Source of the DNA: a virus
Taxonomy: Duplodnaviria; Caudoviricetes
DNA: 64,000 bases
Direction: 5' to 3' (one strand)
IMG/VR virus record: IMGVR_UViG_3300033069_001819
Location: 5,241 to 69,240 of that record
In this document: in pieces, positions 1-64,000 of the stretch
Position numbering within the stretch: the first letter of the stretch is position 1
How the letters are laid out: each line of letters begins with the position of its first letter
Notes under the pieces: model-generated
What the model was told of the DNA's origin: nothing
The model's input: the letters and a program-made list of their open reading frames with translations, nothing else
The model's database searches: none
Translations under genes and position numbers: made by a program

Positions 1-174
1 GCCGAAGCCGCAGGCGGAAATCTTGTCGACATGGGTTTTCAAGTCGAAAGTCCTTATCTCGACCCTTATCGTATCGGGCTCGAGGAACCGAGCGATCGGT
101 TCTCTCCTGAGCAGATCGTGGCCATGAACGCTCCTCGTCGTCCACGCCGGTGGCTGCCGGAGGAATCTATCTGA
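1..174 (+). CDS. Partial hypothetical protein (5' truncated by window)
   Basis: Frame 1 is open from base 1 to TGA 172-174; the stop overlaps the next ATG (TGATG coupling). Confidence 0.5.
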   Translation, partial: AEAAGGNLVDMGFQVESPYLDPYRIGLEEPSDRFSPEQIVAMNAPRRPRRWLPEESI

Positions 175-383
175 TGAAACGTCTCCTTGCCCTTTTCGGT
201 TTCGCGCGTGCTACGCGGGCGAACCCTGACACCCGTCGCTACCGGCGGGACATGACCACGAGCGACATGCTCGTGGTCGACACAGACACGGGACCGATAC
301 AGTTCCGCGTCGAAAAGCTCACTGCCACCAAAGCAGTGATCAACGTCCTACATCCTTTGGGCATGAACGTGCGAGCCACGTGA
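174..383 (+). CDS. Small protein, possibly degenerate CsrA-like beta fold
   Basis: ATG 174 is coupled to the upstream stop. C-terminal DMLVVDTDTGPIQFRVEKLTATKAVINVLHPLGMNVR has a CsrA-like alternating hydrophobic strand pattern. Confidence 0.45.
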   Translation: MKRLLALFGFARATRANPDTRRYRRDMTTSDMLVVDTDTGPIQFRVEKLTATKAVINVLHPLGMNVRAT

Positions 384-513
384 TTGCCCGGACCGAGATG
401 CGTTCCGCGCTCGATCGAAACCACAATTTCGATTCAACGCCAACGCATCTCGGTTCCTTTCTTTCCTGCTCGTTTAGCCTTTCCGCTTTCCTTAGCCATC
501 AAGGTATTTCCGC

Positions 514-542
514 TTGCCAGGTCCAGGTTCGTTCTTTAAGAT
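514..542 (+). promoter_or_regulatory. Sigma70-type promoter
   Basis: TTGCCA (514-519), 17 bp spacer, TAAGAT (537-542), upstream of GGAGG RBS and ATG 569. Confidence 0.6.
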
Positions 543-568
543 TGTGCCGTCTTAACCTGGAGGAAAGA

Positions 569-892
569 ATGGCAGACAACTTACGTGTCGGTGAAGTGAA
601 GATGTCGCCGGACCGGACGGCCGTATACGTCGAACTCATCGCGTCAAACTCGGTTCTGGCCGACCAGCTCGAGGACCTGTATAGCAAACAGGCATCCGAA
701 CTGGCCCGCCATGCAGCACTCAGCCAGGGCTTTCACGAGCGAGCGGCTGACGCCGGTTTCGCGATTCCGCCTTATGGACTTACGGTCGACGGACTACCGG
801 TCGGCGAGGCTTCGGTCAACGGCGAACGCTTGCCGCTGACGCATCCGAAGAACCAGCTGCACCATTATCGCGGCGTGATCCAGATTCGATGA
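569..892 (+). CDS. Hypothetical protein
   Basis: GGAGG RBS before ATG 569 (MADNLRVGEV...); stop overlaps next start. Confidence 0.75.
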   Translation: MADNLRVGEVKMSPDRTAVYVELIASNSVLADQLEDLYSKQASELARHAALSQGFHERAADAGFAIPPYGLTVDGLPVGEASVNGERLPLTHPKNQLHHYRGVIQIR

Positions 893-1413
893 AGTTGCCC
901 CGCGGGACAATGGCACTGACGGACGACGCGTTATTCCGGCTCGCCAAGGCTGTCGGAACCGATAACGTATTGTTACTCTATGTCGGTGACTGGCTGGCGC
1001 ATCTGAACCTGTTTTCTGACGCCCAGCTTTATGATGTCCTGCGGTTCGTAAAACCCGCGATCGAAGTTATCGATTCGTTGCCTTCGACAACAACGGATAC
1101 ACCGTTGATTTTCGTCGCGGGTTACCGCTGGGTTGGCGTCTCAGGTCTTGACCGATTGTGGGACGCCAGCCTTGCGGAAGAATGCGATCGTTGCCCGCAG
1201 AGAGCCGTAACGCATATCAGCTGCGATATAATGGCGTTACGACTTTTCGCCCAGCAGCAGGAGCACACACACGATGAACTCGTCCGTCAAGCCGACGCCG
1301 GCCCGCCGCTACCAGTACAAACTGACCGGATCAACGAACGTTCGACTTGTGCACCGGGCTATGCTGCAGGACGAGGAGACGTTCGCGACGCCGCTCGTGC
1401 TTATCCTGCTTGA
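889..1413 (+). CDS. Hypothetical protein
   Basis: ATGA overlap with the upstream gene; 3' end overlaps the next ORF by about 140 bp. Confidence 0.6.
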   Translation: MKLPRGTMALTDDALFRLAKAVGTDNVLLLYVGDWLAHLNLFSDAQLYDVLRFVKPAIEVIDSLPSTTTDTPLIFVAGYRWVGVSGLDRLWDASLAEECDRCPQRAVTHISCDIMALRLFAQQQEHTHDELVRQADAGPPLPVQTDRINERSTCAPGYAAGRGDVRDAARAYPA

Positions 1414-2050
1414 TTGTTTCGGCACCGAAGCTCTGGACTGGACTCCGGAGACGATTCGCCAGGAACTGGAAGACGAATACTCGATCCGTCTGCCCTCGAT
1501 CAACCTGGACAAGATCATGGCTGCGGTCCTGATCTTGACCACCAACTACTTCTACCAGGACGTCCGCAGCTTCATCCATATCTGCAACGTCCTGGCTGGA
1601 AATGACTTCGACCCAACGGAGTTCGACCCGGCCGACCCGTTCGAGATGATGCTCGCGATCAACGAAGTTTTTCTGCTGTGGCCACCCTCGGCGGAAAACG
1701 ACGCTGACGAACAGTTCTCCGAAGAAATTCAGGAGTACATACGGCAGGTTCTCGACGTCGAAGGCGTGCTTCGCCCGATCGATGTATTTCAGGTGGCGAT
1801 GCGCGAAGATCGATCGTCCCAGATCGCCGAAGACTATTCGGAGGATCCGGAGATGTTCGCTGCTGTGTTCAAAACGCAGCAGGAAAAGGTAGGCGAGCTG
1901 GGAGCTGCCTACCTGGAAGCGATGCAGGAGCTGACCGACCAGCTGGAGGATCTACCTCTCCGGAATGGTTCGACAACCGAGCTCGTCGCCCGGTTGAGGA
2001 AAGGTTCGCAACTGTTCACAGACAGTTACATGAAGGATAGCCCGCTATGA
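1274..2050 (+). CDS. Hypothetical acidic helical phage protein
   Basis: 258-aa ORF with typical codon bias and a GGAG-like RBS upstream; no recognised motif. Confidence 0.75.
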   Translation: MNSSVKPTPARRYQYKLTGSTNVRLVHRAMLQDEETFATPLVLILLDCFGTEALDWTPETIRQELEDEYSIRLPSINLDKIMAAVLILTTNYFYQDVRSFIHICNVLAGNDFDPTEFDPADPFEMMLAINEVFLLWPPSAENDADEQFSEEIQEYIRQVLDVEGVLRPIDVFQVAMREDRSSQIAEDYSEDPEMFAAVFKTQQEKVGELGAAYLEAMQELTDQLEDLPLRNGSTTELVARLRKGSQLFTDSYMKDSPL

Positions 2051-2355
2051 GACGCACGAAACTCTACTCTCTCTTGATCCTGGCTCTGACCGGTACCGCC
2101 GTCGGCGGCGAGGCTCCGGTCAAGACCGAAAAGGTCGTCACCCAGGCGGTCTGCACCACCGGTACCTGCGCGCAAGTGCCGGCAACCTACACGGTGCGGC
2201 AACGGTTTCTCGTCCCGACCACCGTCGAGACGACCTACGAAGTCAAGTCGCAAGTCGTCGTGCAGGACGAGCCGGTCCAGGCCGGCGTCTGTCGTCCTCG
2301 CGCGCAGCTCCGTCTGCCCCGCCTCCGTCTGTTCGGTGGCAGCTGCTGTCAGTAA
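2047..2355 (+). CDS. Small secreted Cys-containing protein
   Basis: N-terminal signal peptide (MRRTKLYSLLILALTGTAVG), CTTGTC, and C-terminal RLRLPRLRLFGGSCCQ. Confidence 0.7.
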   Translation: MRRTKLYSLLILALTGTAVGGEAPVKTEKVVTQAVCTTGTCAQVPATYTVRQRFLVPTTVETTYEVKSQVVVQDEPVQAGVCRPRAQLRLPRLRLFGGSCCQ

Positions 2356-2422
2356 GCTGTATTGGCGATCTGTCCATTCCCGGCCGGCGCAAACGCGTCG
2401 GCCTTTTCTATTGGAGGTTCTC

Positions 2423-3112
2423 ATGTCTCACCTGACCGAAGGTTTCGCGATCACGGATATCGAAGCGATGCAACGCGTCATCGAAACGCAGTGCCCGGAT
2501 CTCGAGCTCGTACGCAAGAAGGAATTTCGTACCTACACGAGCGCCGGCAGCACCAGCTTGCTGACCTACGTTCTTCCTGGTTTCTACCAGCTCAAACTGC
2601 TGCTCCAGATGCACAGCGACAAACTGGACATCCAGGCCATTTTCAGTCGAGCCGGCGTGCCGCTGCCTGCTCAGCTTGTCGACATCGAAAAGCAGCCGTG
2701 GACCGAGGCTCAGCACCAGAAGCTAATCGATATTCCCGAGTTCAAGACGGCGATGGAGAAGTTCTGCCGCAACACGCGGAACCAGGATGCCGAGTACGTC
2801 ATCCGCGCGAAAGCGGGCGGCATGTACGAAATCGGGCTCATTCCGCACCCGGATCCGACTCGTGCCGGCGAGTATGCCGCGATTACGGATACGTGGGAAT
2901 CCGCGCTGTTCTCGCTCAAGGGCGTGGGCGGTATCACGACCGACCAGAACGGCCAGGTCGTATGGGGTCCGCAGCTGCGTCAAGGTTACGCGGTATGTGC
3001 CGCGGAGCGTGCCGTCGCCCGGCAGGTCGCAGACCCGAACTCGCCGATCTACGACATGACGCGTGTCACGTTGCCGGACGGCAGCATCCGTATCGAAGCT
3101 CTTTCCCGCTGA
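2423..3112 (+). CDS. DUF1257-like protein
   Basis: GGAGG RBS; starts MSH..., ends ...LRQGYAVCAAERAVARQ...VTLPDGSIRIE; sits beside DUF2997 and an AAA ATPase. Confidence 0.65.
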   Translation: MSHLTEGFAITDIEAMQRVIETQCPDLELVRKKEFRTYTSAGSTSLLTYVLPGFYQLKLLLQMHSDKLDIQAIFSRAGVPLPAQLVDIEKQPWTEAQHQKLIDIPEFKTAMEKFCRNTRNQDAEYVIRAKAGGMYEIGLIPHPDPTRAGEYAAITDTWESALFSLKGVGGITTDQNGQVVWGPQLRQGYAVCAAERAVARQVADPNSPIYDMTRVTLPDGSIRIEALSR

Positions 3113-3125
3113 TCAGGAGGTTTCC

Positions 3126-3326
3126 ATGTCCGACAAAAAAGTGCAGGTCACGATCGACAAGTTCGGCAACTCGAAGATCGAACCCATTGGGTTCAGTGGT
3201 GAGAGCTGTCTGAAGGTGTCGCAGCCAATCTCGGACGCGGTCGTCGGTAAGAAACCGGCTGTGTCCGAACACACCGCGGATTTCTACAACACGTCCGGCA
3301 AGATCGCGGAACGCGAGCTCAGCTGA
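3126..3326 (+). CDS. DUF2997 family protein
   Basis: VQVTIDKFGNSKIEPIGFSGESCLKVSQPI...EHTADFY matches the DUF2997 pattern (I..dG...iev.Gf.G..C...t..le...e.t.efy). Confidence 0.8.
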   Translation: MSDKKVQVTIDKFGNSKIEPIGFSGESCLKVSQPISDAVVGKKPAVSEHTADFYNTSGKIAERELS

Positions 3327-3332
3327 ATAGTC

Positions 3333-3348
3333 CAAAAACTGGTTTTTG
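3333..3348. repeat. Dispersed palindrome copy 1 (CAAAAACTGGTTTTTG)
   Basis: Read directly; intergenic, just 5' of the GGAGGT RBS of the AAA ATPase. Confidence 0.95.
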
Positions 3349-3361
3349 CAGGAGGTAGCAG

Positions 3362-5254
3362 ATGGACGTAACGCGTAGCGTTTTCAAACTCATTCGTGCC
3401 GGCCAGGGCGGCATCGTACTGACGACGGTCGAACCCGATTACTGTATCGGAGAGCTTCGCACCGCAGCCGCGGCAAAGGACGCGGCATGGCTCGAATTCT
3501 ACACCTGGGGTATGGCTGACGGCCTGATCGACAAGAACGGTAACCCGTTCGCACTTCCATCTGCCGCTGCTGCTGCCGGTTTGTTCGGCCAGGGAGCGGA
3601 CGTCGCCAAGGCGAACGTCCACTGGCAGCGATTCTCCCTCAACGAGGTGCTCGACTGGTTACTCAAGCGTATCCACGACGAAATCCTCGAAGACCAGCAG
3701 GCGAAAGCGAACGGCAAAACCCGGCCAAAAACCGCGGTCACGATTCTGCTTCGCAACGCGGATCGTTATCTCAGCGGCGAAAACCTCAACCTGATGCTGC
3801 TGTCTCAGCTGCAGCAGATGGTCGTAAAGGGCACGGAAGTCGGATTCAGCGTCATCCTGCAGACCGCTCCCGGGTTCACCGTACCGGTCGAACTCGCGGA
3901 GTACTGCGAATTCGTCGAGCACGACCTTCCGGACGAGGAGGAACGGACCGAGATCCTCATCCTGCAGGCAGGCGTCAAGGACGTGCACATCACTCCGGAG
4001 GTGCGTGCGGCTACGGCCGGGCTCTCCGGCGCCAAGACGGTGCAGTTCGTGGCGGAGGCCTTCGGCGGCACGCCACGACGCATCGATACGGCAGAGGTGT
4101 TCCGCAGAAAGGCTTCGTTCCTCGGCAAGAACGCCAAGCTCGATGTCTGGTCGCCGCAGTTCCAGTCCGAGATCAAACTTCGGCCTACAGCTGAAGCTCC
4201 GAACCTGGAAGACGCAACGGAGGTCGTTCTGCTCAGCGAGCGGACAGCGCTGTCGGACGAGAAAATCGCCGAAGGCGATGTCGTCGCCAAAATCCGGTTT
4301 TTGTCCCGTGCCGACAAGCAGCGACACACAGTCGAGCTGCCTGTGATGGCGAAAACCGAGTTCGAGCGGATCTACCGGCCGTTCCGCAACGAGTACAGCT
4401 TCGCGTCCGTAGTGGGTCTGCAGGGCGTCAAGGATCTCCTCCGGAACGCGATGCGGCCCGGCGTGCCGGATCGAGCCAGGATGCGTCACCTGCTCCTGCT
4501 GGGCGTGCCTGGCGTCGGCAAGTCAATGCTGCAGCGCTGCGCGAGCGGCGAGTTCAACATGCCGCTTACGGCCATGCAGAGTGCGAACCTGTACTCGAAG
4601 TGGCTGGGCGATACCGACAAGGCGTTGTACTGGATGCTGAAGACGGTGTCGCAGATCGGCGGCATCCTGGGTATCGACGAGTTCCAGCGGTTCCTGCCTA
4701 CCGGAAACAACTCCGAAAACGGCACGGAAAACCGCGTGCTCGGCACGCTGCTCACGTGGCTCAACGACCAGAACTCCAACCTGGTTCTGTCCGCGGCGAA
4801 CAACGTCAGCAAGCTGCCGGACGAAGTGACCCGATCCGGGCGTATCGACGCCCTGATCTTCGTCGGTTTCCCCGGGCGGGAAGCGAAGGACGCGGCCTGG
4901 GCGATGTACCGGGCGAAACACGAACTTCCGGCGGACTATACCCAGCCGAAAGACGAACACTGGACGCCTGCGGACATTCAGTCCTGCTGTCGTCTCAGCG
5001 AAATGCAGCAGGTTTCGCTCGAAGACGCTGCCAGGTGGATCACACCGTCCTATCGCAAGAACAAGACGCAGATGGACGAGCTGATGCGCTGGGCAGCCGC
5101 TGCCGGCTGTATCTGCGCTGAAACGGGCAAACCCTTCAGCGTCGAGGCGTCGCTGGATCACGGTGCCTCGAACGGCGTGTCGGTCTCCCGCCCGCTCAAG
5201 ACGAAAACCCGACGGATCATGCCGGAAGCGGACGACGCCGCTTCGATGAACTGA
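3362..5254 (+). CDS. Ycf46-like AAA+ ATPase
   Basis: Walker A GVPGVGKS, Walker B ILGIDE, second region of homology NNVSKLPDEVTRSGRIDALIFVGFP; degenerate N-terminal AAA module. Confidence 0.9.
   Translation: MDVTRSVFKLIRAGQGGIVLTTVEPDYCIGELRTAAAAKDAAWLEFYTWGMADGLIDKNGNPFALPSAAAAAGLFGQGADVAKANVHWQRFSLNEVLDWLLKRIHDEILEDQQAKANGKTRPKTAVTILLRNADRYLSGENLNLMLLSQLQQMVVKGTEVGFSVILQTAPGFTVPVELAEYCEFVEHDLPDEEERTEILILQAGVKDVHITPEVRAATAGLSGAKTVQFVAEAFGGTPRRIDTAEVFRRKASFLGKNAKLDVWSPQFQSEIKLRPTAEAPNLEDATEVVLLSERTALSDEKIAEGDVVAKIRFLSRADKQRHTVELPVMAKTEFERIYRPFRNEYSFASVVGLQGVKDLLRNAMRPGVPDRARMRHLLLLGVPGVGKSMLQRCASGEFNMPLTAMQSANLYSKWLGDTDKALYWMLKTVSQIGGILGIDEFQRFLPTGNNSENGTENRVLGTLLTWLNDQNSNLVLSAANNVSKLPDEVTRSGRIDALIFVGFPGREAKDAAWAMYRAKHELPADYTQPKDEHWTPADIQSCCRLSEMQQVSLEDAARWITPSYRKNKTQMDELMRWAAAAGCICAETGKPFSVEASLDHGASNGVSVSRPLKTKTRRIMPEADDAASMN
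4288..4303. repeat. Degenerate palindrome copy (CAAAATCCGGTTTTTG, 1 mismatch)
   Basis: Read directly; lies inside the insertion in the AAA ATPase. Confidence 0.6.
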
Positions 5255-5267
5255 TCCTCCTGCCGCA

Positions 5268-5299
5268 AGGCGCCCTGTAGCCAGGGCGCCTTTTTCTTT
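5268..5299 (+). terminator. Rho-independent terminator
   Basis: AGGCGCCCTG-TAGC-CAGGGCGCCT stem followed by a T-rich tract. Confidence 0.9.
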
Positions 5300-5327
5300 A
5301 CCAGCGAACATTCGACGAAAGGGAAAC

Positions 5328-6521
5328 ATGTCTACCAAGCTCTGCTCCGTGGATTACACCGTCGGCTGGATTCCTGCCTCTCTGAGCCTGACCGCCGCTG
5401 ACAAACAGGTGCTGGCCACGGAACGTGGCGTGGACCCCAAGCACACTCGTGGCTCGTATTGCATTCTCGGCGGGCGCAGCGACCACCCAGTCATCAAACA
5501 AGGGCTTGCGCTCCGCGAAGCCCTGTCGTCGCTCAAAGCCAAATACTTCGTGCCGGAAGCGATCGGTGCCCGCACGGCAGCCGGGTCCGAACGAGCGACC
5601 GTCCGCTACGCGCGTAGCTCCTACGTCATCGCCGAAGACAGCATCGAGGCGTTCATGCGAGAGTTCGATGTCGCTCGGCCGCAGTATCTGCAATGGGCTA
5701 CGACTCTTTGCGACACGGCAACGTACACGGAGCTGAAGGACCTGGCTCGCAGCACATGCGGCGCCAGCTGGTCGGTGCTCGAAGCGAAATACCCGTCGCA
5801 GGCAGCGCTGCTCGACTCTGTCTACTGCACGACACCTGCTCCGTTGCCGATCTCCCGCAGTGCCGATCTGTCCGGACTGCCCGAGTCGCTGCGCGAGCGG
5901 CTTCGTGCGGAAACGGAAGAACGGCTGAGCCTGACGACGCAGAATATCGAAGCGCTGCTGCTGACCCAGTTCCGGACGTTCATCGAAGCTGTGCGTCGCT
6001 CGTGCGGCAACGTCGTGGAGGTCCATCCGGATCCGGCTGGTCCCTGGGCGGAGTACGCCGACGCCGCGGTCGTCGAGCTGCGCGACAACGACTACGATCC
6101 CATGCAGTACGACATCACGCTACGCAAACCGAACGAGCGCCGTACGGTTACGCTTACGCTTGCAAAAGACGTCTACCTGGCCGATTTCAAGCCCGCCGAA
6201 ACGGACGAATACCGTCGGCTCACGGACTCGACGTTCTCGAATCTGCTGGACGTCACTGCCAAGATCAGTCGATTCCGCAACGAGTTACGGAATATCGACG
6301 ATCAGGAGTTTCTGGCTTCTTTCGCCCAGGATATAGAATCGACGTTGCAATCGTATGGAGCCACGCCGGCGAGCATCGTAAATACACTGCGAGACAACGC
6401 AACCCAGCGTGACGAACTGAAGCGAACCTTCGACGGGCTGCTCTCGCAGCTGCAGGAATCCGGTACGGCTACACGGGCACGACAATTTCACACACGACGC
6501 AGGATCATGTTCGACGAATGA
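5328..6521 (+). CDS. Hypothetical protein (DUF3150-like, typical companion of the AAA/DUF1257/DUF2997 module)
   Basis: 397-aa ORF; YVIAEDSIEAF..EF, AKYPS and a C-terminal RRRI tail recall companion genes of this module in planctomycetes (from memory). Confidence 0.65.
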   Translation: MSTKLCSVDYTVGWIPASLSLTAADKQVLATERGVDPKHTRGSYCILGGRSDHPVIKQGLALREALSSLKAKYFVPEAIGARTAAGSERATVRYARSSYVIAEDSIEAFMREFDVARPQYLQWATTLCDTATYTELKDLARSTCGASWSVLEAKYPSQAALLDSVYCTTPAPLPISRSADLSGLPESLRERLRAETEERLSLTTQNIEALLLTQFRTFIEAVRRSCGNVVEVHPDPAGPWAEYADAAVVELRDNDYDPMQYDITLRKPNERRTVTLTLAKDVYLADFKPAETDEYRRLTDSTFSNLLDVTAKISRFRNELRNIDDQEFLASFAQDIESTLQSYGATPASIVNTLRDNATQRDELKRTFDGLLSQLQESGTATRARQFHTRRRIMFDE

Positions 6522-6931
6522 CGAACGAACCCAAGAAAATTTCGATTTTCATCGATTCTGTCGGTACCATGCGGACGATCGAACCCGAGATGGCGAAGCT
6601 CATGGGGCTTCGACGCGGTCCGCGCTTCAGCTACATCGAGCCCGCCAACCGGCATCTTCGCCGGCTGTACATGGCGATCCGGGCCCGGGTCTCCGACGAC
6701 TCCTTCGTCGCTGCCTGGACTCGGTTGTGGCCGGTGCTCTGGCGGGTTCGTGTCGCACACTCGACTCAGATTCTCGGTACTTACTGGTCCAGAAAGGCAG
6801 CTATACGTGGCGAAAAAGACTTCTTCTCGACAGGTCGTTGGATTCCCGGATATCTCAACGATCACACTCAAAGCTATGCATTCCCTGATCGAGAAAGAGA
6901 TGAAGGTCCGGAAGGATCTGAACTACGGTAA
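6518..6931 (+). CDS. Hypothetical protein (module companion)
   Basis: ATGA overlap; ISIFIDSVGTMRTI...RFSYIEP...RKAAIRGE. Confidence 0.65.
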   Translation: MTNEPKKISIFIDSVGTMRTIEPEMAKLMGLRRGPRFSYIEPANRHLRRLYMAIRARVSDDSFVAAWTRLWPVLWRVRVAHSTQILGTYWSRKAAIRGEKDFFSTGRWIPGYLNDHTQSYAFPDRERDEGPEGSELR

Positions 6932-7316
6932 GGATGAGATTCCGCCGGGCAGCTACTCGATCGACGATGTGCTCCATGTCCGCGCGAACCTGACGAAAGC
7001 ACCGGACACCGAAGTCGCGGAACGCTTCGATTACGGTGCGATCGTTCGCACCGTGCTGCTGCTCTATGCCAGTCGTGTGCAGGGCGGTGCGGCCTGGCTG
7101 GAGCTCCTGTTCGGCGACGGCAGCGAATTCATCGCTACGTTGTGCACGCCGGAGAAGCGGAAAGCGGCCGAAGCGTTTATCGACGCAGACCTGGCGGAAC
7201 GCTGGGATCGCATGATGCGGGTCAACAAGGAGCGGATCGAGATGCCGCTCGTATCTCGTTCCGGTACGGCATCCGTCGTCGGAACGATCGCCAAACACGA
7301 CGAAACATCGGCGTAA
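6900..7316 (+). CDS. Hypothetical protein
   Basis: ATG 6900 (MKVRKDLNYG); ends just before a terminator. Confidence 0.7.
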   Translation: MKVRKDLNYGKDEIPPGSYSIDDVLHVRANLTKAPDTEVAERFDYGAIVRTVLLLYASRVQGGAAWLELLFGDGSEFIATLCTPEKRKAAEAFIDADLAERWDRMMRVNKERIEMPLVSRSGTASVVGTIAKHDETSA

Positions 7317-7409
7317 GCCGACCCAATCTTGGTGGCAGTCAGTCCGACCACCAGGCGCAAGTCGGAGCGACATGGTAGTCAATCCGGCAAACGACTCTCT
7401 CTAGGACCG

Positions 7410-7446
7410 GAGCCCGTAGCTCGTCGCTGCGGGCTCTTTTCTTTTT
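7410..7446 (+). terminator. Rho-independent terminator
   Basis: GAGCCCGTAGC...GCTGCGGGCTC stem followed by TTTTCTTTTT. Confidence 0.85.
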
Positions 7447-7462
7447 CTACGGGAGTGAAAAC

Positions 7463-7654
7463 ATGGTTGAAGAACGCGTGACAGAAACGACAAAAGACGT
7501 ACTGGTTCCCGTCCACAAGACACAGGCCATGATGGTCATGAACAACCCCTGCCCTCGCTGCAAAAAGGAAGTCTCGTTTCGGTTCCACGTGAGTGATCCT
7601 TTTCTGCATTGCCCGTCCTGCGAGGCGCAGATTCTACCTGCGGAGTTTGCCTGA
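7463..7654 (+). CDS. Small zinc-ribbon protein
   Basis: GGGAG RBS; CPRC...CPSC. Confidence 0.7.
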   Translation: MVEERVTETTKDVLVPVHKTQAMMVMNNPCPRCKKEVSFRFHVSDPFLHCPSCEAQILPAEFA

Positions 7655-7656
7655 CC

Positions 7657-8211
7657 ATGAAAACCCGATATGTAATTTCCGATCTGCACCTGGGACACGA
7701 AAGACTACTTCAGACCCAGGAAGATCGGCCCGCGATGCGGCAGTTCGCCAGCGCGGACGAGATGAACGAACGGATCATCGACAACTGGAACGCGATCGTC
7801 GCGGACACCGACCGTGTGTACATTCTGGGCGATATCGCCATGCAGCGGAGGTATATCCCGCTGCTGGGCCGGCTGAAGGGCCGAAAGAAGCTGATCAGGG
7901 GAAATCATGACATCCACAAGTTAAGCGACTACACGCCCTACTTCGACGACATCACGGCCTGTGTCGTGTACGAAAAACGATTCCTGCTGACGCACTTCCC
8001 GATCCACTCCGGCAGCATCGACCGCTATCGGCTCAACATTCACGGTCACCTGCACCGCAGCATCGTAATGCTCGACGGCAAGCCGGACCCTCGCTACGTC
8101 AACGTCTGCGTGGAGCAGACGGATTACAAGCCGGTGAATCTTGACAAGATCATCGCCCCGTATCGGGACTACAAGCTGCCCGCTACGGCGAACGGATTAC
8201 CCGCAGAGTGA
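7657..8211 (+). CDS. Calcineurin-like metallophosphoesterase
   Basis: SDLHLGH, ILGD, GNHD, LTHFP and HGHLH motifs. Confidence 0.92.
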   Translation: MKTRYVISDLHLGHERLLQTQEDRPAMRQFASADEMNERIIDNWNAIVADTDRVYILGDIAMQRRYIPLLGRLKGRKKLIRGNHDIHKLSDYTPYFDDITACVVYEKRFLLTHFPIHSGSIDRYRLNIHGHLHRSIVMLDGKPDPRYVNVCVEQTDYKPVNLDKIIAPYRDYKLPATANGLPAE

Positions 8212-8222
8212 AGGAGCACACG

Positions 8223-8420
8223 ATGGATCCACAAAACCCGGATTTCGGCACGCTCGCATTTACTGTGAACGTCGGCGAGCACTTCTTCGTCGGCGACTCA
8301 CGCGTGTCCCTTATTCGCATTTCCGGCAAATGCGCGGTTCGTGTCGCTGTCACCGCGCACAAAAGCGTACGAGTCGATCGTGCCGAAGTGCGTGAGCGTC
8401 GCCGGCGCAACAAAAACTGA
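8223..8420 (+). CDS. csrA: CsrA-like carbon storage regulator homolog
   Basis: LAFTVNVGEHFFVGDSRVSLIRISGKCAVRVAVTAHKSVRVDRAEV aligns by eye to CsrA (LILTRRVGETLMIG...VRIGVNAPKEVSVHREEI). Confidence 0.7.
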   Translation: MDPQNPDFGTLAFTVNVGEHFFVGDSRVSLIRISGKCAVRVAVTAHKSVRVDRAEVRERRRRNKN

Positions 8421-8433
8421 CCAGGAGTGAACC

Positions 8434-9132
8434 ATGGGGGTCGTACGCGGCAACGCGAAACTCGGAAAAAGTATCTACCACTGGTCCATTCCTGCGGACG
8501 AGCGTATCTGCCACACGGCTTCCAGCCTGTGCGCGGATCTCTGCTACGCCCGGCGAGGACACTTTCGCCAGAGCAACGTAAAGAACAGTCTCGAGCAGAA
8601 TTACCTGCGCAGTCGGCAGCCCGGCTTCGTGCAGTACATCACCGACGTAATTCGCGAAGAGGCGATCGCCGTCTTCCGGATTCACGCCAGCGGCGAGTTC
8701 TACTCTGCGTCCTACATACGCAACTGGATCAACATCACGCGGCGGGCACCGCGGACCGAGTTCTTCGGCTATACCCGATCCTGGCGTGAACCGTCGTTCA
8801 TCCCGGCCCTGACAGCACTGGCTGCCCGGCCGAACGTCCGGCTCTGGCTGAGCTCGGATTCCGAAACCGGTCCGCCGCCGGAGATGGAGCACACGCGGAC
8901 CGCCTACATGCAGTCCGAGCACAGCGACGCTCCCGCCTTCCCGGTCGATCTTGTCTTCCGGGTCAAGCGGAATGTGGTCGCAAAACGTGTCGCCGGCGTT
9001 ATGGTCTGCCCGGTGGAAAATGCCGTAACTCATACCACCTGTCAGCAGTGTCAGCTGTGCTTCCGTGCACAGCATCACCTGGATCGAATCAACGATTATC
9101 AGCGAACCGGTTCTCTGGCAGTCGTCTCGTAA
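8434..9132 (+). CDS. Phage Gp88-like protein
   Basis: GNAKLG, C-x3-S-x2-C-x3-CYA, FRIHASGEFY, YTRSW, and C-terminal CP...TCxxCxLC. Confidence 0.8.
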   Translation: MGVVRGNAKLGKSIYHWSIPADERICHTASSLCADLCYARRGHFRQSNVKNSLEQNYLRSRQPGFVQYITDVIREEAIAVFRIHASGEFYSASYIRNWINITRRAPRTEFFGYTRSWREPSFIPALTALAARPNVRLWLSSDSETGPPPEMEHTRTAYMQSEHSDAPAFPVDLVFRVKRNVVAKRVAGVMVCPVENAVTHTTCQQCQLCFRAQHHLDRINDYQRTGSLAVVS

Positions 9133-10294
9133 GCTGCACGGCCAGCTTCTCGAGCTCGTTGTCCGGGATGGCCAGGGCCCCGCCGGCCTTGGCGAACTGC
9201 GAGTGCTCGCCAACCTCGGACATGAGCTGCTCCAGCTGGCGGGCGCTCGCACGTGGCAATGTCTTGGCGAACGAAGCGAACTTGTCGCCATCCACGGCAA
9301 AGCCCGTACATACCTGGTTCGCGACATCGGTACCGAAGTCCGCTTCAATCATGTCGCGGGACAGCTTCTCGAACTGTCCGTTCGCGTAAGTTGCGTCCGT
9401 CGACAGCGCACAGAGCGCCGCGACATCAGCTGCGACCTTGCGGTGCGTGAGCCCGAACAACACTTCTTCCGGACGCTTGAGCTGTTCGGAGTAGTGCGAA
9501 CGCAGCCCGAGCATGTCGTCGATATCCTCGATGACACTCGCGAGCTTCGTCGTATCCACTGTCGAGAGGAGCAGCTGCGGCGTCTGCCGGATAAGCTCCG
9601 CCATCTTCGTGATCTCGGCTCGCTGGCTGGCCTTCTTCGCGAACGAGGCGCGCTGCCGGATCGCCGTGTCCAGGGCGTCGACATCCGGCAGACCGTTACC
9701 CGCCTGCATGTCGAGGAAGTGCAGCTGCTCGTCCGACAGACCGACGCCGACCGTGCCTGCCTTTTCGAGGATGCGGGAGGCTACCTTCTGTCGGTCTTCG
9801 TAGATCATCTGGTCGCGGACAGATTCGAGCCAGTCTGCGGCCTGTTTGATTTCTTGCGCTGTGCGTAGTGGGTAAAACCGTTGCACGCCCTGCTCCGGGT
9901 TGTCCCAGATATAGGCGAAGTCGCTATCCGGAATCTCTTCCGAAGCGTGCAGTGCCGCGGACTTTTCCTGCAGACTGGCCAGCTCGGTCGTGATGCCGAA
10001 GTACTCGGCGAACTTCTGCAGCCGATCAGCTACGTAGGCCCTCCGGTCTTCCGGAAGCGTCGCCTTGTGCTCCTGGAAATAGAGGCTCGAAAGCCAGGTT
10101 GACGCCGGCGTGTGGCAGGCGAACTTTCGTTGCCCGGCGTCCGCGTAAGCGTTCGACACGATATCCTGTTCACCGAGAAGGTCGTCGACAGCTGCATTCT
10201 TGACAAAGTCCGGGAACTCGTACAAGCTGGCCAGACGCATCAGTTCCGCGCCGGTCGTATCGCTTGCAGGATCGAGAATCGCTTCGTGAGTCAT
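9089..10294 (-). CDS. Hypothetical phage protein, possibly structural or morphogenetic
   Basis: 401-aa minus-strand ORF with GGAG RBS; carries several K-x-A motifs (VKNAA, EKSAA, AKKAS). Confidence 0.8.
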   Translation of the reverse strand: MTHEAILDPASDTTGAELMRLASLYEFPDFVKNAAVDDLLGEQDIVSNAYADAGQRKFACHTPASTWLSSLYFQEHKATLPEDRRAYVADRLQKFAEYFGITTELASLQEKSAALHASEEIPDSDFAYIWDNPEQGVQRFYPLRTAQEIKQAADWLESVRDQMIYEDRQKVASRILEKAGTVGVGLSDEQLHFLDMQAGNGLPDVDALDTAIRQRASFAKKASQRAEITKMAELIRQTPQLLLSTVDTTKLASVIEDIDDMLGLRSHYSEQLKRPEEVLFGLTHRKVAADVAALCALSTDATYANGQFEKLSRDMIEADFGTDVANQVCTGFAVDGDKFASFAKTLPRASARQLEQLMSEVGEHSQFAKAGGALAIPDNELEKLAVQLTRRLPENRFADNR

Positions 10295-10321
10295 TCTTTT
10301 CGTCTCCGTGCGCTACACCAG

Positions 10322-12490
10322 ATGTTACGGCTTCCGACGTTAGCCCCTTTCCTGGGGCTTGGAGTAGCGGCGAATCCTGCTGTCAGCGCCGTCTGTCCTT
10401 ATTGCCGTGTACGTGCGTGGTACACCACCCATGATACCGGAGCAAATGCCGTTTGGCACTATTGTGTAGCCTGCGGCAAGTCCGGGCACATGCTGGACCT
10501 GCTGAGCCACAGACAGGGGCTGAACCCGAGCGAGCTGTTCCCTTTTCTGCGAAACGAGCTACGGCTGCCGATACCTGCCGCGATGGAGCAGGCGTACAAA
10601 GACTACCGGCGTACGATCCAGGCGTTCGCTCTTACCTTCAGAGAAGCACAGAAGGGGCTGCTCGCTCCTACGCAGAAACAGCGTGAGCTCCTGCGTAAGC
10701 TTGGTCTGCTCGCTTCGACGCAGCTCAGTTCCGAGCGGTGGTTCGAGGGCATGTGCCAGTTCTGCGGCATCACGGACCTGTCCGTGCTCCGAAGTCGCAA
10801 GCTGCCTGTGCCTGTTCGCGGTGACGCCTCATGCGTCGTCGTGCCGTTCTGCGTCGTGCCGGGCTTCGCACATCGGCTGCACTTGATCATGGAAGACATG
10901 ACCTGGGATCTGACCGCTGCCGAGCTCGTCGATCCGACGTCGCGAGACAACGCACCGGCCTACGCCGGAATGCAACTCCTGCACAAGAGCGACGCACGCT
11001 GGTTCGTAGGCACGACCATGGTCGACATGCTGTTGCGAGCGCAGGTTCGCCGTCTGTCGACGGATCCGGACCCGTTGCCGATGTTCGGCTGGACGGCCAG
11101 GGAAGAAGCGGTTCACCTTCCAGATATCACGCTGCTGCAGAGTCGGCCTGTCGTGCTTTGGGAACGGACGCTGTCGCCGCACGTGCTTCAGCTGGCGGAA
11201 ATGCTTGGCGCCAAGATCGCTATCGGGCGACCGGACACCCCGCTGGAGCCCGGACGTTCCTTCTCTCGTACGATGCTTCGCTCGTTCGTTGACAAGACAT
11301 CACCGTACGATCTGTGCGACAAGCTGCGGCAGCATGCCTTGGCGCCACGCAGCGTGCTGTGGCGGTGGTGGGGTCAGGCGACTGAACCGGACAAGCTCCG
11401 GATGTACGACGCCTGCAAACGGTTCTCTGACACGACAGCGAACATGGTCCGCAACCTGCCTGGACGACCGCACAAGGTCCCGCGGCCGTGGCAGCCTGTT
11501 CGAGTCGGCAAGGGCAGTTACACGGTACGCAAGCACCAGCTCTACGACGCGGAGGGTCGTATGGTGTCCGCCTACACGTTCGATATCCGTCGCATCGTCT
11601 GGGTACGCGGTAACCTGTTCTGCCTTGTCGGCAAAGTTCGCTCGCTGCGCAAGGTGTACCACCTGCGATTTTACGCCAGGTACACGAACGCATGGCAGCC
11701 GTTACGAACCGGAAACCTTACTGCTTCGCTTCTTGCCGCCGGGCTCGAGACCGGCGCGTTCGCTGCCATGCCGGCGAACAAGCTGTTCAAGCTTCTCACG
11801 TACGTAAGCCTTCGCACGCGAAAACCGCTTACGGAACGTGGCACGAATGTCGCCGGCTGGCGGAAGAACATCTTCTGGCTGCCTGACTGCCGTGTCGGCA
11901 AGGGCGTGCGTCCTCGACGCTATAACCTGCTTCCCGGAGCACCAGGTTTAAGGCAGGTACCCTCGCAGCCATCCTTCGGCCGCGATACCTCCGGCTACCG
12001 AGCTGAAATTCGTGAACTTTATTGGTCGCTCCTGTTCGCCCTGTGTGTGCAGGCTACAGCGCAGCGAGCAGGACCGCTGCCCGGCGGCATCGTTCTGCGC
12101 GATCCACCTTCCACGCTGGTGCGTACTTTGCAGAAAACACTGGCTCTGCAGATACCGTCAAAAACCGGTTTTTGGCCGCATGACTGGCCCTACTTCTACG
12201 CCGATCGCGCGGCATCCTCCGGGAACACAGCGCTTTTCGTCGCGGAAAAGGAAGACGACTTTGTCGCTTCGTCGGCTTTCTGTCGTGTGTTCTTCCAGGA
12301 TATTCCATGGATTTCCACGGATTTCCACGCATCGCTGGTATCGTCGCTGACGAGCTGGTTGGCCTGGTTGTCGGTTCGACCGCGTGTAGCTTCCTGGCAC
12401 GAGTGCATAGCAGTCACGAAGCAACAGTTCGAGGTCTTCTGCCCGGGCTCTACGCAGCACCTCGGCGCTGTCGAGCTGTCGGATCAGTAA
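10322..12490 (+). CDS. Large protein with N-terminal primase-type zinc-binding domain
   Basis: Probable start ATG 10322; CPYC...WHYCVACGKSGHMLDLL resembles the zf-CHC2 domain; the remainder is unrecognised. Confidence 0.65.
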   Translation: MLRLPTLAPFLGLGVAANPAVSAVCPYCRVRAWYTTHDTGANAVWHYCVACGKSGHMLDLLSHRQGLNPSELFPFLRNELRLPIPAAMEQAYKDYRRTIQAFALTFREAQKGLLAPTQKQRELLRKLGLLASTQLSSERWFEGMCQFCGITDLSVLRSRKLPVPVRGDASCVVVPFCVVPGFAHRLHLIMEDMTWDLTAAELVDPTSRDNAPAYAGMQLLHKSDARWFVGTTMVDMLLRAQVRRLSTDPDPLPMFGWTAREEAVHLPDITLLQSRPVVLWERTLSPHVLQLAEMLGAKIAIGRPDTPLEPGRSFSRTMLRSFVDKTSPYDLCDKLRQHALAPRSVLWRWWGQATEPDKLRMYDACKRFSDTTANMVRNLPGRPHKVPRPWQPVRVGKGSYTVRKHQLYDAEGRMVSAYTFDIRRIVWVRGNLFCLVGKVRSLRKVYHLRFYARYTNAWQPLRTGNLTASLLAAGLETGAFAAMPANKLFKLLTYVSLRTRKPLTERGTNVAGWRKNIFWLPDCRVGKGVRPRRYNLLPGAPGLRQVPSQPSFGRDTSGYRAEIRELYWSLLFALCVQATAQRAGPLPGGIVLRDPPSTLVRTLQKTLALQIPSKTGFWPHDWPYFYADRAASSGNTALFVAEKEDDFVASSAFCRVFFQDIPWISTDFHASLVSSLTSWLAWLSVRPRVASWHECIAVTKQQFEVFCPGSTQHLGAVELSDQ
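12159..12174. repeat. Dispersed palindrome copy 2 (CAAAAACCGGTTTTTG, perfect palindrome)
   Basis: Read directly; intragenic (encodes SKTGFW). Confidence 0.95.
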
Positions 12491-14355
12491 AGAAAAGTGG
12501 GCGGCGTGTTCAGCATGTCGAACTCGTCGTCCGTCATGTCGATGTCCGAGAACTGCGCCAGGTTCGGATACTGACCCTGCAGGGCATAGAGCATGAAGAC
12601 GCCGATGTTCACCGCCTGGGCGAAGTCGTCGGGTCCGCTCGGATCACGCAGAATCTTGTAGGACGTGCGGCCGGAGCCGGAGTCCTTCTTGTCTTCGATT
12701 AACCGCATGAAGTCGTGCAGCAGACCCGGGTCGTCGACGCTCTTGTAGTCGTAAGCGAAGAACTTGACGATTCCGCTTTTGATGAACTGGCACAGGTAGT
12801 TCAGCGCACGCGTCTTGTCCATCGTGTAATGCGGACGCGGGTGTTTGAGCGTAGGCGGCTTGAAGTTGACGATACCGAACTTGGCGGGCCCGACGTACGC
12901 GACCGGAAGGATCCGAGTCATCGGCAGCCCGGCATCCTTCAGCAGGGTCTCGCGCACGACGCCGGCGCCGGAGTAGTCGTGCGCGACGTGGCTGGCTCGA
13001 AACTCACGCAGCAGCTGCAGGGTGATGTCGACGTCACCGCTGTGGTCGTTCGGCTCCTCGTTCCTGCGACCGAAGATCACGTCCACAGTCAGATCTGACT
13101 TCAGACAGCAGACTGCGTACGTTGTGTACGACTGCAGCTCGAACTCGCTTTTCCCGCGGTTGACGCCGCCGCCACCCCAGTCCACCGCGATGATGCGGTG
13201 CAGGTATCGACCGAGCGGCGCCTTCTTGGCCTCAGCCAGCTCGCAGGGCCAGGGCAGGCAGGCGGCTTTCTTCACGTCGGACAGCGTCACCAGCCGCGAA
13301 CCATGGTCGTAGGACTCACCTGCGACTTCGTTCATGAACGTGACACGCCTGCGCTGCTTGTTGAGCAGTATCTTCCACTTGTCCGGCCGTGCGTAGTGCA
13401 TCGGCATGATCGTCTGCGGAACGTGGTACCCTGCGAAGTCCCACCGGCGGTCACGGAAGCGATGCTCCCAGCGACCGAAGCCACCCTGCGACGGTGGACG
13501 TGGTCTCAGCGGTTTGCGGCACTTCGCGCAGACCAGACCTGGCGTTTCTTCGGAGATGTCGTCGTGGTGCGGGCCCAGCATCGCCTCGAAGTCGTATTCG
13601 AGAGCCGGTATGTTCCAGTGCCCGCAACCGCCGTGGTGGCACTTGATGACCCATTCGGCCATCGAGCTTTCGGTCCAGAGCTTCTCAAGCGTGTTGTCGA
13701 GCGACAACGGCGTTCCGGAGTACTGCTCGATACCCCAGTCCAGTGATGCCGCGATCGTTTCCTGTACGATGGGCAGGAAACCGATGTCGAACCCCTGGAT
13801 TTCGTCGATCGCCAGCTTGTCGGCGCTGATACCCCGCGTACGCTCCGCATCGAGGTACGCGAACGAAAAGATCATCTGCGAGTAGTTCGAGAATGTCTTC
13901 TGTAGAACGCTGTTGTTCTCGCCGGAGCTCATGAACAATTCGCGAACCGGGCTCTGTTCGATGAACCGCCCGACGTAGTTCTGACTGAACCGGCGCACCT
14001 GCTCAAACAGGGGCGTCAGGTACAGAGTACTGAAGTGCGGAATCGTCGTGCTCTGCGTGATCCCCTGGGACGCGAGCGACGTCGATTTCGACACCTGCCG
14101 ACCCGTCTTCAACAACGTTCTCTTCGGCACCTTGGTGCGGAAGAACGGATCGAACGGGTAGTGGTTATCCAGGATCAGCGGCTTGCCCTTGATGGACAGC
14201 AGCAAGGGCAGATACGGTTTGATGGACAACGAACCGGCTCGGATCAGCTTGTTCGACAGCTCTTCCATGCCGGAGACCAGTGCGGCGCGTTCGTCGCGTT
14301 GCCTTGTCATCTGGCCAGGGGAGAACTTAGCCACCGAACCTTGTATCGAAGCCAT
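12484..14355 (-). CDS. Terminase large subunit (GpA-like)
   Basis: Walker A GRQVSKS, Walker B LAIDEIQ, coupling motif SGTP, Zn ribbon (CHHGGC...CAKC), nuclease AVDWGGG and DDFAQA. Start uncertain (14355 or 14415). Confidence 0.9.
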   Translation of the reverse strand: MASIQGSVAKFSPGQMTRQRDERAALVSGMEELSNKLIRAGSLSIKPYLPLLLSIKGKPLILDNHYPFDPFFRTKVPKRTLLKTGRQVSKSTSLASQGITQSTTIPHFSTLYLTPLFEQVRRFSQNYVGRFIEQSPVRELFMSSGENNSVLQKTFSNYSQMIFSFAYLDAERTRGISADKLAIDEIQGFDIGFLPIVQETIAASLDWGIEQYSGTPLSLDNTLEKLWTESSMAEWVIKCHHGGCGHWNIPALEYDFEAMLGPHHDDISEETPGLVCAKCRKPLRPRPPSQGGFGRWEHRFRDRRWDFAGYHVPQTIMPMHYARPDKWKILLNKQRRRVTFMNEVAGESYDHGSRLVTLSDVKKAACLPWPCELAEAKKAPLGRYLHRIIAVDWGGGGVNRGKSEFELQSYTTYAVCCLKSDLTVDVIFGRRNEEPNDHSGDVDITLQLLREFRASHVAHDYSGAGVVRETLLKDAGLPMTRILPVAYVGPAKFGIVNFKPPTLKHPRPHYTMDKTRALNYLCQFIKSGIVKFFAYDYKSVDDPGLLHDFMRLIEDKKDSGSGRTSYKILRDPSGPDDFAQAVNIGVFMLYALQGQYPNLAQFSDIDMTDDEFDMLNTPPTFLY

Positions 14356-14608
14356 ATAGACACCGTAAGACTTTGCATGGCCGCAGAGTGTGTCACCCCG
14401 GGCAGACGTTATCATGGAGGATAGCGGATTGCCCTATCGCTGTCATTCGCGGAGTACGACCGGATGTCTTCCAGCAGCGCCTTTCATTTCATGGCTCGAA
14501 ACCACCTCCGCGGGCACAACATGCCTTCTCCGAGGTTCGACGTAGGGCAGGCCAAGGTTCACAGGCTTCCGGTCACGGACGGCCTGGCGATCAACGCCCT
14601 GCTCCTCC

Positions 14609-14818
14609 ATGAAGGCGCTCCGATACCGGATCGCATTGTTCTTCCAGATTGGTCTACTCCGACCGATTCGGAGGATTCCGCAAGTGTCTCCTAGTAACGC
14701 CATGTACGTTTTCGGTCTGCTCCTGTACTCTCTGTGGCTATGTGCGCAGGGTTCGGTTTCCATGGGCCTGTGGCTGCTTGTCGGCGCATACGGTCTGTGG
14801 AGAGCGGCAGGAACATGA
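14609..14818 (+). CDS. Small membrane protein
   Basis: Two hydrophobic segments (YVFGLLLYSLWL; MGLWLLVGAYGLW). Confidence 0.5.
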   Translation: MKALRYRIALFFQIGLLRPIRRIPQVSPSNAMYVFGLLLYSLWLCAQGSVSMGLWLLVGAYGLWRAAGT

Positions 14819-14834
14819 TCAGGAAACTTACGGC

Positions 14835-15188
14835 ATGACTTCGCTTCTCGTAACTGCTTTGGCTACGTGGCAAATCGTCGAGGTGTGGCACCACTCTCTG
14901 CTCATGGCTCGACCTCGAGCTGCGGCAGAGCTGTGGGACAACAAGCTCGGCGAACTCCTGTCGTGCCCCTGGTGCCTGTCCGTCTGGGCTGGCGCCGCGT
15001 GTACGATCCTCTCAGCGTTGCCAGGCAGTTACGGAGCGGCGTTTTCGTTGCTGGTACAGGCTCTCGCGGCGTCACGGCTTGCAAACGTCGGTAACGATGT
15101 GTTTCATGGGTACTGCCGTACCCCGAGATTCACGCTACCGGAGCTCGCAGCCGATGTCCGAATCGACCCAGAAGAAACTGCTGTTTGA
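14835..15188 (+). CDS. DUF1360-like membrane protein
   Basis: LATWQIV...GELLSCPWCLSVW...ALAAS signature. Confidence 0.8.
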   Translation: MTSLLVTALATWQIVEVWHHSLLMARPRAAAELWDNKLGELLSCPWCLSVWAGAACTILSALPGSYGAAFSLLVQALAASRLANVGNDVFHGYCRTPRFTLPELAADVRIDPEETAV

Positions 15189-15540
15189 CGAAAAACTGAA
15201 CGCACTTTTTCGTCCTGTGGCGAATACCGCCTTTACGGCGGTCGACGAGTTACGTTCTGTCGTGATCGTTTACGACTTCTACGACAAGCTCAACGACGCT
15301 CCTGGCGTCAGTAAGGGCTTGTGGCTGTCTGCAGACGGGAACGATCCCCGTCCACCCGACGCGATCGTCGGGTCGATGCTCAACACGCTCCAGTGTGTTG
15401 CGCACATGCTCGACGACGCATTTCACCTTTGCGAGGAAAAAAAGCAGGAGCTGGTCGAAGTGTCTCGCCAGTTGCTGGAAAAACGCAAGGAACTGTCCGA
15501 TGCCGAGCGATCCACGGCAGGAGCTCCTCAAAAAGCTTGA
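15154..15540 (+). CDS. Hypothetical protein with C-terminal coiled coil
   Basis: Probable ATG 15154; heptad-like C-terminus. Confidence 0.7.
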   Translation: MSESTQKKLLFDEKLNALFRPVANTAFTAVDELRSVVIVYDFYDKLNDAPGVSKGLWLSADGNDPRPPDAIVGSMLNTLQCVAHMLDDAFHLCEEKKQELVEVSRQLLEKRKELSDAERSTAGAPQKA

Positions 15541-15916
15541 AGCCAGGATCCGGGAAGCGACGCAAAAACCAGTTTTTGCGTCTCCACCCGGCACGAAAAA
15601 AACACCATCGGTTCGTAAAAACTCACGCAAGGAAGCGGACACTAAAAAGAAGGTAGGCAGTACTGACGGCTACCCTGACGATCTGGCTTTGGCGTGGATC
15701 CCCAGGGTAAGCACGACGTACGTCTGTGCCTCCTGTCATAGCCGGTTGCCGGGCGGAACCCGGCACTGGCGTCTGCTCTCGAAACGCTCGCGTACCTGGT
15801 GGTGCGCGCGCTGCATGTCCATCCACTGCAGTTATCCGCTACCGGAGAATATCCCTCATGTCGAACAAGGTCGTCCGCGCAGAATCCGGTCTACGATTCC
15901 GCAACAACCGCGGTAA
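15500..15916 (+). CDS. Basic zinc-finger protein
   Basis: Probable ATG 15500; CASC...WWCARC; Lys-rich N-terminus. Confidence 0.6.
   Translation: MPSDPRQELLKKLEARIREATQKPVFASPPGTKKTPSVRKNSRKEADTKKKVGSTDGYPDDLALAWIPRVSTTYVCASCHSRLPGGTRHWRLLSKRSRTWWCARCMSIHCSYPLPENIPHVEQGRPRRIRSTIPQQPR
15559..15582. repeat. Dispersed palindrome copy 3, extended (GACGCAAAAACCAGTTTTTGCGTC)
   Basis: Read directly; 24 bp palindrome apart from the central 2 bases. Confidence 0.95.
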
Positions 15917-16082
15917 TCACTGCCTGCAGCTCAGTATCCAGAAAATCAGCAACGGGTATACACTTAGAGCCGGTGCTGCACCCGTCTACTTCCCCTCTCT
16001 CCGCGTTCTTTCCGACACATTGGCAACGGAACTCCGTAGGCTCGAGGAGAACATGGACACAACGAAGGAACAAGTCGAATGA
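15858..16082 (+). CDS. Hypothetical protein
   Basis: GGAGA RBS, ATG 15858. Confidence 0.55.
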   Translation: MSNKVVRAESGLRFRNNRGNHCLQLSIQKISNGYTLRAGAAPVYFPSLRVLSDTLATELRRLEENMDTTKEQVE

Positions 16083-16168
16083 AGCTACCTGACATCTACA
16101 TCACGCCGCTCGAATGGGTCCTCGCGGGCGTGCTGCTCGTCGCGATTCTCGTCGCGTTTCTCCTCTGA
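16079..16168 (+). CDS. 29-aa single-TM peptide (absent from ORF track)
   Basis: ATGA overlap; MKLPDIYITPLEWVLAGVLLVAILVAFLL. Confidence 0.55.
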   Translation: MKLPDIYITPLEWVLAGVLLVAILVAFLL

Positions 16169-16241
16169 CCTGCCAGGCGTTTGCCTGGGCCACCGTTCGT
16201 CCGCTACCCTGTACGTAGTTTTCGGCAAAACAGGGGTGACG

Positions 16242-16580
16242 ATGCAGATCTATGGCGGGTCGGACTGGCGAAACAAGACGTACAGCCGTATGAACGTCTG
16301 GCAGCTGCAGCAGGCGCATCTGCCGCCTGCGCACAAAACGGAGCAGCAGCGTAACGCCGAGCTGTCCGTCGGCGACATCGGATTGTCTTCCCGTGTCGCC
16401 AATCAGCTGGAAGAAGCCAGCGTCTTCACGGTCCAGGATCTTCTTGCGCAGCAGGAAGACGTGATCGAGGCATTGTCGTTTCTTGGCGCCCGCGCCATGA
16501 AGGAATGCTGCCGGGCGCTGCGTAATCTCGGTTTCGACAATCAGTACTGTCATGTGGCCAGAAAACCGAAGCGGCGCTGA
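16242..16580 (+). CDS. RNA polymerase alpha-CTD-like protein
   Basis: LSVGDIGLSSRVANQLEEASVFTVQDLL...LSFLGARAMKEC matches the alpha-CTD helix-hairpin-helix pattern (VDDLELTVRSANCLK...GDLV...NLGKKSLTEI). Confidence 0.8.
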   Translation: MQIYGGSDWRNKTYSRMNVWQLQQAHLPPAHKTEQQRNAELSVGDIGLSSRVANQLEEASVFTVQDLLAQQEDVIEALSFLGARAMKECCRALRNLGFDNQYCHVARKPKRR

Positions 16581-17317
16581 TGTACGAAACTCTCGTCATC
16601 GTGCCTACGCTTCGCAGCCACGCGTTGCGCTACCGCCTTTTCGACCAGCTCTGGCACGATAAGGGCGTGGGCAAGGTACTGGTCTACGACAACGGAAACT
16701 CGTTCGGGATTCCGGACAAGAAAAAGCAGATCTGGAGCAAGATCCAGATCGTGCGACCTGGGCAGAACCTCGGCTGGGCCGCTTCGTGTATTGCCGGCAT
16801 GGAAGCTGCCCTGGCCGTAGGCATGCCCTACGTCGCGTGTCTGAACGACGACGTCACGTTATCGCCGAACTACTTTTTAGCACTGCGGGACAGCGTCCGC
16901 GCACAAACGGATGTCGGATTGGTATCGTCACTGTACTCCGACAAGTTCTGCGCCGCCGCGCACTGCGCCGCCACACGCAAAACATGGCGCCCGCAATCGC
17001 GGGAGGTCGACGTACCCTACATCGACGGCACCTGCATGTTCATGCCGCTGTCGACGATTCAGCGCGTCGGCGTATTGGACCCGGGGTTCGACGAACCGCA
17101 CTGGGGTCTGGACGTCGACTACAGCTGGCGGGTTCGCCAGGCCGGCCTTCGCGTCATCGTGACTCAGCGTGCGATGCTGTGGCACGCCGGTGGTATGACG
17201 GGCGACCAGGTCTACGGCGGCAAACAGAATCGATTACGTAAAGGGCAGGAGCAGCTGGGTCGAAACCTGGCCGCGAAATACGGTGAAGACTGGCGACGCG
17301 TGATGTCGCCGGCGTAA
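16580..17317 (+). CDS. Glycosyltransferase family 2
   Basis: VIVPT, VYDNG, NLGW, LNDD (DxD-like), GTCM, DVDYSWR, LWH motifs. Confidence 0.88.
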   Translation: MYETLVIVPTLRSHALRYRLFDQLWHDKGVGKVLVYDNGNSFGIPDKKKQIWSKIQIVRPGQNLGWAASCIAGMEAALAVGMPYVACLNDDVTLSPNYFLALRDSVRAQTDVGLVSSLYSDKFCAAAHCAATRKTWRPQSREVDVPYIDGTCMFMPLSTIQRVGVLDPGFDEPHWGLDVDYSWRVRQAGLRVIVTQRAMLWHAGGMTGDQVYGGKQNRLRKGQEQLGRNLAAKYGEDWRRVMSPA

Positions 17318-17343
17318 CGAGAAGAAAACGTCAGGAGATATGA

Positions 17344-17898
17344 ATGCCGACCCAGCAGGCATCCTGGGCAGAACGGCAGGCGCAGCGTCGCGCCCGTCGT
17401 GACTTGGTCTCGCTTCGATTCTTGATCAGGGCAGATGGCGGTTACGTCGATATCCGACAGCCGGCCGGAAACATCGTCGCTAAAAAGAGCGGCTTCAATC
17501 GACGGATTCACAGGTACGGCGAGACGATTCACTTTTTCGGTATCGTCCAGCGGCTACTGGCGGAACGCTGCGGGCTTATGCTCGCGCGTAAGACCGTATG
17601 GAAGGACACGCAGTTTTGCCACATGTACGGGCACGAACACTCTGTGTATCTCCGTACGCGAACTCGCGATAAGACAAGTAGACTGGTTTCGCACATCTGG
17701 CTCTACGATCCCAACGAGGCAGTGCGGAACATCGCACAGGAGTTCAACCGTGGAGAAGAAGTGCGCCTGCGGCTGAACGGCGACATTTTCCAGGAACGAG
17801 ACAAGCCGCCGAAGCAGCCGAACTGGGCAGAGCTTCTGTGCGCCCGGCTCGAGGGGAAGCACAACATCGTCGTCGAACGACCGGGAGCGCGTGTATGA
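17344..17898 (+). CDS. Hypothetical protein
   Basis: AGGAG RBS; 184-aa ORF. Confidence 0.7.
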   Translation: MPTQQASWAERQAQRRARRDLVSLRFLIRADGGYVDIRQPAGNIVAKKSGFNRRIHRYGETIHFFGIVQRLLAERCGLMLARKTVWKDTQFCHMYGHEHSVYLRTRTRDKTSRLVSHIWLYDPNEAVRNIAQEFNRGEEVRLRLNGDIFQERDKPPKQPNWAELLCARLEGKHNIVVERPGARV

Positions 17899-18179
17899 GC
17901 CGAAAGGCCGAGCGAGCGGAAGACGCCGTCGCCTATCTGACGGAGTGCACCCTGGCCACCGTGGAGTGGCTGTCGATGCGGAAAAAACCGCCTGCGCACG
18001 AATACAATCGACAGATCGCGATCGCGGATATCGGGCTCGATTTCTGTAAGACGTTCTGTACGAAACATTCCGGTCGTATCAAAACTCTGCTTGACCGAAA
18101 CCTGTCGGTGCCGGAATGGGCCCAGGAGATCCGGGACAAGCATCAATCGAAACCCGAAGAAGGAGAACGTAAGGAATGA
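17895..18179 (+). CDS. Hypothetical protein
   Basis: ATGA overlap; probable start 17895. Confidence 0.7.
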   Translation: MSRKAERAEDAVAYLTECTLATVEWLSMRKKPPAHEYNRQIAIADIGLDFCKTFCTKHSGRIKTLLDRNLSVPEWAQEIRDKHQSKPEEGERKE

Positions 18180-18907
18180 GCGATTCTGATTTTGTCCACA
18201 TCAATCTGGATTCCGGACCTGATGGCGAGCCACAGGTGCAGCTCTCCGGGTATCCCGGAGAGCTCAACTTCTCTCTCGAGCAGTTCGGGCAATACGTATA
18301 CGAGCACCCGGATCTGTTCGCGGAGCGTGCGATCTATTCGTCCTCCTGTGACTTTCCGGAGGAACACGGCTTTCCGGACGATTTCGACGTGCGGGAGTTC
18401 ATCGAGAGGAAGATCTGCGAAACGTGCGGCGCTCTGCACGTTCGATTGGTGAATGACACAGCCGAAGACGGCACGGTCACAGGCAAGATCGTGATTTACC
18501 GCGGCCGTGAGCAGCCGGAGACTCGCTACACGATCGACGAGCTGCTCGCAGCGATCAAAGAGGATCCGGACAGGTTTCTTCACGGCCAAATCATGTTCAA
18601 CGCATCCTGCGACCATCCGGACATCTTTCACCTCCCGGCTCAGTTCAACCTTCAGAACCTTTTCCGGTCGCTGACGAGACGTTATCCAGCCGGCGCATAC
18701 GAAGCACGACCTCCGCAAGAGGACGCACTCATCGCCGCGGCCTTCAAGGCTCTGCGGGCGTTGTGTCACATACCGAATCGAACGATCCAGGCGGCGCCGA
18801 ACAGAGTGACGACCTACGACATCGCGAGCGAGCTGGAACGGGCCCTGGCTGCCGTTATCGGCTGCGAAGTTGGCGATCTTATGGCCACCGAGAAGTACGA
18901 GCTCTGA
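18176..18907 (+). CDS. Hypothetical acidic protein with internal duplication
   Basis: Two similar segments (EHPDLFAERAIYSSSCDFPE and EDPDRFLHGQIMFNASCDHPD). Confidence 0.75.
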   Translation: MSDSDFVHINLDSGPDGEPQVQLSGYPGELNFSLEQFGQYVYEHPDLFAERAIYSSSCDFPEEHGFPDDFDVREFIERKICETCGALHVRLVNDTAEDGTVTGKIVIYRGREQPETRYTIDELLAAIKEDPDRFLHGQIMFNASCDHPDIFHLPAQFNLQNLFRSLTRRYPAGAYEARPPQEDALIAAAFKALRALCHIPNRTIQAAPNRVTTYDIASELERALAAVIGCEVGDLMATEKYEL

Positions 18908-18949
18908 CATCAAGCAGCATCTGGCTTTTGCGAGGGAGAGGATCTGAAC

Positions 18950-19414
18950 ATGGGCTGGTTCGGAGGACACTGGCTGAACCGCAAGGGCGTGATTGAAGAA
19001 CTCACGACCGGGCGGGACGAAGAAACGGCGGAGGGCGGCACGAAACGAAGAACGATTGTCCGCGTGCTGCGGCACTGCTACCGCGGTAATGCGTTCTCGG
19101 GTGTGCTGTGGTCCGTCTGGGAAAGTACCGTGCAGCTGGACGGCGTCCAGCTGCATCACGGACGCTGGATCAATTGTGACCTGCTGCAGTACTGGACAGA
19201 GACCTCGAACGGCCAGGTGCCCGGCTGGCACTACCGTCCGCTCGGCGACGAAAGGCAGTGGCCGTACTACTACTCGTGCCCGCTGGGCTACCTGGACCTG
19301 GTTCCGGAGAGTGTTTATCCGGAGCTTGTGAACCAGGAGTGGCGAATACTCGTGCGGCTGCAACACAAAGAAAGGCGGAAGAAGAGAAATGCCCGACGTG
19401 TTTCGATGGCGTAA
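18950..19414 (+). CDS. DUF6927-like protein of mobile elements
   Basis: MGW start; LWSVWE, I.CDLL, PYYYSCPLGYLDLVP, EWR motifs. Confidence 0.65.
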   Translation: MGWFGGHWLNRKGVIEELTTGRDEETAEGGTKRRTIVRVLRHCYRGNAFSGVLWSVWESTVQLDGVQLHHGRWINCDLLQYWTETSNGQVPGWHYRPLGDERQWPYYYSCPLGYLDLVPESVYPELVNQEWRILVRLQHKERRKKRNARRVSMA

Positions 19415-19766
19415 GGAGCAACTGCAGCAGACGGTGCACGGCACGCTTGCCGTGCAGTGCGAGTACAAGGTAGGCGTCAGGGACGGGAATGAGGTGGCGT
19501 ACTCCTTGTACCTGGAGCGCCGCGAGATAGCCGCGTCGTCGCTCTCGTACGTAGCGGACGGGTCTTACATGCAGGACAAAGCGCAGGTCATTGACTGGTG
19601 CCTGCAGCAATATGTCAGGCAGCTGAAAGAAGACGGTTACGAGCCGGAGGATGAGCCCTGGCCGCTCGTGCTTGCCGTAATCGATCCCGAGACGGACCAG
19701 TGGCACGAGTACGACGTTGCCGCGGAGTTCGCCCCGCGCTTCCACGTAACGCCTCGCGGGCACTGA
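19389..19766 (+). CDS. Hypothetical protein
   Basis: 125-aa ORF in the operon. Confidence 0.7.
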   Translation: MPDVFRWRKEQLQQTVHGTLAVQCEYKVGVRDGNEVAYSLYLERREIAASSLSYVADGSYMQDKAQVIDWCLQQYVRQLKEDGYEPEDEPWPLVLAVIDPETDQWHEYDVAAEFAPRFHVTPRGH

Positions 19767-19775
19767 ACGACCGGT

Positions 19776-19790
19776 TAAAACCAGTTTTTG
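19776..19790. repeat. Dispersed palindrome copy 4 (TAAAACCAGTTTTTG, 4-A arm)
   Basis: Read directly; intergenic, abuts GGAG RBS of ATG 19800. Confidence 0.9.
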
Positions 19791-19799
19791 GAGCTGAAT

Positions 19800-20075
19800 A
19801 TGAAGCTCGAACCGGGAACGGTTTGGGAGTGTGTCCGGGCCATTGACCTGGGCGAATACGAGACGATCCTCGTCAAGAAAAAGCCCGTGCGCGTCGTGAC
19901 CTGGCATCTCGGACGTGAGCCGGACTACACGCGAGACGACGTCACCCACGTGCACGTGCAGTTCCTGGCCTGCACATCAATCGGCGGTGGTTGGCAGAAA
20001 AGCTACAAGGCGAACAAGCCAGTACTTCGATTAAGGGAAGAAACAACGAATGAACCAGACACTGCTGCAGTATGA
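19800..20075 (+). CDS. Hypothetical protein
   Basis: GGAG RBS and ATG 19800. Confidence 0.6.
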   Translation: MKLEPGTVWECVRAIDLGEYETILVKKKPVRVVTWHLGREPDYTRDDVTHVHVQFLACTSIGGGWQKSYKANKPVLRLREETTNEPDTAAV

Positions 20076-20511
20076 AGTCGAGATTCCGGATCTCCGTCAG
20101 CCTTTCGAATTCTTCGTGCCGCGGATGACCGACGAGTCTGTCGGTGGCGCGGAGCTCGTCGACAACGTCCTGACGCTCTGGATCACTGCGGACGCCACGA
20201 CACCGACGCGAGGGTACGTCGGTCAGCTCTACGCCGTCGGGGAACCCTACGAGCGGCCAAGGATCAGTATCCGGATCATCGTGCGGCGGACGATCATCAT
20301 TCCGGAGAGACAAGATCCGCGGCCTTTCTCGGACCGTATGGTTCTGCTCCTCGAACCGGACGAAGCAGAAGCAAGGCAAGAGGTCGCGAAAAAGCTACGT
20401 AAGGAGCTCGGTCCGCTCGGCGACATCATGCCGCCCGAAGTCCTCGGCAAGATCGTCGACAAAGCACTCGGCACAGGTGATCAGTCGAACAGTGATGATG
20501 AACAGGAGTGA
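20050..20511 (+). CDS. Hypothetical protein
   Basis: 153-aa ORF; last gene before the AT-rich gap. Confidence 0.65.
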   Translation: MNQTLLQYEVEIPDLRQPFEFFVPRMTDESVGGAELVDNVLTLWITADATTPTRGYVGQLYAVGEPYERPRISIRIIVRRTIIIPERQDPRPFSDRMVLLLEPDEAEARQEVAKKLRKELGPLGDIMPPEVLGKIVDKALGTGDQSNSDDEQE

Positions 20512-20520
20512 GCTAGTCGT

Positions 20521-20842
20521 CAAAATGGGCTGTTTGTAACGGTCAGGTAAGCTTGCCGCCAAAAACAGCCCTTTTTGTCGTCGTGTAAGCTGTTCTTGCT
20601 GCGCTGAACAGCATAGCCTCGAACGGAGAGGTTTTTCAATACTGAACATAAAGTACCTGACAAGTTAGTGCGGCCTTTACTTTATTCCTTCGGAATAAAG
20701 CAGGAGAGAATTTTCAAAATACCAAGAAAAAGAAAGAGAGTAACCGATTAATACGACTAATATTACTAGATTAATAACGATTAAGGGGGAATAGAGAATG
20801 AAAAATGACCTGAGTAGAGAGAAGCACGCACGAAGTGCGTGC
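20521..20842. other. AT-rich non-coding region with inverted repeats; candidate replication origin
   Basis: 38 of 120 bases are G+C in 20701-20820; hairpins at 20680-20700 and 20824-20842; inverted repeat 20521-20535 / 20563-20577. Confidence 0.55.
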
Positions 20843-20886
20843 ATATCGAAAGAAGGAATTCACCGTCGATCGAAACGAGGTAGCGC

Positions 20887-21156
20887 GTGAGCGAAAAACA
20901 AGTTGTTGACGACAGGACAGACAGTATCAAGCTGACCCTTACCGTGCGACTGGGTCTGCAGGACATGCAGAGTCAAAAAAGGGCTTTATCGCTTATCCTG
21001 TTTCGCGCAGACTTACGCGATCAGCATGAGACTGCCGAAGGTCTTCTTTCCTTGCTGGACTATCTGCAGGACGCGATTGTGGATCAGGGACTGGCGACGG
21101 AAGAAGAAGTGTTCGGTCCTGACTACGGAAAGGATTCGTGCGATGACGAAGACTGA
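20887..21156 (+). CDS. Hypothetical protein
   Basis: GAGG RBS, GTG start. Confidence 0.65.
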   Translation: MSEKQVVDDRTDSIKLTLTVRLGLQDMQSQKRALSLILFRADLRDQHETAEGLLSLLDYLQDAIVDQGLATEEEVFGPDYGKDSCDDED

Positions 21157-21376
21157 CACGAGTGCGGAACTGCTTGCGGACGATATCACTGAAAACGCCC
21201 TGGCCTACGTTCGTGCTGCGCGACGACCGCTGCTGGTTCCGGTGTATGTCGCAGACGATCCCGAGTTCGGTATCTTCATGCGGCTGCCCACGCACAGTGC
21301 GACCCGCTGGGAGCGTATCGCCGACTCTGCGGTGTGTCAGCTTTATCCAGGTGTTCCACCGGTTCGATCGACATGA
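21143..21376 (+). CDS. Hypothetical protein
   Basis: AAGGA RBS, ATG 21143. Confidence 0.55.
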   Translation: MTKTDTSAELLADDITENALAYVRAARRPLLVPVYVADDPEFGIFMRLPTHSATRWERIADSAVCQLYPGVPPVRST

Positions 21377-22287
21377 AGGTAACGCACTACTCACTGCGAC
21401 CTATGCAGAGTTCCTGGGAGCTCCCGTGGTCTCGCCGACTGGTTTTGCTCCAGACGCGGTCCGCGCAAGCTTCCACACACCGGTTTCGGGCGATGATTCG
21501 CCGGCACGTGAGCGATGCCGCCGACTGCTATCGCAAGTCTTACGACCTTGCGTGCCAGTCCAAAGATTCGTCGGACATCGGCGACGCGCTGTTCGCTGAT
21601 TCGGAAACACGCGAGGAAAAGTACCTGAAAGTCGTCTCGCAGTTGGAGCGTATCATCAACTGCCGCCCTGCTGGTTTTCTTACGCGACCGGTGTCGTACA
21701 CCTGCCGTGACCGTTTTGTGTGTCCCTGGTGCTTTGTGCGTGAGCGATTCGCTCCGATACGACGCATCATCGACATGATCAACAGCACGAACTTCGAGTT
21801 CGAGGTGCGTGTCTGGACTCAGCCCATTGGTGACGTGCCACGTAAAAACTGGTTCTCTTCTCCTCGCGGTCATGGGTTACACGGGTCGACCGATGCCTGG
21901 GCGACGGTACAGACCCTGGTCTATGACTATCTTCCGCAGTACGGTACTACCGGTCTGCGGAAGATCGTGCTGCAGTTACTTCCCGTCATGGCGGGTCGTA
22001 ACAGCGAACACAAAATACCCGCCAATGCCGAGTATTATCGGGCGTATTCCCGTGACAGACTTACAGTCGACGCCAATGTCGAGCGACTGTTCCTGGTCAA
22101 CTGGACCGAGCTGCTCACAGAGGAATTCGTGCCCAACTATGTTTTCTACCGACAATTGTGCGACAGGACGAGGTTCATGCGAATCTCGATGCTGCCCGTA
22201 CTCAGAGCGCTGCTCAAGGATAACGCTGATGTTGATTCACCCACCTCCGAAGCCGAGTCGACTCTCAACGACGACTGGGATGATTGA
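21373..22287 (+). CDS. Hypothetical protein with Rep/IS91-like Cys cluster
   Basis: ATGA overlap; INC...TCRDRFVCPWC..RER. No HUH motif seen. Confidence 0.6.
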   Translation: MKVTHYSLRPMQSSWELPWSRRLVLLQTRSAQASTHRFRAMIRRHVSDAADCYRKSYDLACQSKDSSDIGDALFADSETREEKYLKVVSQLERIINCRPAGFLTRPVSYTCRDRFVCPWCFVRERFAPIRRIIDMINSTNFEFEVRVWTQPIGDVPRKNWFSSPRGHGLHGSTDAWATVQTLVYDYLPQYGTTGLRKIVLQLLPVMAGRNSEHKIPANAEYYRAYSRDRLTVDANVERLFLVNWTELLTEEFVPNYVFYRQLCDRTRFMRISMLPVLRALLKDNADVDSPTSEAESTLNDDWDD

Positions 22288-22756
22288 GAAGTTCGAGGAG
22301 CTGGCCGATTGGGTGGAGTACTATCGCGGCGCCGCTAACGTGTACGCACGGGCCGCTGCCGCCCCGCGAGACCCTTTCATACCTCCCGTGCGTCGCGACG
22401 TGCTGAGGAGCGTTACAGGCCGCCTAGCGGCCTTGCCGATTTTTGACCTGACCTACTTCTGGTTGTCCTGCTGTCGTCTGCACGAAATGTTCATGGCCGG
22501 CATGAAGCAGGGCGCCACGCCTGTCGATATGAGCCAGGACGTTTCCTGGCAGGATCTGGACTGGGCGCACCAGAATCTGATCGTTCTGTTGGTGTCACGT
22601 GCGTCGAAACTGCTTGAAGAGGTGGCACAAACGACCGAACGGCGAGAACAAAAACAGGTCGCCGCCGGTCTGGAGGTTGACACATATCAGGTAAACGACT
22701 GGCTGAACTTCTACTTCGAGCAGGGTCAGCTGCAACGTTTTCTACCCGAAGACTGA
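22280..22756 (+). CDS. Hypothetical protein
   Basis: Probable ATG 22280 overlapping the upstream stop. Confidence 0.65.
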   Translation: MIEKFEELADWVEYYRGAANVYARAAAAPRDPFIPPVRRDVLRSVTGRLAALPIFDLTYFWLSCCRLHEMFMAGMKQGATPVDMSQDVSWQDLDWAHQNLIVLLVSRASKLLEEVAQTTERREQKQVAAGLEVDTYQVNDWLNFYFEQGQLQRFLPED

Positions 22757-22758
22757 GC

Positions 22759-23151
22759 TTACTCCGCGCTCAGGTGGTTCATCTTGCAGTCGACGAACTC
22801 CGGTTCGTTCACGTGCATGCTGATCGCGTTCTTGATCGCGACCCGGTGTCGGTTCTCGTCCCTGATGAACTTGGCCCGCTTGACGATTTCCGCGTCGGTG
22901 AGCTGGTCCTCGTAGCCCGCGCGTAACTCGCTTTCTGCGTCCCAGATACGGGCATTCGCTGTGTACAGCGCGTCAAGAAGTTGCAGCAGAACCGGGTCGC
23001 CTGTGTCAATTCCGTCGGTATAATGCGAGACCTGTTTGACGAGCAGTGCCTTGTCCATCTCGCTGTCCGGCAAGCGTTCGTACTTCAATCTTGCGATCGT
23101 AAGCCGGTCGCAAACGTCACAGATCGGTGTCGCGACAATCTTTCGTGCCAT
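22759..23151 (-). CDS. DUF6165-like protein
   Basis: DRLTIARLK...LYTANARIWDAESELR...IRDENRHRVAIKNAI matches the DUF6165 pattern. Confidence 0.7.
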   Translation of the reverse strand: MARKIVATPICDVCDRLTIARLKYERLPDSEMDKALLVKQVSHYTDGIDTGDPVLLQLLDALYTANARIWDAESELRAGYEDQLTDAEIVKRAKFIRDENRHRVAIKNAISMHVNEPEFVDCKMNHLSAE

Positions 23152-23171
23152 CGTTCGCTCCGGAGGTGCTC

Positions 23172-24320
23172 GTGTCTATCAAGTTTCTGGTTGCCAGTGA
23201 CCTTCATCTTAGCGACCGAATCTGGGCCCAGCGACCCATATTCGGCGACAGTTACCATGCTCTTGATCAAATCGTCAGCCTGGCCCTCGCTGAAAAACCT
23301 GCCGCCGTGATCCTTGCCGGCGATATTCTCAACGTACAGACAAACCCGTCCGTGCCGATTCTGCGTATGTACGAGGCTACGGAGAAGCTGCGGCGGGCTA
23401 TGATTTCCGTGCTCTACGTGCAGGGACAGCACGACTACCAGGTCGAGCCCTGGCTGTCGGCGTTCCCGAACACGCATCACCTGCAACGTCGTCCCTGGGA
23501 GTCTCCGCCCTGCCATGTCGCCGGGCTGGATTTCTCCGAGCGAACGGAACTGGTGCGACAGCTAGAGGAGCTGGCCCAACACCCTGTCGATGTTCTGGTG
23601 TTGCACCAGGTCTGGCAGGACTTCATGGGTGACATCGTCTCGCACCAGCTGTCTTCCGCCGACATCCCTGACAACGTGCGGCTTGTCGTCACCGGTGACT
23701 ATCACGTATCCAGGGTGATTGAGCGGACGACGCCCAGTGGCGTGCACCAGAAGATCCTGAGCCCCGGGTCAACGCACCTGCGGTCGATCAACGAACCGGT
23801 CGACAAGTTCGCGTACCTGGTCCACATGAGTGGTCCGTCGCCGGTACCGACTACGCTCATCCAGCCGCTGCCGCTTTCGTCGAGGCGTGTCGTACGCATC
23901 CAGCTGATGAGCTACGAGACACTGGACGAGATCTTTGCCGCGATCGACGAGGGGCTCGCAGCCGCCGCCGACTACGCGACGAAGAACGCGTTGCCGCCTG
24001 AGCTCGTCTCACCCATGCTCGTGCTCGAGCACACGGACGATACCCTGGCTGCCGTTCGGTCGATCAGGTCGAAGTATGGAAATGCTGCACACCTGTTCTA
24101 CGTGGACAGATCCAGCAGGGTTACGGCAAAAACTGGTTTTTGCGCCGAAGACCGGGCGACCGCTGTCCGGCAGGATCTGCGCTCGGCACTCGCCACTGTG
24201 CTGGATCCGCAGAAGGCACCGGCTGAGTTCGAGCTGGCGACACGGTTGTTGCAGGCCGACGACAAGAAAAATGCACTCGAAACCTGGTTTACAGGAGCAC
24301 TCACGGAGAGCGCAGAATGA
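23172..24320 (+). CDS. sbcD: SbcD/Mre11-like nuclease
   Basis: SDLH, LAGD, QGQHD, HQ, GDYH, PGS motifs; directly upstream of SbcC. Confidence 0.9.
   Translation: MSIKFLVASDLHLSDRIWAQRPIFGDSYHALDQIVSLALAEKPAAVILAGDILNVQTNPSVPILRMYEATEKLRRAMISVLYVQGQHDYQVEPWLSAFPNTHHLQRRPWESPPCHVAGLDFSERTELVRQLEELAQHPVDVLVLHQVWQDFMGDIVSHQLSSADIPDNVRLVVTGDYHVSRVIERTTPSGVHQKILSPGSTHLRSINEPVDKFAYLVHMSGPSPVPTTLIQPLPLSSRRVVRIQLMSYETLDEIFAAIDEGLAAAADYATKNALPPELVSPMLVLEHTDDTLAAVRSIRSKYGNAAHLFYVDRSSRVTAKTGFCAEDRATAVRQDLRSALATVLDPQKAPAEFELATRLLQADDKKNALETWFTGALTESAE
24126..24143. repeat. Dispersed palindrome copy 5 (GCAAAAACTGGTTTTTGC)
   Basis: Read directly; intragenic in sbcD (AKTGFC). Confidence 0.95.
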
Positions 24321-26440
24321 GAATCGATAAGGTTGAGCTGAAGAACATAGGTGTTATCCGCTCCGGCGTGTTCGATATGTCCAGCAATCTGGTCGCGCTG
24401 GTCGGACCGAACGGGTCCGGCAAGTCGACGTTGCTGAACTCGATCTACGCGGCGCTGACGAACGACTTTTCCCGCTTCGGTTCCAGCAAGGCCGCTGCGG
24501 TGAACAATGCCGCGGACGGAGAGCATGCCTATATCCGGCTGGAAGGGCAGCACCAGGGACGGAAGTTTACGCTGCTGCGATCTCTGGTGCCAGGCAAGAA
24601 CGAGTTCGTGTGGACGGGCGACAGCGTCAAGTTCACACGCGCCGACGATGTAGACGCAGAAGTACGCAATGTGCTGGGCGTGTCGAAGACGATCCTCGAC
24701 AAGTACATTTTCGTCGCCCAGGGCGACATGTTCGATTTCCTCGATCAGACGCCGAGCGTGCGAGCGAAGCTGTTTCAGCATATGTGCGGTGTCGAGGAGG
24801 CTGCCAAGGTACACCAGGCGTGCTCCGCGTTCCTGAGCCGCACGCGTGCTCACGATGTCGTGGATACGACGTCTCAGATCGACGCGGATATCACGCATTT
24901 GAACTTGGCGCTGGCTGCGGACGCGGCTGCGGTGACGAATGCGATGCATTCGATGATGTCCCCGGCGGCACGCGCTGAACTCGTGCGGCTGCTGGACGAA
25001 ACGACTGCGTACGAGAAGCAGGCCGAGGCGTACAGGAACACGGCTCACCAGGTAACGATCGCTCAGGGTAACGTGCAGGCAGCTGCAGCGCGCCTGGTTG
25101 AGCTGGATGCCACGATCGCTCCGTTACGGGAATACATCGACGCGAACGCGGAGGCTTACGCGCAGGCGAAGGCTGCGATTACCGCGGCACAGCAGGCTTC
25201 TGTCGCTGTCAATCGGATGCAGGAGCTGCTGCTGACGAGGTCGAGGCTGCAGGAGCGTATCTCGCAGCTGGTCGAGCCGGACAGCGCTCAACTGCTTTCG
25301 CCGCACGACTCGGCACAGGCCTTCGGTCTGATTGGGCAGGCACAGCGAGCGATTCAGCAGTACGATAGCGTTCGCAAGCAGCACACGAAGCAGTGCCCGA
25401 CGTGTCTGCAATCGATCCAGGACTCGCACATTCAGCTGCTGCGACAGGAGGCAGAAAAGGCGACGTCCCTGATCTCGCAGCTCGAGCCCAGGCTGAAGCT
25501 TTCGGCGTCCACGCAGCAGGCGATTACGCAGTACGCAGCGGAAAAGGCGCAGCTGACGCAGTCGTTCGAGCATGCCGACCAGCAGCTCGCCACGCTTACG
25601 TCCGTGTCGACCGCTGCTGCCGGCGTCGATCTTCGCACGCACGAATTCGTAGCGGACTACACGAGAAAGCTTCATGCGGAACAGGCAGCGCAACGTGAAA
25701 GAGCCGGGGTTGCGAACGCACTGGCCGGCTACGAATCGAGCCTGGCGGTCTGGTCGGCGGAGGCAGCGCGGGCACAGACCGCTCTTGCGTCGCTGCGCCC
25801 GCTCTCCCCTGAGTCCGCAGCCCAGTCGCGTGCACTGGTTACGCAGGCGGACGAGGCCCGTCTGTCCTACCGCGTACACCGGATGGCTCACTCGGATCGT
25901 GCTGTCGCTTGCGGTAAACTTTGGCGGCAGAAGGAGCACATTCAGGCGGAGATTGCGCGGGCAGCGAAACGGACGCAGGTTCTGGAAGTCGCTAGCCGCG
26001 TACTGGACGCGTTTCACTGGGACGCTCTTCCGAAGCGAGTGACGCAGTCGAATCTGGAGCTGCTCGTCGCGGACATTAACTCGAACCTGGTCGATTTCCA
26101 GGCACCGTTCACGGTCGAGGTGACGGACGATCTGAGCTTTCACGTGCACTTCCCGGATCGCAGGCCGCTGGACGCCAAGCAGCTGAGCGGCGGGCAGAAG
26201 GTCATGCTCGCCCTTGCGTTCCGCCTATCGCTCGACCGAATCTTCGGTGGCGGTATCGGAATGCTGTTTCTTGACGAGCCGTCCGCGGGACTGGACGTCG
26301 TCAACCAGACGATCTTCTACGAAACGCTGCGAAACATCGTCGCCCGTACGAGCGAGCCTCGACAGCTCGTTGTTGTGACGCACACGACAGGCCTCGGCAA
26401 GTTTTTCGACTCGGTTGTCGAACTGGGTACGGAAGTGTAA
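24317..26440 (+). CDS. sbcC: SbcC/Rad50-like ATPase
   Basis: Walker A GPNGSGKS, coiled coil with CPTC zinc hook, LSGGQ signature, LFLDEPS, VTH. Confidence 0.93.
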   Translation: MRIDKVELKNIGVIRSGVFDMSSNLVALVGPNGSGKSTLLNSIYAALTNDFSRFGSSKAAAVNNAADGEHAYIRLEGQHQGRKFTLLRSLVPGKNEFVWTGDSVKFTRADDVDAEVRNVLGVSKTILDKYIFVAQGDMFDFLDQTPSVRAKLFQHMCGVEEAAKVHQACSAFLSRTRAHDVVDTTSQIDADITHLNLALAADAAAVTNAMHSMMSPAARAELVRLLDETTAYEKQAEAYRNTAHQVTIAQGNVQAAAARLVELDATIAPLREYIDANAEAYAQAKAAITAAQQASVAVNRMQELLLTRSRLQERISQLVEPDSAQLLSPHDSAQAFGLIGQAQRAIQQYDSVRKQHTKQCPTCLQSIQDSHIQLLRQEAEKATSLISQLEPRLKLSASTQQAITQYAAEKAQLTQSFEHADQQLATLTSVSTAAAGVDLRTHEFVADYTRKLHAEQAAQRERAGVANALAGYESSLAVWSAEAARAQTALASLRPLSPESAAQSRALVTQADEARLSYRVHRMAHSDRAVACGKLWRQKEHIQAEIARAAKRTQVLEVASRVLDAFHWDALPKRVTQSNLELLVADINSNLVDFQAPFTVEVTDDLSFHVHFPDRRPLDAKQLSGGQKVMLALAFRLSLDRIFGGGIGMLFLDEPSAGLDVVNQTIFYETLRNIVARTSEPRQLVVVTHTTGLGKFFDSVVELGTEV

Positions 26441-26446
26441 AAGAGA

Positions 26447-26476
26447 AAGCCGCCCAGTCGGCAGTCTGGGCGGCTT
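26447..26476. terminator. GC-rich hairpin after sbcC
   Basis: AAGCCGCCCAG...CTGGGCGGCTT; lacks a plus-strand U tract. Confidence 0.45.
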
Positions 26477-26540
26477 CGAGAAAAGGAATACCTGCACTTG
26501 AAGAAAACTATATCTTCGTGCGCATTCGGAGTCAACGGGC

Positions 26541-28037
26541 ATGGGTGACGAGGCTACGGAAAAACCTGTTATCACTTTACGCAAGGTCGACAACGCGTTG
26601 CTCGTTCTTCCGGTAGACGCACACCTGCTGACGAAGCTGGAAAAGCTGCTGACGTACGACGAGCGGCAGATAGAGCGCGGCTGGATGGCCAAGCAGTCCG
26701 GAAAGTCGCTCAGCTTCGTTACGCACCGGCTGTTTGACGTGGACAAGAACCGGTCCATTCTGGCGACCGCGTTCGGGCTATGGGACGTCGTGCGCAAGAC
26801 CGTTATCGACGCCGGCTACCAGGTGGCGTTCGAGGACGTTACGCAGTACGCGAACGATCGATTGACCTACGACTGGAACAACGTCGCCAACCTGCAGTTC
26901 AGGCCCGGTCAGCGGGAGTTTCTGCACGCGGTGACGCAAAACGTCTACGGCCGGTTCGACTGCAGTACGGCGTTCGGCAAGTCTTTCATGATTGGTGCCA
27001 TCGCCAAGTTGTTTCCGCGGGCGCGGATCGATGTCGTCTCGAAGAGTGTCGAAGTGATTCACGGTCGTATTTACCGGGAACTACTGGACACGATCGGTGA
27101 CGTGGGCATCATCTACGGAAGCAAGAAGATCTTGAACCGCCGCGTCATGTGCATCAGCCTGGCTTCGTCGTCGCATGCACCGGCAGATGCAGACATCCTG
27201 ATCGGCGACGAGTGCCATGAGCTGAGCACGGAGCGAGCGCATGGCCTGCTTTCCCGCTGGGAGCGATCCCGTAACTACGGTCTGTCCGCTTCGATGGATC
27301 TACGCTGGGACAACAACGACATGCGGGCCCATGCTCTGTTCGGTCCTGTCGTGTTTCGCGTGAACTACCAGGACGCAGTGCAGGCCGGCAATGTCGTACC
27401 GATCACGGTCAAGTGGCTGAAGATCCGCATGGACTACAACCCGGCCAGCGGCTACTCCAGCGAGGAGAAGAAGAAGTTCGGTATCTGGCGGAACACGTAT
27501 CGGAACCAGAAGATCGCAGAGGCAGCAAGGCAGTACGCGGACGACATCCAGGTTCTGATCTGTGTGGCGACGCTCGAGCATGCTATCCAGCTGAAGCGCA
27601 TGCTTCCGGAGTATACGCTCGTGTATCGACCGGGAACATTGACGGAGACTCGAAAACAGGGTTACGTCGCCCAGGGTCTGTTGACGCCGGACGAACCGAT
27701 AAACAATCGAGAGAGGCACTCGCAGCTTACGACCGCTTTCGAGCGAGGGGAGCTGAAGAAGGTCATCGCGACATCGATCTGGAACGTCGGTGTCTCGTTC
27801 AACTCTCTGCAGGTGCTGTTCCGTGTCGACGGCTGCGCCAGCAACATCAGCAGCGTGCAGATACCAGGCCGGGTGTCTCGCCTGCACGACGGCAAGGTGA
27901 TGGGGGTTCTCCACGACTGCGAAGACGTTTTCGATGACGGGTTCTCCCGGAACTCGAAGATCCGAATGGCGATGTACGATAAGTTGGGCTTCACGCAGGA
28001 GAAGGAGCGGCCCTCGGTTTTCGAGCCGCCAAGGTAG
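26541..28037 (+). CDS. SF2 helicase (UvsW/ERCC3-like)
   Basis: TAFGKS, GDECH, SAS, and motif VI QIPGRVSR. Confidence 0.88.
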   Translation: MGDEATEKPVITLRKVDNALLVLPVDAHLLTKLEKLLTYDERQIERGWMAKQSGKSLSFVTHRLFDVDKNRSILATAFGLWDVVRKTVIDAGYQVAFEDVTQYANDRLTYDWNNVANLQFRPGQREFLHAVTQNVYGRFDCSTAFGKSFMIGAIAKLFPRARIDVVSKSVEVIHGRIYRELLDTIGDVGIIYGSKKILNRRVMCISLASSSHAPADADILIGDECHELSTERAHGLLSRWERSRNYGLSASMDLRWDNNDMRAHALFGPVVFRVNYQDAVQAGNVVPITVKWLKIRMDYNPASGYSSEEKKKFGIWRNTYRNQKIAEAARQYADDIQVLICVATLEHAIQLKRMLPEYTLVYRPGTLTETRKQGYVAQGLLTPDEPINNRERHSQLTTAFERGELKKVIATSIWNVGVSFNSLQVLFRVDGCASNISSVQIPGRVSRLHDGKVMGVLHDCEDVFDDGFSRNSKIRMAMYDKLGFTQEKERPSVFEPPR

Positions 28038-28039
28038 GC

Positions 28040-28068
28040 TTGAAATTCTCAAGGGTCTGCGTTATACG
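28040..28068 (+). promoter_or_regulatory. Sigma70-type promoter before the helicase/primase/polymerase block
   Basis: TTGAAA, 17 bp spacer, TATACG. Confidence 0.5.
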
Positions 28069-28118
28069 CTTCTCTTTTTTCGGCTTTTCGGTACAATCTT
28101 CGTAACGGAGACTTTGCC

Positions 28119-28898
28119 ATGTCCTACAGACAACTCGAGCCGCTGGTTCAAAACGCGCTCCCGTCTGCAGTACGGCGCGTGGAAGACGCGGCACCGGACG
28201 TCAAACGATTTCGAGCCGCCTACGTGCTCGAACGACGTATCCTGGAGCAGATGCGCTACGGGGCGTCGACGCCCGTGTACCATCCGTCAAAAACATTGTC
28301 CGGCGTGGCCCGCTATCAATCGATCGAGCGTAAGCCTCCGGAAGACAAGTGGCTGTCCACGTACGTGAAGCTCCGTCAGGTGCAGCCTCTCGTACCGTGG
28401 CAGTATGTCCGTGTTTTGTTTTCGGCGATTCGTTTCACGGACGCCCCTGTGCCGCAGCTGGCTCAGCTTGCGTCGGAGGCGAATCGCGACCTGGTCATCA
28501 CGCACCTGACCAACATAGATGTGACGCTGCAGACGCAGACTACGGCTGAGTACCAGCGTGCCAATCTGAAGATTTTGCACCTCCAGCGTGGAGGTAGTGG
28601 TCATTCTTTTGCCCGAGCGGTATATTACGCTCTGGTCGATACGAACCTGGGCTTGTCGCCCATTTTTCGGTACTCGATGTCGGCTGCTTCGCTCGCTGCG
28701 ATTCGTATTCGTGGCGGCAGCGAAACAGCGGAACCGCGTGTGCTGGAGAACCTGGAGCGTATCGGGCGCGCTGCGGAGTATCATGCTGCTCTGGACTATG
28801 CCGTGTTTCCGGATTTGTTCGATCGAATCTGGGGCTCGCGTATTCCTGACCGACTTCGGTTGGTGGCGCCAGGTATTTTGGCAGAAGCGTTGGCGTAG
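28119..28898 (+). CDS. Hypothetical protein preceding the replicative helicase
   Basis: GGAG RBS; 259-aa ORF; position would suit a helicase loader (inference). Confidence 0.75.
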   Translation: MSYRQLEPLVQNALPSAVRRVEDAAPDVKRFRAAYVLERRILEQMRYGASTPVYHPSKTLSGVARYQSIERKPPEDKWLSTYVKLRQVQPLVPWQYVRVLFSAIRFTDAPVPQLAQLASEANRDLVITHLTNIDVTLQTQTTAEYQRANLKILHLQRGGSGHSFARAVYYALVDTNLGLSPIFRYSMSAASLAAIRIRGGSETAEPRVLENLERIGRAAEYHAALDYAVFPDLFDRIWGSRIPDRLRLVAPGILAEALA

Positions 28899-28922
28899 AA
28901 AAATCAGCTCGAGGACGGGATC

Positions 28923-30566
28923 ATGCAACAGCAGCTCGGCAGGCTGTCTGACTTGCACGTTCGTCTTTTTCTGGCGATCGTGCTGCGAAACTCGTCGGTG
29001 TTCGATCAGTTTGCGGAACAATTGGCACCGACCGCGTTTGTGGATGGTGGTTTGCGTCTGGTCTGGCAGGCGGCGTTGTTACGCCGGCAGATTTCCGGGC
29101 GGATTCCGGTAGGACCGGAACTGCTCGCGGATATCGCTGCGACACCTGACGCTTCGATGACGGATCTGAATTTCAGTGAGCATCTACAGTCCGCGCACAA
29201 TTTCGTGCTGTGGGCTTACGACCCGCGTACGTTTCTGGAGACTGCTCCGAACGTGCCGGAGATGGAGCAGTTCGCGTTTCAGATCGGACGTTTGCTTCTG
29301 CTTCGAGCCCAATCCGACACGCTCCTACAGGCGTTGCCGGGTACGGAGCTCGGAGAGCTGCCCACTGTGCTCGAACAGGCACAGCTCAGGGCGAGTGCTG
29401 CGGCAGCACTCGATTCCACAGGGCAACGACAACCCTTGTTCGTGCAGGGATGGGACACGAACGAGCCGCATATCGTACATACGACCGGCTTTCCTTTTCT
29501 TGACCGGTACATGGGTGGTGGCGAGACGAAGGGTGAGGCCTACACCTTCATGGCGCCAATGGGTACGTGTAAGACGACCTTCGCTGTCATGAAGTGGGTT
29601 ACGGCTGGACGGCAGGCTTACGTGAAAGCGTTTGAGCCTGGCTACGACGGGCGAATCGGTTTGTCCGTATTCGTTTCGTACGAGGCCAGCCTGAACCCGG
29701 AGCTCCGGCACCGCTCGCTCTCGTTCGCAGCGCGAATCCACAAGGATCGGCTGCAGGCAATGGGTGGCGACGGTCTGCAGGCGCTGAGCTCGGATCCGGA
29801 TCGTCCGTTGCCCTACGAGTTAAATCTGTTTCCGCAGGAAATTGCGGACGGTTTGTTTCTGCCGGAAAGAGCACGTATCGAGGCAGAACTGGGCTGGATG
29901 AACACGCACCTGGTGTGTCTTGACATGACCGGTGCCGATAAGGCGATGCCGTATGCCGGGCGTGGCGGCGTACCTGAGCTCGTGCACAGACTCAACGGTC
30001 TGTTGCGGGCACCGGGCGCATCGTACTACATCCAGTCCGTAGTGATCGACTACCTCGGTCTGCTGGTCGACCGGTATCAGAACAACCTACCGGCGAGGGC
30101 CAAGGTCGAGCCGCACAAGGCATACCAGGAAGCGGTTGACGTGGTCAGAAACTTGATCGCCAAACCGTTCGAGTGCCCGGTATGGCTCACGCACCAGCTG
30201 AGCGGTGCCGCGAACTCGATCCTGAACGTCACGCGACGTATCCACCATACGGATGCGAAAGGCTCGAAGAGTGCGGTGGAGAATGCTGACTTCGCATTCG
30301 TCGTCGGTAACCTGACGTCGGAGTCGATCGGGGTTCTGGACTGCACAAAACACAGACGCTACCGGCCTATGCCGCGGACTGTGATTCGTGTCGAAGGTGA
30401 CATCAACAATATCGTTTCCCTGGACAACCATCTGATCGATAGCCGCGGGCAGATCGTAGATCGTGCGACGATGGCGGCGGCAGGGGCAGGTACTCCCCGG
30501 TCCGCACCGCGGATCGCGGCGCCTGTCGACGAGGATGACGACTTCGCAGAGATTCGTAACGGCTAG
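28923..30566 (+). CDS. DnaB-like replicative helicase
   Basis: Walker A APMGTCKT, VVIDYLGL, THQL, ENADFAF, LDCTKHR. Confidence 0.8.
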   Translation: MQQQLGRLSDLHVRLFLAIVLRNSSVFDQFAEQLAPTAFVDGGLRLVWQAALLRRQISGRIPVGPELLADIAATPDASMTDLNFSEHLQSAHNFVLWAYDPRTFLETAPNVPEMEQFAFQIGRLLLLRAQSDTLLQALPGTELGELPTVLEQAQLRASAAAALDSTGQRQPLFVQGWDTNEPHIVHTTGFPFLDRYMGGGETKGEAYTFMAPMGTCKTTFAVMKWVTAGRQAYVKAFEPGYDGRIGLSVFVSYEASLNPELRHRSLSFAARIHKDRLQAMGGDGLQALSSDPDRPLPYELNLFPQEIADGLFLPERARIEAELGWMNTHLVCLDMTGADKAMPYAGRGGVPELVHRLNGLLRAPGASYYIQSVVIDYLGLLVDRYQNNLPARAKVEPHKAYQEAVDVVRNLIAKPFECPVWLTHQLSGAANSILNVTRRIHHTDAKGSKSAVENADFAFVVGNLTSESIGVLDCTKHRRYRPMPRTVIRVEGDINNIVSLDNHLIDSRGQIVDRATMAAAGAGTPRSAPRIAAPVDEDDDFAEIRNG

Positions 30567-30575
30567 GAGACAGTC

Positions 30576-31706
30576 GTGGCTCAACTGGACGAAGCCGCGG
30601 CTGGAGTGCTCAACGTGACGCTATATCGTCGCTGCGTTGAGGTGTTCGGTCGCGTACGCATTACGAACCCGGGCGAAGCCCGGATCTATCGATCGATCGT
30701 TTACGGAGGACAACCACGTGAAGAAGTGATTCAACAAGGTGAGTTCTACGCGGTATGCTGCCCGCTTTGCTCGGACAGTCGTTTCCGCTGTTACATCAAC
30801 CACGCCTACGGCACGCCGGACGCAAAGGGTTTCCCGCGTACGTCGCTCGTGCACTGCTTCAACGACGGATGCGCGTTGTCGCTGGCGGAACCTGAAGCGT
30901 TCCAGCAGATGAAGAAATATCTGCTGGGCTACCACCTTTACAACCTTCAGCCGACGATACGGCCAGGGCGTGTCGTCGATCCGTTCGCCCGCTGCGGTCG
31001 CTTGCCAGGGCCCTGCGTTCCTGTACGTGACCTGCCGGAGGATCATGTCGCATCACAGTACCTGCGAGGACGCGGGTTTGACCGGACGGAGCTGTCACAA
31101 CGCTTTGACGTTCGCTGGTGTCCGGAAAGCGAAATGCGGCTTGCATGTCAGCGCATCATCATGCCGTTCTACCACAAGCAAAAACTCGTCGGATGGCAGG
31201 CTCGTCCGGCCTTCGACCTTCCGAACTGGAAAACAGCCCGGATTCCGAAGTATTACACAGCGCCAGGTTCGCCCAAGAGGTCTATTCTTTACAGCCTGGA
31301 TCTCGCTCGGCAGTTTCGCTGTGGCGTGATTGTCGAGGGCGTGACTGACGTCTGGAGGTTCGGCGGTCCTGCCGTCGCTCTTCTTGGCGCCACGATCAAC
31401 CCACAGCAGCTGGAGCTGTTTTCCAGCGTGTTCGCGAACGGTGCAGGAGTCATCATGCTCGACGCGGATATTCTGGACGAACCCAAGACGGAGGAGCACA
31501 GACGCGCTCGTGACGCTGCTCTGGCTGCGGCCGGTCAACTCAAAAGTCGTCTTGCGGGTGGCTGCTGTATCGTAAGTCCGCCCGCCGGGTGGGATCCTGG
31601 TAACATGCCGCGGCAGGATTTACGCAACTATGTCGTGCAGCAGGCGGCAGCTGTAGGTGTGACGATTGATTGGGAGGCGGCGAATGGCCCGCAGAATTTT
31701 TCATGA
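30576..31706 (+). CDS. DNA primase (zinc finger + TOPRIM)
   Basis: CPLC...HCFNDGC, GWQAR, IVEGVTD, MLDAD, DPG. Confidence 0.9.
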   Translation: MAQLDEAAAGVLNVTLYRRCVEVFGRVRITNPGEARIYRSIVYGGQPREEVIQQGEFYAVCCPLCSDSRFRCYINHAYGTPDAKGFPRTSLVHCFNDGCALSLAEPEAFQQMKKYLLGYHLYNLQPTIRPGRVVDPFARCGRLPGPCVPVRDLPEDHVASQYLRGRGFDRTELSQRFDVRWCPESEMRLACQRIIMPFYHKQKLVGWQARPAFDLPNWKTARIPKYYTAPGSPKRSILYSLDLARQFRCGVIVEGVTDVWRFGGPAVALLGATINPQQLELFSSVFANGAGVIMLDADILDEPKTEEHRRARDAALAAAGQLKSRLAGGCCIVSPPAGWDPGNMPRQDLRNYVVQQAAAVGVTIDWEAANGPQNFS

Positions 31707-34700
31707 CACGGATACGCCGCCGGTAATCGTAGCGGAACCGGCGGACGTCATTCGACGGTTGAACGAACGGCGACGGCAGGAGATCCTCGCGGCGAAGGGT
31801 GTATATCCACTCTCGGCGCCGGGTCTGCCGCCACTACACGTGAAGTCGTCGTTCGTACGCTACGCGGAGGCGATCTCGAGTTCGGATCCGCTACCGGCGG
31901 ATAGCGACTTCGGCGCCAGGCTGGAGCAATGCGGTCCGAAGATCGAACAGGCAGTGAGCGAGGTGCTGTGGACGCAGTCGTTCATGATGCGTGTTCCGGT
32001 CGCGGCGTTTCAGGATCTGCCTGCGTACTTCATACCTGGTGTGTACTTTCCCTCGCTCAGCCAGCCGGGTGTCGTCGGACCGGCTGACGCGGAGGTCATG
32101 GTCATCAACAAGATCCCATCTTTTGCCGACCAGCGACAGCGGATGAGCTTTCGTGGCCGTGATTCATTGCTGTTCCTGGAGTACCTGAACCGGTACGTCG
32201 AGCTCCGAGACTGTTCGTTCTACTTCACGAACCTGCTGAAGTTCGTGCCTCCAGACAAGAAGAACCGGATTCTGGCGAACTGGAAGCACGACAGCCTGTT
32301 TCTTCTGATGCAGGAGATCCTGCTGGTACGACCGAAGTACATTTTGTGCCTGGGAGCCGAGGTCGCGAGAACGTTGCTGAAGAGCTCGGCCGCAAAGATC
32401 CTGGAGTCGCACATCGAGGATTACACCTATGATGCGAGGTTTGACGCGGAGTCACAGGAGCTGCCGTGCACTTCGCAGCTTATGACCTTCACGCACCCGT
32501 CGCAGGTCATTCGTGACCCGTCGGCGGAGCGGCAGATCGAAGCCGGACTTGCCCGGTTCTCCGGTATTCGAGCTGGCCGGTTTACCGGCGACGCGGGACG
32601 CATCGAGCACTACACGGTCTCTACGGCCGACGAGCTCCGGCGTGTTCTGCTGATGGTTGAGGCGGACGAACAGAAGGAAGACTCCGTCATCGCGGTGGAT
32701 GCGGAGTGGCACGGTGAGCATCCCACGAACACAGGTTCGTACATTCGTACGATCCAGTTCGCGTGGAGGCCGGGTCGCGCGGTCGCAATCAAGTTCTGCG
32801 AGGCTGGCGGCGAAGTTACGGAGGCATTCGCAGGCAACGGACCTCGTGGCATCTGGCAGGACGTGATTGACGTGCTGAACGCGTTCTTCCTGGGCGGAGA
32901 GGTCGAGTTTCTCGGCGAGACGCTCAAGTTCAGACCGAAGCGAATCGTCGGTCACTTCTTCAACGCGGACCTGGAGTGGCTCGTCGAGTACGGGCTGAAC
33001 ATCCAGTCCGGGTTTTCCTGCCCGATCTACGATCTGCCGATCACAGCAGAAACGCCGGAGGAGCTGCGACAGCTCTACGCCAACGACGGGTTTCGCACGG
33101 GTTTTACGGTACCAGCCTGGTACCGGACGAAGTATGAGGGTGGTGCGGACACGGGCCTTATGGCTCACGCGGTCGAGGAGACGGCGGAGTTCAAGCTCGA
33201 AACGCTGGCGATGCGATACACCTCGGCGCCACGCTACGACGAGCACCTGCGACAGTGGCGAATCGACTACTGTACGCAGCACAAGATGAAAGAGTCGGCC
33301 ATGGAGGGATACGGTGAGTGCCCGGACGAAGTCCTGCTGCCTTACGGCATGTGGGACGCGGACGTCACGCTTCGTATCTTCTACCAGCTGTCGACCCTTC
33401 TCGATACGGACTACCAGGGCAAGAGCTCTCGCGAGGCTTTCTGGGAGTCCCAGATTGCGACGCCGGCTGTGCTGGAGATCCACCGCACCGGCATGGTGTT
33501 CGACGATGAACGATATCGGTACCTGGTCGGTCTGTTCTCGGAGGCTAGGGATCGTCTGTTGGCTGCACTCCGGCAGCTGCTGAACTGGCCTGAGTTCAAT
33601 CCGCGTTCGCTGATCCAGGCGAAAGAGATGCTGTTCGGCGAGAAGTTCAACGGGCAGCGAAGCCCGCTCACGGGCGAAGCGATCCGTGTTCGTCCGCCGG
33701 ATGCCCGCTCGCTCAAGCTCACACCTGTGTGCGACACGAGCAAGCCTCCTCGCCCGTGGAAGGATGTACTGGACTCGGGCGAGCAGGATATCGTCTCGGT
33801 GTCTTCCAATCAGAAGGTCATTTCGTCGCTGTATCACAAGCTGCCGGACGGACCGAAGAAGACAGCGTTGCGGATCCTTCTGGACTACCGCTTCATGAAC
33901 CAGGCCCTAGCGACGACGCTGAGCCCTCCGGTCATGGACAAGAAGACGCACGAACCGGTCTACGATACAGACGGCGAGCTCGTCTACGACGCAGGCCTGG
34001 CTTCGTACGTGTGCGGCGACGGACGCGTACGTACGCACATCTACCAGACGAAGGAAACGGGTCGCTGGTCGTCGGCCAGGCCAAACCTGCAGAACATCTC
34101 GAAGAAGCGGGACAGTGACTACAAACGGATTCTCGGGCCGGACTACAAGTTCGGTATCCGCGGTGTGTTCAAGGCGATACCAGGCCATGTCGTCATCGAA
34201 GCGGATTACGTCGGTGCCGAGCTTTTCGGCATGGCCGTGTTGTCCGGCGACGAGGCGATGATTCGGCATGCGACGCGAAATCAGCTGCCGGAGGATCACC
34301 CGGACTACTACGATATCCACTCGAACGTGGCGGTCCTGGCCTTCAAGCTCAGTTGTCCGCCAACTAAGGCCGGGTTGAAGGACATCGGCAAGGAACACCT
34401 GCGCATCGTCGCCAAGTCTGTGGTGTTCGGCTTCGCGTACGGTCGTGGTGCCAGGGCGATTGCCGTCGCAGCGGAAGAGGAAGGAATCGATCTATCCGTC
34501 GAGGAGGCACAGGCCGTCATCGACGCGATTTCGAGTTCCTATCCACGATTGGCTGCGTTCTTTGCGGAGTGCCGGGCCCGGTCAGCAGGCACGTTCGTGA
34601 CTGACTTATACACAGGGGAGACAGCTCCCCGGGTCATTACGAATGCGTTCGGTCGTCACCGGCGGTTCCCGGAAGTACGCGAGGACGACTCGGCCCAGGG

Positions 34701-35133
34701 ACGCGAGCTGCAGCGCCGTCTGGTAGGCGACTACGGCCGGCAGGCGATGAACTTCCCGGTGCAGTCACTGGTCGCTTCGGTGGTGAGCCGGGCGGCAGGT
34801 TACTTCGCCGCGTACAAGCAGTTGCCGCATGTGCCTGACGATCTGTTCAAGCTCACGCTGCAGATTCATGACGCACTGATCTTCCAGGTTCCGTACGCGA
34901 ATGTGCAGCAGTTCTGCGAGCATGTGCTGCCGTACTGCATGCGGCAACGTGTACCGATCTGGCCGACGGGGCTCGACGGCAGCCCGCTCGATTCCGGACC
35001 GTACTATCTCGGTATCGAAGCGGATGTCATGGAGTACTGGGGTACCAAGCTGTCCGCGGAACGAGCGACGGAGCTGAGTATCCCGACTGGTTCGTTCAAC
35101 GGTGACGGGTGTATCGTGCATTACTCGAAGTGA
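31684..35133 (+). CDS. polA: Family A DNA polymerase with N-terminal UDG-like domain and 3'-5' exonuclease
   Basis: UDG4-like region (TNLLKF, RPKYILCLG, THPS); Exo I AVDAE, Exo III YGMWDA; motif A ADYVGAEL, motif B KSVVFGFAYG, motif C QIHDAL. Confidence 0.95.
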   Translation: MARRIFHDTDTPPVIVAEPADVIRRLNERRRQEILAAKGVYPLSAPGLPPLHVKSSFVRYAEAISSSDPLPADSDFGARLEQCGPKIEQAVSEVLWTQSFMMRVPVAAFQDLPAYFIPGVYFPSLSQPGVVGPADAEVMVINKIPSFADQRQRMSFRGRDSLLFLEYLNRYVELRDCSFYFTNLLKFVPPDKKNRILANWKHDSLFLLMQEILLVRPKYILCLGAEVARTLLKSSAAKILESHIEDYTYDARFDAESQELPCTSQLMTFTHPSQVIRDPSAERQIEAGLARFSGIRAGRFTGDAGRIEHYTVSTADELRRVLLMVEADEQKEDSVIAVDAEWHGEHPTNTGSYIRTIQFAWRPGRAVAIKFCEAGGEVTEAFAGNGPRGIWQDVIDVLNAFFLGGEVEFLGETLKFRPKRIVGHFFNADLEWLVEYGLNIQSGFSCPIYDLPITAETPEELRQLYANDGFRTGFTVPAWYRTKYEGGADTGLMAHAVEETAEFKLETLAMRYTSAPRYDEHLRQWRIDYCTQHKMKESAMEGYGECPDEVLLPYGMWDADVTLRIFYQLSTLLDTDYQGKSSREAFWESQIATPAVLEIHRTGMVFDDERYRYLVGLFSEARDRLLAALRQLLNWPEFNPRSLIQAKEMLFGEKFNGQRSPLTGEAIRVRPPDARSLKLTPVCDTSKPPRPWKDVLDSGEQDIVSVSSNQKVISSLYHKLPDGPKKTALRILLDYRFMNQALATTLSPPVMDKKTHEPVYDTDGELVYDAGLASYVCGDGRVRTHIYQTKETGRWSSARPNLQNISKKRDSDYKRILGPDYKFGIRGVFKAIPGHVVIEADYVGAELFGMAVLSGDEAMIRHATRNQLPEDHPDYYDIHSNVAVLAFKLSCPPTKAGLKDIGKEHLRIVAKSVVFGFAYGRGARAIAVAAEEEGIDLSVEEAQAVIDAISSSYPRLAAFFAECRARSAGTFVTDLYTGETAPRVITNAFGRHRRFPEVREDDSAQGRELQRRLVGDYGRQAMNFPVQSLVASVVSRAAGYFAAYKQLPHVPDDLFKLTLQIHDALIFQVPYANVQQFCEHVLPYCMRQRVPIWPTGLDGSPLDSGPYYLGIEADVMEYWGTKLSAERATELSIPTGSFNGDGCIVHYSK

Positions 35134-35144
35134 TGACACGGACC

Positions 35145-35160
35145 TAAAAACCAGTTTTTG
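35145..35160. repeat. Dispersed palindrome copy 6 (TAAAAACCAGTTTTTG)
   Basis: Read directly; between polA and tmk, abutting the GAAGGGG RBS. Confidence 0.95.
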
Positions 35161-35172
35161 GAAGGGGCAGTC

Positions 35173-35862
35173 ATGTCGCTTATCGCGATCGAGGGTATAG
35201 ACGGATCCGGTAAGACTTCCGTATGCAGAGAGTTGGTCCGGCGTTTGCCGGACCTTCACCTTTGTTTCGGCGGAATGGCGTCCGCAGCCGATCTGAATCC
35301 ACGGTTTTACCGAACCCTGGACGACGTCAAGAACAGCCGTGTAACGCTGGCGGATCCTATCTTGCGTGCCCTGCCGTTCACGATGGCGAGAGCAGCGAAC
35401 AAGGAACGCCTTGTGCTCGCTCGTTCCGGCGTCGGAGGCATGACGCTGCTCGATCGCTATGTGATGACGAACGCCGCGTACGTGTACGCGGCGACGTTCG
35501 TAGAGACAGCGTCCAGGGAGCAGGCAGAAGCCGCGGCGGGAGCCATCCTGGTCCTGGAGTTCAATACGATCGGGTTGCCGGCGCCGGACCTGACGATCGT
35601 TGTGCGCTGTGATCCGCTCGTGGCACAACGCCGTCTTGCGTCGTGTGAAGCACGGAAGTATGATTCGTCTCCGGAGGCAGCGAAGGAGAGGGATTTGGTT
35701 AGGCTCGCAAACCTGGACTACGCATTCAGTGAAGGTTTGCGAGATCTATACAGCAGTTATGGTGCGGTGCGTGACGTCCACGCCACGCCGTCCGGTGAGG
35801 AACGGTCTGTTCCGGAACTCGCCGATCTGATCCTGGATGTCATCGAAAAGGAAGTACTGTGA
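35173..35862 (+). CDS. tmk: Thymidylate kinase
   Basis: IAIEGIDGSGKT P-loop, LDRY, PDLTI. Confidence 0.9.
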   Translation: MSLIAIEGIDGSGKTSVCRELVRRLPDLHLCFGGMASAADLNPRFYRTLDDVKNSRVTLADPILRALPFTMARAANKERLVLARSGVGGMTLLDRYVMTNAAYVYAATFVETASREQAEAAAGAILVLEFNTIGLPAPDLTIVVRCDPLVAQRRLASCEARKYDSSPEAAKERDLVRLANLDYAFSEGLRDLYSSYGAVRDVHATPSGEERSVPELADLILDVIEKEVL

Positions 35863-37958
35863 GCAGAAGAATCTCGGCACGGAACGACGCGCAAATCGAA
35901 CGCGAAATGGATCGCTCGTCGAACCGCAGTAATATCATGCCCAACGACTACCGGTTCAACCGGAGTTATCCGAATCTCTACCCACTTCGGCTGCAGAGCT
36001 TCGAGCAGGGTCAGACGACCGTGCGTATCTGGCCGATGCTCGACCCGCGAGCACCGGACACGAGGTTGTTGCCTGGCCGTGTATCCGCAGCGGATACGGC
36101 TGGCCTGGGCGGGCTGTCTATCACAGACACGCTTGTCGCACCGATGGTCGGACTTCGCGATCCGAACAAGCCGTCGGATCTCGCGGGTACGTCGGTTTGC
36201 TCGTATATCATCGCGCCTTTGCAGGCGTCTGAGATTTTCGGCATTCCGGTTCGCGAGGAGCCTTACATGCTCCTGCAGCGTACGGCACACAACGCGAAGA
36301 AGCAGGCGGACAAAGCTTCGCCGCGTGGCGGGTGGAGTATGCACTGGTCGGCTTATGTCGCGGATCTGGATGTTCCAGGGCGGCAGATGAAGACCAAAAT
36401 GACTCCGTATCCGAAGAAGCAGTTTTTCGCTGTCTGCTCGATCTTCGAGAACGGGCCGGACATGAACACGCACTCACACAAGGTCAAGCAGGGCACGGAG
36501 AAGGTCACGATACCCCGGCAGGGATTCCCGTTCGGGTGGAAACCGGAAGACCCGTTGTACCTGCTCGAACTAGGTTCGTCAGCAGTACAGAACCTGTTCT
36601 ATGTGCTGTCGCAGTTCAAGGACGGCGTAACGGGTGCAACGCAAGCTGCCAACCCGGCTGACCTATTCAAGGCAGGCGAACCGGCCGGCATCTACAACCC
36701 GGCCGACGGCACGCTCCGTGGCGGTAAGTTCATCACGTTCTACAACGCGAAGTACACACCGCAGCCGTTGAACATCGGTAATAACTACCTGACGTCCATG
36801 AACCTGCCGAAGCGTGCCGGACAGCAGGAAATGGGTGCGCAGTATCAGGCTGCAGTTTCGGACATGTACGTGATCGGCGGACAACCGATCGGGCCTGATG
36901 TGCCGCCGGAGCAGACTCGAATGATCTTCGAGAAGCACGGCTACTTCTACTCCAGCCCGCAGGACGAGACCGACGAAACGTACATGCTGGAGCTGCTTTC
37001 GATCGAGGAACGCTGCGAGATCCTTGCGAAGGCCTATGCTGCAGACCCTGCCTTCCTGGAATTCGGATGGCGAGAACGGCCGGAGTACTCCCAGTTCGAT
37101 TCCGTCCAGGCGATCTTCCGGGCAAGGACATCCGTGCCCATGTCTCCTCCTGGCTACGCACAGCAGCCAGGGTATCAACAACAACCGGCGTATCCGCCGC
37201 AGTCCGGCTACGCGCAACAGCCAGGGTATCAGCAACAACTCGGGTATCCGCAGCAGCCAGGGTATCAGCAACAACCTTCTTACCCGCCACAGTCGGCTTA
37301 TCAGCCGCCGCCAGGGTATCAGCAACAACCGGCGTATCAACCGCCCGGTTACCCGCAACAACCGGCGTATCCGCCGCAGGCTGGGCAACAACAGCAGCCG
37401 CTCAGCTTCGACCAGATGTCCGCAATGATGCCGCCGCCCGCCACGGCTCCGCTGCCTGGGGCCCCGCAGTCGGCTGCCGCCATTCTGCAGGATTTCGCCG
37501 GATCGCAAGCTGCGACACCGCAGTTCGCACCTCCGGTTTTCGCACCCGCGCAGCCGCCGCCTGCGGCAGCACAGCCGTTCGCGCCTGCTCAACAGGCACC
37601 CGTGGTTCCGACGTTCTCGCCGCCACAGGTAGCCCAGCCGGCCGGACAGCAGTTCGCTCCTCCGCCGCTCCAGCCGGCCGGACAGCAGTTCACTCTTCCG
37701 CAGTTCGTACCGCCGACCGGCGCTACGAATCCAGCGGTCGGCGTGCCTACCTTCGCTGGTGCTGCGCCGAACTCTGCGCTTGCTGCCGCGGCGGCTCTTC
37801 CACCGGGAGCAGGTGTTGCCCAGCCTCCATGGTCGGGAGGGGAGGAAGAAGAAGTGATTGGTGACGAGGAGTTCGACATGCCGGGCATGGATGCCGCGCT
37901 CGGGCAGGTGCAGGCGTTGCTTCAGCCGAACCGCAGGACCAGTCCGCCTCCGGCGTGA
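35859..37958 (+). CDS. Putative ssDNA-binding protein with long Q/P/Y low-complexity region and acidic tail
   Basis: Lies between tmk and recA; GQTTVRIWP resembles the gp32-like VRxLP strand; ends with EEEEVIGDEEFD. Confidence 0.5.
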   Translation: MSRRISARNDAQIEREMDRSSNRSNIMPNDYRFNRSYPNLYPLRLQSFEQGQTTVRIWPMLDPRAPDTRLLPGRVSAADTAGLGGLSITDTLVAPMVGLRDPNKPSDLAGTSVCSYIIAPLQASEIFGIPVREEPYMLLQRTAHNAKKQADKASPRGGWSMHWSAYVADLDVPGRQMKTKMTPYPKKQFFAVCSIFENGPDMNTHSHKVKQGTEKVTIPRQGFPFGWKPEDPLYLLELGSSAVQNLFYVLSQFKDGVTGATQAANPADLFKAGEPAGIYNPADGTLRGGKFITFYNAKYTPQPLNIGNNYLTSMNLPKRAGQQEMGAQYQAAVSDMYVIGGQPIGPDVPPEQTRMIFEKHGYFYSSPQDETDETYMLELLSIEERCEILAKAYAADPAFLEFGWRERPEYSQFDSVQAIFRARTSVPMSPPGYAQQPGYQQQPAYPPQSGYAQQPGYQQQLGYPQQPGYQQQPSYPPQSAYQPPPGYQQQPAYQPPGYPQQPAYPPQAGQQQQPLSFDQMSAMMPPPATAPLPGAPQSAAAILQDFAGSQAATPQFAPPVFAPAQPPPAAAQPFAPAQQAPVVPTFSPPQVAQPAGQQFAPPPLQPAGQQFTLPQFVPPTGATNPAVGVPTFAGAAPNSALAAAAALPPGAGVAQPPWSGGEEEEVIGDEEFDMPGMDAALGQVQALLQPNRRTSPPPA
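37146..37399 (+). repeat. Tandem ~18-bp repeat encoding 13 Tyr-centred hexapeptides
   Basis: PGYAQQ/PGYQQQ/PAYPPQ units; CCAGGGTATCA(A/G)CAACAAC recurs in the DNA. Confidence 0.95.
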
Positions 37959-37985
37959 TGTGGCTTAACGGTTCTGGCAAAATGG

Positions 37986-38013
37986 AGCCCGGTGGTCTGA
38001 CCACCGGGCTTTT
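37986..38013 (+). terminator. Probable intrinsic terminator
   Basis: AGCCCGGTGGT-CTG-ACCACCGGGCT followed by TTT. Confidence 0.7.
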
Positions 38014-38024
38014 CAGGAGCACGT

Positions 38025-39608
38025 ATGACGATGGATAGACAGAAGATGCTGGCCGAAAAGCTCGCCAGCTTACGCGCGACAGACGAGATCATCGATGTCG
38101 AGGCGGAACCGGTAATTACGCCAACCGTGACGCAGTCGGCGCCCGCGGAAGGTGCGAAAAAGAAGTCGAGAGTGCAGCCACGAAAATCCGCACTGCTGGA
38201 AGTCTCGGAACCCGTAATCGAAGTGTCGGACGAGCAGGTTCGGACGAAGGACGAGTTTACGGCTGTGATCGACCGCCCGGTGTCGTCTTCTCTGCGGGGC
38301 AATCCTTTTGCGAGACAGAAAAAACTCGACAAAAAGAAGCAGGCGGAACTTGAGCGGAAGTGGTCTGCGACCGAGGCTGGTACCGTACGCGGCGCTGGTT
38401 TTCAGTCCATCGCCAAGGCGCTGGCCTCGAAAATCGGCAACGAAGCCGTATACAGCTCGGACGAAGACTTCGCCCGGTTGTACTACGGCATACCGGTGGC
38501 GTCGATCGCTTTCGAGTGGCTGCTCGGAAACGATGTTTTGCCACTGGGTCTGCCCATCATGCTGGCCGGCGCGTGGGGCACCGGTAAGTCCGCTCTCTTG
38601 TACGAGATGTTTCGCTGGACCTGCTTGTCGAATGGGCTGGCGCATCTTATCGATACGGAGCTCAAGGCCGACGACACGATGCTGGAAGCGCTCGTCGACC
38701 GCAAGAAGAACGAAGCGTTCTTCCTGATGTCGCAGGCGAAGACAGTGGAGCTGGCGCAGGAAACTCTGCTGTTCATGAGTGCGGAAGTCAAAAAGCTGAT
38801 GGAGGGTACGAAGGAAGTACCCGGTCCAGGCCGTGTTTTCCCGTACCTGATAGGTCTCGACAGCTACGCTGGCGCGCCGGCGCAGGAGCAGGCTGGTAAG
38901 GTGATCAACCAGGGTTACGCAGCTCGTGGCTACAGCGAACTCGCGCTGAGCTACTCGCGTTTTCTGCCTGTTTTCATCAGCGAGATGGCGCACTGGCCTT
39001 TCGGGCTGGTCGTCATCAATCACCTGACGGAAGGTACGAAGGAAGATGGCTCCGGCATCAAGGTCTATAAGACCAAAGGCGGTACTTCGGTGAACTTCCG
39101 GGAGGGTCTGGAGTTCCACCTGTTCCGGCGGTCTGCGATCCGCACGGCCAAGTTCAGCGGCATCGAGGTGGAGATCCGTAATGCCAAGAACTCGTTCGGG
39201 CCTACCGGAAAACGCATGCTAGCCCGCTTTCTTTCCTGGGTTATCGACGATCCGGTGACTGGTTTGCCTGTGACGAAGGTGATGTGGGACTGGCATTTCT
39301 CGCTGGTCAAACTACTGCCGTCGCTGGAGGGTGATGCCAAGAAACGTCTGCTGGAGCGAGGCGTGAATCTGATCGTCGATCCCAAGAGCTTGGTCAACAC
39401 GCCGCGAGTGCGTATGCCCGCGCTCGGCATGGGTGTCGGCGAGTATCTGCCTTATGCGGAATTCGGTGCTCTGCTTCTGTCACAGCCGCAGGTCTGCGAC
39501 CTGTTGCGGGATGCACTGAACATCAAGCGGCGGTATCCGGTCATCGGACCCGGCCCGGACGTCACGCAAGGCTTGCTGCAAGGAACCTCGTTCGATGGAG
39601 AAGAATAA
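38025..39608 (+). CDS. recA: RecA/UvsX-like recombinase with N-terminal extension
   Basis: GAWGTGKS, LIDTE, GLDSYAG, VVINH, TKGG, KNSF. Confidence 0.85.
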   Translation: MTMDRQKMLAEKLASLRATDEIIDVEAEPVITPTVTQSAPAEGAKKKSRVQPRKSALLEVSEPVIEVSDEQVRTKDEFTAVIDRPVSSSLRGNPFARQKKLDKKKQAELERKWSATEAGTVRGAGFQSIAKALASKIGNEAVYSSDEDFARLYYGIPVASIAFEWLLGNDVLPLGLPIMLAGAWGTGKSALLYEMFRWTCLSNGLAHLIDTELKADDTMLEALVDRKKNEAFFLMSQAKTVELAQETLLFMSAEVKKLMEGTKEVPGPGRVFPYLIGLDSYAGAPAQEQAGKVINQGYAARGYSELALSYSRFLPVFISEMAHWPFGLVVINHLTEGTKEDGSGIKVYKTKGGTSVNFREGLEFHLFRRSAIRTAKFSGIEVEIRNAKNSFGPTGKRMLARFLSWVIDDPVTGLPVTKVMWDWHFSLVKLLPSLEGDAKKRLLERGVNLIVDPKSLVNTPRVRMPALGMGVGEYLPYAEFGALLLSQPQVCDLLRDALNIKRRYPVIGPGPDVTQGLLQGTSFDGEE

Positions 39609-40155
39609 TCCGTTCAGTCCGTTGCAGACACGTGCGGATCGCTACCTGAAGAACGAAATGGCCTCGCAGCAATGGGAGTCCGCTCGTGTCGAGTGGACGA
39701 TCAAACAACTGAAGCTGCAGGATGATGTCAAGGAGCTGAAAGCACGATCCGCGTTTGCGGATCGTGTCTTTTTTTCCACGTTCAACGAGTGGTTCGCGTC
39801 ATTTCCGTTCCACATCGTTGCGGAGCCGATGATCGACAAAACGCCGATTGACGCGGACCCGCACAGCGTTCACCCACGCTGGTTCGCATCGTTTCTGGAC
39901 CTACCGTTCGTACGGATGTACGAGGACTATTACGTGCAGCAGCAGGCCAGCGACGACAAACGTCCGCTGGCCATGGTCTTTCCCCGCCGCGGGCTGGCCC
40001 AGGGTTTCGTCCTGCACAACGGCGGCATGCAGTTCGTTCCGACGATGTCCAGCGCGCATCTTTTTCTGGCTGGACCACCTTCGGAGCTTTGTCTTTGCGT
40101 GCAGCCGTACGCAAAGCTGATCGAGCACATACAAACCAACATCCCCTGGCGATAA
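39595..40155 (+). CDS. Hypothetical protein
   Basis: 186-aa ORF overlapping the recA stop. Confidence 0.7.
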   Translation: MEKNNPFSPLQTRADRYLKNEMASQQWESARVEWTIKQLKLQDDVKELKARSAFADRVFFSTFNEWFASFPFHIVAEPMIDKTPIDADPHSVHPRWFASFLDLPFVRMYEDYYVQQQASDDKRPLAMVFPRRGLAQGFVLHNGGMQFVPTMSSAHLFLAGPPSELCLCVQPYAKLIEHIQTNIPWR

Positions 40156-40166
40156 GGAGCAAGGAC

Positions 40167-41054
40167 ATGGGTACGGAACTGGCACTCAAATCACGCGGCG
40201 GCGAGATTGCGAGCAAGGAAGATCCCCGCGTTATCTACACCTCGATGGAGGAGGAAGTACGTGAGCTGGCGGTAAAGAGCAGCACGTCGTTGTCGCAGGG
40301 CAACCTGTTCACGATCATGGTGTGCTTCGAGCTGGGTACGGCAGTCGCCGAGATCCGGGCGATGACGCACCTGGGTGACGCCAAGAAGGAGCAGCAGATT
40401 CAGCTGCTGACTCGGTACTGGTCGGCCCTGGGTTACCCGTGCCGACTCGGTGACGCGTATTCGCTGTGCAGTGTCGCCACGACATTCACGCTCGACTACC
40501 TGCAGAGCCAGTACGATGAACCGCTGGCGAACGGGCAGCGGTTGTCCTGGAAGCACTTCGTCGCGCTCACGAAGGTCGAGGAAGCACAGCGTGGACAGTG
40601 GTTGAAGCACGTGCGTGCGAACTCGTTGTCCGGTAACCAGCTGATCGAGGAGATTCGGTCTCGCGGACTCGTGCAGAACGAACGGTTCGGCGGCAGAAAG
40701 CCGACCGTACCCAAGACGGCACCGGTCATGCTGAACGTGACGCGAACGAAGCTCGCCAACGCACGCAAGTTTCTGGAGGCAGCGAAGGACAGTTTCATGG
40801 AGACGTGCTACGACTACGCGCCGGACGCAGTAGACGAGCAGTACGTCAAGCTGGCGGCACAGACGGTCGAGGAACTGGACCAACTTGAGGAGCAGCTGCG
40901 GTTGCTGCGTCCCGAGCTGGAGAAAGTGCGCTTGCGGGCACAGACCGTCGTCGACAAGCAGACGGAAATCGTCGATGCAGACGTCGTCAAGGTCGTGAAG
41001 AAGGTCGTCAAGAAGCGTGGCGCTCCCAAGCGTTCGGTCAAAGCCGGCAAGTGA
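40167..41054 (+). CDS. Putative DNA-binding protein (DUF1016-N / ParB-HTH-like)
   Basis: LSWKHFVALTKV...RGQWLKHVRANSLSGNQLIEEI matches LSWSH...R..W......WS...L...I; Lys-rich tail. Confidence 0.55.
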   Translation: MGTELALKSRGGEIASKEDPRVIYTSMEEEVRELAVKSSTSLSQGNLFTIMVCFELGTAVAEIRAMTHLGDAKKEQQIQLLTRYWSALGYPCRLGDAYSLCSVATTFTLDYLQSQYDEPLANGQRLSWKHFVALTKVEEAQRGQWLKHVRANSLSGNQLIEEIRSRGLVQNERFGGRKPTVPKTAPVMLNVTRTKLANARKFLEAAKDSFMETCYDYAPDAVDEQYVKLAAQTVEELDQLEEQLRLLRPELEKVRLRAQTVVDKQTEIVDADVVKVVKKVVKKRGAPKRSVKAGK

Positions 41055-41061
41055 GGTGTAG

Positions 41062-41886
41062 ATGTTCACTGTTTATTCGCTGCTCTACGGCGACTATCCG
41101 AAACTGGCCAGCAAGTTGCTGGCCGGTTTTTGTAGACACAGCCAGGTCACGGAGTACGTGTTCGGGTTGAATCAGATCTCGGACGCGACGCGGCAGGTGC
41201 TGCACGATTGGATCGCGGTTTCACAGTCGGCGACCATCGTCACGGTCGAGGACCGCGAGAAGAAGAACCGTGGCAAGTATCCGCTGATGCGGAAGATGTT
41301 CGAGGTCTCTGCGACGTCGCCGTCCGTCATGTGGTTCGACGATGATTCCTGCGTCGACTTCGTGCACACGGATCGCTGGTGGGACGAGATCGACAGCCAG
41401 TGGCATAGTCGATCTCCGGACGTCGTGCAGTGTGGCGCGATACACAAAATTCGGCAGCGCGGTCTGCAGTACGAAGTGGTTGCACGGCAGCCATGGTACA
41501 CGGGTCAGCCGCTGTCTGCGGTAAGCAATTACACGTTCGTGACGGGTGGTTGGTGGATTGCGGACCGGTCGTTCCTTTCGCAGTGGGACTATCCGTTTCC
41601 TGCGATTCACCATAATGGCGGCGACTCGATTCTGGGTGAACTGGTTCGGCAGCAAGGCAAGAAGCTTATGAGCGTGGGTCGCCTGGGCCGTTGTCACTGC
41701 GAATCGTGTAGTCGGAAAAGAACGCGTATGCCAGTAGGAACGTGCGTGCACATCAATGTAGGCGGGCGTACAGGACGACGCGGCATCGGAGTGCGGGACG
41801 AACGCTACGTGTGGGCGAACGGTAACGTCGATCCGTCGCTGGAGCACCAGGATTTCACCGTAGAGGTACGAAACTATGGCTTTTAA
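41062..41886 (+). CDS. GT-A fold glycosyltransferase
   Basis: VMWFDDDS (DxD), FVTGGWW, HNGGDSILGE. Confidence 0.7.
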   Translation: MFTVYSLLYGDYPKLASKLLAGFCRHSQVTEYVFGLNQISDATRQVLHDWIAVSQSATIVTVEDREKKNRGKYPLMRKMFEVSATSPSVMWFDDDSCVDFVHTDRWWDEIDSQWHSRSPDVVQCGAIHKIRQRGLQYEVVARQPWYTGQPLSAVSNYTFVTGGWWIADRSFLSQWDYPFPAIHHNGGDSILGELVRQQGKKLMSVGRLGRCHCESCSRKRTRMPVGTCVHINVGGRTGRRGIGVRDERYVWANGNVDPSLEHQDFTVEVRNYGF

Positions 41887-42259
41887 GCTGCTGACAGCTC
41901 AGCCTGACGCAATGTACTGGAACGAAGGTACGGCATGGCTGAACTTGCCGATGCCGCCCGGGCTCAAGGAAGGTGTCTATGTTCTGGACGCAAGCACGAA
42001 CAGCCAGGGCGACACGCCGGGGTTCTCGTTCGTGCGGCCGGGTAACGCATTGTTCCGTGTGCCGCTCGTGAACATGACACCGGGAGGTCCGCTGTTGTCG
42101 CAGGTATCTCCACCGGAGCTCGCCTACGTGATATGCGGCATAGAACTAGCCGGCAGGCTTGTGCGGGCAAGGAGCTGGCCCCGCTGGCCGGACGACATTC
42201 TGTGTGTCTACGTGCCGCAGCAGGACAAGCTCGTAATGGGACTCGCCGCACTTGTGTGA
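41876..42259 (+). CDS. Hypothetical protein
   Basis: GAGG RBS; 127 aa. Confidence 0.65.
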   Translation: MAFKLLTAQPDAMYWNEGTAWLNLPMPPGLKEGVYVLDASTNSQGDTPGFSFVRPGNALFRVPLVNMTPGGPLLSQVSPPELAYVICGIELAGRLVRARSWPRWPDDILCVYVPQQDKLVMGLAALV

Positions 42260-42268
42260 GGAATCGAT

Positions 42269-43168
42269 ATGGAGCAGGTACCAGAGCCGGAACTACCGCC
42301 CTTGCCACGTGTGCAATGGGCGAAGGTGCTCGCAGCGAAAGACGAGCTGCAGCACCGGTTGAGGCAGTTCGCTGGTTGTCCGATGGCGGGCGATACATTG
42401 CAGAGTGTGACGGATATCATCCGCAGCACGCTTCCGTCGTCCGTGGCTGAATCCGTCGTGCGTAACAGCCTGGGTAACGTCATCGGTGCGACTCTGACGG
42501 AGCAGACACTGGACGCTATCGCGACCAGGTTTTCTGCGCAATACGATCTGGTGTCGACGGGGAAACCATTGCAGCTCGACATCGAGGAGCTGGAGAACTT
42601 CTGGGCAGCCGCTGTCGTAGCGGACGCCTGGTACAAGTGGCGAAACGGTAAGTACGGCATTGCAGTTTCTTTTCGGCTGGTGACGACACCGGCGGCACCT
42701 GACATCGTGCAGCAGTGGTGGTCGCGGCAAAAGGCCGACTACATGACGAACTACCGTAACGAAAAGCGGATCGGTTTCGGATTCGGTCGTTTTCGCGTGG
42801 GCAGAACCGGAGAAAACCCCCGGGGCCTGCCGTATGTGCATCCGAAGCAGCTCGTCGGTCTTCGCTGCTTTCTTTACCTGTCCGGACGTCGTGACGGTAA
42901 GTGGCGCAGTACAACGATACGACACACGGCCGCGACAATGAAGTACAACACGACGCTGCTACGGAATAGAGATCGGCTGTTCACTCCGTGTCAGATCGAT
43001 ATTTTTTACAAAGAGGACTGCTGGACCTGCCCTATTGGACTTGACGTTTGCGGGCTGGCTACGCATCCTATGACCTACGTCGATACTGCCTGCGTGAAAT
43101 GCGGGGTTACAGGCCGTTTTTCATCAGCGGAATCTCCTGTTTGTGAGACATGCGAAGCGAAGGAGTGA
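42269..43168 (+). CDS. Hypothetical protein with Cys-rich C-terminus
   Basis: CWTC, CVKC, CETC. Confidence 0.7.
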   Translation: MEQVPEPELPPLPRVQWAKVLAAKDELQHRLRQFAGCPMAGDTLQSVTDIIRSTLPSSVAESVVRNSLGNVIGATLTEQTLDAIATRFSAQYDLVSTGKPLQLDIEELENFWAAAVVADAWYKWRNGKYGIAVSFRLVTTPAAPDIVQQWWSRQKADYMTNYRNEKRIGFGFGRFRVGRTGENPRGLPYVHPKQLVGLRCFLYLSGRRDGKWRSTTIRHTAATMKYNTTLLRNRDRLFTPCQIDIFYKEDCWTCPIGLDVCGLATHPMTYVDTACVKCGVTGRFSSAESPVCETCEAKE

Positions 43169-43170
43169 CT

Positions 43171-43644
43171 ATGGCTTTTCAGGTGCGGCCCCCGGCGGGC
43201 GATCCTCGGGCTTACGCCCCGAACCGAGATGTGGCATATCTTTTTCAGCCTGCGATGCAGCAGGTCGCGGCCTGGATAGAAGACGGAAGTCTCCCGGTGT
43301 TGGCTGAGTTCATGAAGAAGCAGGGTATCGAGCCAGCTGCGATCGGAACTGCCTGCGCCAAGATGTGTCAGTGCATGGGCGACGGATCACGTCCGGAGTT
43401 CAAGAAAGAGACCTGCGTAGAGAGCCTGGCTCGGTCTGGCTTCATCGAAGAACCGGTCGAGGCACAGCTCGCGGTACTCGCGGCTCTTGGCGCTGTGTTC
43501 GTAGGTGTGACGCACAAGGGTCTCCGCGAGGCTACGCTGGACGGTGTCGGACCGATGCAGTCGATCGGTGAGTTGCTTTCTGACAGTGAACGGCTGCTCG
43601 CTAAGTTCGCCGGAAGCACGGAAGGCAAGGCGGGCGATGCATGA
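43171..43644 (+). CDS. Hypothetical protein
   Basis: AAGGAG RBS before ATG 43171. Confidence 0.7.
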   Translation: MAFQVRPPAGDPRAYAPNRDVAYLFQPAMQQVAAWIEDGSLPVLAEFMKKQGIEPAAIGTACAKMCQCMGDGSRPEFKKETCVESLARSGFIEEPVEAQLAVLAALGAVFVGVTHKGLREATLDGVGPMQSIGELLSDSERLLAKFAGSTEGKAGDA

Positions 43645-44554
43645 TCTCGCCGCGGTAGGCTACTTTGGCAGCTGGGATCCGACGTTCCGCCGCAAGTACG
43701 TGGCTGAGTGGCCCCGCAGCTACATGTGCCTGGACACCGAGTTCGATTCGATGAACTCGAAGGAAGGCCTTATCTGGGAGATAGGTCACGCCATCGTTCG
43801 TGACGGTGTAGTCGTGAGCCGCGGTAACTACGTGCTGAACTGGTACGAAACCGGCCTGTTCGACGCCGGTTACCTGGACGGTCGCCTGGCTGATATCGCC
43901 CGCCGGGTCGGCTTCGACTGGCGGTTGACGCCGCAGGTCGTAAAGCAGGAAGGCGGGAACGCAGTCAAGATTCTCAAGTTCTATAAGAAGCTGTTCGATT
44001 CGTGGGCAAGCGCCGACGGGCCGTTCGTGCTTCAGAACGGACAGAACGCTGACGAGGTTTTGTTCGACGGCAATTTCCGCCGTTTCCTGTCTTCGTCGTT
44101 CGTCTTCCCGGAACACACCTACTTCGACGTCGGTTGTTTGTTCAAGGCTTTTCAAGCGTGGCAGAATCCGCAGCAGTTCGGCGGCTATCAGCCTTCTTTT
44201 CGCCCTACGGACCTGGACACGCCAAAGTCCTACTACCGACGTGTGTCCGGTGTTCGAGCCAAGGGTTTGAAGTGGAAACTGGGTCTTATGGTAGACACAT
44301 TTTCACTACAAGAAAAGCACGGATCAGGCCCGGCGAACTATCATAACGCGCTGTACGACGCCGAGTGCCTGCACTGGGCGATGATCGAGTTCGGTAATCT
44401 GTACTCGTTGGCTGTTCCGTCGGCAGCTGCTACTCAGAAGCTGGACGTGAACGGCGTGGCTACGATCGTGATGGACGAACTCTCGAAACCAGCTATGTTC
44501 GGTTACCCGCCGGGTAAACCCCCGGAAGCACCGGTAAGGCAAAGGAACGTATGA
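43637..44554 (+). CDS. DEDDh 3'-5' exonuclease
   Basis: CLDTEF (Exo I), QNADE (Exo II), HNALYDA (Exo III). Confidence 0.85.
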   Translation: MHDLAAVGYFGSWDPTFRRKYVAEWPRSYMCLDTEFDSMNSKEGLIWEIGHAIVRDGVVVSRGNYVLNWYETGLFDAGYLDGRLADIARRVGFDWRLTPQVVKQEGGNAVKILKFYKKLFDSWASADGPFVLQNGQNADEVLFDGNFRRFLSSSFVFPEHTYFDVGCLFKAFQAWQNPQQFGGYQPSFRPTDLDTPKSYYRRVSGVRAKGLKWKLGLMVDTFSLQEKHGSGPANYHNALYDAECLHWAMIEFGNLYSLAVPSAAATQKLDVNGVATIVMDELSKPAMFGYPPGKPPEAPVRQRNV

Positions 44555-45117
44555 GCAAGGAATATATCGTAGGTATCGACCCAGGTAAGGCAAAAACTGG
44601 AATTTGCCGCATCGAGTTTCTTCCGGAGCTCGCGCACAACGCGAACATTGTGGAGGCTTTACTGATACCGAATCACGCGGTTCGACCTTACCTGGAAGAC
44701 CTCGCGGCGAAACGGATCAGCTATTACGCCGGCATCGAAGGTCTTGTGTCCTACGGCGCCGTATGGGGCGACGACACGATCCGGACGGCGTATTTCATTG
44801 GTCGGCTGCTGACGTACTTTGAGGACGACGCTGAAATGCGTACGAAATTCGACTTGTTCAGTCGGAAGCAGTACGGCCAGTGGATCACGGACGGTAAGAT
44901 CACCAAGGATGCGAATGTTCGATCCGCGCTCGAGACGACCTACGGGTCGTTCAAGAAAACCGGTCCGCTGGCTGCGCTTGTCGGGCCCACGTCGGACAAG
45001 CGTTCAGCGTTCGCTGTAGCGAAGTACTACGAATACAGGCTCATCGAGCAGGCAAAAGGCAACACGACGTTGCCCGAGTCGCTGTATCGTGCCCTGGAGA
45101 CGGAAGAAGATGAGTGA
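44551..45117 (+). CDS. ruvC: RuvC-like Holliday junction resolvase
   Basis: IVGIDPG, GIEG, SDKRSAFAVA. Confidence 0.8.
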   Translation: MSKEYIVGIDPGKAKTGICRIEFLPELAHNANIVEALLIPNHAVRPYLEDLAAKRISYYAGIEGLVSYGAVWGDDTIRTAYFIGRLLTYFEDDAEMRTKFDLFSRKQYGQWITDGKITKDANVRSALETTYGSFKKTGPLAALVGPTSDKRSAFAVAKYYEYRLIEQAKGNTTLPESLYRALETEEDE

Positions 45118-46075
45118 GCTTTTTTCTGGCGCCACAGCGACCGACACAGCGAATCGACTGCTGCAGGAAAGCGTGGATATTCAGCGCAGTCTGTCTACGA
45201 TGGTATCCGCGCGTAAGCTGCACACGGTCGCGACGACCGAACTGCAGGACCTTCTGACGACGCTGCCTGCAGGTCTGTCTGACGCGATCCCTGTGGAGTT
45301 TACGCCGGAGGAGCGAGCGTTACTGTTCGAGGTGTTTTCGGAACTCGCTGCCGTACGTGATCCGTTCATGCCGGACACGGCCGATCTCGTATCGGTGCTG
45401 GGTTCGTTCGTGCTGCCCTGGGTTCGCGACGTAGGGTTGAAGCGGCGCATCGAGTCGGCGAAAGAACAGCGGTATCAGTACCAGGCCGAGTGGAAAAAGC
45501 GGGCTGAGTCGACGATCAAGCTTCCGTTCAAGCTGACGATCGACGAGCAGCGAGGGCAGCAGTGCGGGCGCAGCCGTCCGCTGCTATTCGTAGCGCCGGA
45601 GTCTCTGCGCGAGCGGTTCACGGCCTGGTTGTGGCAGGGAATGATGAAGGAGAATCGCGGGAAGAAGTTTCTGGTGTTCGACGCACCGAGCTTCAACGGC
45701 GATATTCCGTTCCAGAATTGGGCCGGTCAGTTGCACATGCGTGAGTTCGTGGACCGGTTGCGGATCTACGAGAAGGACACCGCGCCGAGCATGGTCGATA
45801 TTCTGTTCAACCCGGATTTGTTCGCCGGGCAGATGGAACAAGGTTCGATGTCTCTCGCTACGTACGTTCATGAGCTGCAGCGGCGGACGGCGCAGTGGGC
45901 CCGGCGATGGTCTGTCCTCTACGTCGCGTGCATGTACCTTGACGCGATTACGGTCGACGAGCAGTGGCAGATGACCAGGCTGGATCTGCTGCAGACGTTC
46001 TATACGGTCATTCGTGTTACGCCGGAACGATCCGGGTTTCGCGTGGGACATCACTCCGTAGTCACGAAGTCATAA
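45110..46075 (+). CDS. Hypothetical protein
   Basis: Probable ATG 45110; the C-terminal half may be a degenerate P-loop-type fold. Confidence 0.7.
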   Translation: MSELFSGATATDTANRLLQESVDIQRSLSTMVSARKLHTVATTELQDLLTTLPAGLSDAIPVEFTPEERALLFEVFSELAAVRDPFMPDTADLVSVLGSFVLPWVRDVGLKRRIESAKEQRYQYQAEWKKRAESTIKLPFKLTIDEQRGQQCGRSRPLLFVAPESLRERFTAWLWQGMMKENRGKKFLVFDAPSFNGDIPFQNWAGQLHMREFVDRLRIYEKDTAPSMVDILFNPDLFAGQMEQGSMSLATYVHELQRRTAQWARRWSVLYVACMYLDAITVDEQWQMTRLDLLQTFYTVIRVTPERSGFRVGHHSVVTKS

Positions 46076-46086
46076 GGAGACTACGG

Positions 46087-46728
46087 ATGAATATCTTCGT
46101 CAGCTGGTGCTACGACGAGACAGCGAAAGCCGAGTCGGAGGAAAGGGAAATACCGACGCTCGAGTGGGACGCGATGCTACGCACGCTGGGCGAGACACCC
46201 GCGTCGTCTAAGATTGAATTCGACCGCGAGCTTGTAGCCGTGCAGATAACCGTGCCGGAGCTGCGGAAGTCATACAAGTTGCGTGCCGCTTCCCGTATTA
46301 CGGCGGACGCACCATCCGTAGCGGAGGCTGCCTTCCACGCGTTCGAGGAGATTATCGGCCCGGGTCTCTACCTTCCGCCGGATTCGCGGATACGCATCAT
46401 AGGTTTCGAGGGTCTGGGCGACTTTTTTCGCTGTCTGGCTGCGCACTGCTCGGTGTTACGCAAACCGCTACCGTACGCGTTCTGGGCGGAAAACTCTCGG
46501 CTTAAGGAGCTTCCGGTTTCCGGGTCTGGCTCCGCGAGGCAGATCCTCCAGGGTTATCTGGCGCTCGCGGAAGGCGACGACGGCGCCTGGCTCGCGGACT
46601 TGTATCGTCGATGGGGTGCTGTCGGCGCGAGCGCGCTGACGGATATGCGCGTGCTGCTTACGGTAGCTGGTCGCCTGGGTATGATCAGCAGCGGCGAGTA
46701 CGACACGGGAGCGCCGGATGATCAGTGA
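46087..46728 (+). CDS. Hypothetical protein, possibly an inactive exonuclease fold
   Basis: AAGGAG RBS; RIIGF...FFRCLAAHC resembles an Exo II region lacking the acidic residues. Confidence 0.6.
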   Translation: MNIFVSWCYDETAKAESEEREIPTLEWDAMLRTLGETPASSKIEFDRELVAVQITVPELRKSYKLRAASRITADAPSVAEAAFHAFEEIIGPGLYLPPDSRIRIIGFEGLGDFFRCLAAHCSVLRKPLPYAFWAENSRLKELPVSGSGSARQILQGYLALAEGDDGAWLADLYRRWGAVGASALTDMRVLLTVAGRLGMISSGEYDTGAPDDQ

Positions 46729-47449
46729 GCGGGACCGGTTGAACGCTCTGCTTCGGGAGCCGGACAGGGCTTATCACTTCCGCCCGGAGGTGGTACCCAA
46801 GAAGCGCATAGCGTTCAGCGGAGTTCGTACGCTCGCGGCAGTCGAAAAGTACGTCTGGTACACGCCTGCGCTCATGTATCTGTGGGGACGGTTTTCGGAT
46901 ACGCCGCTGACGGACATCATGCATCGGGTCGGCGGCAAGGTGCTGTGGTATCGGTTCGACCGGCCTTTGTTTCGTGGCCTGGAGGCAGGCATCGACAGCT
47001 CCTGGAACCACATTTTGTGGGCTTACCCTCGTGATGAGTGGGACAAGTTCGCGGATTCCGTACTGGAAACCGCGCAGTTCGACATCAAGGCACGTATGCT
47101 CTATACCTACGCGCTGCAAGAGATCCAGGTCTATGATCCGATCAGCGTGGACGCGAATCGAATGTTCGTGCCGGGCAGAACGCCGCGGATCAAGATCGGC
47201 GTGTTCGCGGTGCGTACGAACCGTTATCAGATCGTGTTTCCAGCTGCGGCGTCTGAGACGCAGCTGCCTGCTCCCGCGAGATCGAAGCCGGACAAGAGCC
47301 TGGTTCGCCTGGCGGACAGATTCTTCGCAGACGCGACGTTGACGGACGACACGGCTTTCGAGCGATACAAGGTTTTTCTGCTGCAGCAGGAAGACGCGGA
47401 ATTCGAGGAGCTGAAGCGGCAGTTCCTGGCGAAGTTCAAAAAAAGGTGA
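46718..47449 (+). CDS. Hypothetical protein
   Basis: 243-aa ORF in the operon. Confidence 0.75.
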   Translation: MISERDRLNALLREPDRAYHFRPEVVPKKRIAFSGVRTLAAVEKYVWYTPALMYLWGRFSDTPLTDIMHRVGGKVLWYRFDRPLFRGLEAGIDSSWNHILWAYPRDEWDKFADSVLETAQFDIKARMLYTYALQEIQVYDPISVDANRMFVPGRTPRIKIGVFAVRTNRYQIVFPAAASETQLPAPARSKPDKSLVRLADRFFADATLTDDTAFERYKVFLLQQEDAEFEELKRQFLAKFKKR

Positions 47450-47453
47450 GTCG

Positions 47454-47726
47454 ATGAGCGACGACGTATCGAAGTTGATGGACAACGTAGGCAGCGGAAA
47501 GCAAGGCACCGATTTTCCTATTGGTTCGTTGCGTCAAGCTCTACTGCCGGCTCAGCTGACGCAGGTGCACATCTTCCGTGCCAGTAGTGAGCCGGAGCTG
47601 ATCACGACGATCGAACGCTGGGTCGTGGCTACGCAGAATATCGTGGTTATGCCTGGTCCGGTCACTCGTGACGGTACCGAGATCGTTATGCCTGTGACGT
47701 ACGTGCCGGCTTATCGCCAAGGGTGA
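47454..47726 (+). CDS. Hypothetical protein
   Basis: 90-aa ORF in the operon. Confidence 0.65.
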   Translation: MSDDVSKLMDNVGSGKQGTDFPIGSLRQALLPAQLTQVHIFRASSEPELITTIERWVVATQNIVVMPGPVTRDGTEIVMPVTYVPAYRQG

Positions 47727-47729
47727 TCC

Positions 47730-48332
47730 ATGACGAACGAGGATAGGTGGCGAGCTTTCGTCGAGAGTATACCTGCGGTTCGGGACATACGTCATCCGAC
47801 AGCGGACGTTCGTCCGCGTGACGACGCGACCGCTGAGTACGAGTCGCTGCTGGACGACATGCCGTCAGATATCGCAGGCATGATGGAGTCGGCTCGACCT
47901 GTCGTCGACAATGCGACACCTCCGGATTCCCGCACAGCGGTCTGGTGCTTCGCCGATATGCCGGACGGAGACTTTCCGCGGGTCTATTCTTATCTGACGC
48001 TGCAGGGTATGCTCGCTGCGCTGGCGAAGCGAGAGGGCTCGGATACGGCCGTATGGCCGTTCTATGGTTTTCCGTTTCGGCTCACGCGGCTGGTGACCGG
48101 GCCGGACGGGCAGCAAGCCAGGTATCTGCAGCTGGACATGACGACGGCGGTGCGGATTTCGGAATCCTCGGACATCTACGCCACGACTATGACACAGCTC
48201 GGACCCGTCGATTTCGAGGATAATGGCTGGCTTGGCGACCAGACGCTACCTCGCAGCCAGTATTTTCTCGAGCCGTTCGTCGAGGCAGGCGAGGATGCGG
48301 GTGAAGAGTTTACCGACGAGGAGTCCGAGTGA
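47730..48332 (+). CDS. Hypothetical acidic protein
   Basis: 200-aa ORF in the operon. Confidence 0.7.
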   Translation: MTNEDRWRAFVESIPAVRDIRHPTADVRPRDDATAEYESLLDDMPSDIAGMMESARPVVDNATPPDSRTAVWCFADMPDGDFPRVYSYLTLQGMLAALAKREGSDTAVWPFYGFPFRLTRLVTGPDGQQARYLQLDMTTAVRISESSDIYATTMTQLGPVDFEDNGWLGDQTLPRSQYFLEPFVEAGEDAGEEFTDEESE

Positions 48333-49324
48333 TGCAGAACATGGTAGCTGTCGATACCGAACACGGTAATGACACGTTTTACTCTGAACCGGATGGACAC
48401 GGGGCGAAGTCGCTCAAGGTTGTCGAGACAGGTACGTCAGGCGCTAGCCGCACGACACAGGCAGATGTAATTCAGATGGTCGTAGGAGAGGAGCGGTATT
48501 CCGTGAACGCGAACAGCTACTCGAAACTTGCAGCGTCCGGCGTACCGCCGATGAGCGCGATGCGTATCGCGGAACCTAGTTCCGGTACGCGCGAATCAGC
48601 CATGGCCTCGCTGCAGAACGCACGCGTAGGCGCGATGCCGTACACTCCTGAGATGCAGGCACAGCAGGGCTACGGCCAGCCACAACCGCAGTTCTATGGC
48701 CAACCGCAGCCACAACCGCAGTTCTATGTCCAACCGCCGCCGCAGCAGGCTCCGTCTTTTCAGCCTGTGCTTCACCAGCAGCAGCCTGCACCGTCTGTGG
48801 CACCTTCGGTAGGTGGTCCTGGCCTGCCGGCGAACCTCGTCACGACCGAAGTCCTGGCGCAGTCGCTCCAGGAAGTGCAGACGAACCTGATCCGCGGTCT
48901 CGACGTTCTGTACGCACCGCTCATGGAACTGGTAGCGGCCAGCAGCCAGCCACAGATTACGCCGATGGGTTCGCTGGCTGGCGTGTTCAGCGTGACGCCG
49001 GAGGAACCCCGCTATCAGGTTTTCTTCGATATGGGCGCTCTCGGGCTCATGAGTGCGCAGTACCACGCGGTCGTGTTGTCCTCGCAGGCGATCGTGCTGG
49101 CGTACGATACCCGCTACAGGCACAACCAGTACGTTCCGCCGGTGTCTCCGGAGAACGTGGCGCCATGGCGTGTCTCGTTCGTGGAAAACGGTGGAAGCCC
49201 GAGCGAAGGCTACGGTTGCGTATCACTCGGCCTGCAGTTCAATATGGAGCATGTCGACTTTATCGTGCTGCTGCGCGCAGACCCGGTACAGACGCAGGAC
49301 TTTGGCAACGCGGAGCTGAGATGA
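48329..49324 (+). CDS. Hypothetical protein with central Q/P/Y low-complexity linker
   Basis: QQGYGQPQPQFYGQPQPQPQFYVQPPP; a 30-bp-period direct repeat lies at about 48677-48728. Confidence 0.75.
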   Translation: MMQNMVAVDTEHGNDTFYSEPDGHGAKSLKVVETGTSGASRTTQADVIQMVVGEERYSVNANSYSKLAASGVPPMSAMRIAEPSSGTRESAMASLQNARVGAMPYTPEMQAQQGYGQPQPQFYGQPQPQPQFYVQPPPQQAPSFQPVLHQQQPAPSVAPSVGGPGLPANLVTTEVLAQSLQEVQTNLIRGLDVLYAPLMELVAASSQPQITPMGSLAGVFSVTPEEPRYQVFFDMGALGLMSAQYHAVVLSSQAIVLAYDTRYRHNQYVPPVSPENVAPWRVSFVENGGSPSEGYGCVSLGLQFNMEHVDFIVLLRADPVQTQDFGNAELR

Positions 49325-49515
49325 TGGAAAAACGTGGAATCATATCCCGATCGACGCCGGCCGAAGATGACCGTCGCGCCGTCGAGCATGTCAAACTCGC
49401 GGGGGACCTACCTGCATCCGACGCGGATGTCGCTAAGATAGAGGCTGGTCCGACGCGCCGGCTTGTGGACGGAGTTTTTTCCCAGGCCGTAAAGCGCGAA
49501 CGTCGCCCCGGCTGA
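49321..49515 (+). CDS. Small hypothetical protein
   Basis: ATGA overlap; MMEKRGII...; contains VKLAG. Confidence 0.6.
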   Translation: MMEKRGIISRSTPAEDDRRAVEHVKLAGDLPASDADVAKIEAGPTRRLVDGVFSQAVKRERRPG

Positions 49516-49528
49516 GTTGGAGTCGCTG

Positions 49529-51454
49529 ATGTCTCTGTATGACTCGAATCCGTATTTCGGAGGTGCTCCTTCCTCTTCAGGAAATGTGCCTTTTGCGGAC
49601 CCCTACAGAGACATGGCGACGGCGAGCATGCCGACGACCATCAACTCGGCGCTGCTCTGGGGCGAGTACCTTTGGTACGCCCAGGGCACTTACGCGATGG
49701 CCATGAAGCGGATAGCCAGTTATTTCGTGACGGAAGTCGAGCTGGCGGGACAGATCTCGCACGACGAAAAAGACAAGATTTTCGATTACCTTACCGATAC
49801 GATCGGCGTGCTGCCTTTCGTCTACCTGGCCCTGCTCGACAGGTTGTGTTACGGCAACTCGTTCGTCAGTGTGCTTGTGCCCTTTCAGCGATTTCTGCTT
49901 TGTCCGCATTCCCGCGACATGGTGACGCTCAAAGAGGTCTACGAGAACAGCGTTTACGACTTCAAGTTCGATAGCGAGTTCAACTTCGTCGCCACGTGCC
50001 CGAAGACCGGCTGGCGTGGTAACTGGGAAGTGATCGACAAGCCGCGTGACGAAAGCCAGAATCTGATCCTCAAGCGGTGGAACCCGCACGAGATCGAGGT
50101 GCTTTTCGACCCGTACACGGACGAGTGCAGCTACTTGTGGCGCATTCCCGAGAACTACAAGCGGATGGTTCGCGAAGGGAATCTGTTTCACCTGGAGCGA
50201 GTCAACAAGCAGGTGTTGACCGCCATCAAGCACAACCAGCTGTTTCGCTTCAACAAAGACGCGATCATGCACCTGCGGGAGCCTACGCTGGCTGGCGTAC
50301 GCTCCATGGGCTGGGGTCTGCCGCCTTCGCTGACGCACCACCGGCAGCTCTGGTATCTGCAGGTGCTGCGACGGCAACACGAAGCGATCGGCATGGACTA
50401 TATCATCCCATTCCGTCTGATCACGCCAGCTCCGCGGGCAGGTGCCGGCGTGATGGGTGGCGTGGCGACGCAGGATCCGATGGCGGTGTATAACGGCCAG
50501 GAGTTTCACTCGCAGGTGCGATCGTTGATTTCCCGCCGTCGGCGTGACCCGGCTGGCTGGCATGTTTTGCCGTTCCCGGTGAACTACCAGATGCTGGGTG
50601 CGGACGCGAACAACCTGGTTCCGCTCGACATGATGACGGCTGCGGTCGATTCGCTGCTGAACGAGACCGGTACGCCGGTCGAGTTCTACAAGGGCACGCT
50701 CGGTATGCAGGCTGCACCGATTGCCCTGCGCCTTTTCGAGAGTACGCACCGGCTGCTCGTTAACGATGCCAATCGGTTGCTGCAGTGGATTACGAACACG
50801 GTCTGCCGCATCCTCATGTGGGAAACCGTGACCGCGAATCTTCGCCGTGTCACCATTGCGGACGACGTGCAGAAGCAAATGGCTGTTCTTCAGCTCATGG
50901 CTGGCCGACAGCTGTCCGGTACGAGCGGTCTTCGGGCGATCGGCTACGACTACCGCACCGAGCGTCAGTACCTCATGGAAGAAGCGAAGGAAGATCAGGA
51001 ACTGCAGGCTCGGCAGCAAGAGGAGATGGAGCAGGCCGGTGTCGCCGCCGAGGTCGCGAAGGGCATCAACCCGATGGCGCCGCCGCAGCAAGGCGATCCG
51101 TCCCAGGGCGGGGCACCGGCACAAGGCGGTGCCGCGCCGGCGCAAGGTGGAGCACAGGGCGGTCAGAGCGGTGCGCAGATGGCTGCCGCCGGCGGTACGC
51201 CTGTGTCGACCTACATCCAGTCGATGAGTCCGGACGCGCCGATTACGCCGGCCGAGCTGAACTCGGCGGCGGATATGCTCGCGGACGAGCTGCTTGGGCT
51301 GCCTGACATGCAGAAGAACCAGCAGCTGCAGGAGCTCAAGAAATTTAACCCGACGTTGCACTCGCTGGTCCGCACGAAGCTGGACGAGAAGCGGCAGCAA
51401 ATGCGGATGATAGGCGGACAGCAGGTGCAGCAGCAACAATACGGAACAGGTTGA
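49529..51454 (+). CDS. Probable portal protein
   Basis: LCYGNSF, LKRWNPHEI, IMHL...GWGLP...QVLRRQHEAIGMDYIIPFR resemble large-phage portals; Q/G/A-rich C-terminal extension. Confidence 0.7.
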   Translation: MSLYDSNPYFGGAPSSSGNVPFADPYRDMATASMPTTINSALLWGEYLWYAQGTYAMAMKRIASYFVTEVELAGQISHDEKDKIFDYLTDTIGVLPFVYLALLDRLCYGNSFVSVLVPFQRFLLCPHSRDMVTLKEVYENSVYDFKFDSEFNFVATCPKTGWRGNWEVIDKPRDESQNLILKRWNPHEIEVLFDPYTDECSYLWRIPENYKRMVREGNLFHLERVNKQVLTAIKHNQLFRFNKDAIMHLREPTLAGVRSMGWGLPPSLTHHRQLWYLQVLRRQHEAIGMDYIIPFRLITPAPRAGAGVMGGVATQDPMAVYNGQEFHSQVRSLISRRRRDPAGWHVLPFPVNYQMLGADANNLVPLDMMTAAVDSLLNETGTPVEFYKGTLGMQAAPIALRLFESTHRLLVNDANRLLQWITNTVCRILMWETVTANLRRVTIADDVQKQMAVLQLMAGRQLSGTSGLRAIGYDYRTERQYLMEEAKEDQELQARQQEEMEQAGVAAEVAKGINPMAPPQQGDPSQGGAPAQGGAAPAQGGAQGGQSGAQMAAAGGTPVSTYIQSMSPDAPITPAELNSAADMLADELLGLPDMQKNQQLQELKKFNPTLHSLVRTKLDEKRQQMRMIGGQQVQQQQYGTG

Positions 51455-51460
51455 CGCTGC

Positions 51461-52204
51461 ATGAGCGGAAGAGAAGTAAGAACAGGCTGGTCCATGAATT
51501 ACGCGTGCGATGTCCTGGTCTACAGCTGCGTGACAGGCGGCTACGACCAGGTCGCGAAAACGCTTTTGTCCCGCACTGGCATATCTGATGACCGTGTACG
51601 TTATGTGCTTTACACGGATCAAGTTAGCTCCGTAACCCCTGAGGCTGAAGACGATCCAAAAACCAGTTTTTGGACGCTGCGTCCGCTGTTGTGGCGGCAC
51701 CCGCTCTGCTCTCGGCGAACGGCACGCTGGCACAAGGTGAACAGCCACAAGCTGGACGTCAGTTCGCTCGTAACGGTGTGGATCGATGGCTCGCACCGGT
51801 TCAAGGAAGGCGTGAACGTTGTAGACGACCTCGTGGCGCAGGCTACGAGGTTGACGGATCTGGCGACGTTCAAGCATCCCGAGCGGAACTGCGTGTACCA
51901 GGAGATTCTGGCGTGCAAGCAGTTCCGCAAGGACAACCCTGTGCTGATGGATGCACAGATCAACCGCTACCGTGCCGAGGGTTACCCGGCCTACGCGGGT
52001 ATGGTCGAAACGTCGTGCGTCGTGCGAAAAAGCTCGGCGGCGGTGACGCAGTTCAACAACGCATGGTGGCAGCAGATCGAAGCAGGAAGTTACAGGGATC
52101 AGCTGTCGTTCAACTACGTTGCTCGTAAGCAGAATTTTCTGTACGGTATCGTCCCGGGCGACCGGGTCAATTCACCGTTTTTCGAGTACGTAGGGCACAA
52201 CTGA
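51461..52204 (+). CDS. DUF616 (TOD1/MUCI70-like) glycosyltransferase
   Basis: VYSCVTGGYD, YTD, WIDGS, FKHPERNCVYQE, RDQLSFNY. Confidence 0.85.
   Translation: MSGREVRTGWSMNYACDVLVYSCVTGGYDQVAKTLLSRTGISDDRVRYVLYTDQVSSVTPEAEDDPKTSFWTLRPLLWRHPLCSRRTARWHKVNSHKLDVSSLVTVWIDGSHRFKEGVNVVDDLVAQATRLTDLATFKHPERNCVYQEILACKQFRKDNPVLMDAQINRYRAEGYPAYAGMVETSCVVRKSSAAVTQFNNAWWQQIEAGSYRDQLSFNYVARKQNFLYGIVPGDRVNSPFFEYVGHN
51655..51674. repeat. Dispersed palindrome copy 7 (TCCAAAAACCAGTTTTTGGA)
   Basis: Read directly; intragenic (PKTSFW). Confidence 0.95.
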
Positions 52205-52205
52205 G

Positions 52206-52796
52206 TTGGGCGTATATCCTGTGATCGCAGTTGCCGGTCTGCCTGGTGCATACCTTTCGACTGTGTGCAGCTACCTGCACCAGAAAGGCTGGGCCATTAC
52301 CTGGCCAAGCCAGGACTTGTCTTCGCCGGTCGCTTCGTACTGGGCGAGGAAGTCGACGAACAGCGAATGCGTCCGTCTACACGACCAGTTGCGTGCACGA
52401 CTCGGGCAGTCGCCTTTGTCTCCGGCGTTCGCGGTGTGGTACCCGGACGACATACCTGGTCCGCAGGACTACTGCGGCAAGTTCAACCGGCCGTTTCTCG
52501 TATCGTGCGAGATGCTGGCTCCGGTATTGGACTGGTGGTCCGGACATGTCGATGTCGTCGTCGACGTGCAGGCAGACGACGAGGCGGTAGAGAAGCGGTT
52601 CAGCGGCATCATCGGTAAACCGGTGCCTGCCGTGCAGCTCAAGACAATCGTTTCTGCCTGGCGTAAGCGTTACGGAAGCAATCTGCGTCAGTTTCGTTAT
52701 GTCGTATCGCTATCGAGCGAAGAGGTGTCTGCCCGCCGGTTCGGCGGGCTGGACGATTTTCTCAAGGAGATCATGAATGTCGGAACCAAAGTATGA
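52206..52796 (+). CDS. Degenerate sulfotransferase-like / P-loop protein
   Basis: VIAVAGLPGAYLSTVCSYLHQKG...NSECVRLHDQL resembles the bacterial sulfotransferase N-terminus (VLGMHRSGTS...EN..F..LNDEL) but lacks the RSGTS core. Confidence 0.45.
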   Translation: MGVYPVIAVAGLPGAYLSTVCSYLHQKGWAITWPSQDLSSPVASYWARKSTNSECVRLHDQLRARLGQSPLSPAFAVWYPDDIPGPQDYCGKFNRPFLVSCEMLAPVLDWWSGHVDVVVDVQADDEAVEKRFSGIIGKPVPAVQLKTIVSAWRKRYGSNLRQFRYVVSLSSEEVSARRFGGLDDFLKEIMNVGTKV

Positions 52797-53061
52797 CCAG
52801 GATCGTCGGCATGTATTCATAACCCGAAGCGGACCGATCCCGTACACACACGATCAAACACCGACGTACAGCAAGAAGTTCGTGTACGAGTGTTGTTTCG
52901 GTACAGGGAATAGCTGGACGCGACACCATGTCTACGTGACCGAGGCGGACTTCCCCCGGGCGCAGGAGCTGTTGGATCATTGGAGCGTCGTGGGCGCGTG
53001 CGTGTGTTGCCCGCACCGGCATTATCGTACCGTCGGCGAGGGCCAGGGAGTCGGACGATGA
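52777..53061 (+). CDS. Hypothetical protein
   Basis: AAGGAG RBS; 94 aa. Confidence 0.6.
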   Translation: MSEPKYDQDRRHVFITRSGPIPYTHDQTPTYSKKFVYECCFGTGNSWTRHHVYVTEADFPRAQELLDHWSVVGACVCCPHRHYRTVGEGQGVGR

Positions 53062-53687
53062 CAGATCAAGCGGCGCACCAGCTACTTGTGCCTCTCGTGG
53101 CGCAGATACTGCGTGAGGAAGGCGGCGACGTACAGGCGTTCGACCGCAAAGCTCGCTGGGTGGTATCGAGTGTGCAGCAGCAGCCCGCCAGGAACGGCGC
53201 ACCGGCGGCTACGGAAGGAGTTATGGCCTTACGTCGCTGGATGGCCGAGCGCAACCTGGCCGAGATTTTGGCTGTCTTGCACAGCATAAGACAGTCTTTG
53301 TCGCTTCAGGAGGTACCTTCTTCAGTGCCGCTCGCCGCTGCTGTCGCTACGTTCTCGCTCATATGGGAGAACGGCTACCGAACGGATCACGTCATCGTGC
53401 CTTCGGCGGGTAGCGATCGTTCGGCTCTGAAGCTGGGCGAACTTGCACGCCAGTTGCCGACGACGATATCGCAGCTGATCCAGAATCTGGGTGAAACCGG
53501 ATTGGATGAGGTTCGGAACAACGACGCGTACTACATGGACGCACCGAAGTTCGAGGAGCTCATGTCTGTACTGGACGCGTACGTCGCGACACAACCGGAG
53601 GACAGCCAACCGGCTTATCAGCAGATGTTGCAGCGTATTCGTGCGATGATGCAGATCATGACGGAGGAAGATCTTCGGTCGCGGTGA
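53058..53687 (+). CDS. Hypothetical helical protein
   Basis: GGGAG RBS, ATG 53058. Confidence 0.7.
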   Translation: MTDQAAHQLLVPLVAQILREEGGDVQAFDRKARWVVSSVQQQPARNGAPAATEGVMALRRWMAERNLAEILAVLHSIRQSLSLQEVPSSVPLAAAVATFSLIWENGYRTDHVIVPSAGSDRSALKLGELARQLPTTISQLIQNLGETGLDEVRNNDAYYMDAPKFEELMSVLDAYVATQPEDSQPAYQQMLQRIRAMMQIMTEEDLRSR

Positions 53688-53751
53688 TTCGACGAGTTTG
53701 AATAAGTTCCTTGCCTGCCGGATACTTAACGTAGGTCTATCAAGGTGCCCT

Positions 53752-55290
53752 ATGCCGTACGTGTCCGACGCCCAGAGACGATATTTCAACGTGAACCGGT
53801 ATAAGCTGGAGGCCGAGGGCGTCGACGTGGACGAGTGGAACAAGTCCACGAAAGGCAAGAAGTTGCCGAAGCACGTGAAAAAGTCAGCGGAAGGTCCCGC
53901 GGTACCCAGCTATCAGAAGATCACCATTAACGGTGTGGACCGCACAGGTGATCCCACCGCTGCCCAGCAGGTGCCTGATGCGGCAGTGCAGCGGCGCGAG
54001 CGTTTCAGAGCAGCGAAGGCGCCCGGTGGGTTGTTGGGGCCGGATCGTACATGGATCTCAAGCAACGCGGAGAAGTATATGCCAGGTTCTAACGGTATGG
54101 TCGACAACGGTCCTGGTGTTGCGACGACGAATACTCGTGACGCAGGTGCACTTGCGCGGCAGCAGGAGATGCCCAACGGAAGGGACGCGTTCAGCAGCAG
54201 CAACCGGCTCGATGTCGGTAGTCTGGCGTCGAAGGCGCGTAATTTGTGGAATAACAACAAGGCGATTTCCTCGCTGTCGTCCATGCCTGCGGATCCCTGG
54301 GCTACGACGATGCAGGCAGGGCAGAATCCAGCAGGTAATCACGCTGCGACACCGTCCCTTACCGCCGGTCTTCCGTCGAAGGGTCTTAACCCGGCTCTGC
54401 TCGGAGCGCTGCTCGGCGCGGGCGGAGGTGCTCTGGCCGGTGCCGTGCGTCCAGGTAAGCGCGGACGGCTACGCTCGATGCTGATTGGCGGCCTGGCTGG
54501 TGGTGCTGCTGGTGGGGCTGCGGGTCTGGGCTACAGCAAGATGGGCTTCAGCCTGGTCTCCGTTCTGCCGTCCGCTGTCGGGCGAGCTACCGCCGCAGGT
54601 ATGGGCTACGGCGATAACGCGGATGTAGGCGCCCGGGCAGCGCAGGCTGGTCACGTAGCTCTTCCCGCCGGTGTCGCCGCGCAGGCGCAGACCGCGGGAT
54701 TAGGTTCCGGCGTCGCGAATGCGGCCGAGAGTGCCGGCCAGAGCTATGGTCACTTTTTCCGCGACAACTTGTCGCGTGCAGTCTCCGGGCTGCAGTCTGC
54801 TCACCAGCAAGCAGGCGAGAGCGTTCGACGTATGCTGCAACCTGCGATCGACCGCGGCATGGGCACGGATAGCACTGGTTACGATCGAGTGAACGAGGCC
54901 AGTGCTCTGACACGATCAGGCAACGTACAGCGGGATCTCGCGAACTCGACGAGCCAGCTTTTCGGCATGCAGCCCGCACGGCAGACAACGCTTCCGACGT
55001 CGCTCAATCAGACTCCGGCGGAGTACGCCTTGCGCGGACCGGAGCCATTGGTTCCGTCGCGAGCGGGCGGGGGTCTTGATCCTCGCATTATCGGAGCTCT
55101 GCTCGGCGCCGGCGGTGGCGCGCTGGCTGGCGCGGTGCGTCCTGGTAAGCGCGGACGACTTCAGTCGATGCTACTGGGTGGCCTGGCTGGCGGTGCTGTC
55201 GGCGGCGTGGCTGGGCACGGCTACAGCAAATTAGGCGCAGAGACACCTGCTCTGACATACGAACGGCGACCCAAGTCGCAATCTGTCTGA
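53752..55290 (+). CDS. Modular glycine-zipper protein, putative internal virion polyprotein
   Basis: N-terminal MPYVSDAQRRYF...KGKKLPKHV module, then two units that each end in a 48-aa Gly-zipper hairpin closed by YSK(M/L)G. Confidence 0.75.
   Translation: MPYVSDAQRRYFNVNRYKLEAEGVDVDEWNKSTKGKKLPKHVKKSAEGPAVPSYQKITINGVDRTGDPTAAQQVPDAAVQRRERFRAAKAPGGLLGPDRTWISSNAEKYMPGSNGMVDNGPGVATTNTRDAGALARQQEMPNGRDAFSSSNRLDVGSLASKARNLWNNNKAISSLSSMPADPWATTMQAGQNPAGNHAATPSLTAGLPSKGLNPALLGALLGAGGGALAGAVRPGKRGRLRSMLIGGLAGGAAGGAAGLGYSKMGFSLVSVLPSAVGRATAAGMGYGDNADVGARAAQAGHVALPAGVAAQAQTAGLGSGVANAAESAGQSYGHFFRDNLSRAVSGLQSAHQQAGESVRRMLQPAIDRGMGTDSTGYDRVNEASALTRSGNVQRDLANSTSQLFGMQPARQTTLPTSLNQTPAEYALRGPEPLVPSRAGGGLDPRIIGALLGAGGGALAGAVRPGKRGRLQSMLLGGLAGGAVGGVAGHGYSKLGAETPALTYERRPKSQSV
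54403..55236 (+). repeat. Two 144-bp diverged direct repeats (54403-54546 and 55093-55236)
   Basis: 42 of 48 aa identical, with many synonymous DNA differences. Confidence 0.95.
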
Positions 55291-55304
55291 CCGAGCGACT
55301 ACGC

Positions 55305-56747
55305 ATGAAATCCGCTTCGCTTCGTCCTGAAGTACAGCTGCAACCGCACCAACAACGGGTTGTCGACCGGATGCTCTCCGGCGACAACCGGTTGCTGCTT
55401 TACCACGGGCTGGGCAGCGGCAAGAGCTTGTCGTCCCTGGCTGCCGCTGAAGCGGTAGGTGAGCCGTATGCCGCGGCGGTGCCCGCGTCACTCAAGCCCA
55501 ACTACCAAAAGGAAATCGCCAAGTTCACGGAGAACTCCAGCCCGGAAGTCCTGAGCTACACCGGCCTGGGCATGGGCAAGGCGCCGACGAACGATCCGAA
55601 GACCGTCATCTACGACGAAGCACAGCGGCTCAGCAACCCAGGTTCCGCCGCCGGCCAGGCTGCGGCGCAGCTGGCGAATCAGTCGGATAATCTGCTGCTG
55701 CTGTCCGGAACGCCGATTACGAATTCGCCGGCGGATCTGGCGCCCTTGCTCTCGATGCTGCACAAGAAGCAGATATCGCCGCAGGCGTTCGAGAACGAGT
55801 TCGTCGGGTACCGGAAGGTTTACCCGTCTCTGCTCGGCCGGGTGCTGGGTCGTAATTCCGGCGAGGAGCCGTACGTAAAGAACGAGGCCAAGCTGCGTTC
55901 GCTGCTCCAGGGCAAGGTCGACTACCAGCCGAGCATCACACCGCAGGGCGTGAGCGTCGATGAGCAGACGGTTCGCGTGCCGTTGTCGAAGACACAGCAG
56001 AAGCTGCAGCGAGCTGTCCGCAGCCAGATCCCTCCGGAGTGGCGGTGGAAGCTCGACAAGCAGTTTCCGCTGTCCCGACAGGAACTCAAGAGCCTGAACT
56101 CGTTTCTGACGGGTTACAGGCAGTCCAGTTTGTCGACGCTGCCGTTTCGCAAAGACCAGAACCCGCAGAAAGCCTTCGACGATTCGAGCAAGCTGCAGCG
56201 GGCATTCGCGGATCTGCAGGCCGAGCTGGCCACGGACCCACGCAAGAAGGCACTCGTCTACTCGAACTTCGTGGGTGCGGGTCTGGATCCGTACGCTGCA
56301 GCCTTGAATAAGGCCAGGGTGCCGTACGGTGTATTCCACGGCGGCGTGCCGGTGCAGCAGCGGAACCAGGTTCTGAAGGACTACAACGAGGGCAAGTTGC
56401 GTGCGCTGTTGCTGGGCCCTGCGGCTGCCGAAGGCATCAGCACGAAGGGCACGAGCCTTATCCAGCTGCTCGACCCGCACTGGCACGAATCACGTCTTTC
56501 GCAGGCGCGCGGTCGCGGTTTGCGATTCGACTCACACGTGGGTTTGCCCGACGAGCTCAAGAACGTGAAGGTTCGCCGGTATCTCAGCCAGAGCGTGGAC
56601 CCGTCGACATTGGGTCGACTGCTCGGTCGGCGTCGGGAGCGTACCGGCGATGAGATCCTGGAGGACCTGACCTCGCGTAAAGAACAGTTGAACGACGTGT
56701 TCCGTCGTATTCTCCAGGAAGAGGGTACGCCGGTCGCGCGTACCTGA
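55305..56747 (+). CDS. SF2 (SNF2 / D6-D11-like) helicase
   Basis: LLYHGLGSGKS, YDEAQ, LLSGTPITN, EGISTKG, QARGRGLRFDSH. Confidence 0.9.
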   Translation: MKSASLRPEVQLQPHQQRVVDRMLSGDNRLLLYHGLGSGKSLSSLAAAEAVGEPYAAAVPASLKPNYQKEIAKFTENSSPEVLSYTGLGMGKAPTNDPKTVIYDEAQRLSNPGSAAGQAAAQLANQSDNLLLLSGTPITNSPADLAPLLSMLHKKQISPQAFENEFVGYRKVYPSLLGRVLGRNSGEEPYVKNEAKLRSLLQGKVDYQPSITPQGVSVDEQTVRVPLSKTQQKLQRAVRSQIPPEWRWKLDKQFPLSRQELKSLNSFLTGYRQSSLSTLPFRKDQNPQKAFDDSSKLQRAFADLQAELATDPRKKALVYSNFVGAGLDPYAAALNKARVPYGVFHGGVPVQQRNQVLKDYNEGKLRALLLGPAAAEGISTKGTSLIQLLDPHWHESRLSQARGRGLRFDSHVGLPDELKNVKVRRYLSQSVDPSTLGRLLGRRRERTGDEILEDLTSRKEQLNDVFRRILQEEGTPVART

Positions 56748-56792
56748 TTTACACTGATCGTAGACGTGTTTTCGTCCCGAGGACCTACGGAC

Positions 56793-57317
56793 ATGCTGCA
56801 AGATCTGGTTTCGTCGCTCTACGCGGCAGCTCTGCTATGCAAGTTCTACCACTGGAACGCTCGTGGCTCAGCGTTTCATCCGCTGCACAAGCTGCTCGAC
56901 GAAGTTTACGACGTTCTGAGCGACATCGCGGACGAGCTGGCGGAGCGTCAGGTCGCCCTGGGCACAGCTGTGGCCACGACGCCGGATTCCGTGTCCAAGG
57001 CGTTCGCTTCGCCGTCGAACGGGTTCGTGTCATGTGATGCGTCGATCGATGCGGTCGATGATCTGCTGACCAGCCTGTTCGAGGACATGCGGCGAAAGTG
57101 GGACGGCGGAGTCGATGTCGTAACCGCCAACATGCTGCAGGAAAAAGCAGCTCAGGTACAGAAATACCGTTGGCTCGTGGCCAGTCACAGGCTGCCGCTG
57201 ACCGCCAAGAAAGCGGAAGACGAACCATGGACGTTCGACACGCTGCAGACGCGTGTCGCTGCAATTCTGACCGCGGCCAGGAATACGGGAGCGAAAGACG
57301 ATGGACTCGCAGACTGA
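56793..57317 (+). CDS. dps: Dps-like mini-ferritin
   Basis: YHWNARGSAFHPLHKLLDEVY...DELAER: Dps signature with ferroxidase His/Asp/Glu intact. Confidence 0.88.
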   Translation: MLQDLVSSLYAAALLCKFYHWNARGSAFHPLHKLLDEVYDVLSDIADELAERQVALGTAVATTPDSVSKAFASPSNGFVSCDASIDAVDDLLTSLFEDMRRKWDGGVDVVTANMLQEKAAQVQKYRWLVASHRLPLTAKKAEDEPWTFDTLQTRVAAILTAARNTGAKDDGLAD

Positions 57318-58851
57318 TCCGCGGCTGGCAAAAACTGGTTTTGCGACGTCCATGGCTGCCGGTGCAGGCGGCATGGGAGGCATGGGCGGCAATCCGATGT
57401 CGTTTCGCCGCAGTCCTCGATACATGCAGACGTATTCGCACGCGCAGCTCAAGTTTCAGCCCAGTCCTTTCGCGACACAACCAGGACGGCGTGTACCGGC
57501 TACGGCCGCAGGTGTTCAGCAGGTGAAGCAGGCCGGATTGGGTGAGTTCGCCACGGCGTTCTTCTCTGGTGCGATCGAAGCCGGGCATCAGATAGGCGAC
57601 TTCCCCGCCCTCATCAAGCGGGCTGGCGCTCTCGTCGGACCGGAAGTCGAGCAGGAGCTCGCGGCCGAGTTTCAGAAGCTGGCCGGTGGTCCGTTCGACG
57701 TGGTCAAAGGTCTGGGCACGAAGGCTCTCGGGCAGGTACCGAAAGCCTGGAACGCTGCGAAGTCCTACATGCCGTCGATGAGCAAGGCTGTTCCTGCGGC
57801 GAATACGGCACGGAGAACGTTCGGCCAGGCGGCGAAGGATACGGTTGCGACGGGCGCTGCGACAGGTACGCTTGCGGCGGGTACACACTGGGCGAATGAT
57901 CCGAACGCTTCGGTCGGCGATCTGGCGAAGACGTTTGCGGGCGGCGCTGCCACGGGTGGTGCTGTCGCGGCAGGCAATCGCAACGCAGGTGCCTGGGTTC
58001 GACGTAACGCAGCTCAGGCCGATGCTGCCGGTGGTATCGGTGCCGCGGCTGGAGCCACACAGGACACCTACGATCAGTGGAGCGGCACCGGTAAGCGTGT
58101 GTCGCTGCAGAAGGATCCTGTGACAGGTGCTCTGACGCAGGTACCCGCCGAACAGGCGAGTCGTACCGGCTTCAACGCAGGCCTGGGTGCTTTCGCAGGC
58201 ATGAAGGTATTGCCGGCGATCAAGAACCGTGTCTGGGGCGCGGCGTCGCAGGTACCGGGCGGCACGGAGGCGCTGAACACGGCAGGCAACGTCGTGGACG
58301 ACGTTGCCGCCCGGGCTCGGTCCGGCTGGTCGACACTTCGTAACGGGTTGGGCATCGGTGCCGCAGCTGCAGGTACCGGTGCAGGTATCGCTGTCGCGCG
58401 TGATCCGAGTGTCATCCCCGCTGCCAGCGAGCGAGCAGCCCGCGGTGCAGCTGAGGTACTTAAGGATCCGATCTCGAATCGGGTCGCTGACCGCGTAATG
58501 GCCGCGCCGGAGATGCGGGGCATCATGGACATGGCGGGCAGGTTCAGTCAGCCACTGCAGAACATGGGTCAGTTCTGGCAAGGAAACAAGGATTGGCTGG
58601 CACCGATGCTCATGCAGGGGCTCATTGGCGGTGCCGGCGGTTACATGGCAGGCGGGCGACAGGGCATGATGGCGGGCATGGTCGGATTGCCAGCGCTGGT
58701 CCAGGGCATGCAGTACATGGATCCGAACAGCTTCGGCGACCCGCGGATCATCGGCGCCTTGCAGCGCAACGGGCTGCTTGGCGGTGAGCAGGCTACGATA
58801 GACAAGACGCAGAAGGACCTCACGGATCAGGCCATGGCCATGGGCGAGTGA
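57301..58851 (+). CDS. Gly/Ala-rich protein with several glycine zippers, putative internal virion protein
   Basis: VKQAG, IKRAG and QKLAG motifs; several GxxxG hydrophobic segments; shares DPRIIGAL with 53752-55290. Confidence 0.75.
   Translation: MDSQTDPRLAKTGFATSMAAGAGGMGGMGGNPMSFRRSPRYMQTYSHAQLKFQPSPFATQPGRRVPATAAGVQQVKQAGLGEFATAFFSGAIEAGHQIGDFPALIKRAGALVGPEVEQELAAEFQKLAGGPFDVVKGLGTKALGQVPKAWNAAKSYMPSMSKAVPAANTARRTFGQAAKDTVATGAATGTLAAGTHWANDPNASVGDLAKTFAGGAATGGAVAAGNRNAGAWVRRNAAQADAAGGIGAAAGATQDTYDQWSGTGKRVSLQKDPVTGALTQVPAEQASRTGFNAGLGAFAGMKVLPAIKNRVWGAASQVPGGTEALNTAGNVVDDVAARARSGWSTLRNGLGIGAAAAGTGAGIAVARDPSVIPAASERAARGAAEVLKDPISNRVADRVMAAPEMRGIMDMAGRFSQPLQNMGQFWQGNKDWLAPMLMQGLIGGAGGYMAGGRQGMMAGMVGLPALVQGMQYMDPNSFGDPRIIGALQRNGLLGGEQATIDKTQKDLTDQAMAMGE
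57328..57344. repeat. Dispersed palindrome copy 8 (GCAAAAACTGGTTTTGC, 4-T arm)
   Basis: Read directly; 11 bp after the dps stop, inside the next gene (AKTGFA). Confidence 0.85.
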
Positions 58852-59044
58852 CTTTTCGGACCGGTATCGCCCTGGCGGACCGGTCCGTGTTATACTCGGC
58901 GTGTCGTACTGACACGACTGCGCAGGCAACCTTTTTGGGGGTTAGCCACATGACAGACCGAATGAAAGGCAGGTGATCCTATCTCGGACGAACCTGTCTA
59001 TAACATAGGATGTCAGCGGGTTCGCTCTCGTTCTGGAGCACGCC

Positions 59045-59752
59045 ATGTGGCCGTATCTGTGGGCACCGGCCTGGGTAAAGCAGGTATTGGATTCACTGAA
59101 AGCGTGCATAGCCGGGCAAGCTGCTTTCAGGACAGAAACATTTGCTCGGCTGGACCAGCTCGCCGCGGAGACGCGCCGGCTGGACGAACTCTTGCAGGAC
59201 GTGTTGCTCAGGCTCGGTACTAAGCCTGTACAACTGCAAGTGACCGCAGAAGAATTCGAGGGACAAGACATGATTCAGAAGCTCAAGTTCGACCTGACGC
59301 TCCCGACCACCGCCGCTCCGGACGTCATTCTGCGTCGCTGCACGCTGCGCACTGCCTCCGGTGACATCGTCAAGGAAGTCGCCGCGACTCCGGCGAACTA
59401 CAACCCGGATACCGCCGCACAGGTGCTTCAGGGCTTTGTCGCGGAGCAGGACGAAGACGTCGAAATCGTGTTCGTCGAGTTCGACGACCGTGGCAATCAG
59501 ACGCCTGAGACAGTCCAGGCTTTCGTGGTTTCGGACACGATCGCTCCGGGTGCCACCGGCCCGATCACTCTGACGGTCACCGGCGAAATCTTCGAGGACG
59601 ACCCCGCACCGGAGCCGGAGCCTACGCCTGAGCCGGAACCGACTCCCGAACCCGAGCCGACTCCCGACCCCGCACCGGAGCCGGAGCCTACGCCTGACCC
59701 GGCTCCCGTCGAGGACCCTGACACGGATCCCGACACCGAAAATCTTGGCTGA
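59045..59752 (+). CDS. Protein with coiled coil, Ig/FN3-like beta domain and PE/PT tail
   Basis: DDRGNQ...SDTIAPG motif; acidic (PEPEPT)n tail; possible internal start ATG 59270. Confidence 0.75.
   Translation: MWPYLWAPAWVKQVLDSLKACIAGQAAFRTETFARLDQLAAETRRLDELLQDVLLRLGTKPVQLQVTAEEFEGQDMIQKLKFDLTLPTTAAPDVILRRCTLRTASGDIVKEVAATPANYNPDTAAQVLQGFVAEQDEDVEIVFVEFDDRGNQTPETVQAFVVSDTIAPGATGPITLTVTGEIFEDDPAPEPEPTPEPEPTPEPEPTPDPAPEPEPTPDPAPVEDPDTDPDTENLG
59600..59697 (+). repeat. PE/PT repeat with 32-bp exact direct repeat (59600-59631 and 59666-59697)
   Basis: GACCCCGCACCGGAGCCGGAGCCTACGCCTGA occurs twice. Confidence 0.95.
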
Positions 59753-59774
59753 TCTACCCAGCTTGAAGCACATG

Positions 59775-59806
59775 ACCACCGCAGGGCAACCTGCGGTGGT
59801 TTTTTG
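59775..59806 (+). terminator. Rho-independent terminator
   Basis: ACCACCGCAGG-GCAA-CCTGCGGTGGT followed by a T tract. Confidence 0.92.
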
Positions 59807-59835
59807 TTGACCTGACGGCAGGAAGCCGTTAGGTT
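59807..59835 (+). promoter_or_regulatory. Sigma70-type promoter
   Basis: TTGACC, 17 bp spacer, TAGGTT, directly after the terminator. Confidence 0.55.
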
Positions 59836-59945
59836 TTGTCCGTCGGTGTGGAACACACCGGCTTGTGTTCGTGTGCCGGACGATCTCGTTCGGCGCACTA
59901 CCCAGGTTGTCGCGGGAGACCGCGGCCGAAACGAAAGGAACCGAA

Positions 59946-60494
59946 ATGTCGAAGTTTTCTACCCTGCTCCTGTTGCTGCTCGTTGTCGCTGGTTCTGCTG
60001 GCGCTGTCGCTCAACAACCTTTGCAGGCTGACCTGAATCCGGCGTTGTACACGCCTGGCGTGACCTACTACGACGCGGGCTCGGGTCAAAACTTCTACTA
60101 CGACAGCGCGACCGGTCAGTTCATGATCACAGGACAGGCGACTGCTCCCGCGGTTACGACTCCGACGAACGCTGCCGTGCAGTTGGTGGCGAATGCCGCT
60201 GGTTATGGCGCCGAAGCCCAGATGCTCGCGATTCTGAACGATTGGCGAGCTCGAAGCGGACGCGGCCCGGTAGGCTGGGACTCAGGTCTTGCCTACTATG
60301 CCAGCTTGAACACAGGTGTGCACGCACCTGGCACGAACGGCGGCGGAGCCCAGTGCTGGGCAAGCCCGCAGGATCTCGTGTCGGCCATGTACATGTGGAT
60401 GGCGTCGCCACCGCATGCCGCGATTCTTTTGAACGCGACAACTGCGGTCGGTGCATCGATCTGCCCGAGTGGCAGTACGCTGAACGCGAGATAA
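59946..60494 (+). CDS. Secreted CAP/SCP-domain protein
   Basis: Signal peptide; LNDWRARSG..V.WDSGLA and WMASPPHAAILL (CAP motif WMxSPGHRANIL). Confidence 0.85.
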   Translation: MSKFSTLLLLLLVVAGSAGAVAQQPLQADLNPALYTPGVTYYDAGSGQNFYYDSATGQFMITGQATAPAVTTPTNAAVQLVANAAGYGAEAQMLAILNDWRARSGRGPVGWDSGLAYYASLNTGVHAPGTNGGGAQCWASPQDLVSAMYMWMASPPHAAILLNATTAVGASICPSGSTLNAR

Positions 60495-60512
60495 CGGACG
60501 CAGGTAGCTTTG

Positions 60513-60542
60513 GGCCCGGGACTTCGGTTCCGGGCCTTTTTC
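60513..60542 (+). terminator. Rho-independent terminator
   Basis: GGCCCGGGAC-TTCG-GTTCCGGGCC followed by a T tract. Confidence 0.9.
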
Positions 60543-60558
60543 GTATACGGAGTTCGCT

Positions 60559-60774
60559 ATGTCGCCGTTCATACAACTGGGCGTCGTTGTCTGGCTTGCG
60601 TTCGGGCTGGCGATGATCGAAGAGGCCTGGGCACGTAAGCTTTGGGTGTTTAACCCGCTATTGCGTATGTACTGGAAACGGAGAGTGCAGCAGTGGCTGA
60701 AGATAAGGCGGAGCCGACTGGCAAGCCGGCTAAACCGCACGTTTTCCGGGTTCACGATCGTGTCGAGATCGTAA
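60559..60774 (+). CDS. Small membrane protein
   Basis: GGAG RBS; N-terminal TM segment then a basic tail. Confidence 0.45.
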   Translation: MSPFIQLGVVVWLAFGLAMIEEAWARKLWVFNPLLRMYWKRRVQQWLKIRRSRLASRLNRTFSGFTIVSRS

Positions 60775-61250
60775 AGCCGGAGATCTTCGTGCGGTGCGGT
60801 TACCCGCTCGACCAGAAACAGGTCGAGAACGAGGTGCGGGATAAGATCTACAAAGCTGTCTCTGACCTGATCGAAGCTGCGGAACTGGTTCCCTGGCACG
60901 AGCCAGCGGGTCGTTTACGCAAGAAGATCGAGGCAGAGGTAGCTCATGCCGTAGCGAAATCGAAAGGCTTCGGCGGCAACAAGAGACAGATCTTCACGGA
61001 AAAGCGTGAAAACTACGAGGGCAAGCAGTTCGTCGTTGTCGGCAAGCGAGTCGTGCAGACGGGCGTTTATCAGCCCGGCAGTAGCTGCGGCTACGACGAG
61101 TACGATGCCGACCCACCTGCGCTGACACAGCAGAAGACGCATATTCTGTTGCGTCTTGCGTCGCTACCCAGGTCGCCGAACACGCTGTACGTGGATAGGT
61201 TCGAGATTCAGGCGGAATACGTAAGACACCTATCTGACAAGGAGAATTGA
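60693..61250 (+). CDS. Hypothetical protein
   Basis: 185-aa ORF with typical codon usage. Confidence 0.7.
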   Translation: MAEDKAEPTGKPAKPHVFRVHDRVEIVKPEIFVRCGYPLDQKQVENEVRDKIYKAVSDLIEAAELVPWHEPAGRLRKKIEAEVAHAVAKSKGFGGNKRQIFTEKRENYEGKQFVVVGKRVVQTGVYQPGSSCGYDEYDADPPALTQQKTHILLRLASLPRSPNTLYVDRFEIQAEYVRHLSDKEN

Positions 61251-61251
61251 A

Positions 61252-62142
61252 GTGAGCGGACAAGACGATAGCTACATTGACCGGATCACGAGCGGTATTG
61301 AGTGGATCACGCCGGACATCGCGCAGAAGATCCTCGCGAACAATGCTCGCTCGGGCTTTCGCAACCGAACCCTGACACAGACTGTCGTGCAGCATTACGC
61401 CGCGGCGATGGCTGCCGGTGTCTGGGCCTGCAACGGCGAGCCGGTCGTCATCGGAACAGGCGACGAGCTTCTGGACGGTCAGCACCGTATACACGGCGTC
61501 ATTGTGTCGAATACCTCACACCGCATGCTTGTCGTGAGGAACATGTGCCCGAGTGTGTTCCGCACCATGGGCAGCGGTATGAAGCGCACGGCAGCCCAGG
61601 TGCTGGCCATGGCTGGACACAAGAATGCCTCTGTGCTGTCAGCCGCGGCGAAGTGGCTGAAGTACTGGGACGCGAACAATACGTTCCCGGACGCGGTCGC
61701 CGACCGGACACGCAATGTCGACCCGGCCATGGCCGAGCATGTGATCGAGAGGCACCCTGGCCTCGTCGACAGCGTGCGTTTCGTCATGTCCGCGCGTTCG
61801 ACGCCCTTCCACATCGCCCGCCCGCTGGCTGCTGTATTTCGCACGATTTTCTGCGAGTACGACGCGGTGAAAGGATCGCAGTTCTTCGCGGATCTGAACG
61901 ATATGCGGTTCGGTGGCGACGGCTGTCCCGTGCGGGCGCTGACCGCTGCGTACGCTTCCGCGCTCTCCTCGAATCGCATGGAAGCCAGCGCTCGTGTGCG
62001 GGCCGGTTTCTGGTTCAAGGCGTTTAACCTGTATCTTCGCGGCGAGGGCGTAAGCGTGCTGCGCTGCACGAGTTCGGACATCGAAGCGCTGCCTCGCTAT
62101 GTCTTTTCGCGACCAGGTCAAAAACTGGTTTTTGGCGACTAA
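61252..62142 (+). CDS. ParB/Srx-like (DGQHR) domain protein
   Basis: ITPDIAQKIL.NN...NR.L....V..YA..M..G.W...GEP...LLDGQHR; helical C-terminal domain. Confidence 0.8.
   Translation: MSGQDDSYIDRITSGIEWITPDIAQKILANNARSGFRNRTLTQTVVQHYAAAMAAGVWACNGEPVVIGTGDELLDGQHRIHGVIVSNTSHRMLVVRNMCPSVFRTMGSGMKRTAAQVLAMAGHKNASVLSAAAKWLKYWDANNTFPDAVADRTRNVDPAMAEHVIERHPGLVDSVRFVMSARSTPFHIARPLAAVFRTIFCEYDAVKGSQFFADLNDMRFGGDGCPVRALTAAYASALSSNRMEASARVRAGFWFKAFNLYLRGEGVSVLRCTSSDIEALPRYVFSRPGQKLVFGD
62119..62134. repeat. Dispersed palindrome copy 9 (CAAAAACTGGTTTTTG)
   Basis: Read directly; in the last codons of the ParB-like gene (QKLVFG). Confidence 0.95.
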
Positions 62143-62152
62143 ATTTTCCGCA

Positions 62153-62488
62153 ATGTCGTGTCACTATACATTGCAGAACTTAGGGACGAGCTATTCGTCC
62201 AGTTTTGTACAAGCACTACATGACATGCGGAGTTTTTTCATGTTCAATGCGATCGCAGAAATCGACATCTACAGCCACCCTGTCAACCTGGACGCCGAAG
62301 CGGCACGGGTCGCGAGGGAAGGCAACCTCCCGTCGACAGGCGGGTGGACGGCCCTTCGCAGGGCTACGATCGTCAACTTGTTCCGACAGCAGGCGCTAGG
62401 CCTCGCTCCGGTACAGGAAGACGACGCCGACCAATGGTTGGCGGATCGCGCACGAACAAGGGACGAACTGTATCGTCCCTGTTTCTGA
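62153..62488 (+). CDS. Hypothetical protein
   Basis: Probable ATG 62153. Confidence 0.5.
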   Translation: MSCHYTLQNLGTSYSSSFVQALHDMRSFFMFNAIAEIDIYSHPVNLDAEAARVAREGNLPSTGGWTALRRATIVNLFRQQALGLAPVQEDDADQWLADRARTRDELYRPCF

Positions 62489-62642
62489 CTACCCACGCTG
62501 TAGGCAAGGGCACGTCACAAGCAATCTGTCCGTCGTTCGCTCCATCCGTGGAGTGGCGGCGGCGTGCTTATGACGTGTTCCTGGCCTGCAGCGATATTCC
62601 CGGGACCGGACCGTTTTCCTTAGCCCTTGAAAAGGAGAGACC

Positions 62643-63074
62643 ATGTCAGCACTCGTAGCGTACGTGAACCAGCACACGCAGATGGTGTTCCCGACGAAAC
62701 CGCGCAAACGGCGGACGGACGAAGAAGCGGCACGTGTCGCGGATCTGTTTTTCTTCGAGGTCGAAGTCGACGCACAGGCGACGGCGGATAAGCTCCGCGA
62801 GCTAGTGGAAGGACACGCGTCCGAGCTGAGCCCGAATGACGGCGTAGAGCTGCTCAAGCCAGGCACGTCGTTCTCCTACATGCAGCTCGGAGCCTGGATC
62901 GGATCGCAGGAGCTGGCGCTGCGCCTTATGGGCCTGGGCAATGTCCTGGGCTTGTGGCAGCTGATCACACCGCGGCTTTTCGCCCGCATTTGCGACCTGA
63001 CTCAAGAGCAGGCGGAAGACATGGCGGGTAGAGGCTACGTCATGACACTCGTACCCAAGAAGGAACAGGCATGA
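62643..63074 (+). CDS. Hypothetical protein
   Basis: AAGGAG RBS; SYMQLGAWIGSQELALRLMGLG. Confidence 0.75.
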   Translation: MSALVAYVNQHTQMVFPTKPRKRRTDEEAARVADLFFFEVEVDAQATADKLRELVEGHASELSPNDGVELLKPGTSFSYMQLGAWIGSQELALRLMGLGNVLGLWQLITPRLFARICDLTQEQAEDMAGRGYVMTLVPKKEQA

Positions 63075-63694
63075 AAGAGAAGATTTCGGTCGAGGCGTTT
63101 TGCAATCGCTACGGGCTGGACAAGGACACGAGGCACTACCTCGGCCGGTTCCGCACGATGCGGGAAGCCTGGTACGAAGCGGACTCCTGGGCACTGATCC
63201 AGGGCGTGGCGCTGCAGCCAGGCGTACTTTCCGACTGGGCGTACGGACATCTGCTGCACAGGTACATACATCCGGTGTGGTCTTTCCTGATGTCGTGGTC
63301 CGGCGCTCGGGAGATCATAGGCTTGCCGTCCTCGCTGGCGGACACACCTCGCTGGCTGGCCAGGGAGTATCTGACCTGCACACGGATGAGCCGCAAGCAC
63401 AGCGCGGGTGCGACTCGCTGGCTGCGTCGGCACGCGCGGCCGGACTTCTCCATGGCGGCGCACACAGGACGGTACATACGGTCAATCCGGAGAGCAAAGT
63501 TCGACGTAGAATCGAAGTTCTCGTTCGACCTCGTGTCGTACGGTGGAGTGGTGTTCGAGGTCTCCGAAAACGAGCTCGAAGAAATAGACGTAAACTCTTT
63601 ACCTGTGCTGGACATCGTAGCCTCGAAGAAGATCGCGCCGTGTGTCGGCAGACAGTACGTATCGATGTCGTGCGAGTCTGAGACGCAGGGCTAA
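63071..63694 (+). CDS. Hypothetical protein, paralog of the next gene
   Basis: ISVEAFCNRYG...MREAW...PGVLSD. Confidence 0.7.
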   Translation: MKEKISVEAFCNRYGLDKDTRHYLGRFRTMREAWYEADSWALIQGVALQPGVLSDWAYGHLLHRYIHPVWSFLMSWSGAREIIGLPSSLADTPRWLAREYLTCTRMSRKHSAGATRWLRRHARPDFSMAAHTGRYIRSIRRAKFDVESKFSFDLVSYGGVVFEVSENELEEIDVNSLPVLDIVASKKIAPCVGRQYVSMSCESETQG

Positions 63695-63707
63695 AAACTG
63701 GTTTTTG
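63692..63707. repeat. Dispersed palindrome copy 10 (TAAAAACTGGTTTTTG)
   Basis: Read directly; overlaps the TAA stop of the upstream gene and abuts the GGAG RBS of ATG 63713. Confidence 0.95.
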
Positions 63708-63712
63708 GAGTC

Positions 63713-64000
63713 ATGCACATGCCGGACGATATGACGATTGAAGAGTTTTGCGACCGGTACGGCGCATGCCGTGAAGGGCGTGAATGGGCGATTCAAAATT
63801 GCTCATCCATGCGTGACGCATGGGGCAAGCTCAAAACAGTTTGGTTGATCTGGGTCGCAACGCGACCAGGTGTTCTGACTGACAAGGAGCTTCGGATGGG
63901 TGCTGTGTATTGTGCCCGAAGAGTCGAGCACCTTATGACAGACCGGAGATCAAAGGATGCAATTGCGGTTGCTGAGCGATTCGCAAATGGTGAAGCAACA
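63713..64000 (+). CDS. Partial hypothetical protein (3' truncated), paralog of the previous gene
   Basis: MHMPDDMTIEEFCDRYGACREG...MRDAW...RPGVLTDKELR...CARRV...DRRSKDAIAVAERFANGEA, open to the window end. Confidence 0.75.
   Translation, partial: MHMPDDMTIEEFCDRYGACREGREWAIQNCSSMRDAWGKLKTVWLIWVATRPGVLTDKELRMGAVYCARRVEHLMTDRRSKDAIAVAERFANGEAT

Follow-up and report, generated by a model that had tools for sequence, protein, structure and literature searches.

Dispersed copies of one palindrome in a wastewater phage

The window analysed here, a stretch of 64,000 nucleotides from an uncultured large wastewater phage (IMG/VR record IMGVR_UViG_3300033069_001819), contains roughly a dozen copies, maintained by selection, of a single 16-base palindrome with the consensus cAAAAACYRGTTTTTg (Table 1). 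The phage has a genome of roughly 200 kb and is probably lytic; no lysogeny genes were seen within the window. Transcription runs almost wholly in one direction, as long polycistronic units.

Table 1 Palindrome copies and candidate binding proteins in the window (positions count from the first letter of the window)
Feature	Coordinates	Strand	Context
Exact site, centre CTGG	3334..3347		35-nt spacer, 14 nt 5' of AAA ATPase ATG (3362); T-run leads into gcAGGAGG
One-mismatch site AAAATCCGGTTTTT	4289..4302		Middle of AAA ATPase gene
Exact site, centre CCGG	12160..12173		Within gene of ~666 aa; exact at homologous place in L152
Exact site	15564..15577		24 nt 3' of stop of gene 15154-15540
Free-standing RNA polymerase alpha-CTD domain protein, 112 aa, type I subfamily	16242..16580	+	Second candidate reader or cofactor
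One-mismatch site TAAAACCAGTTTTT	19776..19789		10 nt 5' of ATG of gene 19800; T-run adjoins GGAG
Exact site	24128..24141		In Mre11/SbcD-like gene, 956 nt from its start
Exact site	35146..35159		Between PolA stop and thymidylate-kinase-like gene, 13 nt 5' of ATG
P0002, 295 aa	40167..41054	+	Lead candidate reader; ParB/KorB-type HTH DNA-binding domain, ~residues 45-170 (DUF1016_N family)
Hybrid site AAAAACTGGAATTT, two mismatches	44592..44605		Left arm of this phage's type, right arm of sister-clade type; function uncertain
Exact site	51658..51671		In TOD1/MUCI70-like glycosyltransferase gene; protein stretch variable and indel-rich
One-mismatch site AAAAACTGGTTTTG	57330..57343		29 nt into gene 57301-58851
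ParB/DGQHR-like protein (phrog_5931)	61252..62142	+	Weighed as reader; not conserved in relatives
Exact site	62120..62133		Final codons of ParB/DGQHR-like gene
Exact site	63693..63706		Overlaps stop of gene 63071-63694; T-run adjoins GGAG of next gene (ATG 63713 or 63719)

A scan of the window re-found all eight exact copies of AAAAACYRGTTTTT reported in the initial annotation, together with three copies bearing one mismatch, two of which lie where they had been placed, while the third, given as 19777, starts at 19776. Two further copies lie upstream of the window in the full record of 69,240 b, at record positions 83 and 3003. G follows every exact copy, as had been noted, and C precedes seven of the nine exact copies in the whole record. 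The reported extension of the palindrome to 18-24 bp was seen at 15564, 24128 and 51658, and also at record position 3003. Centres in this genome are CCAG/CTGG or CCGG and never CTAG, in line with the earlier description; CTAG centres are present in AT-richer relatives.

These copies are not random. Base composition predicts 1.6e-4 exact copies per 64 kb (the earlier estimate was about 1e-4), and the GC content, earlier given as about 62%, was measured at 0.596. No exact copy arose in 100 dinucleotide shuffles, compared with eight in the window. For copies within genes, codon-preserving shuffles, the check suggested in the initial annotation, produced 0.006 exact matches where five were observed; with up to one mismatch allowed, they produced 0.2 where eight were observed. 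The view that this is a genome-wide palindrome was thereby confirmed. Sites occur about once per 5 kb in this phage, and once per 5-7 kb along whole genomes. The consensus was not recognised in the initial annotation, and exact-string literature searches likewise gave nothing prokaryotic.

Placement and conservation of the sites

Non-coding DNA, which makes up 9% of the sequence of this phage, holds 5 of 13 sites (p = 0.004), and the same bias was observed in the related genome G009 (11 of 25 sites, p = 3e-7). Sites are enriched in tiny spacers touching ribosome-binding sites, with near-constant gaps of 10-19 nt to the start codon across all clades. The four copies said to abut ribosome-binding sites do so, lying 10-14 nt before the genes at 3362, 19800, 35173 and 63713/63719; the third of these stands at the start of the gene run tmk ... 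UvsX ... 40167. All three reading frames are represented among the intragenic copies, which had been noted to lie in different frames.

Conservation in relatives was then evident at two distances. In L152, a contig of the same subclade with ~69% nucleotide identity, three of three sites were found at homologous places despite flanks only 29-62% identical. The 15564 site is retained at 16/16 positions between flanks merely 29% alike, and the 24128 site at 959 nt from the gene start, its centre changed from CTGG to CCGG. The sister clade (G001-3 and G008-12, GC 0.41 to 0.56; G001-3 mutually 53-61% identical in amino acids) shares ~40% amino acid identity with this phage, and every member uses AAAWTCYRGAWTTT, placed at conserved positions; each contig of G008-12 has 5-11 exact copies, and the reversed control gave none. 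Synonymous change is suppressed there: in 7 of 11 pairs compared, the intragenic copy sits at the same codon, and identical amino acids share their codon in 31 of 36 cases within sites, compared with 0.40 elsewhere (p ~2e-8). The sites are thus under selection at the level of DNA.

More distant relatives carry other palindromes near the same core genes, namely TTTTGACTCCGGAGTCAAAA in G004 (31 copies) and ATTGATATCAAT in G006 (25 copies), and no palindrome was found in G005 and G007, which are fragments (29-31% complete) containing P0002 homologues. Across motif classes, the sister clade, G004 and G006 all have a site either at the 3' end of primase or ahead of PolA. The motif variants co-evolve across these relatives. 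That sites adjoin ribosome-binding sites and precede the same core genes speaks for gene control rather than partition; the conserved sites in mid-gene fit a structural or organising role just as well as they fit gene control.

The sites are probably read as duplex DNA

Of 34 sites, just 12 have complementary bases at dyad positions 4 and 11, and each of the four W/W combinations was seen. RNA folding of nine sites surpassed shuffled sequences at two (15564 and 51658) and was no better at the other seven, and an Rfam search returned no match. The lack of base-pair covariation between the arms and the weak RNA folds indicate that the sites are read as double-stranded DNA, half-site by half-site, and are not hairpins. 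The dimeric protein postulated in the initial annotation is supported indirectly, as a dimeric or two-fold symmetric reader of duplex DNA, by the selection on the sites, the co-evolving variants, the half-site degeneracy lacking covariation and the weak folds.

Candidate readers

Three proteins had been put forward as binding the sites, and they fared differently. No evidence was obtained for the ORF at 10322. The protein at 61252 had no Pfam ParB match and no relative in the PDB, and homologues were lacking in all related genomes, among them two that are 83-84% complete and carry the sister motif; the missing Pfam match and homologues argue against it as the reader.

By contrast, P0002, encoded at 40167, has a ParB/KorB-type fold and is conserved in all relatives, a profile search adding syntenic homologues in G004-G007. 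Three structure searches with residues 45-170 of this all-helical protein placed the DNA-binding domains of ParB-parS, Spo0J, Noc, SopB and KorB-operator complexes at or near the top, the matches being middling (Z 6-7.3, Foldseek E > 0.01) and including the KorB domain on its operator (1r71, 8qa8). P0002 itself gave no Pfam match above threshold; among the members searched of its family, which numbers 757, 37 of 52 matched DUF1016_N and 7 of 52 HTH_ParB. The remainder comprises a family-invariant GGRKP arm, a coiled coil (185-285) and a basic tail, and the ParB CTPase domain is absent. A site precedes the P0002 gene in five of five sister-clade genomes and the UvsX-P0002 pair in G004, and no site lies directly 5' of the gene in this genome or in G006. 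We predict that a P0002 dimer is the most likely reader.

A proposed genome-wide operator set

The most likely role of the sites is to dock, as duplex DNA, a regulator that the phage itself encodes and that is predicted to be ParB/KorB-like. In the best explanation, to which we assign a probability of roughly 0.45, the 16-bp dyad is read by a phage protein, most likely the P0002 dimer, and constitutes a genome-wide operator set that silences or times genes. One subunit would occupy each half-site of c-AAAAAC-YR-GTTTTT-g, with the HTH domain binding, the GGRKP arm suited to A/T minor grooves and the long coiled coil available for pairing; the alpha-CTD protein, whose fold prefers the minor grooves of A-tracts and T-tracts, may assist. 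About 40% of the sites lie in tiny spacers against the ribosome-binding sites of particular genes, and the remainder in tolerant parts of coding sequence. The bound protein would block or pause host RNA polymerase, so that gene blocks may be silenced or timed, as with the KorB operators of RK2 or the stoperators of mycobacteriophages. P0002 as reader, and global silencing or timing as against chromosome organisation, are inferred, and repression by roadblock is an analogy.

Alternative explanations

An unlikely alternative is that the reader is the alpha-CTD protein, two copies of which would each place a conserved arginine (the counterpart of R265 in E. coli alpha) in the narrowed minor groove of an A5 or T5 tract; in another version the sites would be UP-like, with the phage protein and host alpha-CTD competing and thereby re-routing host RNA polymerase. 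The domain is a true alpha-CTD: Pfam RNA_pol_A_CTD scored above the gathering threshold (29.5 bits in the window protein, 38-42 bits in orthologues), the best ~40 Foldseek matches are all alpha-CTDs (TM 0.7-0.83 on target, rmsd about 2 A), and equivalents of R265, N268 and G296 are conserved. Minor-groove shape leads alpha-CTD to prefer an A-tract followed by a T-tract (PMC3326320), a preference that fits A5-N4-T5 and the W, blind to A versus T, found at positions 4 and 11. Every contig encoding the protein has an A/T-tract dyad, type I pairing with AAAAAC and type II with AAAWTC, and the protein is missing from G004 and G006, whose palindromes differ. However, alpha-CTD makes no base-specific contacts (PMC3326320), whereas the motif is strict in its sequence, C-YR-G and the flanking c/g included; analogous dispersed palindromes stand near the same core genes in G004 and G006 even without the gene; and UP elements lie at -40 to -60, a position that sites 10-19 nt from start codons do not match. 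The co-occurrence reflects no more than one or two phylogenetic events, and because alpha-CTD subtype also tracks motif subtype, the identity of the reader is confounded by phylogeny.

It is improbable that the dyad coincides or overlaps with a core promoter specific to the phage, in which a -10-like element and a start region would produce short leaders starting within the T-run just before the Shine-Dalgarno sequence. The near-constant gaps to start codons would suit such a promoter, as would the sister-clade arms and flanks reading TAAAAT/TAAATT, the lack of enrichment of sigma-70-type promoters in the window, and the location of some of the relatives' sites just 6-10 nt after terminator hairpins (for example G001 at 4813 and 8774, and G009 at 134767 / G010 at 132306, with compensatory stem changes). 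However, a two-fold symmetric promoter would also drive antisense transcripts in a genome read in one direction, whether the centre is CCAG or CTGG is independent of gene direction, the AAAAAC arm lacks the invariant T of a -10 element, and many sites lie mid-gene. Strong terminators in the window (2382, 5267 and 7409) are not followed by a site, nor do sites here follow terminators. A T7-like RNA polymerase was not found in near-complete relatives, in a search in which control genomes were likewise silent.

We regard as slightly more doubtful still a centromere-like role without gene control, in which sites read by 61252 or P0002 would serve to segregate, compact or position the chromosome of the phage, akin to the parS, Noc or MatP systems. 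Dispersal regardless of gene boundaries, the copy in the 3' end of the DGQHR-like gene and the ParB/Noc-like fold of P0002 are consistent with this role. Against it stand the shortcomings of 61252 described above, the absence from P0002 of the CTPase N-domain needed for ParB-type loading and sliding, and the absence of the ParA family among Pfam matches of window proteins; pure organisers would not be expected to show such strong enrichment at ribosome-binding sites and ahead of the same genes in different clades.

Little probability attaches to the sites as targets of DNA-processing enzymes (T5-like nicks, cleavage that seeds recombination-dependent replication, or base modification) or of a host protein. 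The nearest cultured polymerases are T5-like (24-26% identity), the phage encodes Mre11/Rad50, UvsX and glycosyltransferases, and palindromes suit dimeric nucleases. Nickases, however, usually require asymmetric sites, the assembled contigs, our sole data type, hold no pointer to ends or nicks, motif subtypes switch between phage subclades in step with phage proteins, and a scan of bacterial genomes gave only scattered single matches among the matches listed.

Least probable, and already disfavoured by the covariation and folding results, is an RNA hairpin in the polycistronic transcript (translational operator, processing site or terminator): every copy is transcribed because all genes lie on one strand, several copies immediately precede a Shine-Dalgarno sequence, two fold significantly better than shuffled sequences and the G004 palindrome itself contains GGAG, 0-25 nt ahead of start codons, but the A5/U5 stem is marginal, the 24-bp extended stem of 15564 is lost in L152 and both loop orientations precede same-strand genes.

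Comparison with known systems

The P1 C1 operators, the conserved inverted repeats of phiC31 and the 17-bp palindromes of Cluster O phages are multi-copy, phage-specific sites taken as docking sites for one regulator. They differ from the present sites in sequence, phage group and, where known, binding protein, and we know of no report that any of them co-occurs with a free-standing alpha-CTD.

Dyads of 12-16 bp scattered without regard to gene boundaries are what the parS/ParB, Noc-NBS, SlmA-SBS and MatP-matS systems share with this phage; in style the Noc site, ATTTCCCGGGAAAT, is similar to AAATTCCGGAATTT of the sister clade, and P0002 gives its best structural matches to the DNA-binding domains of ParB and Noc. 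In the phage, however, the CTPase domain, ParA and a membrane-targeting helix are absent, and the sites are strongly tied to ribosome-binding sites and particular genes.

UP elements are bound by the alpha-CTD, whose preferred substrate is an A-tract followed by a T-tract (PMC3326320), and the phage alpha-CTD keeps the R265 equivalent. UP elements are poorly conserved in sequence, whereas the phage sites are exact 16-mers with a specific C-YR-G centre, near start codons or intragenic, and the phage domain is free-standing rather than part of alpha in RNA polymerase.

The stoperators of Cluster A mycobacteriophages such as L5 and Bxb1 (PMC9283540, PMC6550527) are likewise dozens of phage-specific sites spread genome-wide, enriched in short intergenic spacers but also hitting genes, that co-evolve with a binding protein encoded by the same phage and affect RNA polymerase during elongation through gene arrays of mostly one direction, an action that we extend to this phage by analogy. 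Stoperators are asymmetric 13-14-mers in one orientation, bound by the monomeric immunity repressor of temperate phages, whereas the phage site is two-fold symmetric and its orientation irrelevant.

KorB, a global repressor of the ParB superfamily on the IncP plasmid RK2, binds OB, which is also a short, A/T-flanked, dispersed palindrome (core TTTAGCGGCTAAA) with some copies at promoters and others far away; its reader is an element-encoded dimer with a ParB-type HTH domain (PMC11790492), as is predicted for the phage. P0002 has a coiled coil and the GGRKP arm in place of the CTPase N-domain, which excludes CTP-dependent clamp sliding; the partners KorA, IncC and ParA were not seen in the phage; and the replicon is here a large, probably lytic phage in which many sites are intragenic and conserved there. 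Dispersed-operator systems are already known from plasmid RK2 and mycobacteriophages, and the palindrome described here is most likely a variant not previously described.

The phage and its gene content

The parent record comprises 69,240 b, with the window taking up bases 5241-69240 (GC 0.596), and CheckV placed its completeness at about one third. The 74 genes that our own gene caller returned for the window occupy 91% of the DNA, and 71 lie on the plus strand. In the family-A DNA polymerase (PolA), a UDG-superfamily domain is fused to the N-terminus, and this fusion is kept throughout the phage group. A megablast search with 20 kb of the window against 50,697 phage records revealed no close cultured relative, and tblastn of PolA found the nearest cultured polymerases only in T5-like phages, at 24-26% identity. 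Near-identical DNA was present in metagenomes of wastewater, activated sludge, digester and freshwater from 14 studies.

Coordinates and products of the window features discussed in the text
Feature	Position	Product or description
G+C-rich hairpins with T-runs	2382-2403, 5267-5292, 7409-7437	
Free-standing alpha-CTD protein	16242-16580	112 aa
Minus-strand gene	22759-23151 (-)	130 aa
PolA	31684-35133	1149 aa, UDG-like domain
Conserved gene just upstream of P0002	39595-40155	186 aa
Strong terminator-like hairpin	39742-39777	11 pairs, then a T7 run
P0002, candidate reader of the sites	40167-41054	295 aa
ParB/DGQHR-like protein 61252	61252-62142	
Large terminase		gpA-type
Mre11/Rad50-like proteins		
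Two helicases and one primase		
Thymidylate-kinase-like gene (tmk) and UvsX-like recombinase		
Portal-like protein, SNF2 helicase and glycosyltransferases		

A dispersed palindrome constrained at the DNA level

The window harbors eight exact copies of a palindrome with the 14-bp core AAAAACYRGTTTTT, the full unit of which reads c-AAAAAC-YR-GTTTTT-g, compared with none in 100 shuffles and 1.6e-4 copies expected from composition. At one mismatch or fewer, the 69-kb record holds 13 copies, including three one-mismatch copies in the window and two further copies upstream of it; a hybrid copy with two mismatches lies at 44592. The initial annotation had located its sites correctly with a single exception, given as 19777 and found at 19776, and had proposed that the constraint falls on DNA rather than on protein. 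In 1000 shuffles keeping each protein and its codon usage, the mean number of intragenic copies was 0.006 for exact matches, against five observed, and 0.2 at one mismatch or fewer, against eight observed. Because codon-preserving shuffles fail to yield the observed intragenic counts, the constraint acts on DNA, as had been proposed.

The scan of bacterial genomes for the 16-mer gave, among the matches listed, scattered single hits in diverse taxa, which argues weakly against a host-genome repeat. In IMG/VR the same 16-mer was found in 78 stretches, every one on a separate contig, and no other IMG/VR contig showed clustering like that in the window. Searching the literature for motif-variant strings returned eukaryotic or primer matches only.

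Five of the 13 copies are intergenic in a genome with 9% non-coding DNA (p = 0.004). In relatives, where the non-coding share is likewise within the 7-10% seen across these genomes, intergenic copies number 11/25 in G009, 11/25 in G006 and 25/31 in G004. Such copies typically fill the entire spacer, in the order stop codon, site, Shine-Dalgarno and start codon, the last 10-19 nt past the site. Intragenic copies fall in variable, indel-prone stretches of proteins. The orientation of the centre is independent of gene direction, with CCAG and CTGG both preceding plus-strand genes.

Retention and divergence of the dyad among relatives

Relatives were gathered through the polymerase, the portal and the small alpha-CTD protein. 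L152, an 18.5-kb ENA contig of the same subclade, is ~69% identical to the window where the two can be aligned within 7.7-24.7 kb. Its three exact copies of the window 16-mer are all at positions homologous to the window sites at 12160, 15564 and 24128, so that the sites are conserved in a relative, with flanks just 29-62% identical to the window; its intergenic copy is 16/16 identical between essentially random flanks.

The sister clade (contigs G001-3 and G008-12; GC 0.41-0.56) shares ~40% amino acid identity with the window phage, and G001-3 share 53-61% among themselves. It is without the window motif and has AAAWTCYRGAWTTT in place, with 5-11 exact copies per contig in G008-12, compared with 0 for the reversed control, and ~25 sites per genome at one mismatch, G009 and G010 included. 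Intragenic copies occupied the same codon in 7/11 pairwise comparisons within this clade, in the genes for the primase, Rad50, the portal, a glycosyltransferase and a ~700-aa product. At shared sites, an identical amino acid was encoded by an identical codon in 31/36 cases, compared with a fraction of 0.40 elsewhere (p about 2e-8).

The dyads of the more distant relatives differ in sequence from that of the window phage: G006 (197 kb, 96% complete) has ~25 copies of ctcATTGATATCAATgag and G004 (135 kb, 94% complete) has 31 copies of TTTTGACTCCGGAGTCAAAA, and no over-represented palindrome was found in G005 or G007. Placement is partly conserved across these motif classes: the sister clade, G004 and G006 all have a site either at the primase 3' end or immediately ahead of PolA, and G001, G002 and G006 have one in distal Rad50. 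A position 956 nt from the gene start, shared between window Mre11 and a gene of G001/G003, was dropped because the genes are non-orthologous (Mre11 and primase).

Several further observations were made in these genomes. The G004 dyad (pieces L115-L121, 135,539-b record) is a perfect palindrome that often ends 1-5 nt before ATG (…GGAGTCAAAAATG); since it contains GGAG at this distance, its right half doubles as Shine-Dalgarno and spacer. In G006 (L102-L111, 197,309-b record), where 233 of 235 called genes lie on one strand, 12/14 intragenic copies are in the same reading frame, in which they specify L-(I/N)-D-I-N-E or a near variant. The k-mer table of G001 (L010-L012) is dominated by a ~25-nt unit with AAGTGAAGATAAGAACTTAGATT, repeated 17-18 times in one block, and GGGCCGCAAGGCTAG, unrelated to the dyad, occurs seven times in G002 (L013-L016). 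The minus-strand gene of the table, the best conserved of just three minus-strand calls, encodes a protein without a family match whose identity across the sister clade is 50-54%, compared with the genome average of ~40%; in G002, G003, G009 and G010, the counterpart of this gene has a sister-clade dyad within it or at its end.

The dyad as a probable protein site on duplex DNA

Collectively, we consider the dyad to be a selected double-stranded DNA docking site of a phage-encoded protein, with a probability of about 0.85. Half-site independence, an A/T-blind position, a flexible YR step at the centre and exact two-fold symmetry would fit a symmetric protein bound to the duplex.

A rival reading would make the dyad a promoter element. 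As a UP element it has a fitting A5-N4-T5 layout; UP elements are A/T-tract DNA at -40 to -60 with weak positional sequence conservation (PMC3326320), but the phage sites are exact 16-mers, found in the middle of genes or at 10-19 nt from a start codon. A role as general promoter is disfavoured because the terminators of the window lack a following site and the sites lack a preceding terminator: no site follows any of its strong terminator-like hairpins. The hairpins at 2382, 5267 and 7409 probably act as leaky terminators or stabilise 3' ends, since the next start codon after the first two lies 20-35 nt on, which leaves no promoter room. One more strong terminator-like hairpin is contained within the conserved gene just upstream of P0002. 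A search for a T7-like RNA polymerase gave no match in the relatives, and control genomes gave no match either.

The palindrome could also be read as a structured RNA or intrinsic terminator, a reading that fails on covariation, folding and Rfam. In 34 sister-clade sites, A or T occurs at position 4 irrespective of which of the two stands at position 11; the two positions are complementary in only 12 sites, and all four A/T combinations are common. RNA folds were better than those of shuffles for 2/9 window copies and no better for 7/9, L152 lacks the longer 15564 stem, and no Rfam match was found for the sites. The dyad is not a hairpin.

Candidate readers of the site

The initial annotation had suggested that a dimeric protein binds the sites and had named three candidates, the products of the genes at 61252, 40167 and 10322. 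We retained the second, P0002, on its putative ParB-like fold and group-wide presence, and discarded the first, which is without a homologue in the relatives.

P0002 alone had no Pfam match above threshold, with weak matches to LmbU-type regulators in NCBIfam and to DUF1016_N in Pfam. Its structure was compared through an Atlas model, through Foldseek on an AlphaFold model and with a Foldseek-independent aligner, and in all three comparisons the DNA-binding domains of ParB-parS, Spo0J, Noc, SopB and KorB-operator structures were among the leading matches to residues 45-170. The scores (6s6h, Z 7.3; 1vz0, Z 6.8; KorB 1r71, Z 6.0) are middling for a helical protein, and Foldseek gave a probability of 0.94 at E > 0.01. 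Residues 185-285 are predicted to form a long coiled coil. A word-based search with the P0002 sequence retrieved only itself, the relatives requiring a profile, which collected 757 family representatives; of a sample of 52, 37 matched DUF1016_N and 7 matched HTH_ParB. These family matches support a putative ParB-type HTH fold. Directly after the HTH, a GGRKP motif is nearly invariant across the family; it resembles an AT-hook and as such would be well matched to A/T tracts. No CTPase N-domain was detected in P0002, with PF02195 unmatched even at E <= 1; the stretch ahead of the DNA-binding domain is only ~45 residues long, with helix in the model from residue 20 onward.

The profile also finds syntenic homologues between UvsX and a 274-aa gene in G004, G005, G006 and G007, so that all genomes of the group, those with other palindromes included, have a member of the P0002 family. 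In 5/5 sister-clade genomes the P0002 gene has a site 12-17 nt ahead of it, and G004 has one ahead of the UvsX-P0002 pair; in the window, the nearest upstream site is that at 35146, heading the run from tmk to P0002. As an anecdotal observation, an unrelated short contig, L154, carries an A/T-tract palindrome (A5/T5), TAAAAAACATTTTTA, at 549-562, ~13 nt before a distant P0002-family gene that has an AT-hook match.

The second candidate is the alpha-CTD protein, which matches RNA_pol_A_CTD (PF03118) at 29.5 bits, above the gathering cut-off of 23.8, and whose top Foldseek matches are all alpha-CTDs of the (HhH)2 fold. Its R51, N54 and G82 are conserved and are the equivalents of R265, N268 and G296. 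Being free-standing, without a tether to the alpha N-terminal assembly domain, it is not an RNA polymerase alpha subunit. The family comprises ~56 clusters of 100-124 aa on phage-size contigs of up to 204 kb, and we found no description of free-standing alpha-CTD proteins in phages in the literature. Through minor-groove shape, alpha-CTDs favour DNA in which a T-tract follows an A-tract (PMC3326320). The dyad has this same composition, and all contigs encoding the protein carry an A/T-tract dyad, AAAAAC accompanying type I (window phage, L152) and AAAWTC type II. This pairing is suggestive of the alpha-CTD protein as reader and is confounded by phylogeny; the protein is absent from G004 and G006, and, to our knowledge, alpha-CTDs are not known to read bases. 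In G002, a second alpha-CTD domain is fused to DUF6915 in a 212-aa protein (L013:18638-19276).

Protein 61252 belongs to phrog_5931 and has a DGQHR motif, with no Pfam, NCBIfam or PDB match. It cannot be the clade-conserved reader because no relative has a homologue. A ParABS partition system, which would comprise a ParB with a GxxRxxA CTPase box, a ParA ATPase and parS sites clustered near an origin or par genes, is rejected, as 61252 lacks a Pfam ParB match and the phage sites are scattered along entire genomes; the Pfam matches of the window proteins include no ParA family.

Proposed mechanism and comparison with known systems

In our proposed model, a phage-encoded dimer would use the dyads as operators; P0002 is its most likely identity, and the alpha-CTD protein may join it on the A/T arms. 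Such operators would be spread along a one-directional, polycistronic genome, with copies at ribosome-binding sites and before PolA, P0002 and other fixed genes allowing one protein to halt or pause host RNA polymerase, and stopping at many points would silence or time blocks of genes. The full statement, that P0002 reads the dyads for the purpose of gene control, is tentative, and we rate its chances at slightly below even. Less likely readings are that the alpha-CTD protein is itself the reader, or that the dyads serve as promoters, as centromere-like or chromosome-organising sites, as RNA elements, or as targets of DNA processing or of a host factor. It is unlikely that a CTPase-less ParB-HTH/coiled-coil protein and a free-standing alpha-CTD jointly read the A-tract/T-tract dyads, capturing, parking or re-routing host RNA polymerase; if they do, this would be a transcription takeover using a polymerase-domain mimic as DNA-site reader. 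We are equally doubtful that such a two-protein system would typify a large uncultured group of roughly 130-210-kb one-directional phages.

So far, dispersed operator networks have been described in a small number of plasmids and temperate phages; the dyads would add a broad set of uncultured, very large phages from wastewater and other environments. Selection keeps motif and placement even within genes, and the motif is re-tuned between clades while its location beside replication genes persists. Two concrete reader candidates are now available, the P0002 family (757 clusters, DUF1016_N/ParB-HTH with coiled coil) and the phage alpha-CTD family; as far as the literature searched shows, the phage group, the DUF1016_N/coiled-coil family and the companion alpha-CTD are uncharacterised. 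Should binding prove true, the paired protein and site variants would amount to a naturally occurring specificity series of ParB-type HTH domains and a source of orthogonal operator-repressor parts.

One protein stops or pauses RNA polymerase at many points in the case of the KorB operators on RK2 (PMC11790492), and likewise in that of the stoperators of Cluster A mycobacteriophages (PMC9283540, PMC6550527). The phage dyad resembles KorB/OB in being a short palindrome present in many copies over the replicon (13 in the 69-kb record, ~25 in G009, G010 and G006, and 31 in G004), whereas its candidate reader P0002 is without the CTPase sliding-clamp domain of KorB. It resembles the stoperators in its enrichment in short spacers of co-directional arrays and in motif classes that differ by clade; stoperators, however, are asymmetric and of a single orientation, whereas the phage site is a symmetric dyad found in both orientations. 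By these comparisons, the system would act like KorB/OB or the stoperators yet belong to neither family.

What the first reader, a model, noticed from the sequence alone, without database searches (positions are those of the whole stretch)
20521..20886. Candidate origin: AT-rich core flanked by mirror-image C-GAA-G triloop hairpins
Seen: the largest non-coding gap in the window, with a purine-rich core of 32% GC (20701-20820) containing GATTAATA twice. The left hairpin CTTTATTCC-TTC-GGAATAAAG (20680-20700) has a C-GAA-G loop on the minus strand. The right hairpin GCACGCAC-GAA-GTGCGTGC (20824-20842) has a C-GAA-G loop on the plus strand. Each strand therefore carries one such hairpin 3' of the core. 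There is also a 15-bp inverted repeat (20521-20535 / 20563-20577) and a 6-bp-core variant of the dispersed palindrome, CAAAAA-CAGCCC-TTTTTG (20560-20577). Known: C-GNA-G loops form exceptionally stable ssDNA mini-hairpins and are the recognition element of coliphage N4 virion RNA polymerase promoters. Inference: a symmetric bidirectional origin, or a pair of hairpin promoters or priming signals.
Basis: partly seen in the sequence, partly recalled or inferred. Interest (0 to 1): 0.7.

Follow-up and report, generated by a model that had tools for sequence, protein, structure and literature searches.

The report
Mirrored DNA mini-hairpins, candidate phage origin
An uncultured giant phage has one very AT-rich gap in front of its DNA-replication genes, bracketed by two small hairpins written on opposite strands; at least 14 further distant relatives keep the same mirror design, so it is a real signal and most likely marks where DNA copying starts, though this is unproven.

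Summary
The window is part of a 69-kb viral contig, estimated one third of a ~200-kb jumbo phage.

In the window:
- The gap 20512-20886 holds two perfect three-base-loop hairpins. GAA is on the minus strand at 20680-20700 and on the plus strand at 20824-20842.
- They flank the most AT-rich 80 bases of the contig (25% GC; the next lowest is 40%).
- Simulated sequence gives 0.007 close pairs of such hairpins per contig, and no mirrored pair in 300 trials.

In distant relatives, at the same place upstream of the replication genes:
- The same mirror pair recurs, and the stems differ between lineages, with compensatory changes.
- The loop stays G-N-A (GTA, GAA, GGA, or GTTA), always on the plus strand at the right and the minus strand at the left. 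There are 12 such ordered pairs and none reversed.
- The element occurs once in a complete 205-kb relative.

Conserved G and A with a free middle base is the signature of DNA mini-hairpins. This points to a single-stranded-DNA signal.

Best reading (about 45%): a bidirectional replication origin with strand-specific priming signals, working like ssiA/ssiB of plasmid RSF1010. Main rival: a terminator-promoter boundary with RNA hairpins.

Function is untested. GC skew was uninformative. This scan has flagged similar mirrored elements in other jumbo-phage genomes.

The parts
20518..20580 (+). Terminator-like long hairpin (9-pair GC-rich inner stem, A-tract before, T5 after) directly behind the stop codon of the 153-aa ORF.
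   Evidence: DNA fold -16.5 kcal/mol, z -5.2. Contigs of two RNA-labelled runs of one study stop at 20530 and 20556 (weak hint only).
20680..20700 (-). Left mini-hairpin: 9 perfect pairs, with a C-GAA-G loop on the minus strand. The pyrimidine-rich 5' arm resembles the arms in relatives.
20701..20823 (.). AT-rich, 70% purine core and candidate unwinding element. It holds a polypurine run at about 20722-20738, GATTAATA at 20746 and 20769, and GATTAA again at 20779.
   Evidence: lowest GC of the contig; motifs unique to the gap. No predicted RNA structure inside it.
20824..20842 (+). Right mini-hairpin: 8 perfect GC-rich pairs, with a C-GAA-G loop on the plus strand.
   Evidence: Unchanged in a near-identical DNA variant that has 3 substitutions in the core (run X7).
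20798..20890 (+). 30-codon ORF that overlaps the right hairpin. A ribosome-binding-like site lies at 20783-20789, and the stop overlaps the GTG start of the next ORF. It may or may not be translated.
   Evidence: The same 10-base ribosome-binding-like string precedes the gene at 20050. No homologue in relatives.
21334..22287 (+). First conserved gene downstream of the element in relatives: a four-cysteine plus alpha/beta protein of unknown function. It is a possible origin-binding or initiator candidate; this is inference only.
   Evidence: invariant C110, C124, C130, C133. Model pLDDT 66. Only weak fold hits, some to HUH Rep domains. No invariant tyrosine.

Best explanation
The stretch 20680-20842 is most likely the phage's replication origin, or at least its start-site module. 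An easily melted, purine-rich AT core is bracketed by two single-stranded-DNA mini-hairpins, one per strand, each lying 3' of the core on its own strand.

Proposed mechanism (inferred):
1. The core opens or the inverted repeats extrude.
2. The strand carrying the G-N-A loop keeps its compact hairpin, which resists single-strand-binding protein. The complementary strand becomes ordinary single-stranded DNA.
3. The persistent hairpin on the plus strand at the right edge positions the first primer for the leftward leading strand.
4. The hairpin on the minus strand at the left edge does the same for the rightward leading strand.
5. The freed complementary strands are where the phage's DnaB-like helicase can load and pass across the core.
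6. Priming would be by the phage primase (30576-31706), or by a short transcript through the purine-rich core.

Shown: the hairpins, their mirror strand arrangement, their conservation with compensatory changes, the single copy per genome, and the position in front of the replication genes.
Inferred: that they act as DNA, and that the act is initiation of replication.
For: 1. The two hairpins and the extreme AT core are real and far beyond chance.

2. The design is conserved at the syntenic place.
- That place lies between the alpha-CTD-like gene and small early-type genes on one side, and the conserved gene plus the SbcD, SbcC, helicase, DnaB, primase and PolA genes on the other.
- It is seen in relatives that share only 35-55% protein identity and no alignable DNA in the gap.

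3. In 811 kb of relatives' loci the ordered pairs left-TNC / right-GNA number 12 and the reverse orientation 0. GTA and TAC are the commonest loops of all three-base-loop hairpins there.

4. Nine of ten distinct stems of inverted-repeat-type pairs carry G-N-A at the right: GTA seven times, GAA once, GGA once. One pair has ATA, and a further pair has the four-base loop GTTA. Only the middle base varies, as expected for a sheared G:A pair.

5. Stems change in a compensatory way. This is seen between the left and right copy in L031, L102 and L120, and between lineages L084 and L101. These changes keep each local hairpin and break pairing between the two arms.

6. In the window and in L032 the two hairpins have unrelated stems yet keep the mirrored loops. 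The mirror is therefore not just a by-product of an inverted duplication.

7. The element is the only close inverted-repeat pair in a complete 204.8-kb relative and in a 173-kb one. G-N-A hairpins are not dispersed through these genomes. This fits one origin better than a promoter class.

8. Nearly all genes lie on one strand, so a two-fold symmetric, two-strand signal has no obvious use in transcription.

9. Precedents:
- ssiA of RSF1010 carries a C-GAA-G mini-hairpin. ssiA and ssiB are inverted repeats on opposite strands of oriV (PMC13037366, PMC8567376).
- In phage N4 the hairpin on the strand bearing the G-N-A loop survives SSB, while the complementary hairpin is melted (PMC4496689).
Against: - There is no functional data of any kind.
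- Cumulative GC skew of the contig has its minimum near window 16.2 kb, about 4.5 kb left of the gap, and skew in relatives is monotonic.
- In several relatives the core is 600-1200 bases long and contains plus-strand ORFs, which is unusual for an unwinding element.
- In many relatives a GC-rich, terminator-like hairpin abuts each small hairpin on the core side, and a 24-34-base palindrome lies outside it. This also fits a transcriptional or protein-binding module.
- The window lacks those extra hairpins, and its right stem is unlike the family pattern. Homology of the window's element with those of relatives rests on synteny and design, not on alignment.
- One lineage has loop ATA, and the L008/L003 lineage has other loops.
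- The class of the phage primase could not be resolved.
- No clear iterons or initiator protein were identified.
Confidence: 0.45

Rival explanations
1. Transcription-unit boundary. The gap ends the upstream (early-type) operon and starts the replication operon. The AT core is a promoter, the right hairpin sits in the 5' leader RNA, and the left hairpin sits in the 3' tail of the upstream RNA, acting in stability, processing or attenuation.
For: - A good terminator-like hairpin follows the upstream stop codon.
- A ribosome-binding-like site and start codons follow the core.
- The element sits at the junction of small early-type genes and replication genes in every relative.
- Inner GC-rich hairpins followed by T-rich arms in relatives look like terminators.
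- Contigs of RNA-labelled runs stop at 20530 or 20556 and resume at 20836 (one study, label uncertain).
- Other reports of this scan read some hairpin clusters in jumbo phages as RNA genes.
Against: - It does not explain why the left hairpin keeps G-N-A on the minus strand even where its stem is unrelated to the right one (window and L032). No minus-strand genes are nearby.
- It does not explain why orientation is 12 to 0.
- G-N-A three-base loops with a variable middle base are a DNA stability motif, not an RNA one (PMC13037366).
- The small hairpins have no T-run after them (one search lists only a minus-strand match at the right hairpin).
- No plus-strand sigma-70-like promoter was found in the core.
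- The core motifs occur nowhere else in 69 kb, unlike the repeated early-promoter motifs described for polymerase-encoding jumbo phages (PMC7598289).
- The core has no predicted RNA structure, and there is no Rfam match.
Confidence: 0.25
2. Single-stranded hairpin promoters. A phage RNA polymerase that reads the template strand recognises each extruded G-N-A hairpin and transcribes toward the core. This gives short convergent transcripts, possibly primers, in which case this reading merges with the origin reading.
For: - N4 virion polymerase promoters are three-base-loop hairpins with GGA or GAA loops and a C:G closing pair on the template strand (PMC4496689, PMC13037366).
- Relatives encode phiKZ-like multisubunit polymerase subunits.
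- The AR9 non-virion enzyme of that kind recognises the template strand and can start on single-stranded DNA (PMC7598289).
Against: - N4 needs a purine at the loop centre. Most relatives have T there.
- Stems here are 7-13 pairs, against 5-7 in N4.
- No conserved bases lie at a fixed distance on the core side.
- There is one pair per genome, not a set in front of early genes.
- No T7/N4-type polymerase family match was found in five relatives, although the control genomes were silent too.
- No giant virion-polymerase-sized ORF exists in the complete relative.
Confidence: 0.12
3. A double-stranded protein-binding or recombination site: operator palindromes, an invertible segment, or the remnant of a small mobile element with terminal inverted repeats.
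For: - Many relatives have 44-88-base inverted-repeat arms around a 150-1200-base core.
- Outer palindromes share a TACCA...TGGTA centre in four lineages.
- A winged-helix gene lies next to the element in L008 and L003.
- Several contigs break at the element.
Against: - The window and L032 have no long inverted repeat. Their two hairpins have unrelated stems, so one dimeric protein or one recombinase cannot read both.
- The conserved asymmetric loop is irrelevant to a double-stranded palindrome.
- Compensatory changes preserve the local hairpins, not arm-to-arm identity.
- No recombinase gene lies nearby.
- The element is at one syntenic site and single copy, so there is no sign of mobility.
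- Contig breaks are expected at inverted repeats longer than the assembler's word.
Confidence: 0.08

Closest known systems
ssiA/ssiB single-strand initiation signals in oriV of the IncQ plasmid RSF1010, read by primase RepB'
   Same: - Two hairpin signals on opposite strands in inverted orientation, once per replicon and beside an AT-rich region.
- The ssiA hairpin is capped by the same C-GAA-G mini-hairpin.
- Synthesis runs toward the 5' end of the hairpin-bearing strand (PMC8567376, PMC13037366).
   Different: - No RepB'-type primase, RepC initiator or 20-base iterons were recognised here.
- In RSF1010 the two signals lie side by side at one side of the AT-rich region (from memory). Here they bracket the core.
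- There is no sequence relationship. The RSF1010 record was not in the held collections, so no direct comparison was made.
Hairpin promoters of coliphage N4 virion RNA polymerase
   Same: - A three-base loop with 5' G and 3' A, closed by C:G, acts on one strand only.
- The hairpin on that strand survives SSB, while the complementary one is melted (PMC4496689).
   Different: - The central purine that N4 requires is T in most relatives.
- Stems here are longer, and the flanks are not conserved.
- N4 has several promoters in front of early genes; here there is one mirrored pair.
- No N4-like polymerase was found.
G4-type complementary-strand origins (phages G4, St-1, alpha3): primase-dependent hairpin clusters
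   Same: - A run of two or three adjacent hairpins on one strand includes a G-N-N-A or G-N-A mini-hairpin motif and is proposed to stay free of SSB and be read by primase (PMC13037366).
- Relatives of this phage have three consecutive hairpins per arm.
   Different: - Those are single-strand phage origins on one strand only.
- Here the set is duplicated in mirror image on a double-stranded 200-kb genome.
- The window itself has only the small hairpin in each arm.
Promoter-plus-AT-rich origins of T7 (primary origin) and T4 (oriF, oriG); from memory
   Same: They lie at the start of the replication or middle genes, and an AT-rich unwinding stretch follows a promoter whose transcript primes the leading strand. 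The purine-rich core here could give a stable RNA-DNA hybrid.
   Different: Those origins have no mirrored mini-hairpins. No promoter could be identified here.

Membership tests
IncQ-type ssi signals (ssiA/ssiB) | Two hairpin signals in inverted orientation on opposite strands of one origin | tested here: met
IncQ-type ssi signals (ssiA/ssiB) | Hairpin capped by a C-GAA-G mini-hairpin | tested here: met
   Both window hairpins. Relatives mostly have GTA.
IncQ-type ssi signals (ssiA/ssiB) | Cognate RepB'-type primase, with RepC iterons next to the signals | tested here: not met
   - The window's primase matches only a phage primase family (PHROG 47).
- No Pfam match and no significant PDB sequence match were found.
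- The only short direct repeats are GATTAATA twice and a 13-of-15 repeat.
IncQ-type ssi signals (ssiA/ssiB) | Sequence similarity to ssiA/ssiB | not tested
   The RSF1010 record is not in the held collections.
N4 virion-polymerase hairpin promoters | Stem of 5-7 pairs and a three-base loop with a purine at its centre | tested here: not met
   The window's loop centre is A but its stems are 8-9 pairs. Nine lineages have T at the centre and stems of 7-13 pairs.
N4 virion-polymerase hairpin promoters | N4-like (T7-family) virion RNA polymerase encoded | tested here: inconclusive
   - PF00940 was not found in five relatives, but the control genomes were silent too.
- The largest ORF of the complete relative is 1479 aa, and its 1479-aa counterpart in relative G001 is a multisubunit-polymerase beta-like protein.
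- Only a third of this phage's own genome is held.
N4 virion-polymerase hairpin promoters | Several copies in front of early genes, with conserved bases between hairpin and start site | tested here: not met
   One mirrored pair per genome. The core-side flanks are not conserved.
Intrinsic (rho-independent) terminators | GC-rich hairpin followed by a T-run on the transcribed strand | tested here: not met
   - This is not met for the two small hairpins on the plus strand.
- It is met by the separate hairpin 20518-20580, which is filed as a terminator.
Invertible promoter segments (invertons) | Inverted repeats flanking the segment, plus a recombinase | tested here: not met
   The window has no long inverted repeat around the core, and no recombinase gene was seen nearby.
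Known RNA families (Rfam 15) | Match at the gathering score | tested here: not met
   (the best hit has E 0.71 to an unrelated family).

The most novel reading that the evidence does not exclude
A previously undescribed type of jumbo-phage replication origin. SSB-resistant G-N-A DNA mini-hairpins sit one on each strand at the outer edges of an easily melted core. They fix the start sites of the two leading strands and leave the complementary strands free for helicase loading. Notes of this scan suggest that the same logic recurs in several unrelated jumbo-phage clades.
Probability: 0.4. Interest if true: 0.8.

Novelty: new variant of a known kind. Interest (0 to 1): 0.62.

Why it matters
As far as I know and could find, origins of replication have not been mapped for jumbo phages (one search found no description in the held library). 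This element gives a precise, short, single-copy candidate that can be tested by cloning about 200 bases. It also comes with a clear prediction: changing the loop G or A, or swapping the strands, should abolish function, while compensatory stem changes should not.

If it is an origin, it would extend the mini-hairpin priming logic known from an IncQ plasmid and small single-stranded phages to 200-kb double-stranded phages. It would also supply a marker for finding origins in metagenomic phage genomes. If it instead proves to be an RNA or promoter element, the strict strand rule would still need a new explanation.

Tried and rejected
Tools or records that were closed or not held:
The closest relatives of the SbcD-like protein (58% and 53% identity; ENA and Logan only) could not be fetched.
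- The RSF1010 record is not in the collections.
- Honda 1991 and Geibel 2009 are not held.

Searches for relatives that gave nothing:
- No DNA match in the phage collection.
- The two small proteins flanking the gap and the SbcC-like protein alone found no relatives in viral contigs.
- Local alignment of the gap against the relatives' gaps gave only noise-level scores. A shared 11-mer with L006 is therefore not evidence.

GC skew:
- It is monotonic in three near-complete relatives and so is uninformative.
- The start of the complete relative's contig lies in a gene and is a 101-base assembly overlap, not a genome end.

Sequencing runs:
- No RNA holder is on record. All runs are Logan contigs.
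- The stretch 20557-20835 has no cover in the two RNA-labelled runs.
- No joints and no read ends could be seen.

The conserved downstream gene:
- No Pfam or PDB sequence match.
- Model pLDDT 66. The best Foldseek E-value is 0.04, and the scattered HUH Rep domain hits have E > 0.1.
- The wide structural search was dominated by a helical hairpin.
- The Atlas gave nothing.
- I considered a rolling-circle Rep and dropped it, because no tyrosine is invariant.

Other ideas dropped:
- Packaging site: the terminase gene lies 6-12 kb away.
- A T7-type promoter at 20749-20758: one copy only, and no T7-type polymerase was seen.
- A literature search for a described jumbo-phage origin with hairpins found none.

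Full report
WHAT THE WINDOW IS

The window is bases 5241-69240 of a 69,240-base viral contig that is estimated to be one third complete. The genome is therefore about 200 kb.

The gap 20512-20886 lies between two groups of plus-strand genes.
- Upstream are small genes with no known family. This group includes an RNA-polymerase alpha-CTD-like gene at 16236-16580 and a glycosyltransferase.
- Downstream is a replication module:
  - a conserved four-cysteine protein (21334-22287);
  - a minus-strand DUF6165-like gene (22759-23151);
  - SbcD-like and SbcC-like genes;
  - a helicase, a DnaB-like helicase and a primase;
  - a family-A polymerase with a UDG-like domain, thymidylate kinase and a UvsX-like recombinase.

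The terminase gene lies 6 kb to the left on the minus strand. No cultured phage is close: the best polymerase match is 26% identity. Relatives encode phiKZ-like multisubunit RNA polymerase subunits.

THE OBSERVATION

Their stems are perfect, 9 and 8 pairs. GAA is on the minus strand at the left and on the plus strand at the right, each closed by C:G. Both fold far better than shuffles.

The core between them is 31.7% GC and 70% purine. The 80-base window 20705-20784, at 25% GC, is the most AT-rich of the whole contig by a wide margin; the next lowest is 40%. The short AT-rich motifs of the core occur nowhere else in the 69 kb.

In 300 first-order Markov copies of the contig, the mean number of pairs of such hairpins within 300 bases was 0.007. 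No mirrored pair arose.

With its T5 tail it forms a terminator-like hairpin right after the upstream stop codon. I treat it as the end of the upstream operon, not as part of the symmetric element.

RELATIVES

Profiles of the SbcD-like protein and of the 130-aa minus-strand protein found 8, 25 and 60 loci in viral and metagenome collections.
- They share 35-55% protein identity with the window.
- Their GC content runs from 31 to 57%.
- Gene order around the replication module is conserved.
- The DNA of the gap does not align.

Even so, the same place upstream of the conserved four-cysteine gene repeatedly holds a pair of small hairpins in mirror image, 140-1200 bases apart.

An unbiased scan gave these results.
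- Ten distinct stems of inverted-repeat-type three-base-loop pairs were found. Nine read T-N-C at the left and G-N-A at the right: GTA seven times, GAA once, GGA once. One reads TAT/ATA. One further lineage has the four-base pair TAAC/GTTA.
- Over all three-base-loop hairpins in 811 kb of these loci, GTA and TAC are the commonest loops.
- Ordered pairs T-N-C then G-N-A number 12, and the reverse order 0.

Stems differ between lineages and change in a compensatory way. This is seen between the two copies within L031, L102 and L120, and between L084 and L101. Those changes keep each local hairpin while spoiling pairing between the two arms. The unit under selection is therefore the local hairpin.

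In the window and in L032 the two hairpins have unrelated stems but still carry the mirrored loops. The mirror is thus not a mere consequence of an inverted duplication.

The element is the only close inverted-repeat pair in a complete 204.8-kb relative and in a 173-kb one. Its arms occur only once in two further contigs. G-N-A hairpins are not scattered over these genomes.

In many relatives each arm has three consecutive hairpins on the G-N-A strand: an inner GC-rich one, the small one, and an outer 24-34-base palindrome. The window has only weak counterparts of the inner and outer ones.

WHAT THE PATTERN MEANS

The first and last loop bases are conserved and the middle one is free. A one-base insertion gives G-N-N-A. 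This is the signature of the sheared G:A pair that makes DNA mini-hairpins exceptionally stable (PMC13037366). It is not a known RNA stability motif.

The strand rule says that the right hairpin matters on the plus strand and the left one on the minus strand. Almost all genes of these genomes lie on the plus strand, so a two-strand, two-fold symmetric signal is hard to motivate by transcription. It is natural for a process that treats both strands alike.

Two experimentally studied systems use such hairpins on one strand only.
- In oriV of RSF1010, ssiA and ssiB are inverted repeats on opposite strands. ssiA carries a C-GAA-G cap, and the primase starts 3' of the hairpin and copies toward the 5' end of that strand (PMC8567376, PMC13037366).
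- In phage N4, the template-strand hairpin with its G-N-A loop resists SSB while the complementary hairpin is melted (PMC4496689).

Transferred to this element, the geometry works as follows.
- A primer laid at the plus-strand hairpin on the right is extended leftward across the core.
- A primer laid at the minus-strand hairpin on the left is extended rightward.
- These are the positions from which first primers become the two leading strands of a bidirectional bubble. This step is inference from the standard model of bubble establishment.
- The complementary strands at each edge are the lagging-strand templates on which a DnaB-type helicase must load.

The unique AT-rich core, the polypurine run, the single copy and the position directly in front of the replication genes fit an origin.

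WHAT SPEAKS AGAINST IT, AND THE RIVALS

Nothing functional is known.
- GC skew cannot help. The contig's cumulative minimum is near 16.2 kb, and relatives are monotonic.
- Public runs were available only as assembled contigs. Contigs of two RNA-labelled runs of one study stop in the terminator-like hairpin and resume at 20836. A DNA contig of another study spans the element with three substitutions, all in the core. This is a weak hint of a transcript boundary and nothing more.
- Long cores with ORFs in some relatives, and terminator-like inner hairpins, fit a transcription boundary or an insulated small transcription unit.

I therefore keep these rivals:
- a boundary or RNA reading at about 25%;
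- template-strand hairpin promoters at about 12%, a reading that would merge with an RNA-primed origin;
- double-stranded binding, inversion or mobile-element readings at about 8%.

The N4 membership test fails on three points: the loop-centre purine, the copy number and the flanks. The IncQ membership test fails on the cognate proteins. The claim is 'works like', not 'is a member of'.

RELATION TO EARLIER NOTES OF THIS SCAN

Notes on this genome led me to check the alpha-CTD-like gene. It is confirmed by Pfam (E 6.4e-7). In several relatives its homologue lies directly beside the element.

A word search showed that other agents of this scan have reported mirrored G-N-A mini-hairpin elements in several other jumbo-phage genomes. 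Most were read as candidate origins and some as RNA genes. None of those genomes is a sequence relative of this window. These are unchecked AI notes and are not counted as evidence here.

VERDICT

This is a real, conserved, strand-specific cis element of an uncultured jumbo-phage clade. It is most likely its replication origin or priming module, and it is a new variant of the hairpin-type initiation signals known from IncQ plasmids, small single-stranded phages and N4. Function remains to be shown.

Noticed in passing
window 16236-16580; L040 2329-2628 and L024 123-398 (reverse-complement coordinates): A stand-alone RNA polymerase alpha-CTD-like protein (PF03118, E 6.4e-7). In several relatives its homologue ends within about 20-50 bases of the left arm of the hairpin element. 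In the window it lies 4 kb upstream.
   Followed up: partly
window 20749-20758: A 10-base string identical to the first ten bases of the T7 class III promoter consensus (from memory) occurs once in the contig. No T7-type polymerase was found in five relatives, though the control was silent.
   Followed up: partly
L084, L101, L109, L112 (outer palindromes next to the small hairpins); L008 5976-6326: The 24-34-base outer palindromes share a TACCA-(2-4 bases)-TGGTA centre in four lineages, which suggests a dimeric DNA-binding protein. In L008 and L003 a weak winged-helix protein gene lies immediately left of the element.
   Followed up: no
G001 (L011 and L053): 192050-192390 versus 193649-193990; bases 1-148 versus 193470-193617: - In a 194-kb relative the element is embedded in a larger inverted duplication (343 bases, 90% identity).
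- A third copy of the right arm starts the contig.
- Contigs of L112 and L102 also begin within about 100 bases of the element.
- These are probably assembly breaks at inverted repeats, but rearrangement or inversion is not excluded.
   Followed up: partly
window 21334-22287 and homologues (alignment A3): The first conserved gene after the element has four invariant cysteines, including a CP(W/F)C-x-VR motif (the middle aromatic residue is W in six of the seven aligned sequences, F in one), and an alpha/beta domain. It has no family match. Weak structural likeness to HUH Rep endonuclease domains exists, but no tyrosine is invariant.
   Followed up: partly
window 20625-20639 and 20703-20717: A 15-base direct repeat, 13 of 15 identical, brackets the left hairpin. 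It is not significant on its own (rough expectation 0.16 in the gap).
   Followed up: no
G001 82004-86443 and 88153-91335 (L057): Relatives encode phiKZ-like multisubunit RNA polymerase beta/beta'-like proteins (1479 and 1060 aa). The clade therefore probably transcribes with its own polymerases. No such gene lies in the 69 kb held for this phage.
   Followed up: partly
window 20028-20037 and 20778-20787: The same 10-base ribosome-binding-like string precedes the gene at 20050 and the 30-codon ORF at 20798. This favours translation of the small ORF that overlaps the right hairpin.
   Followed up: no
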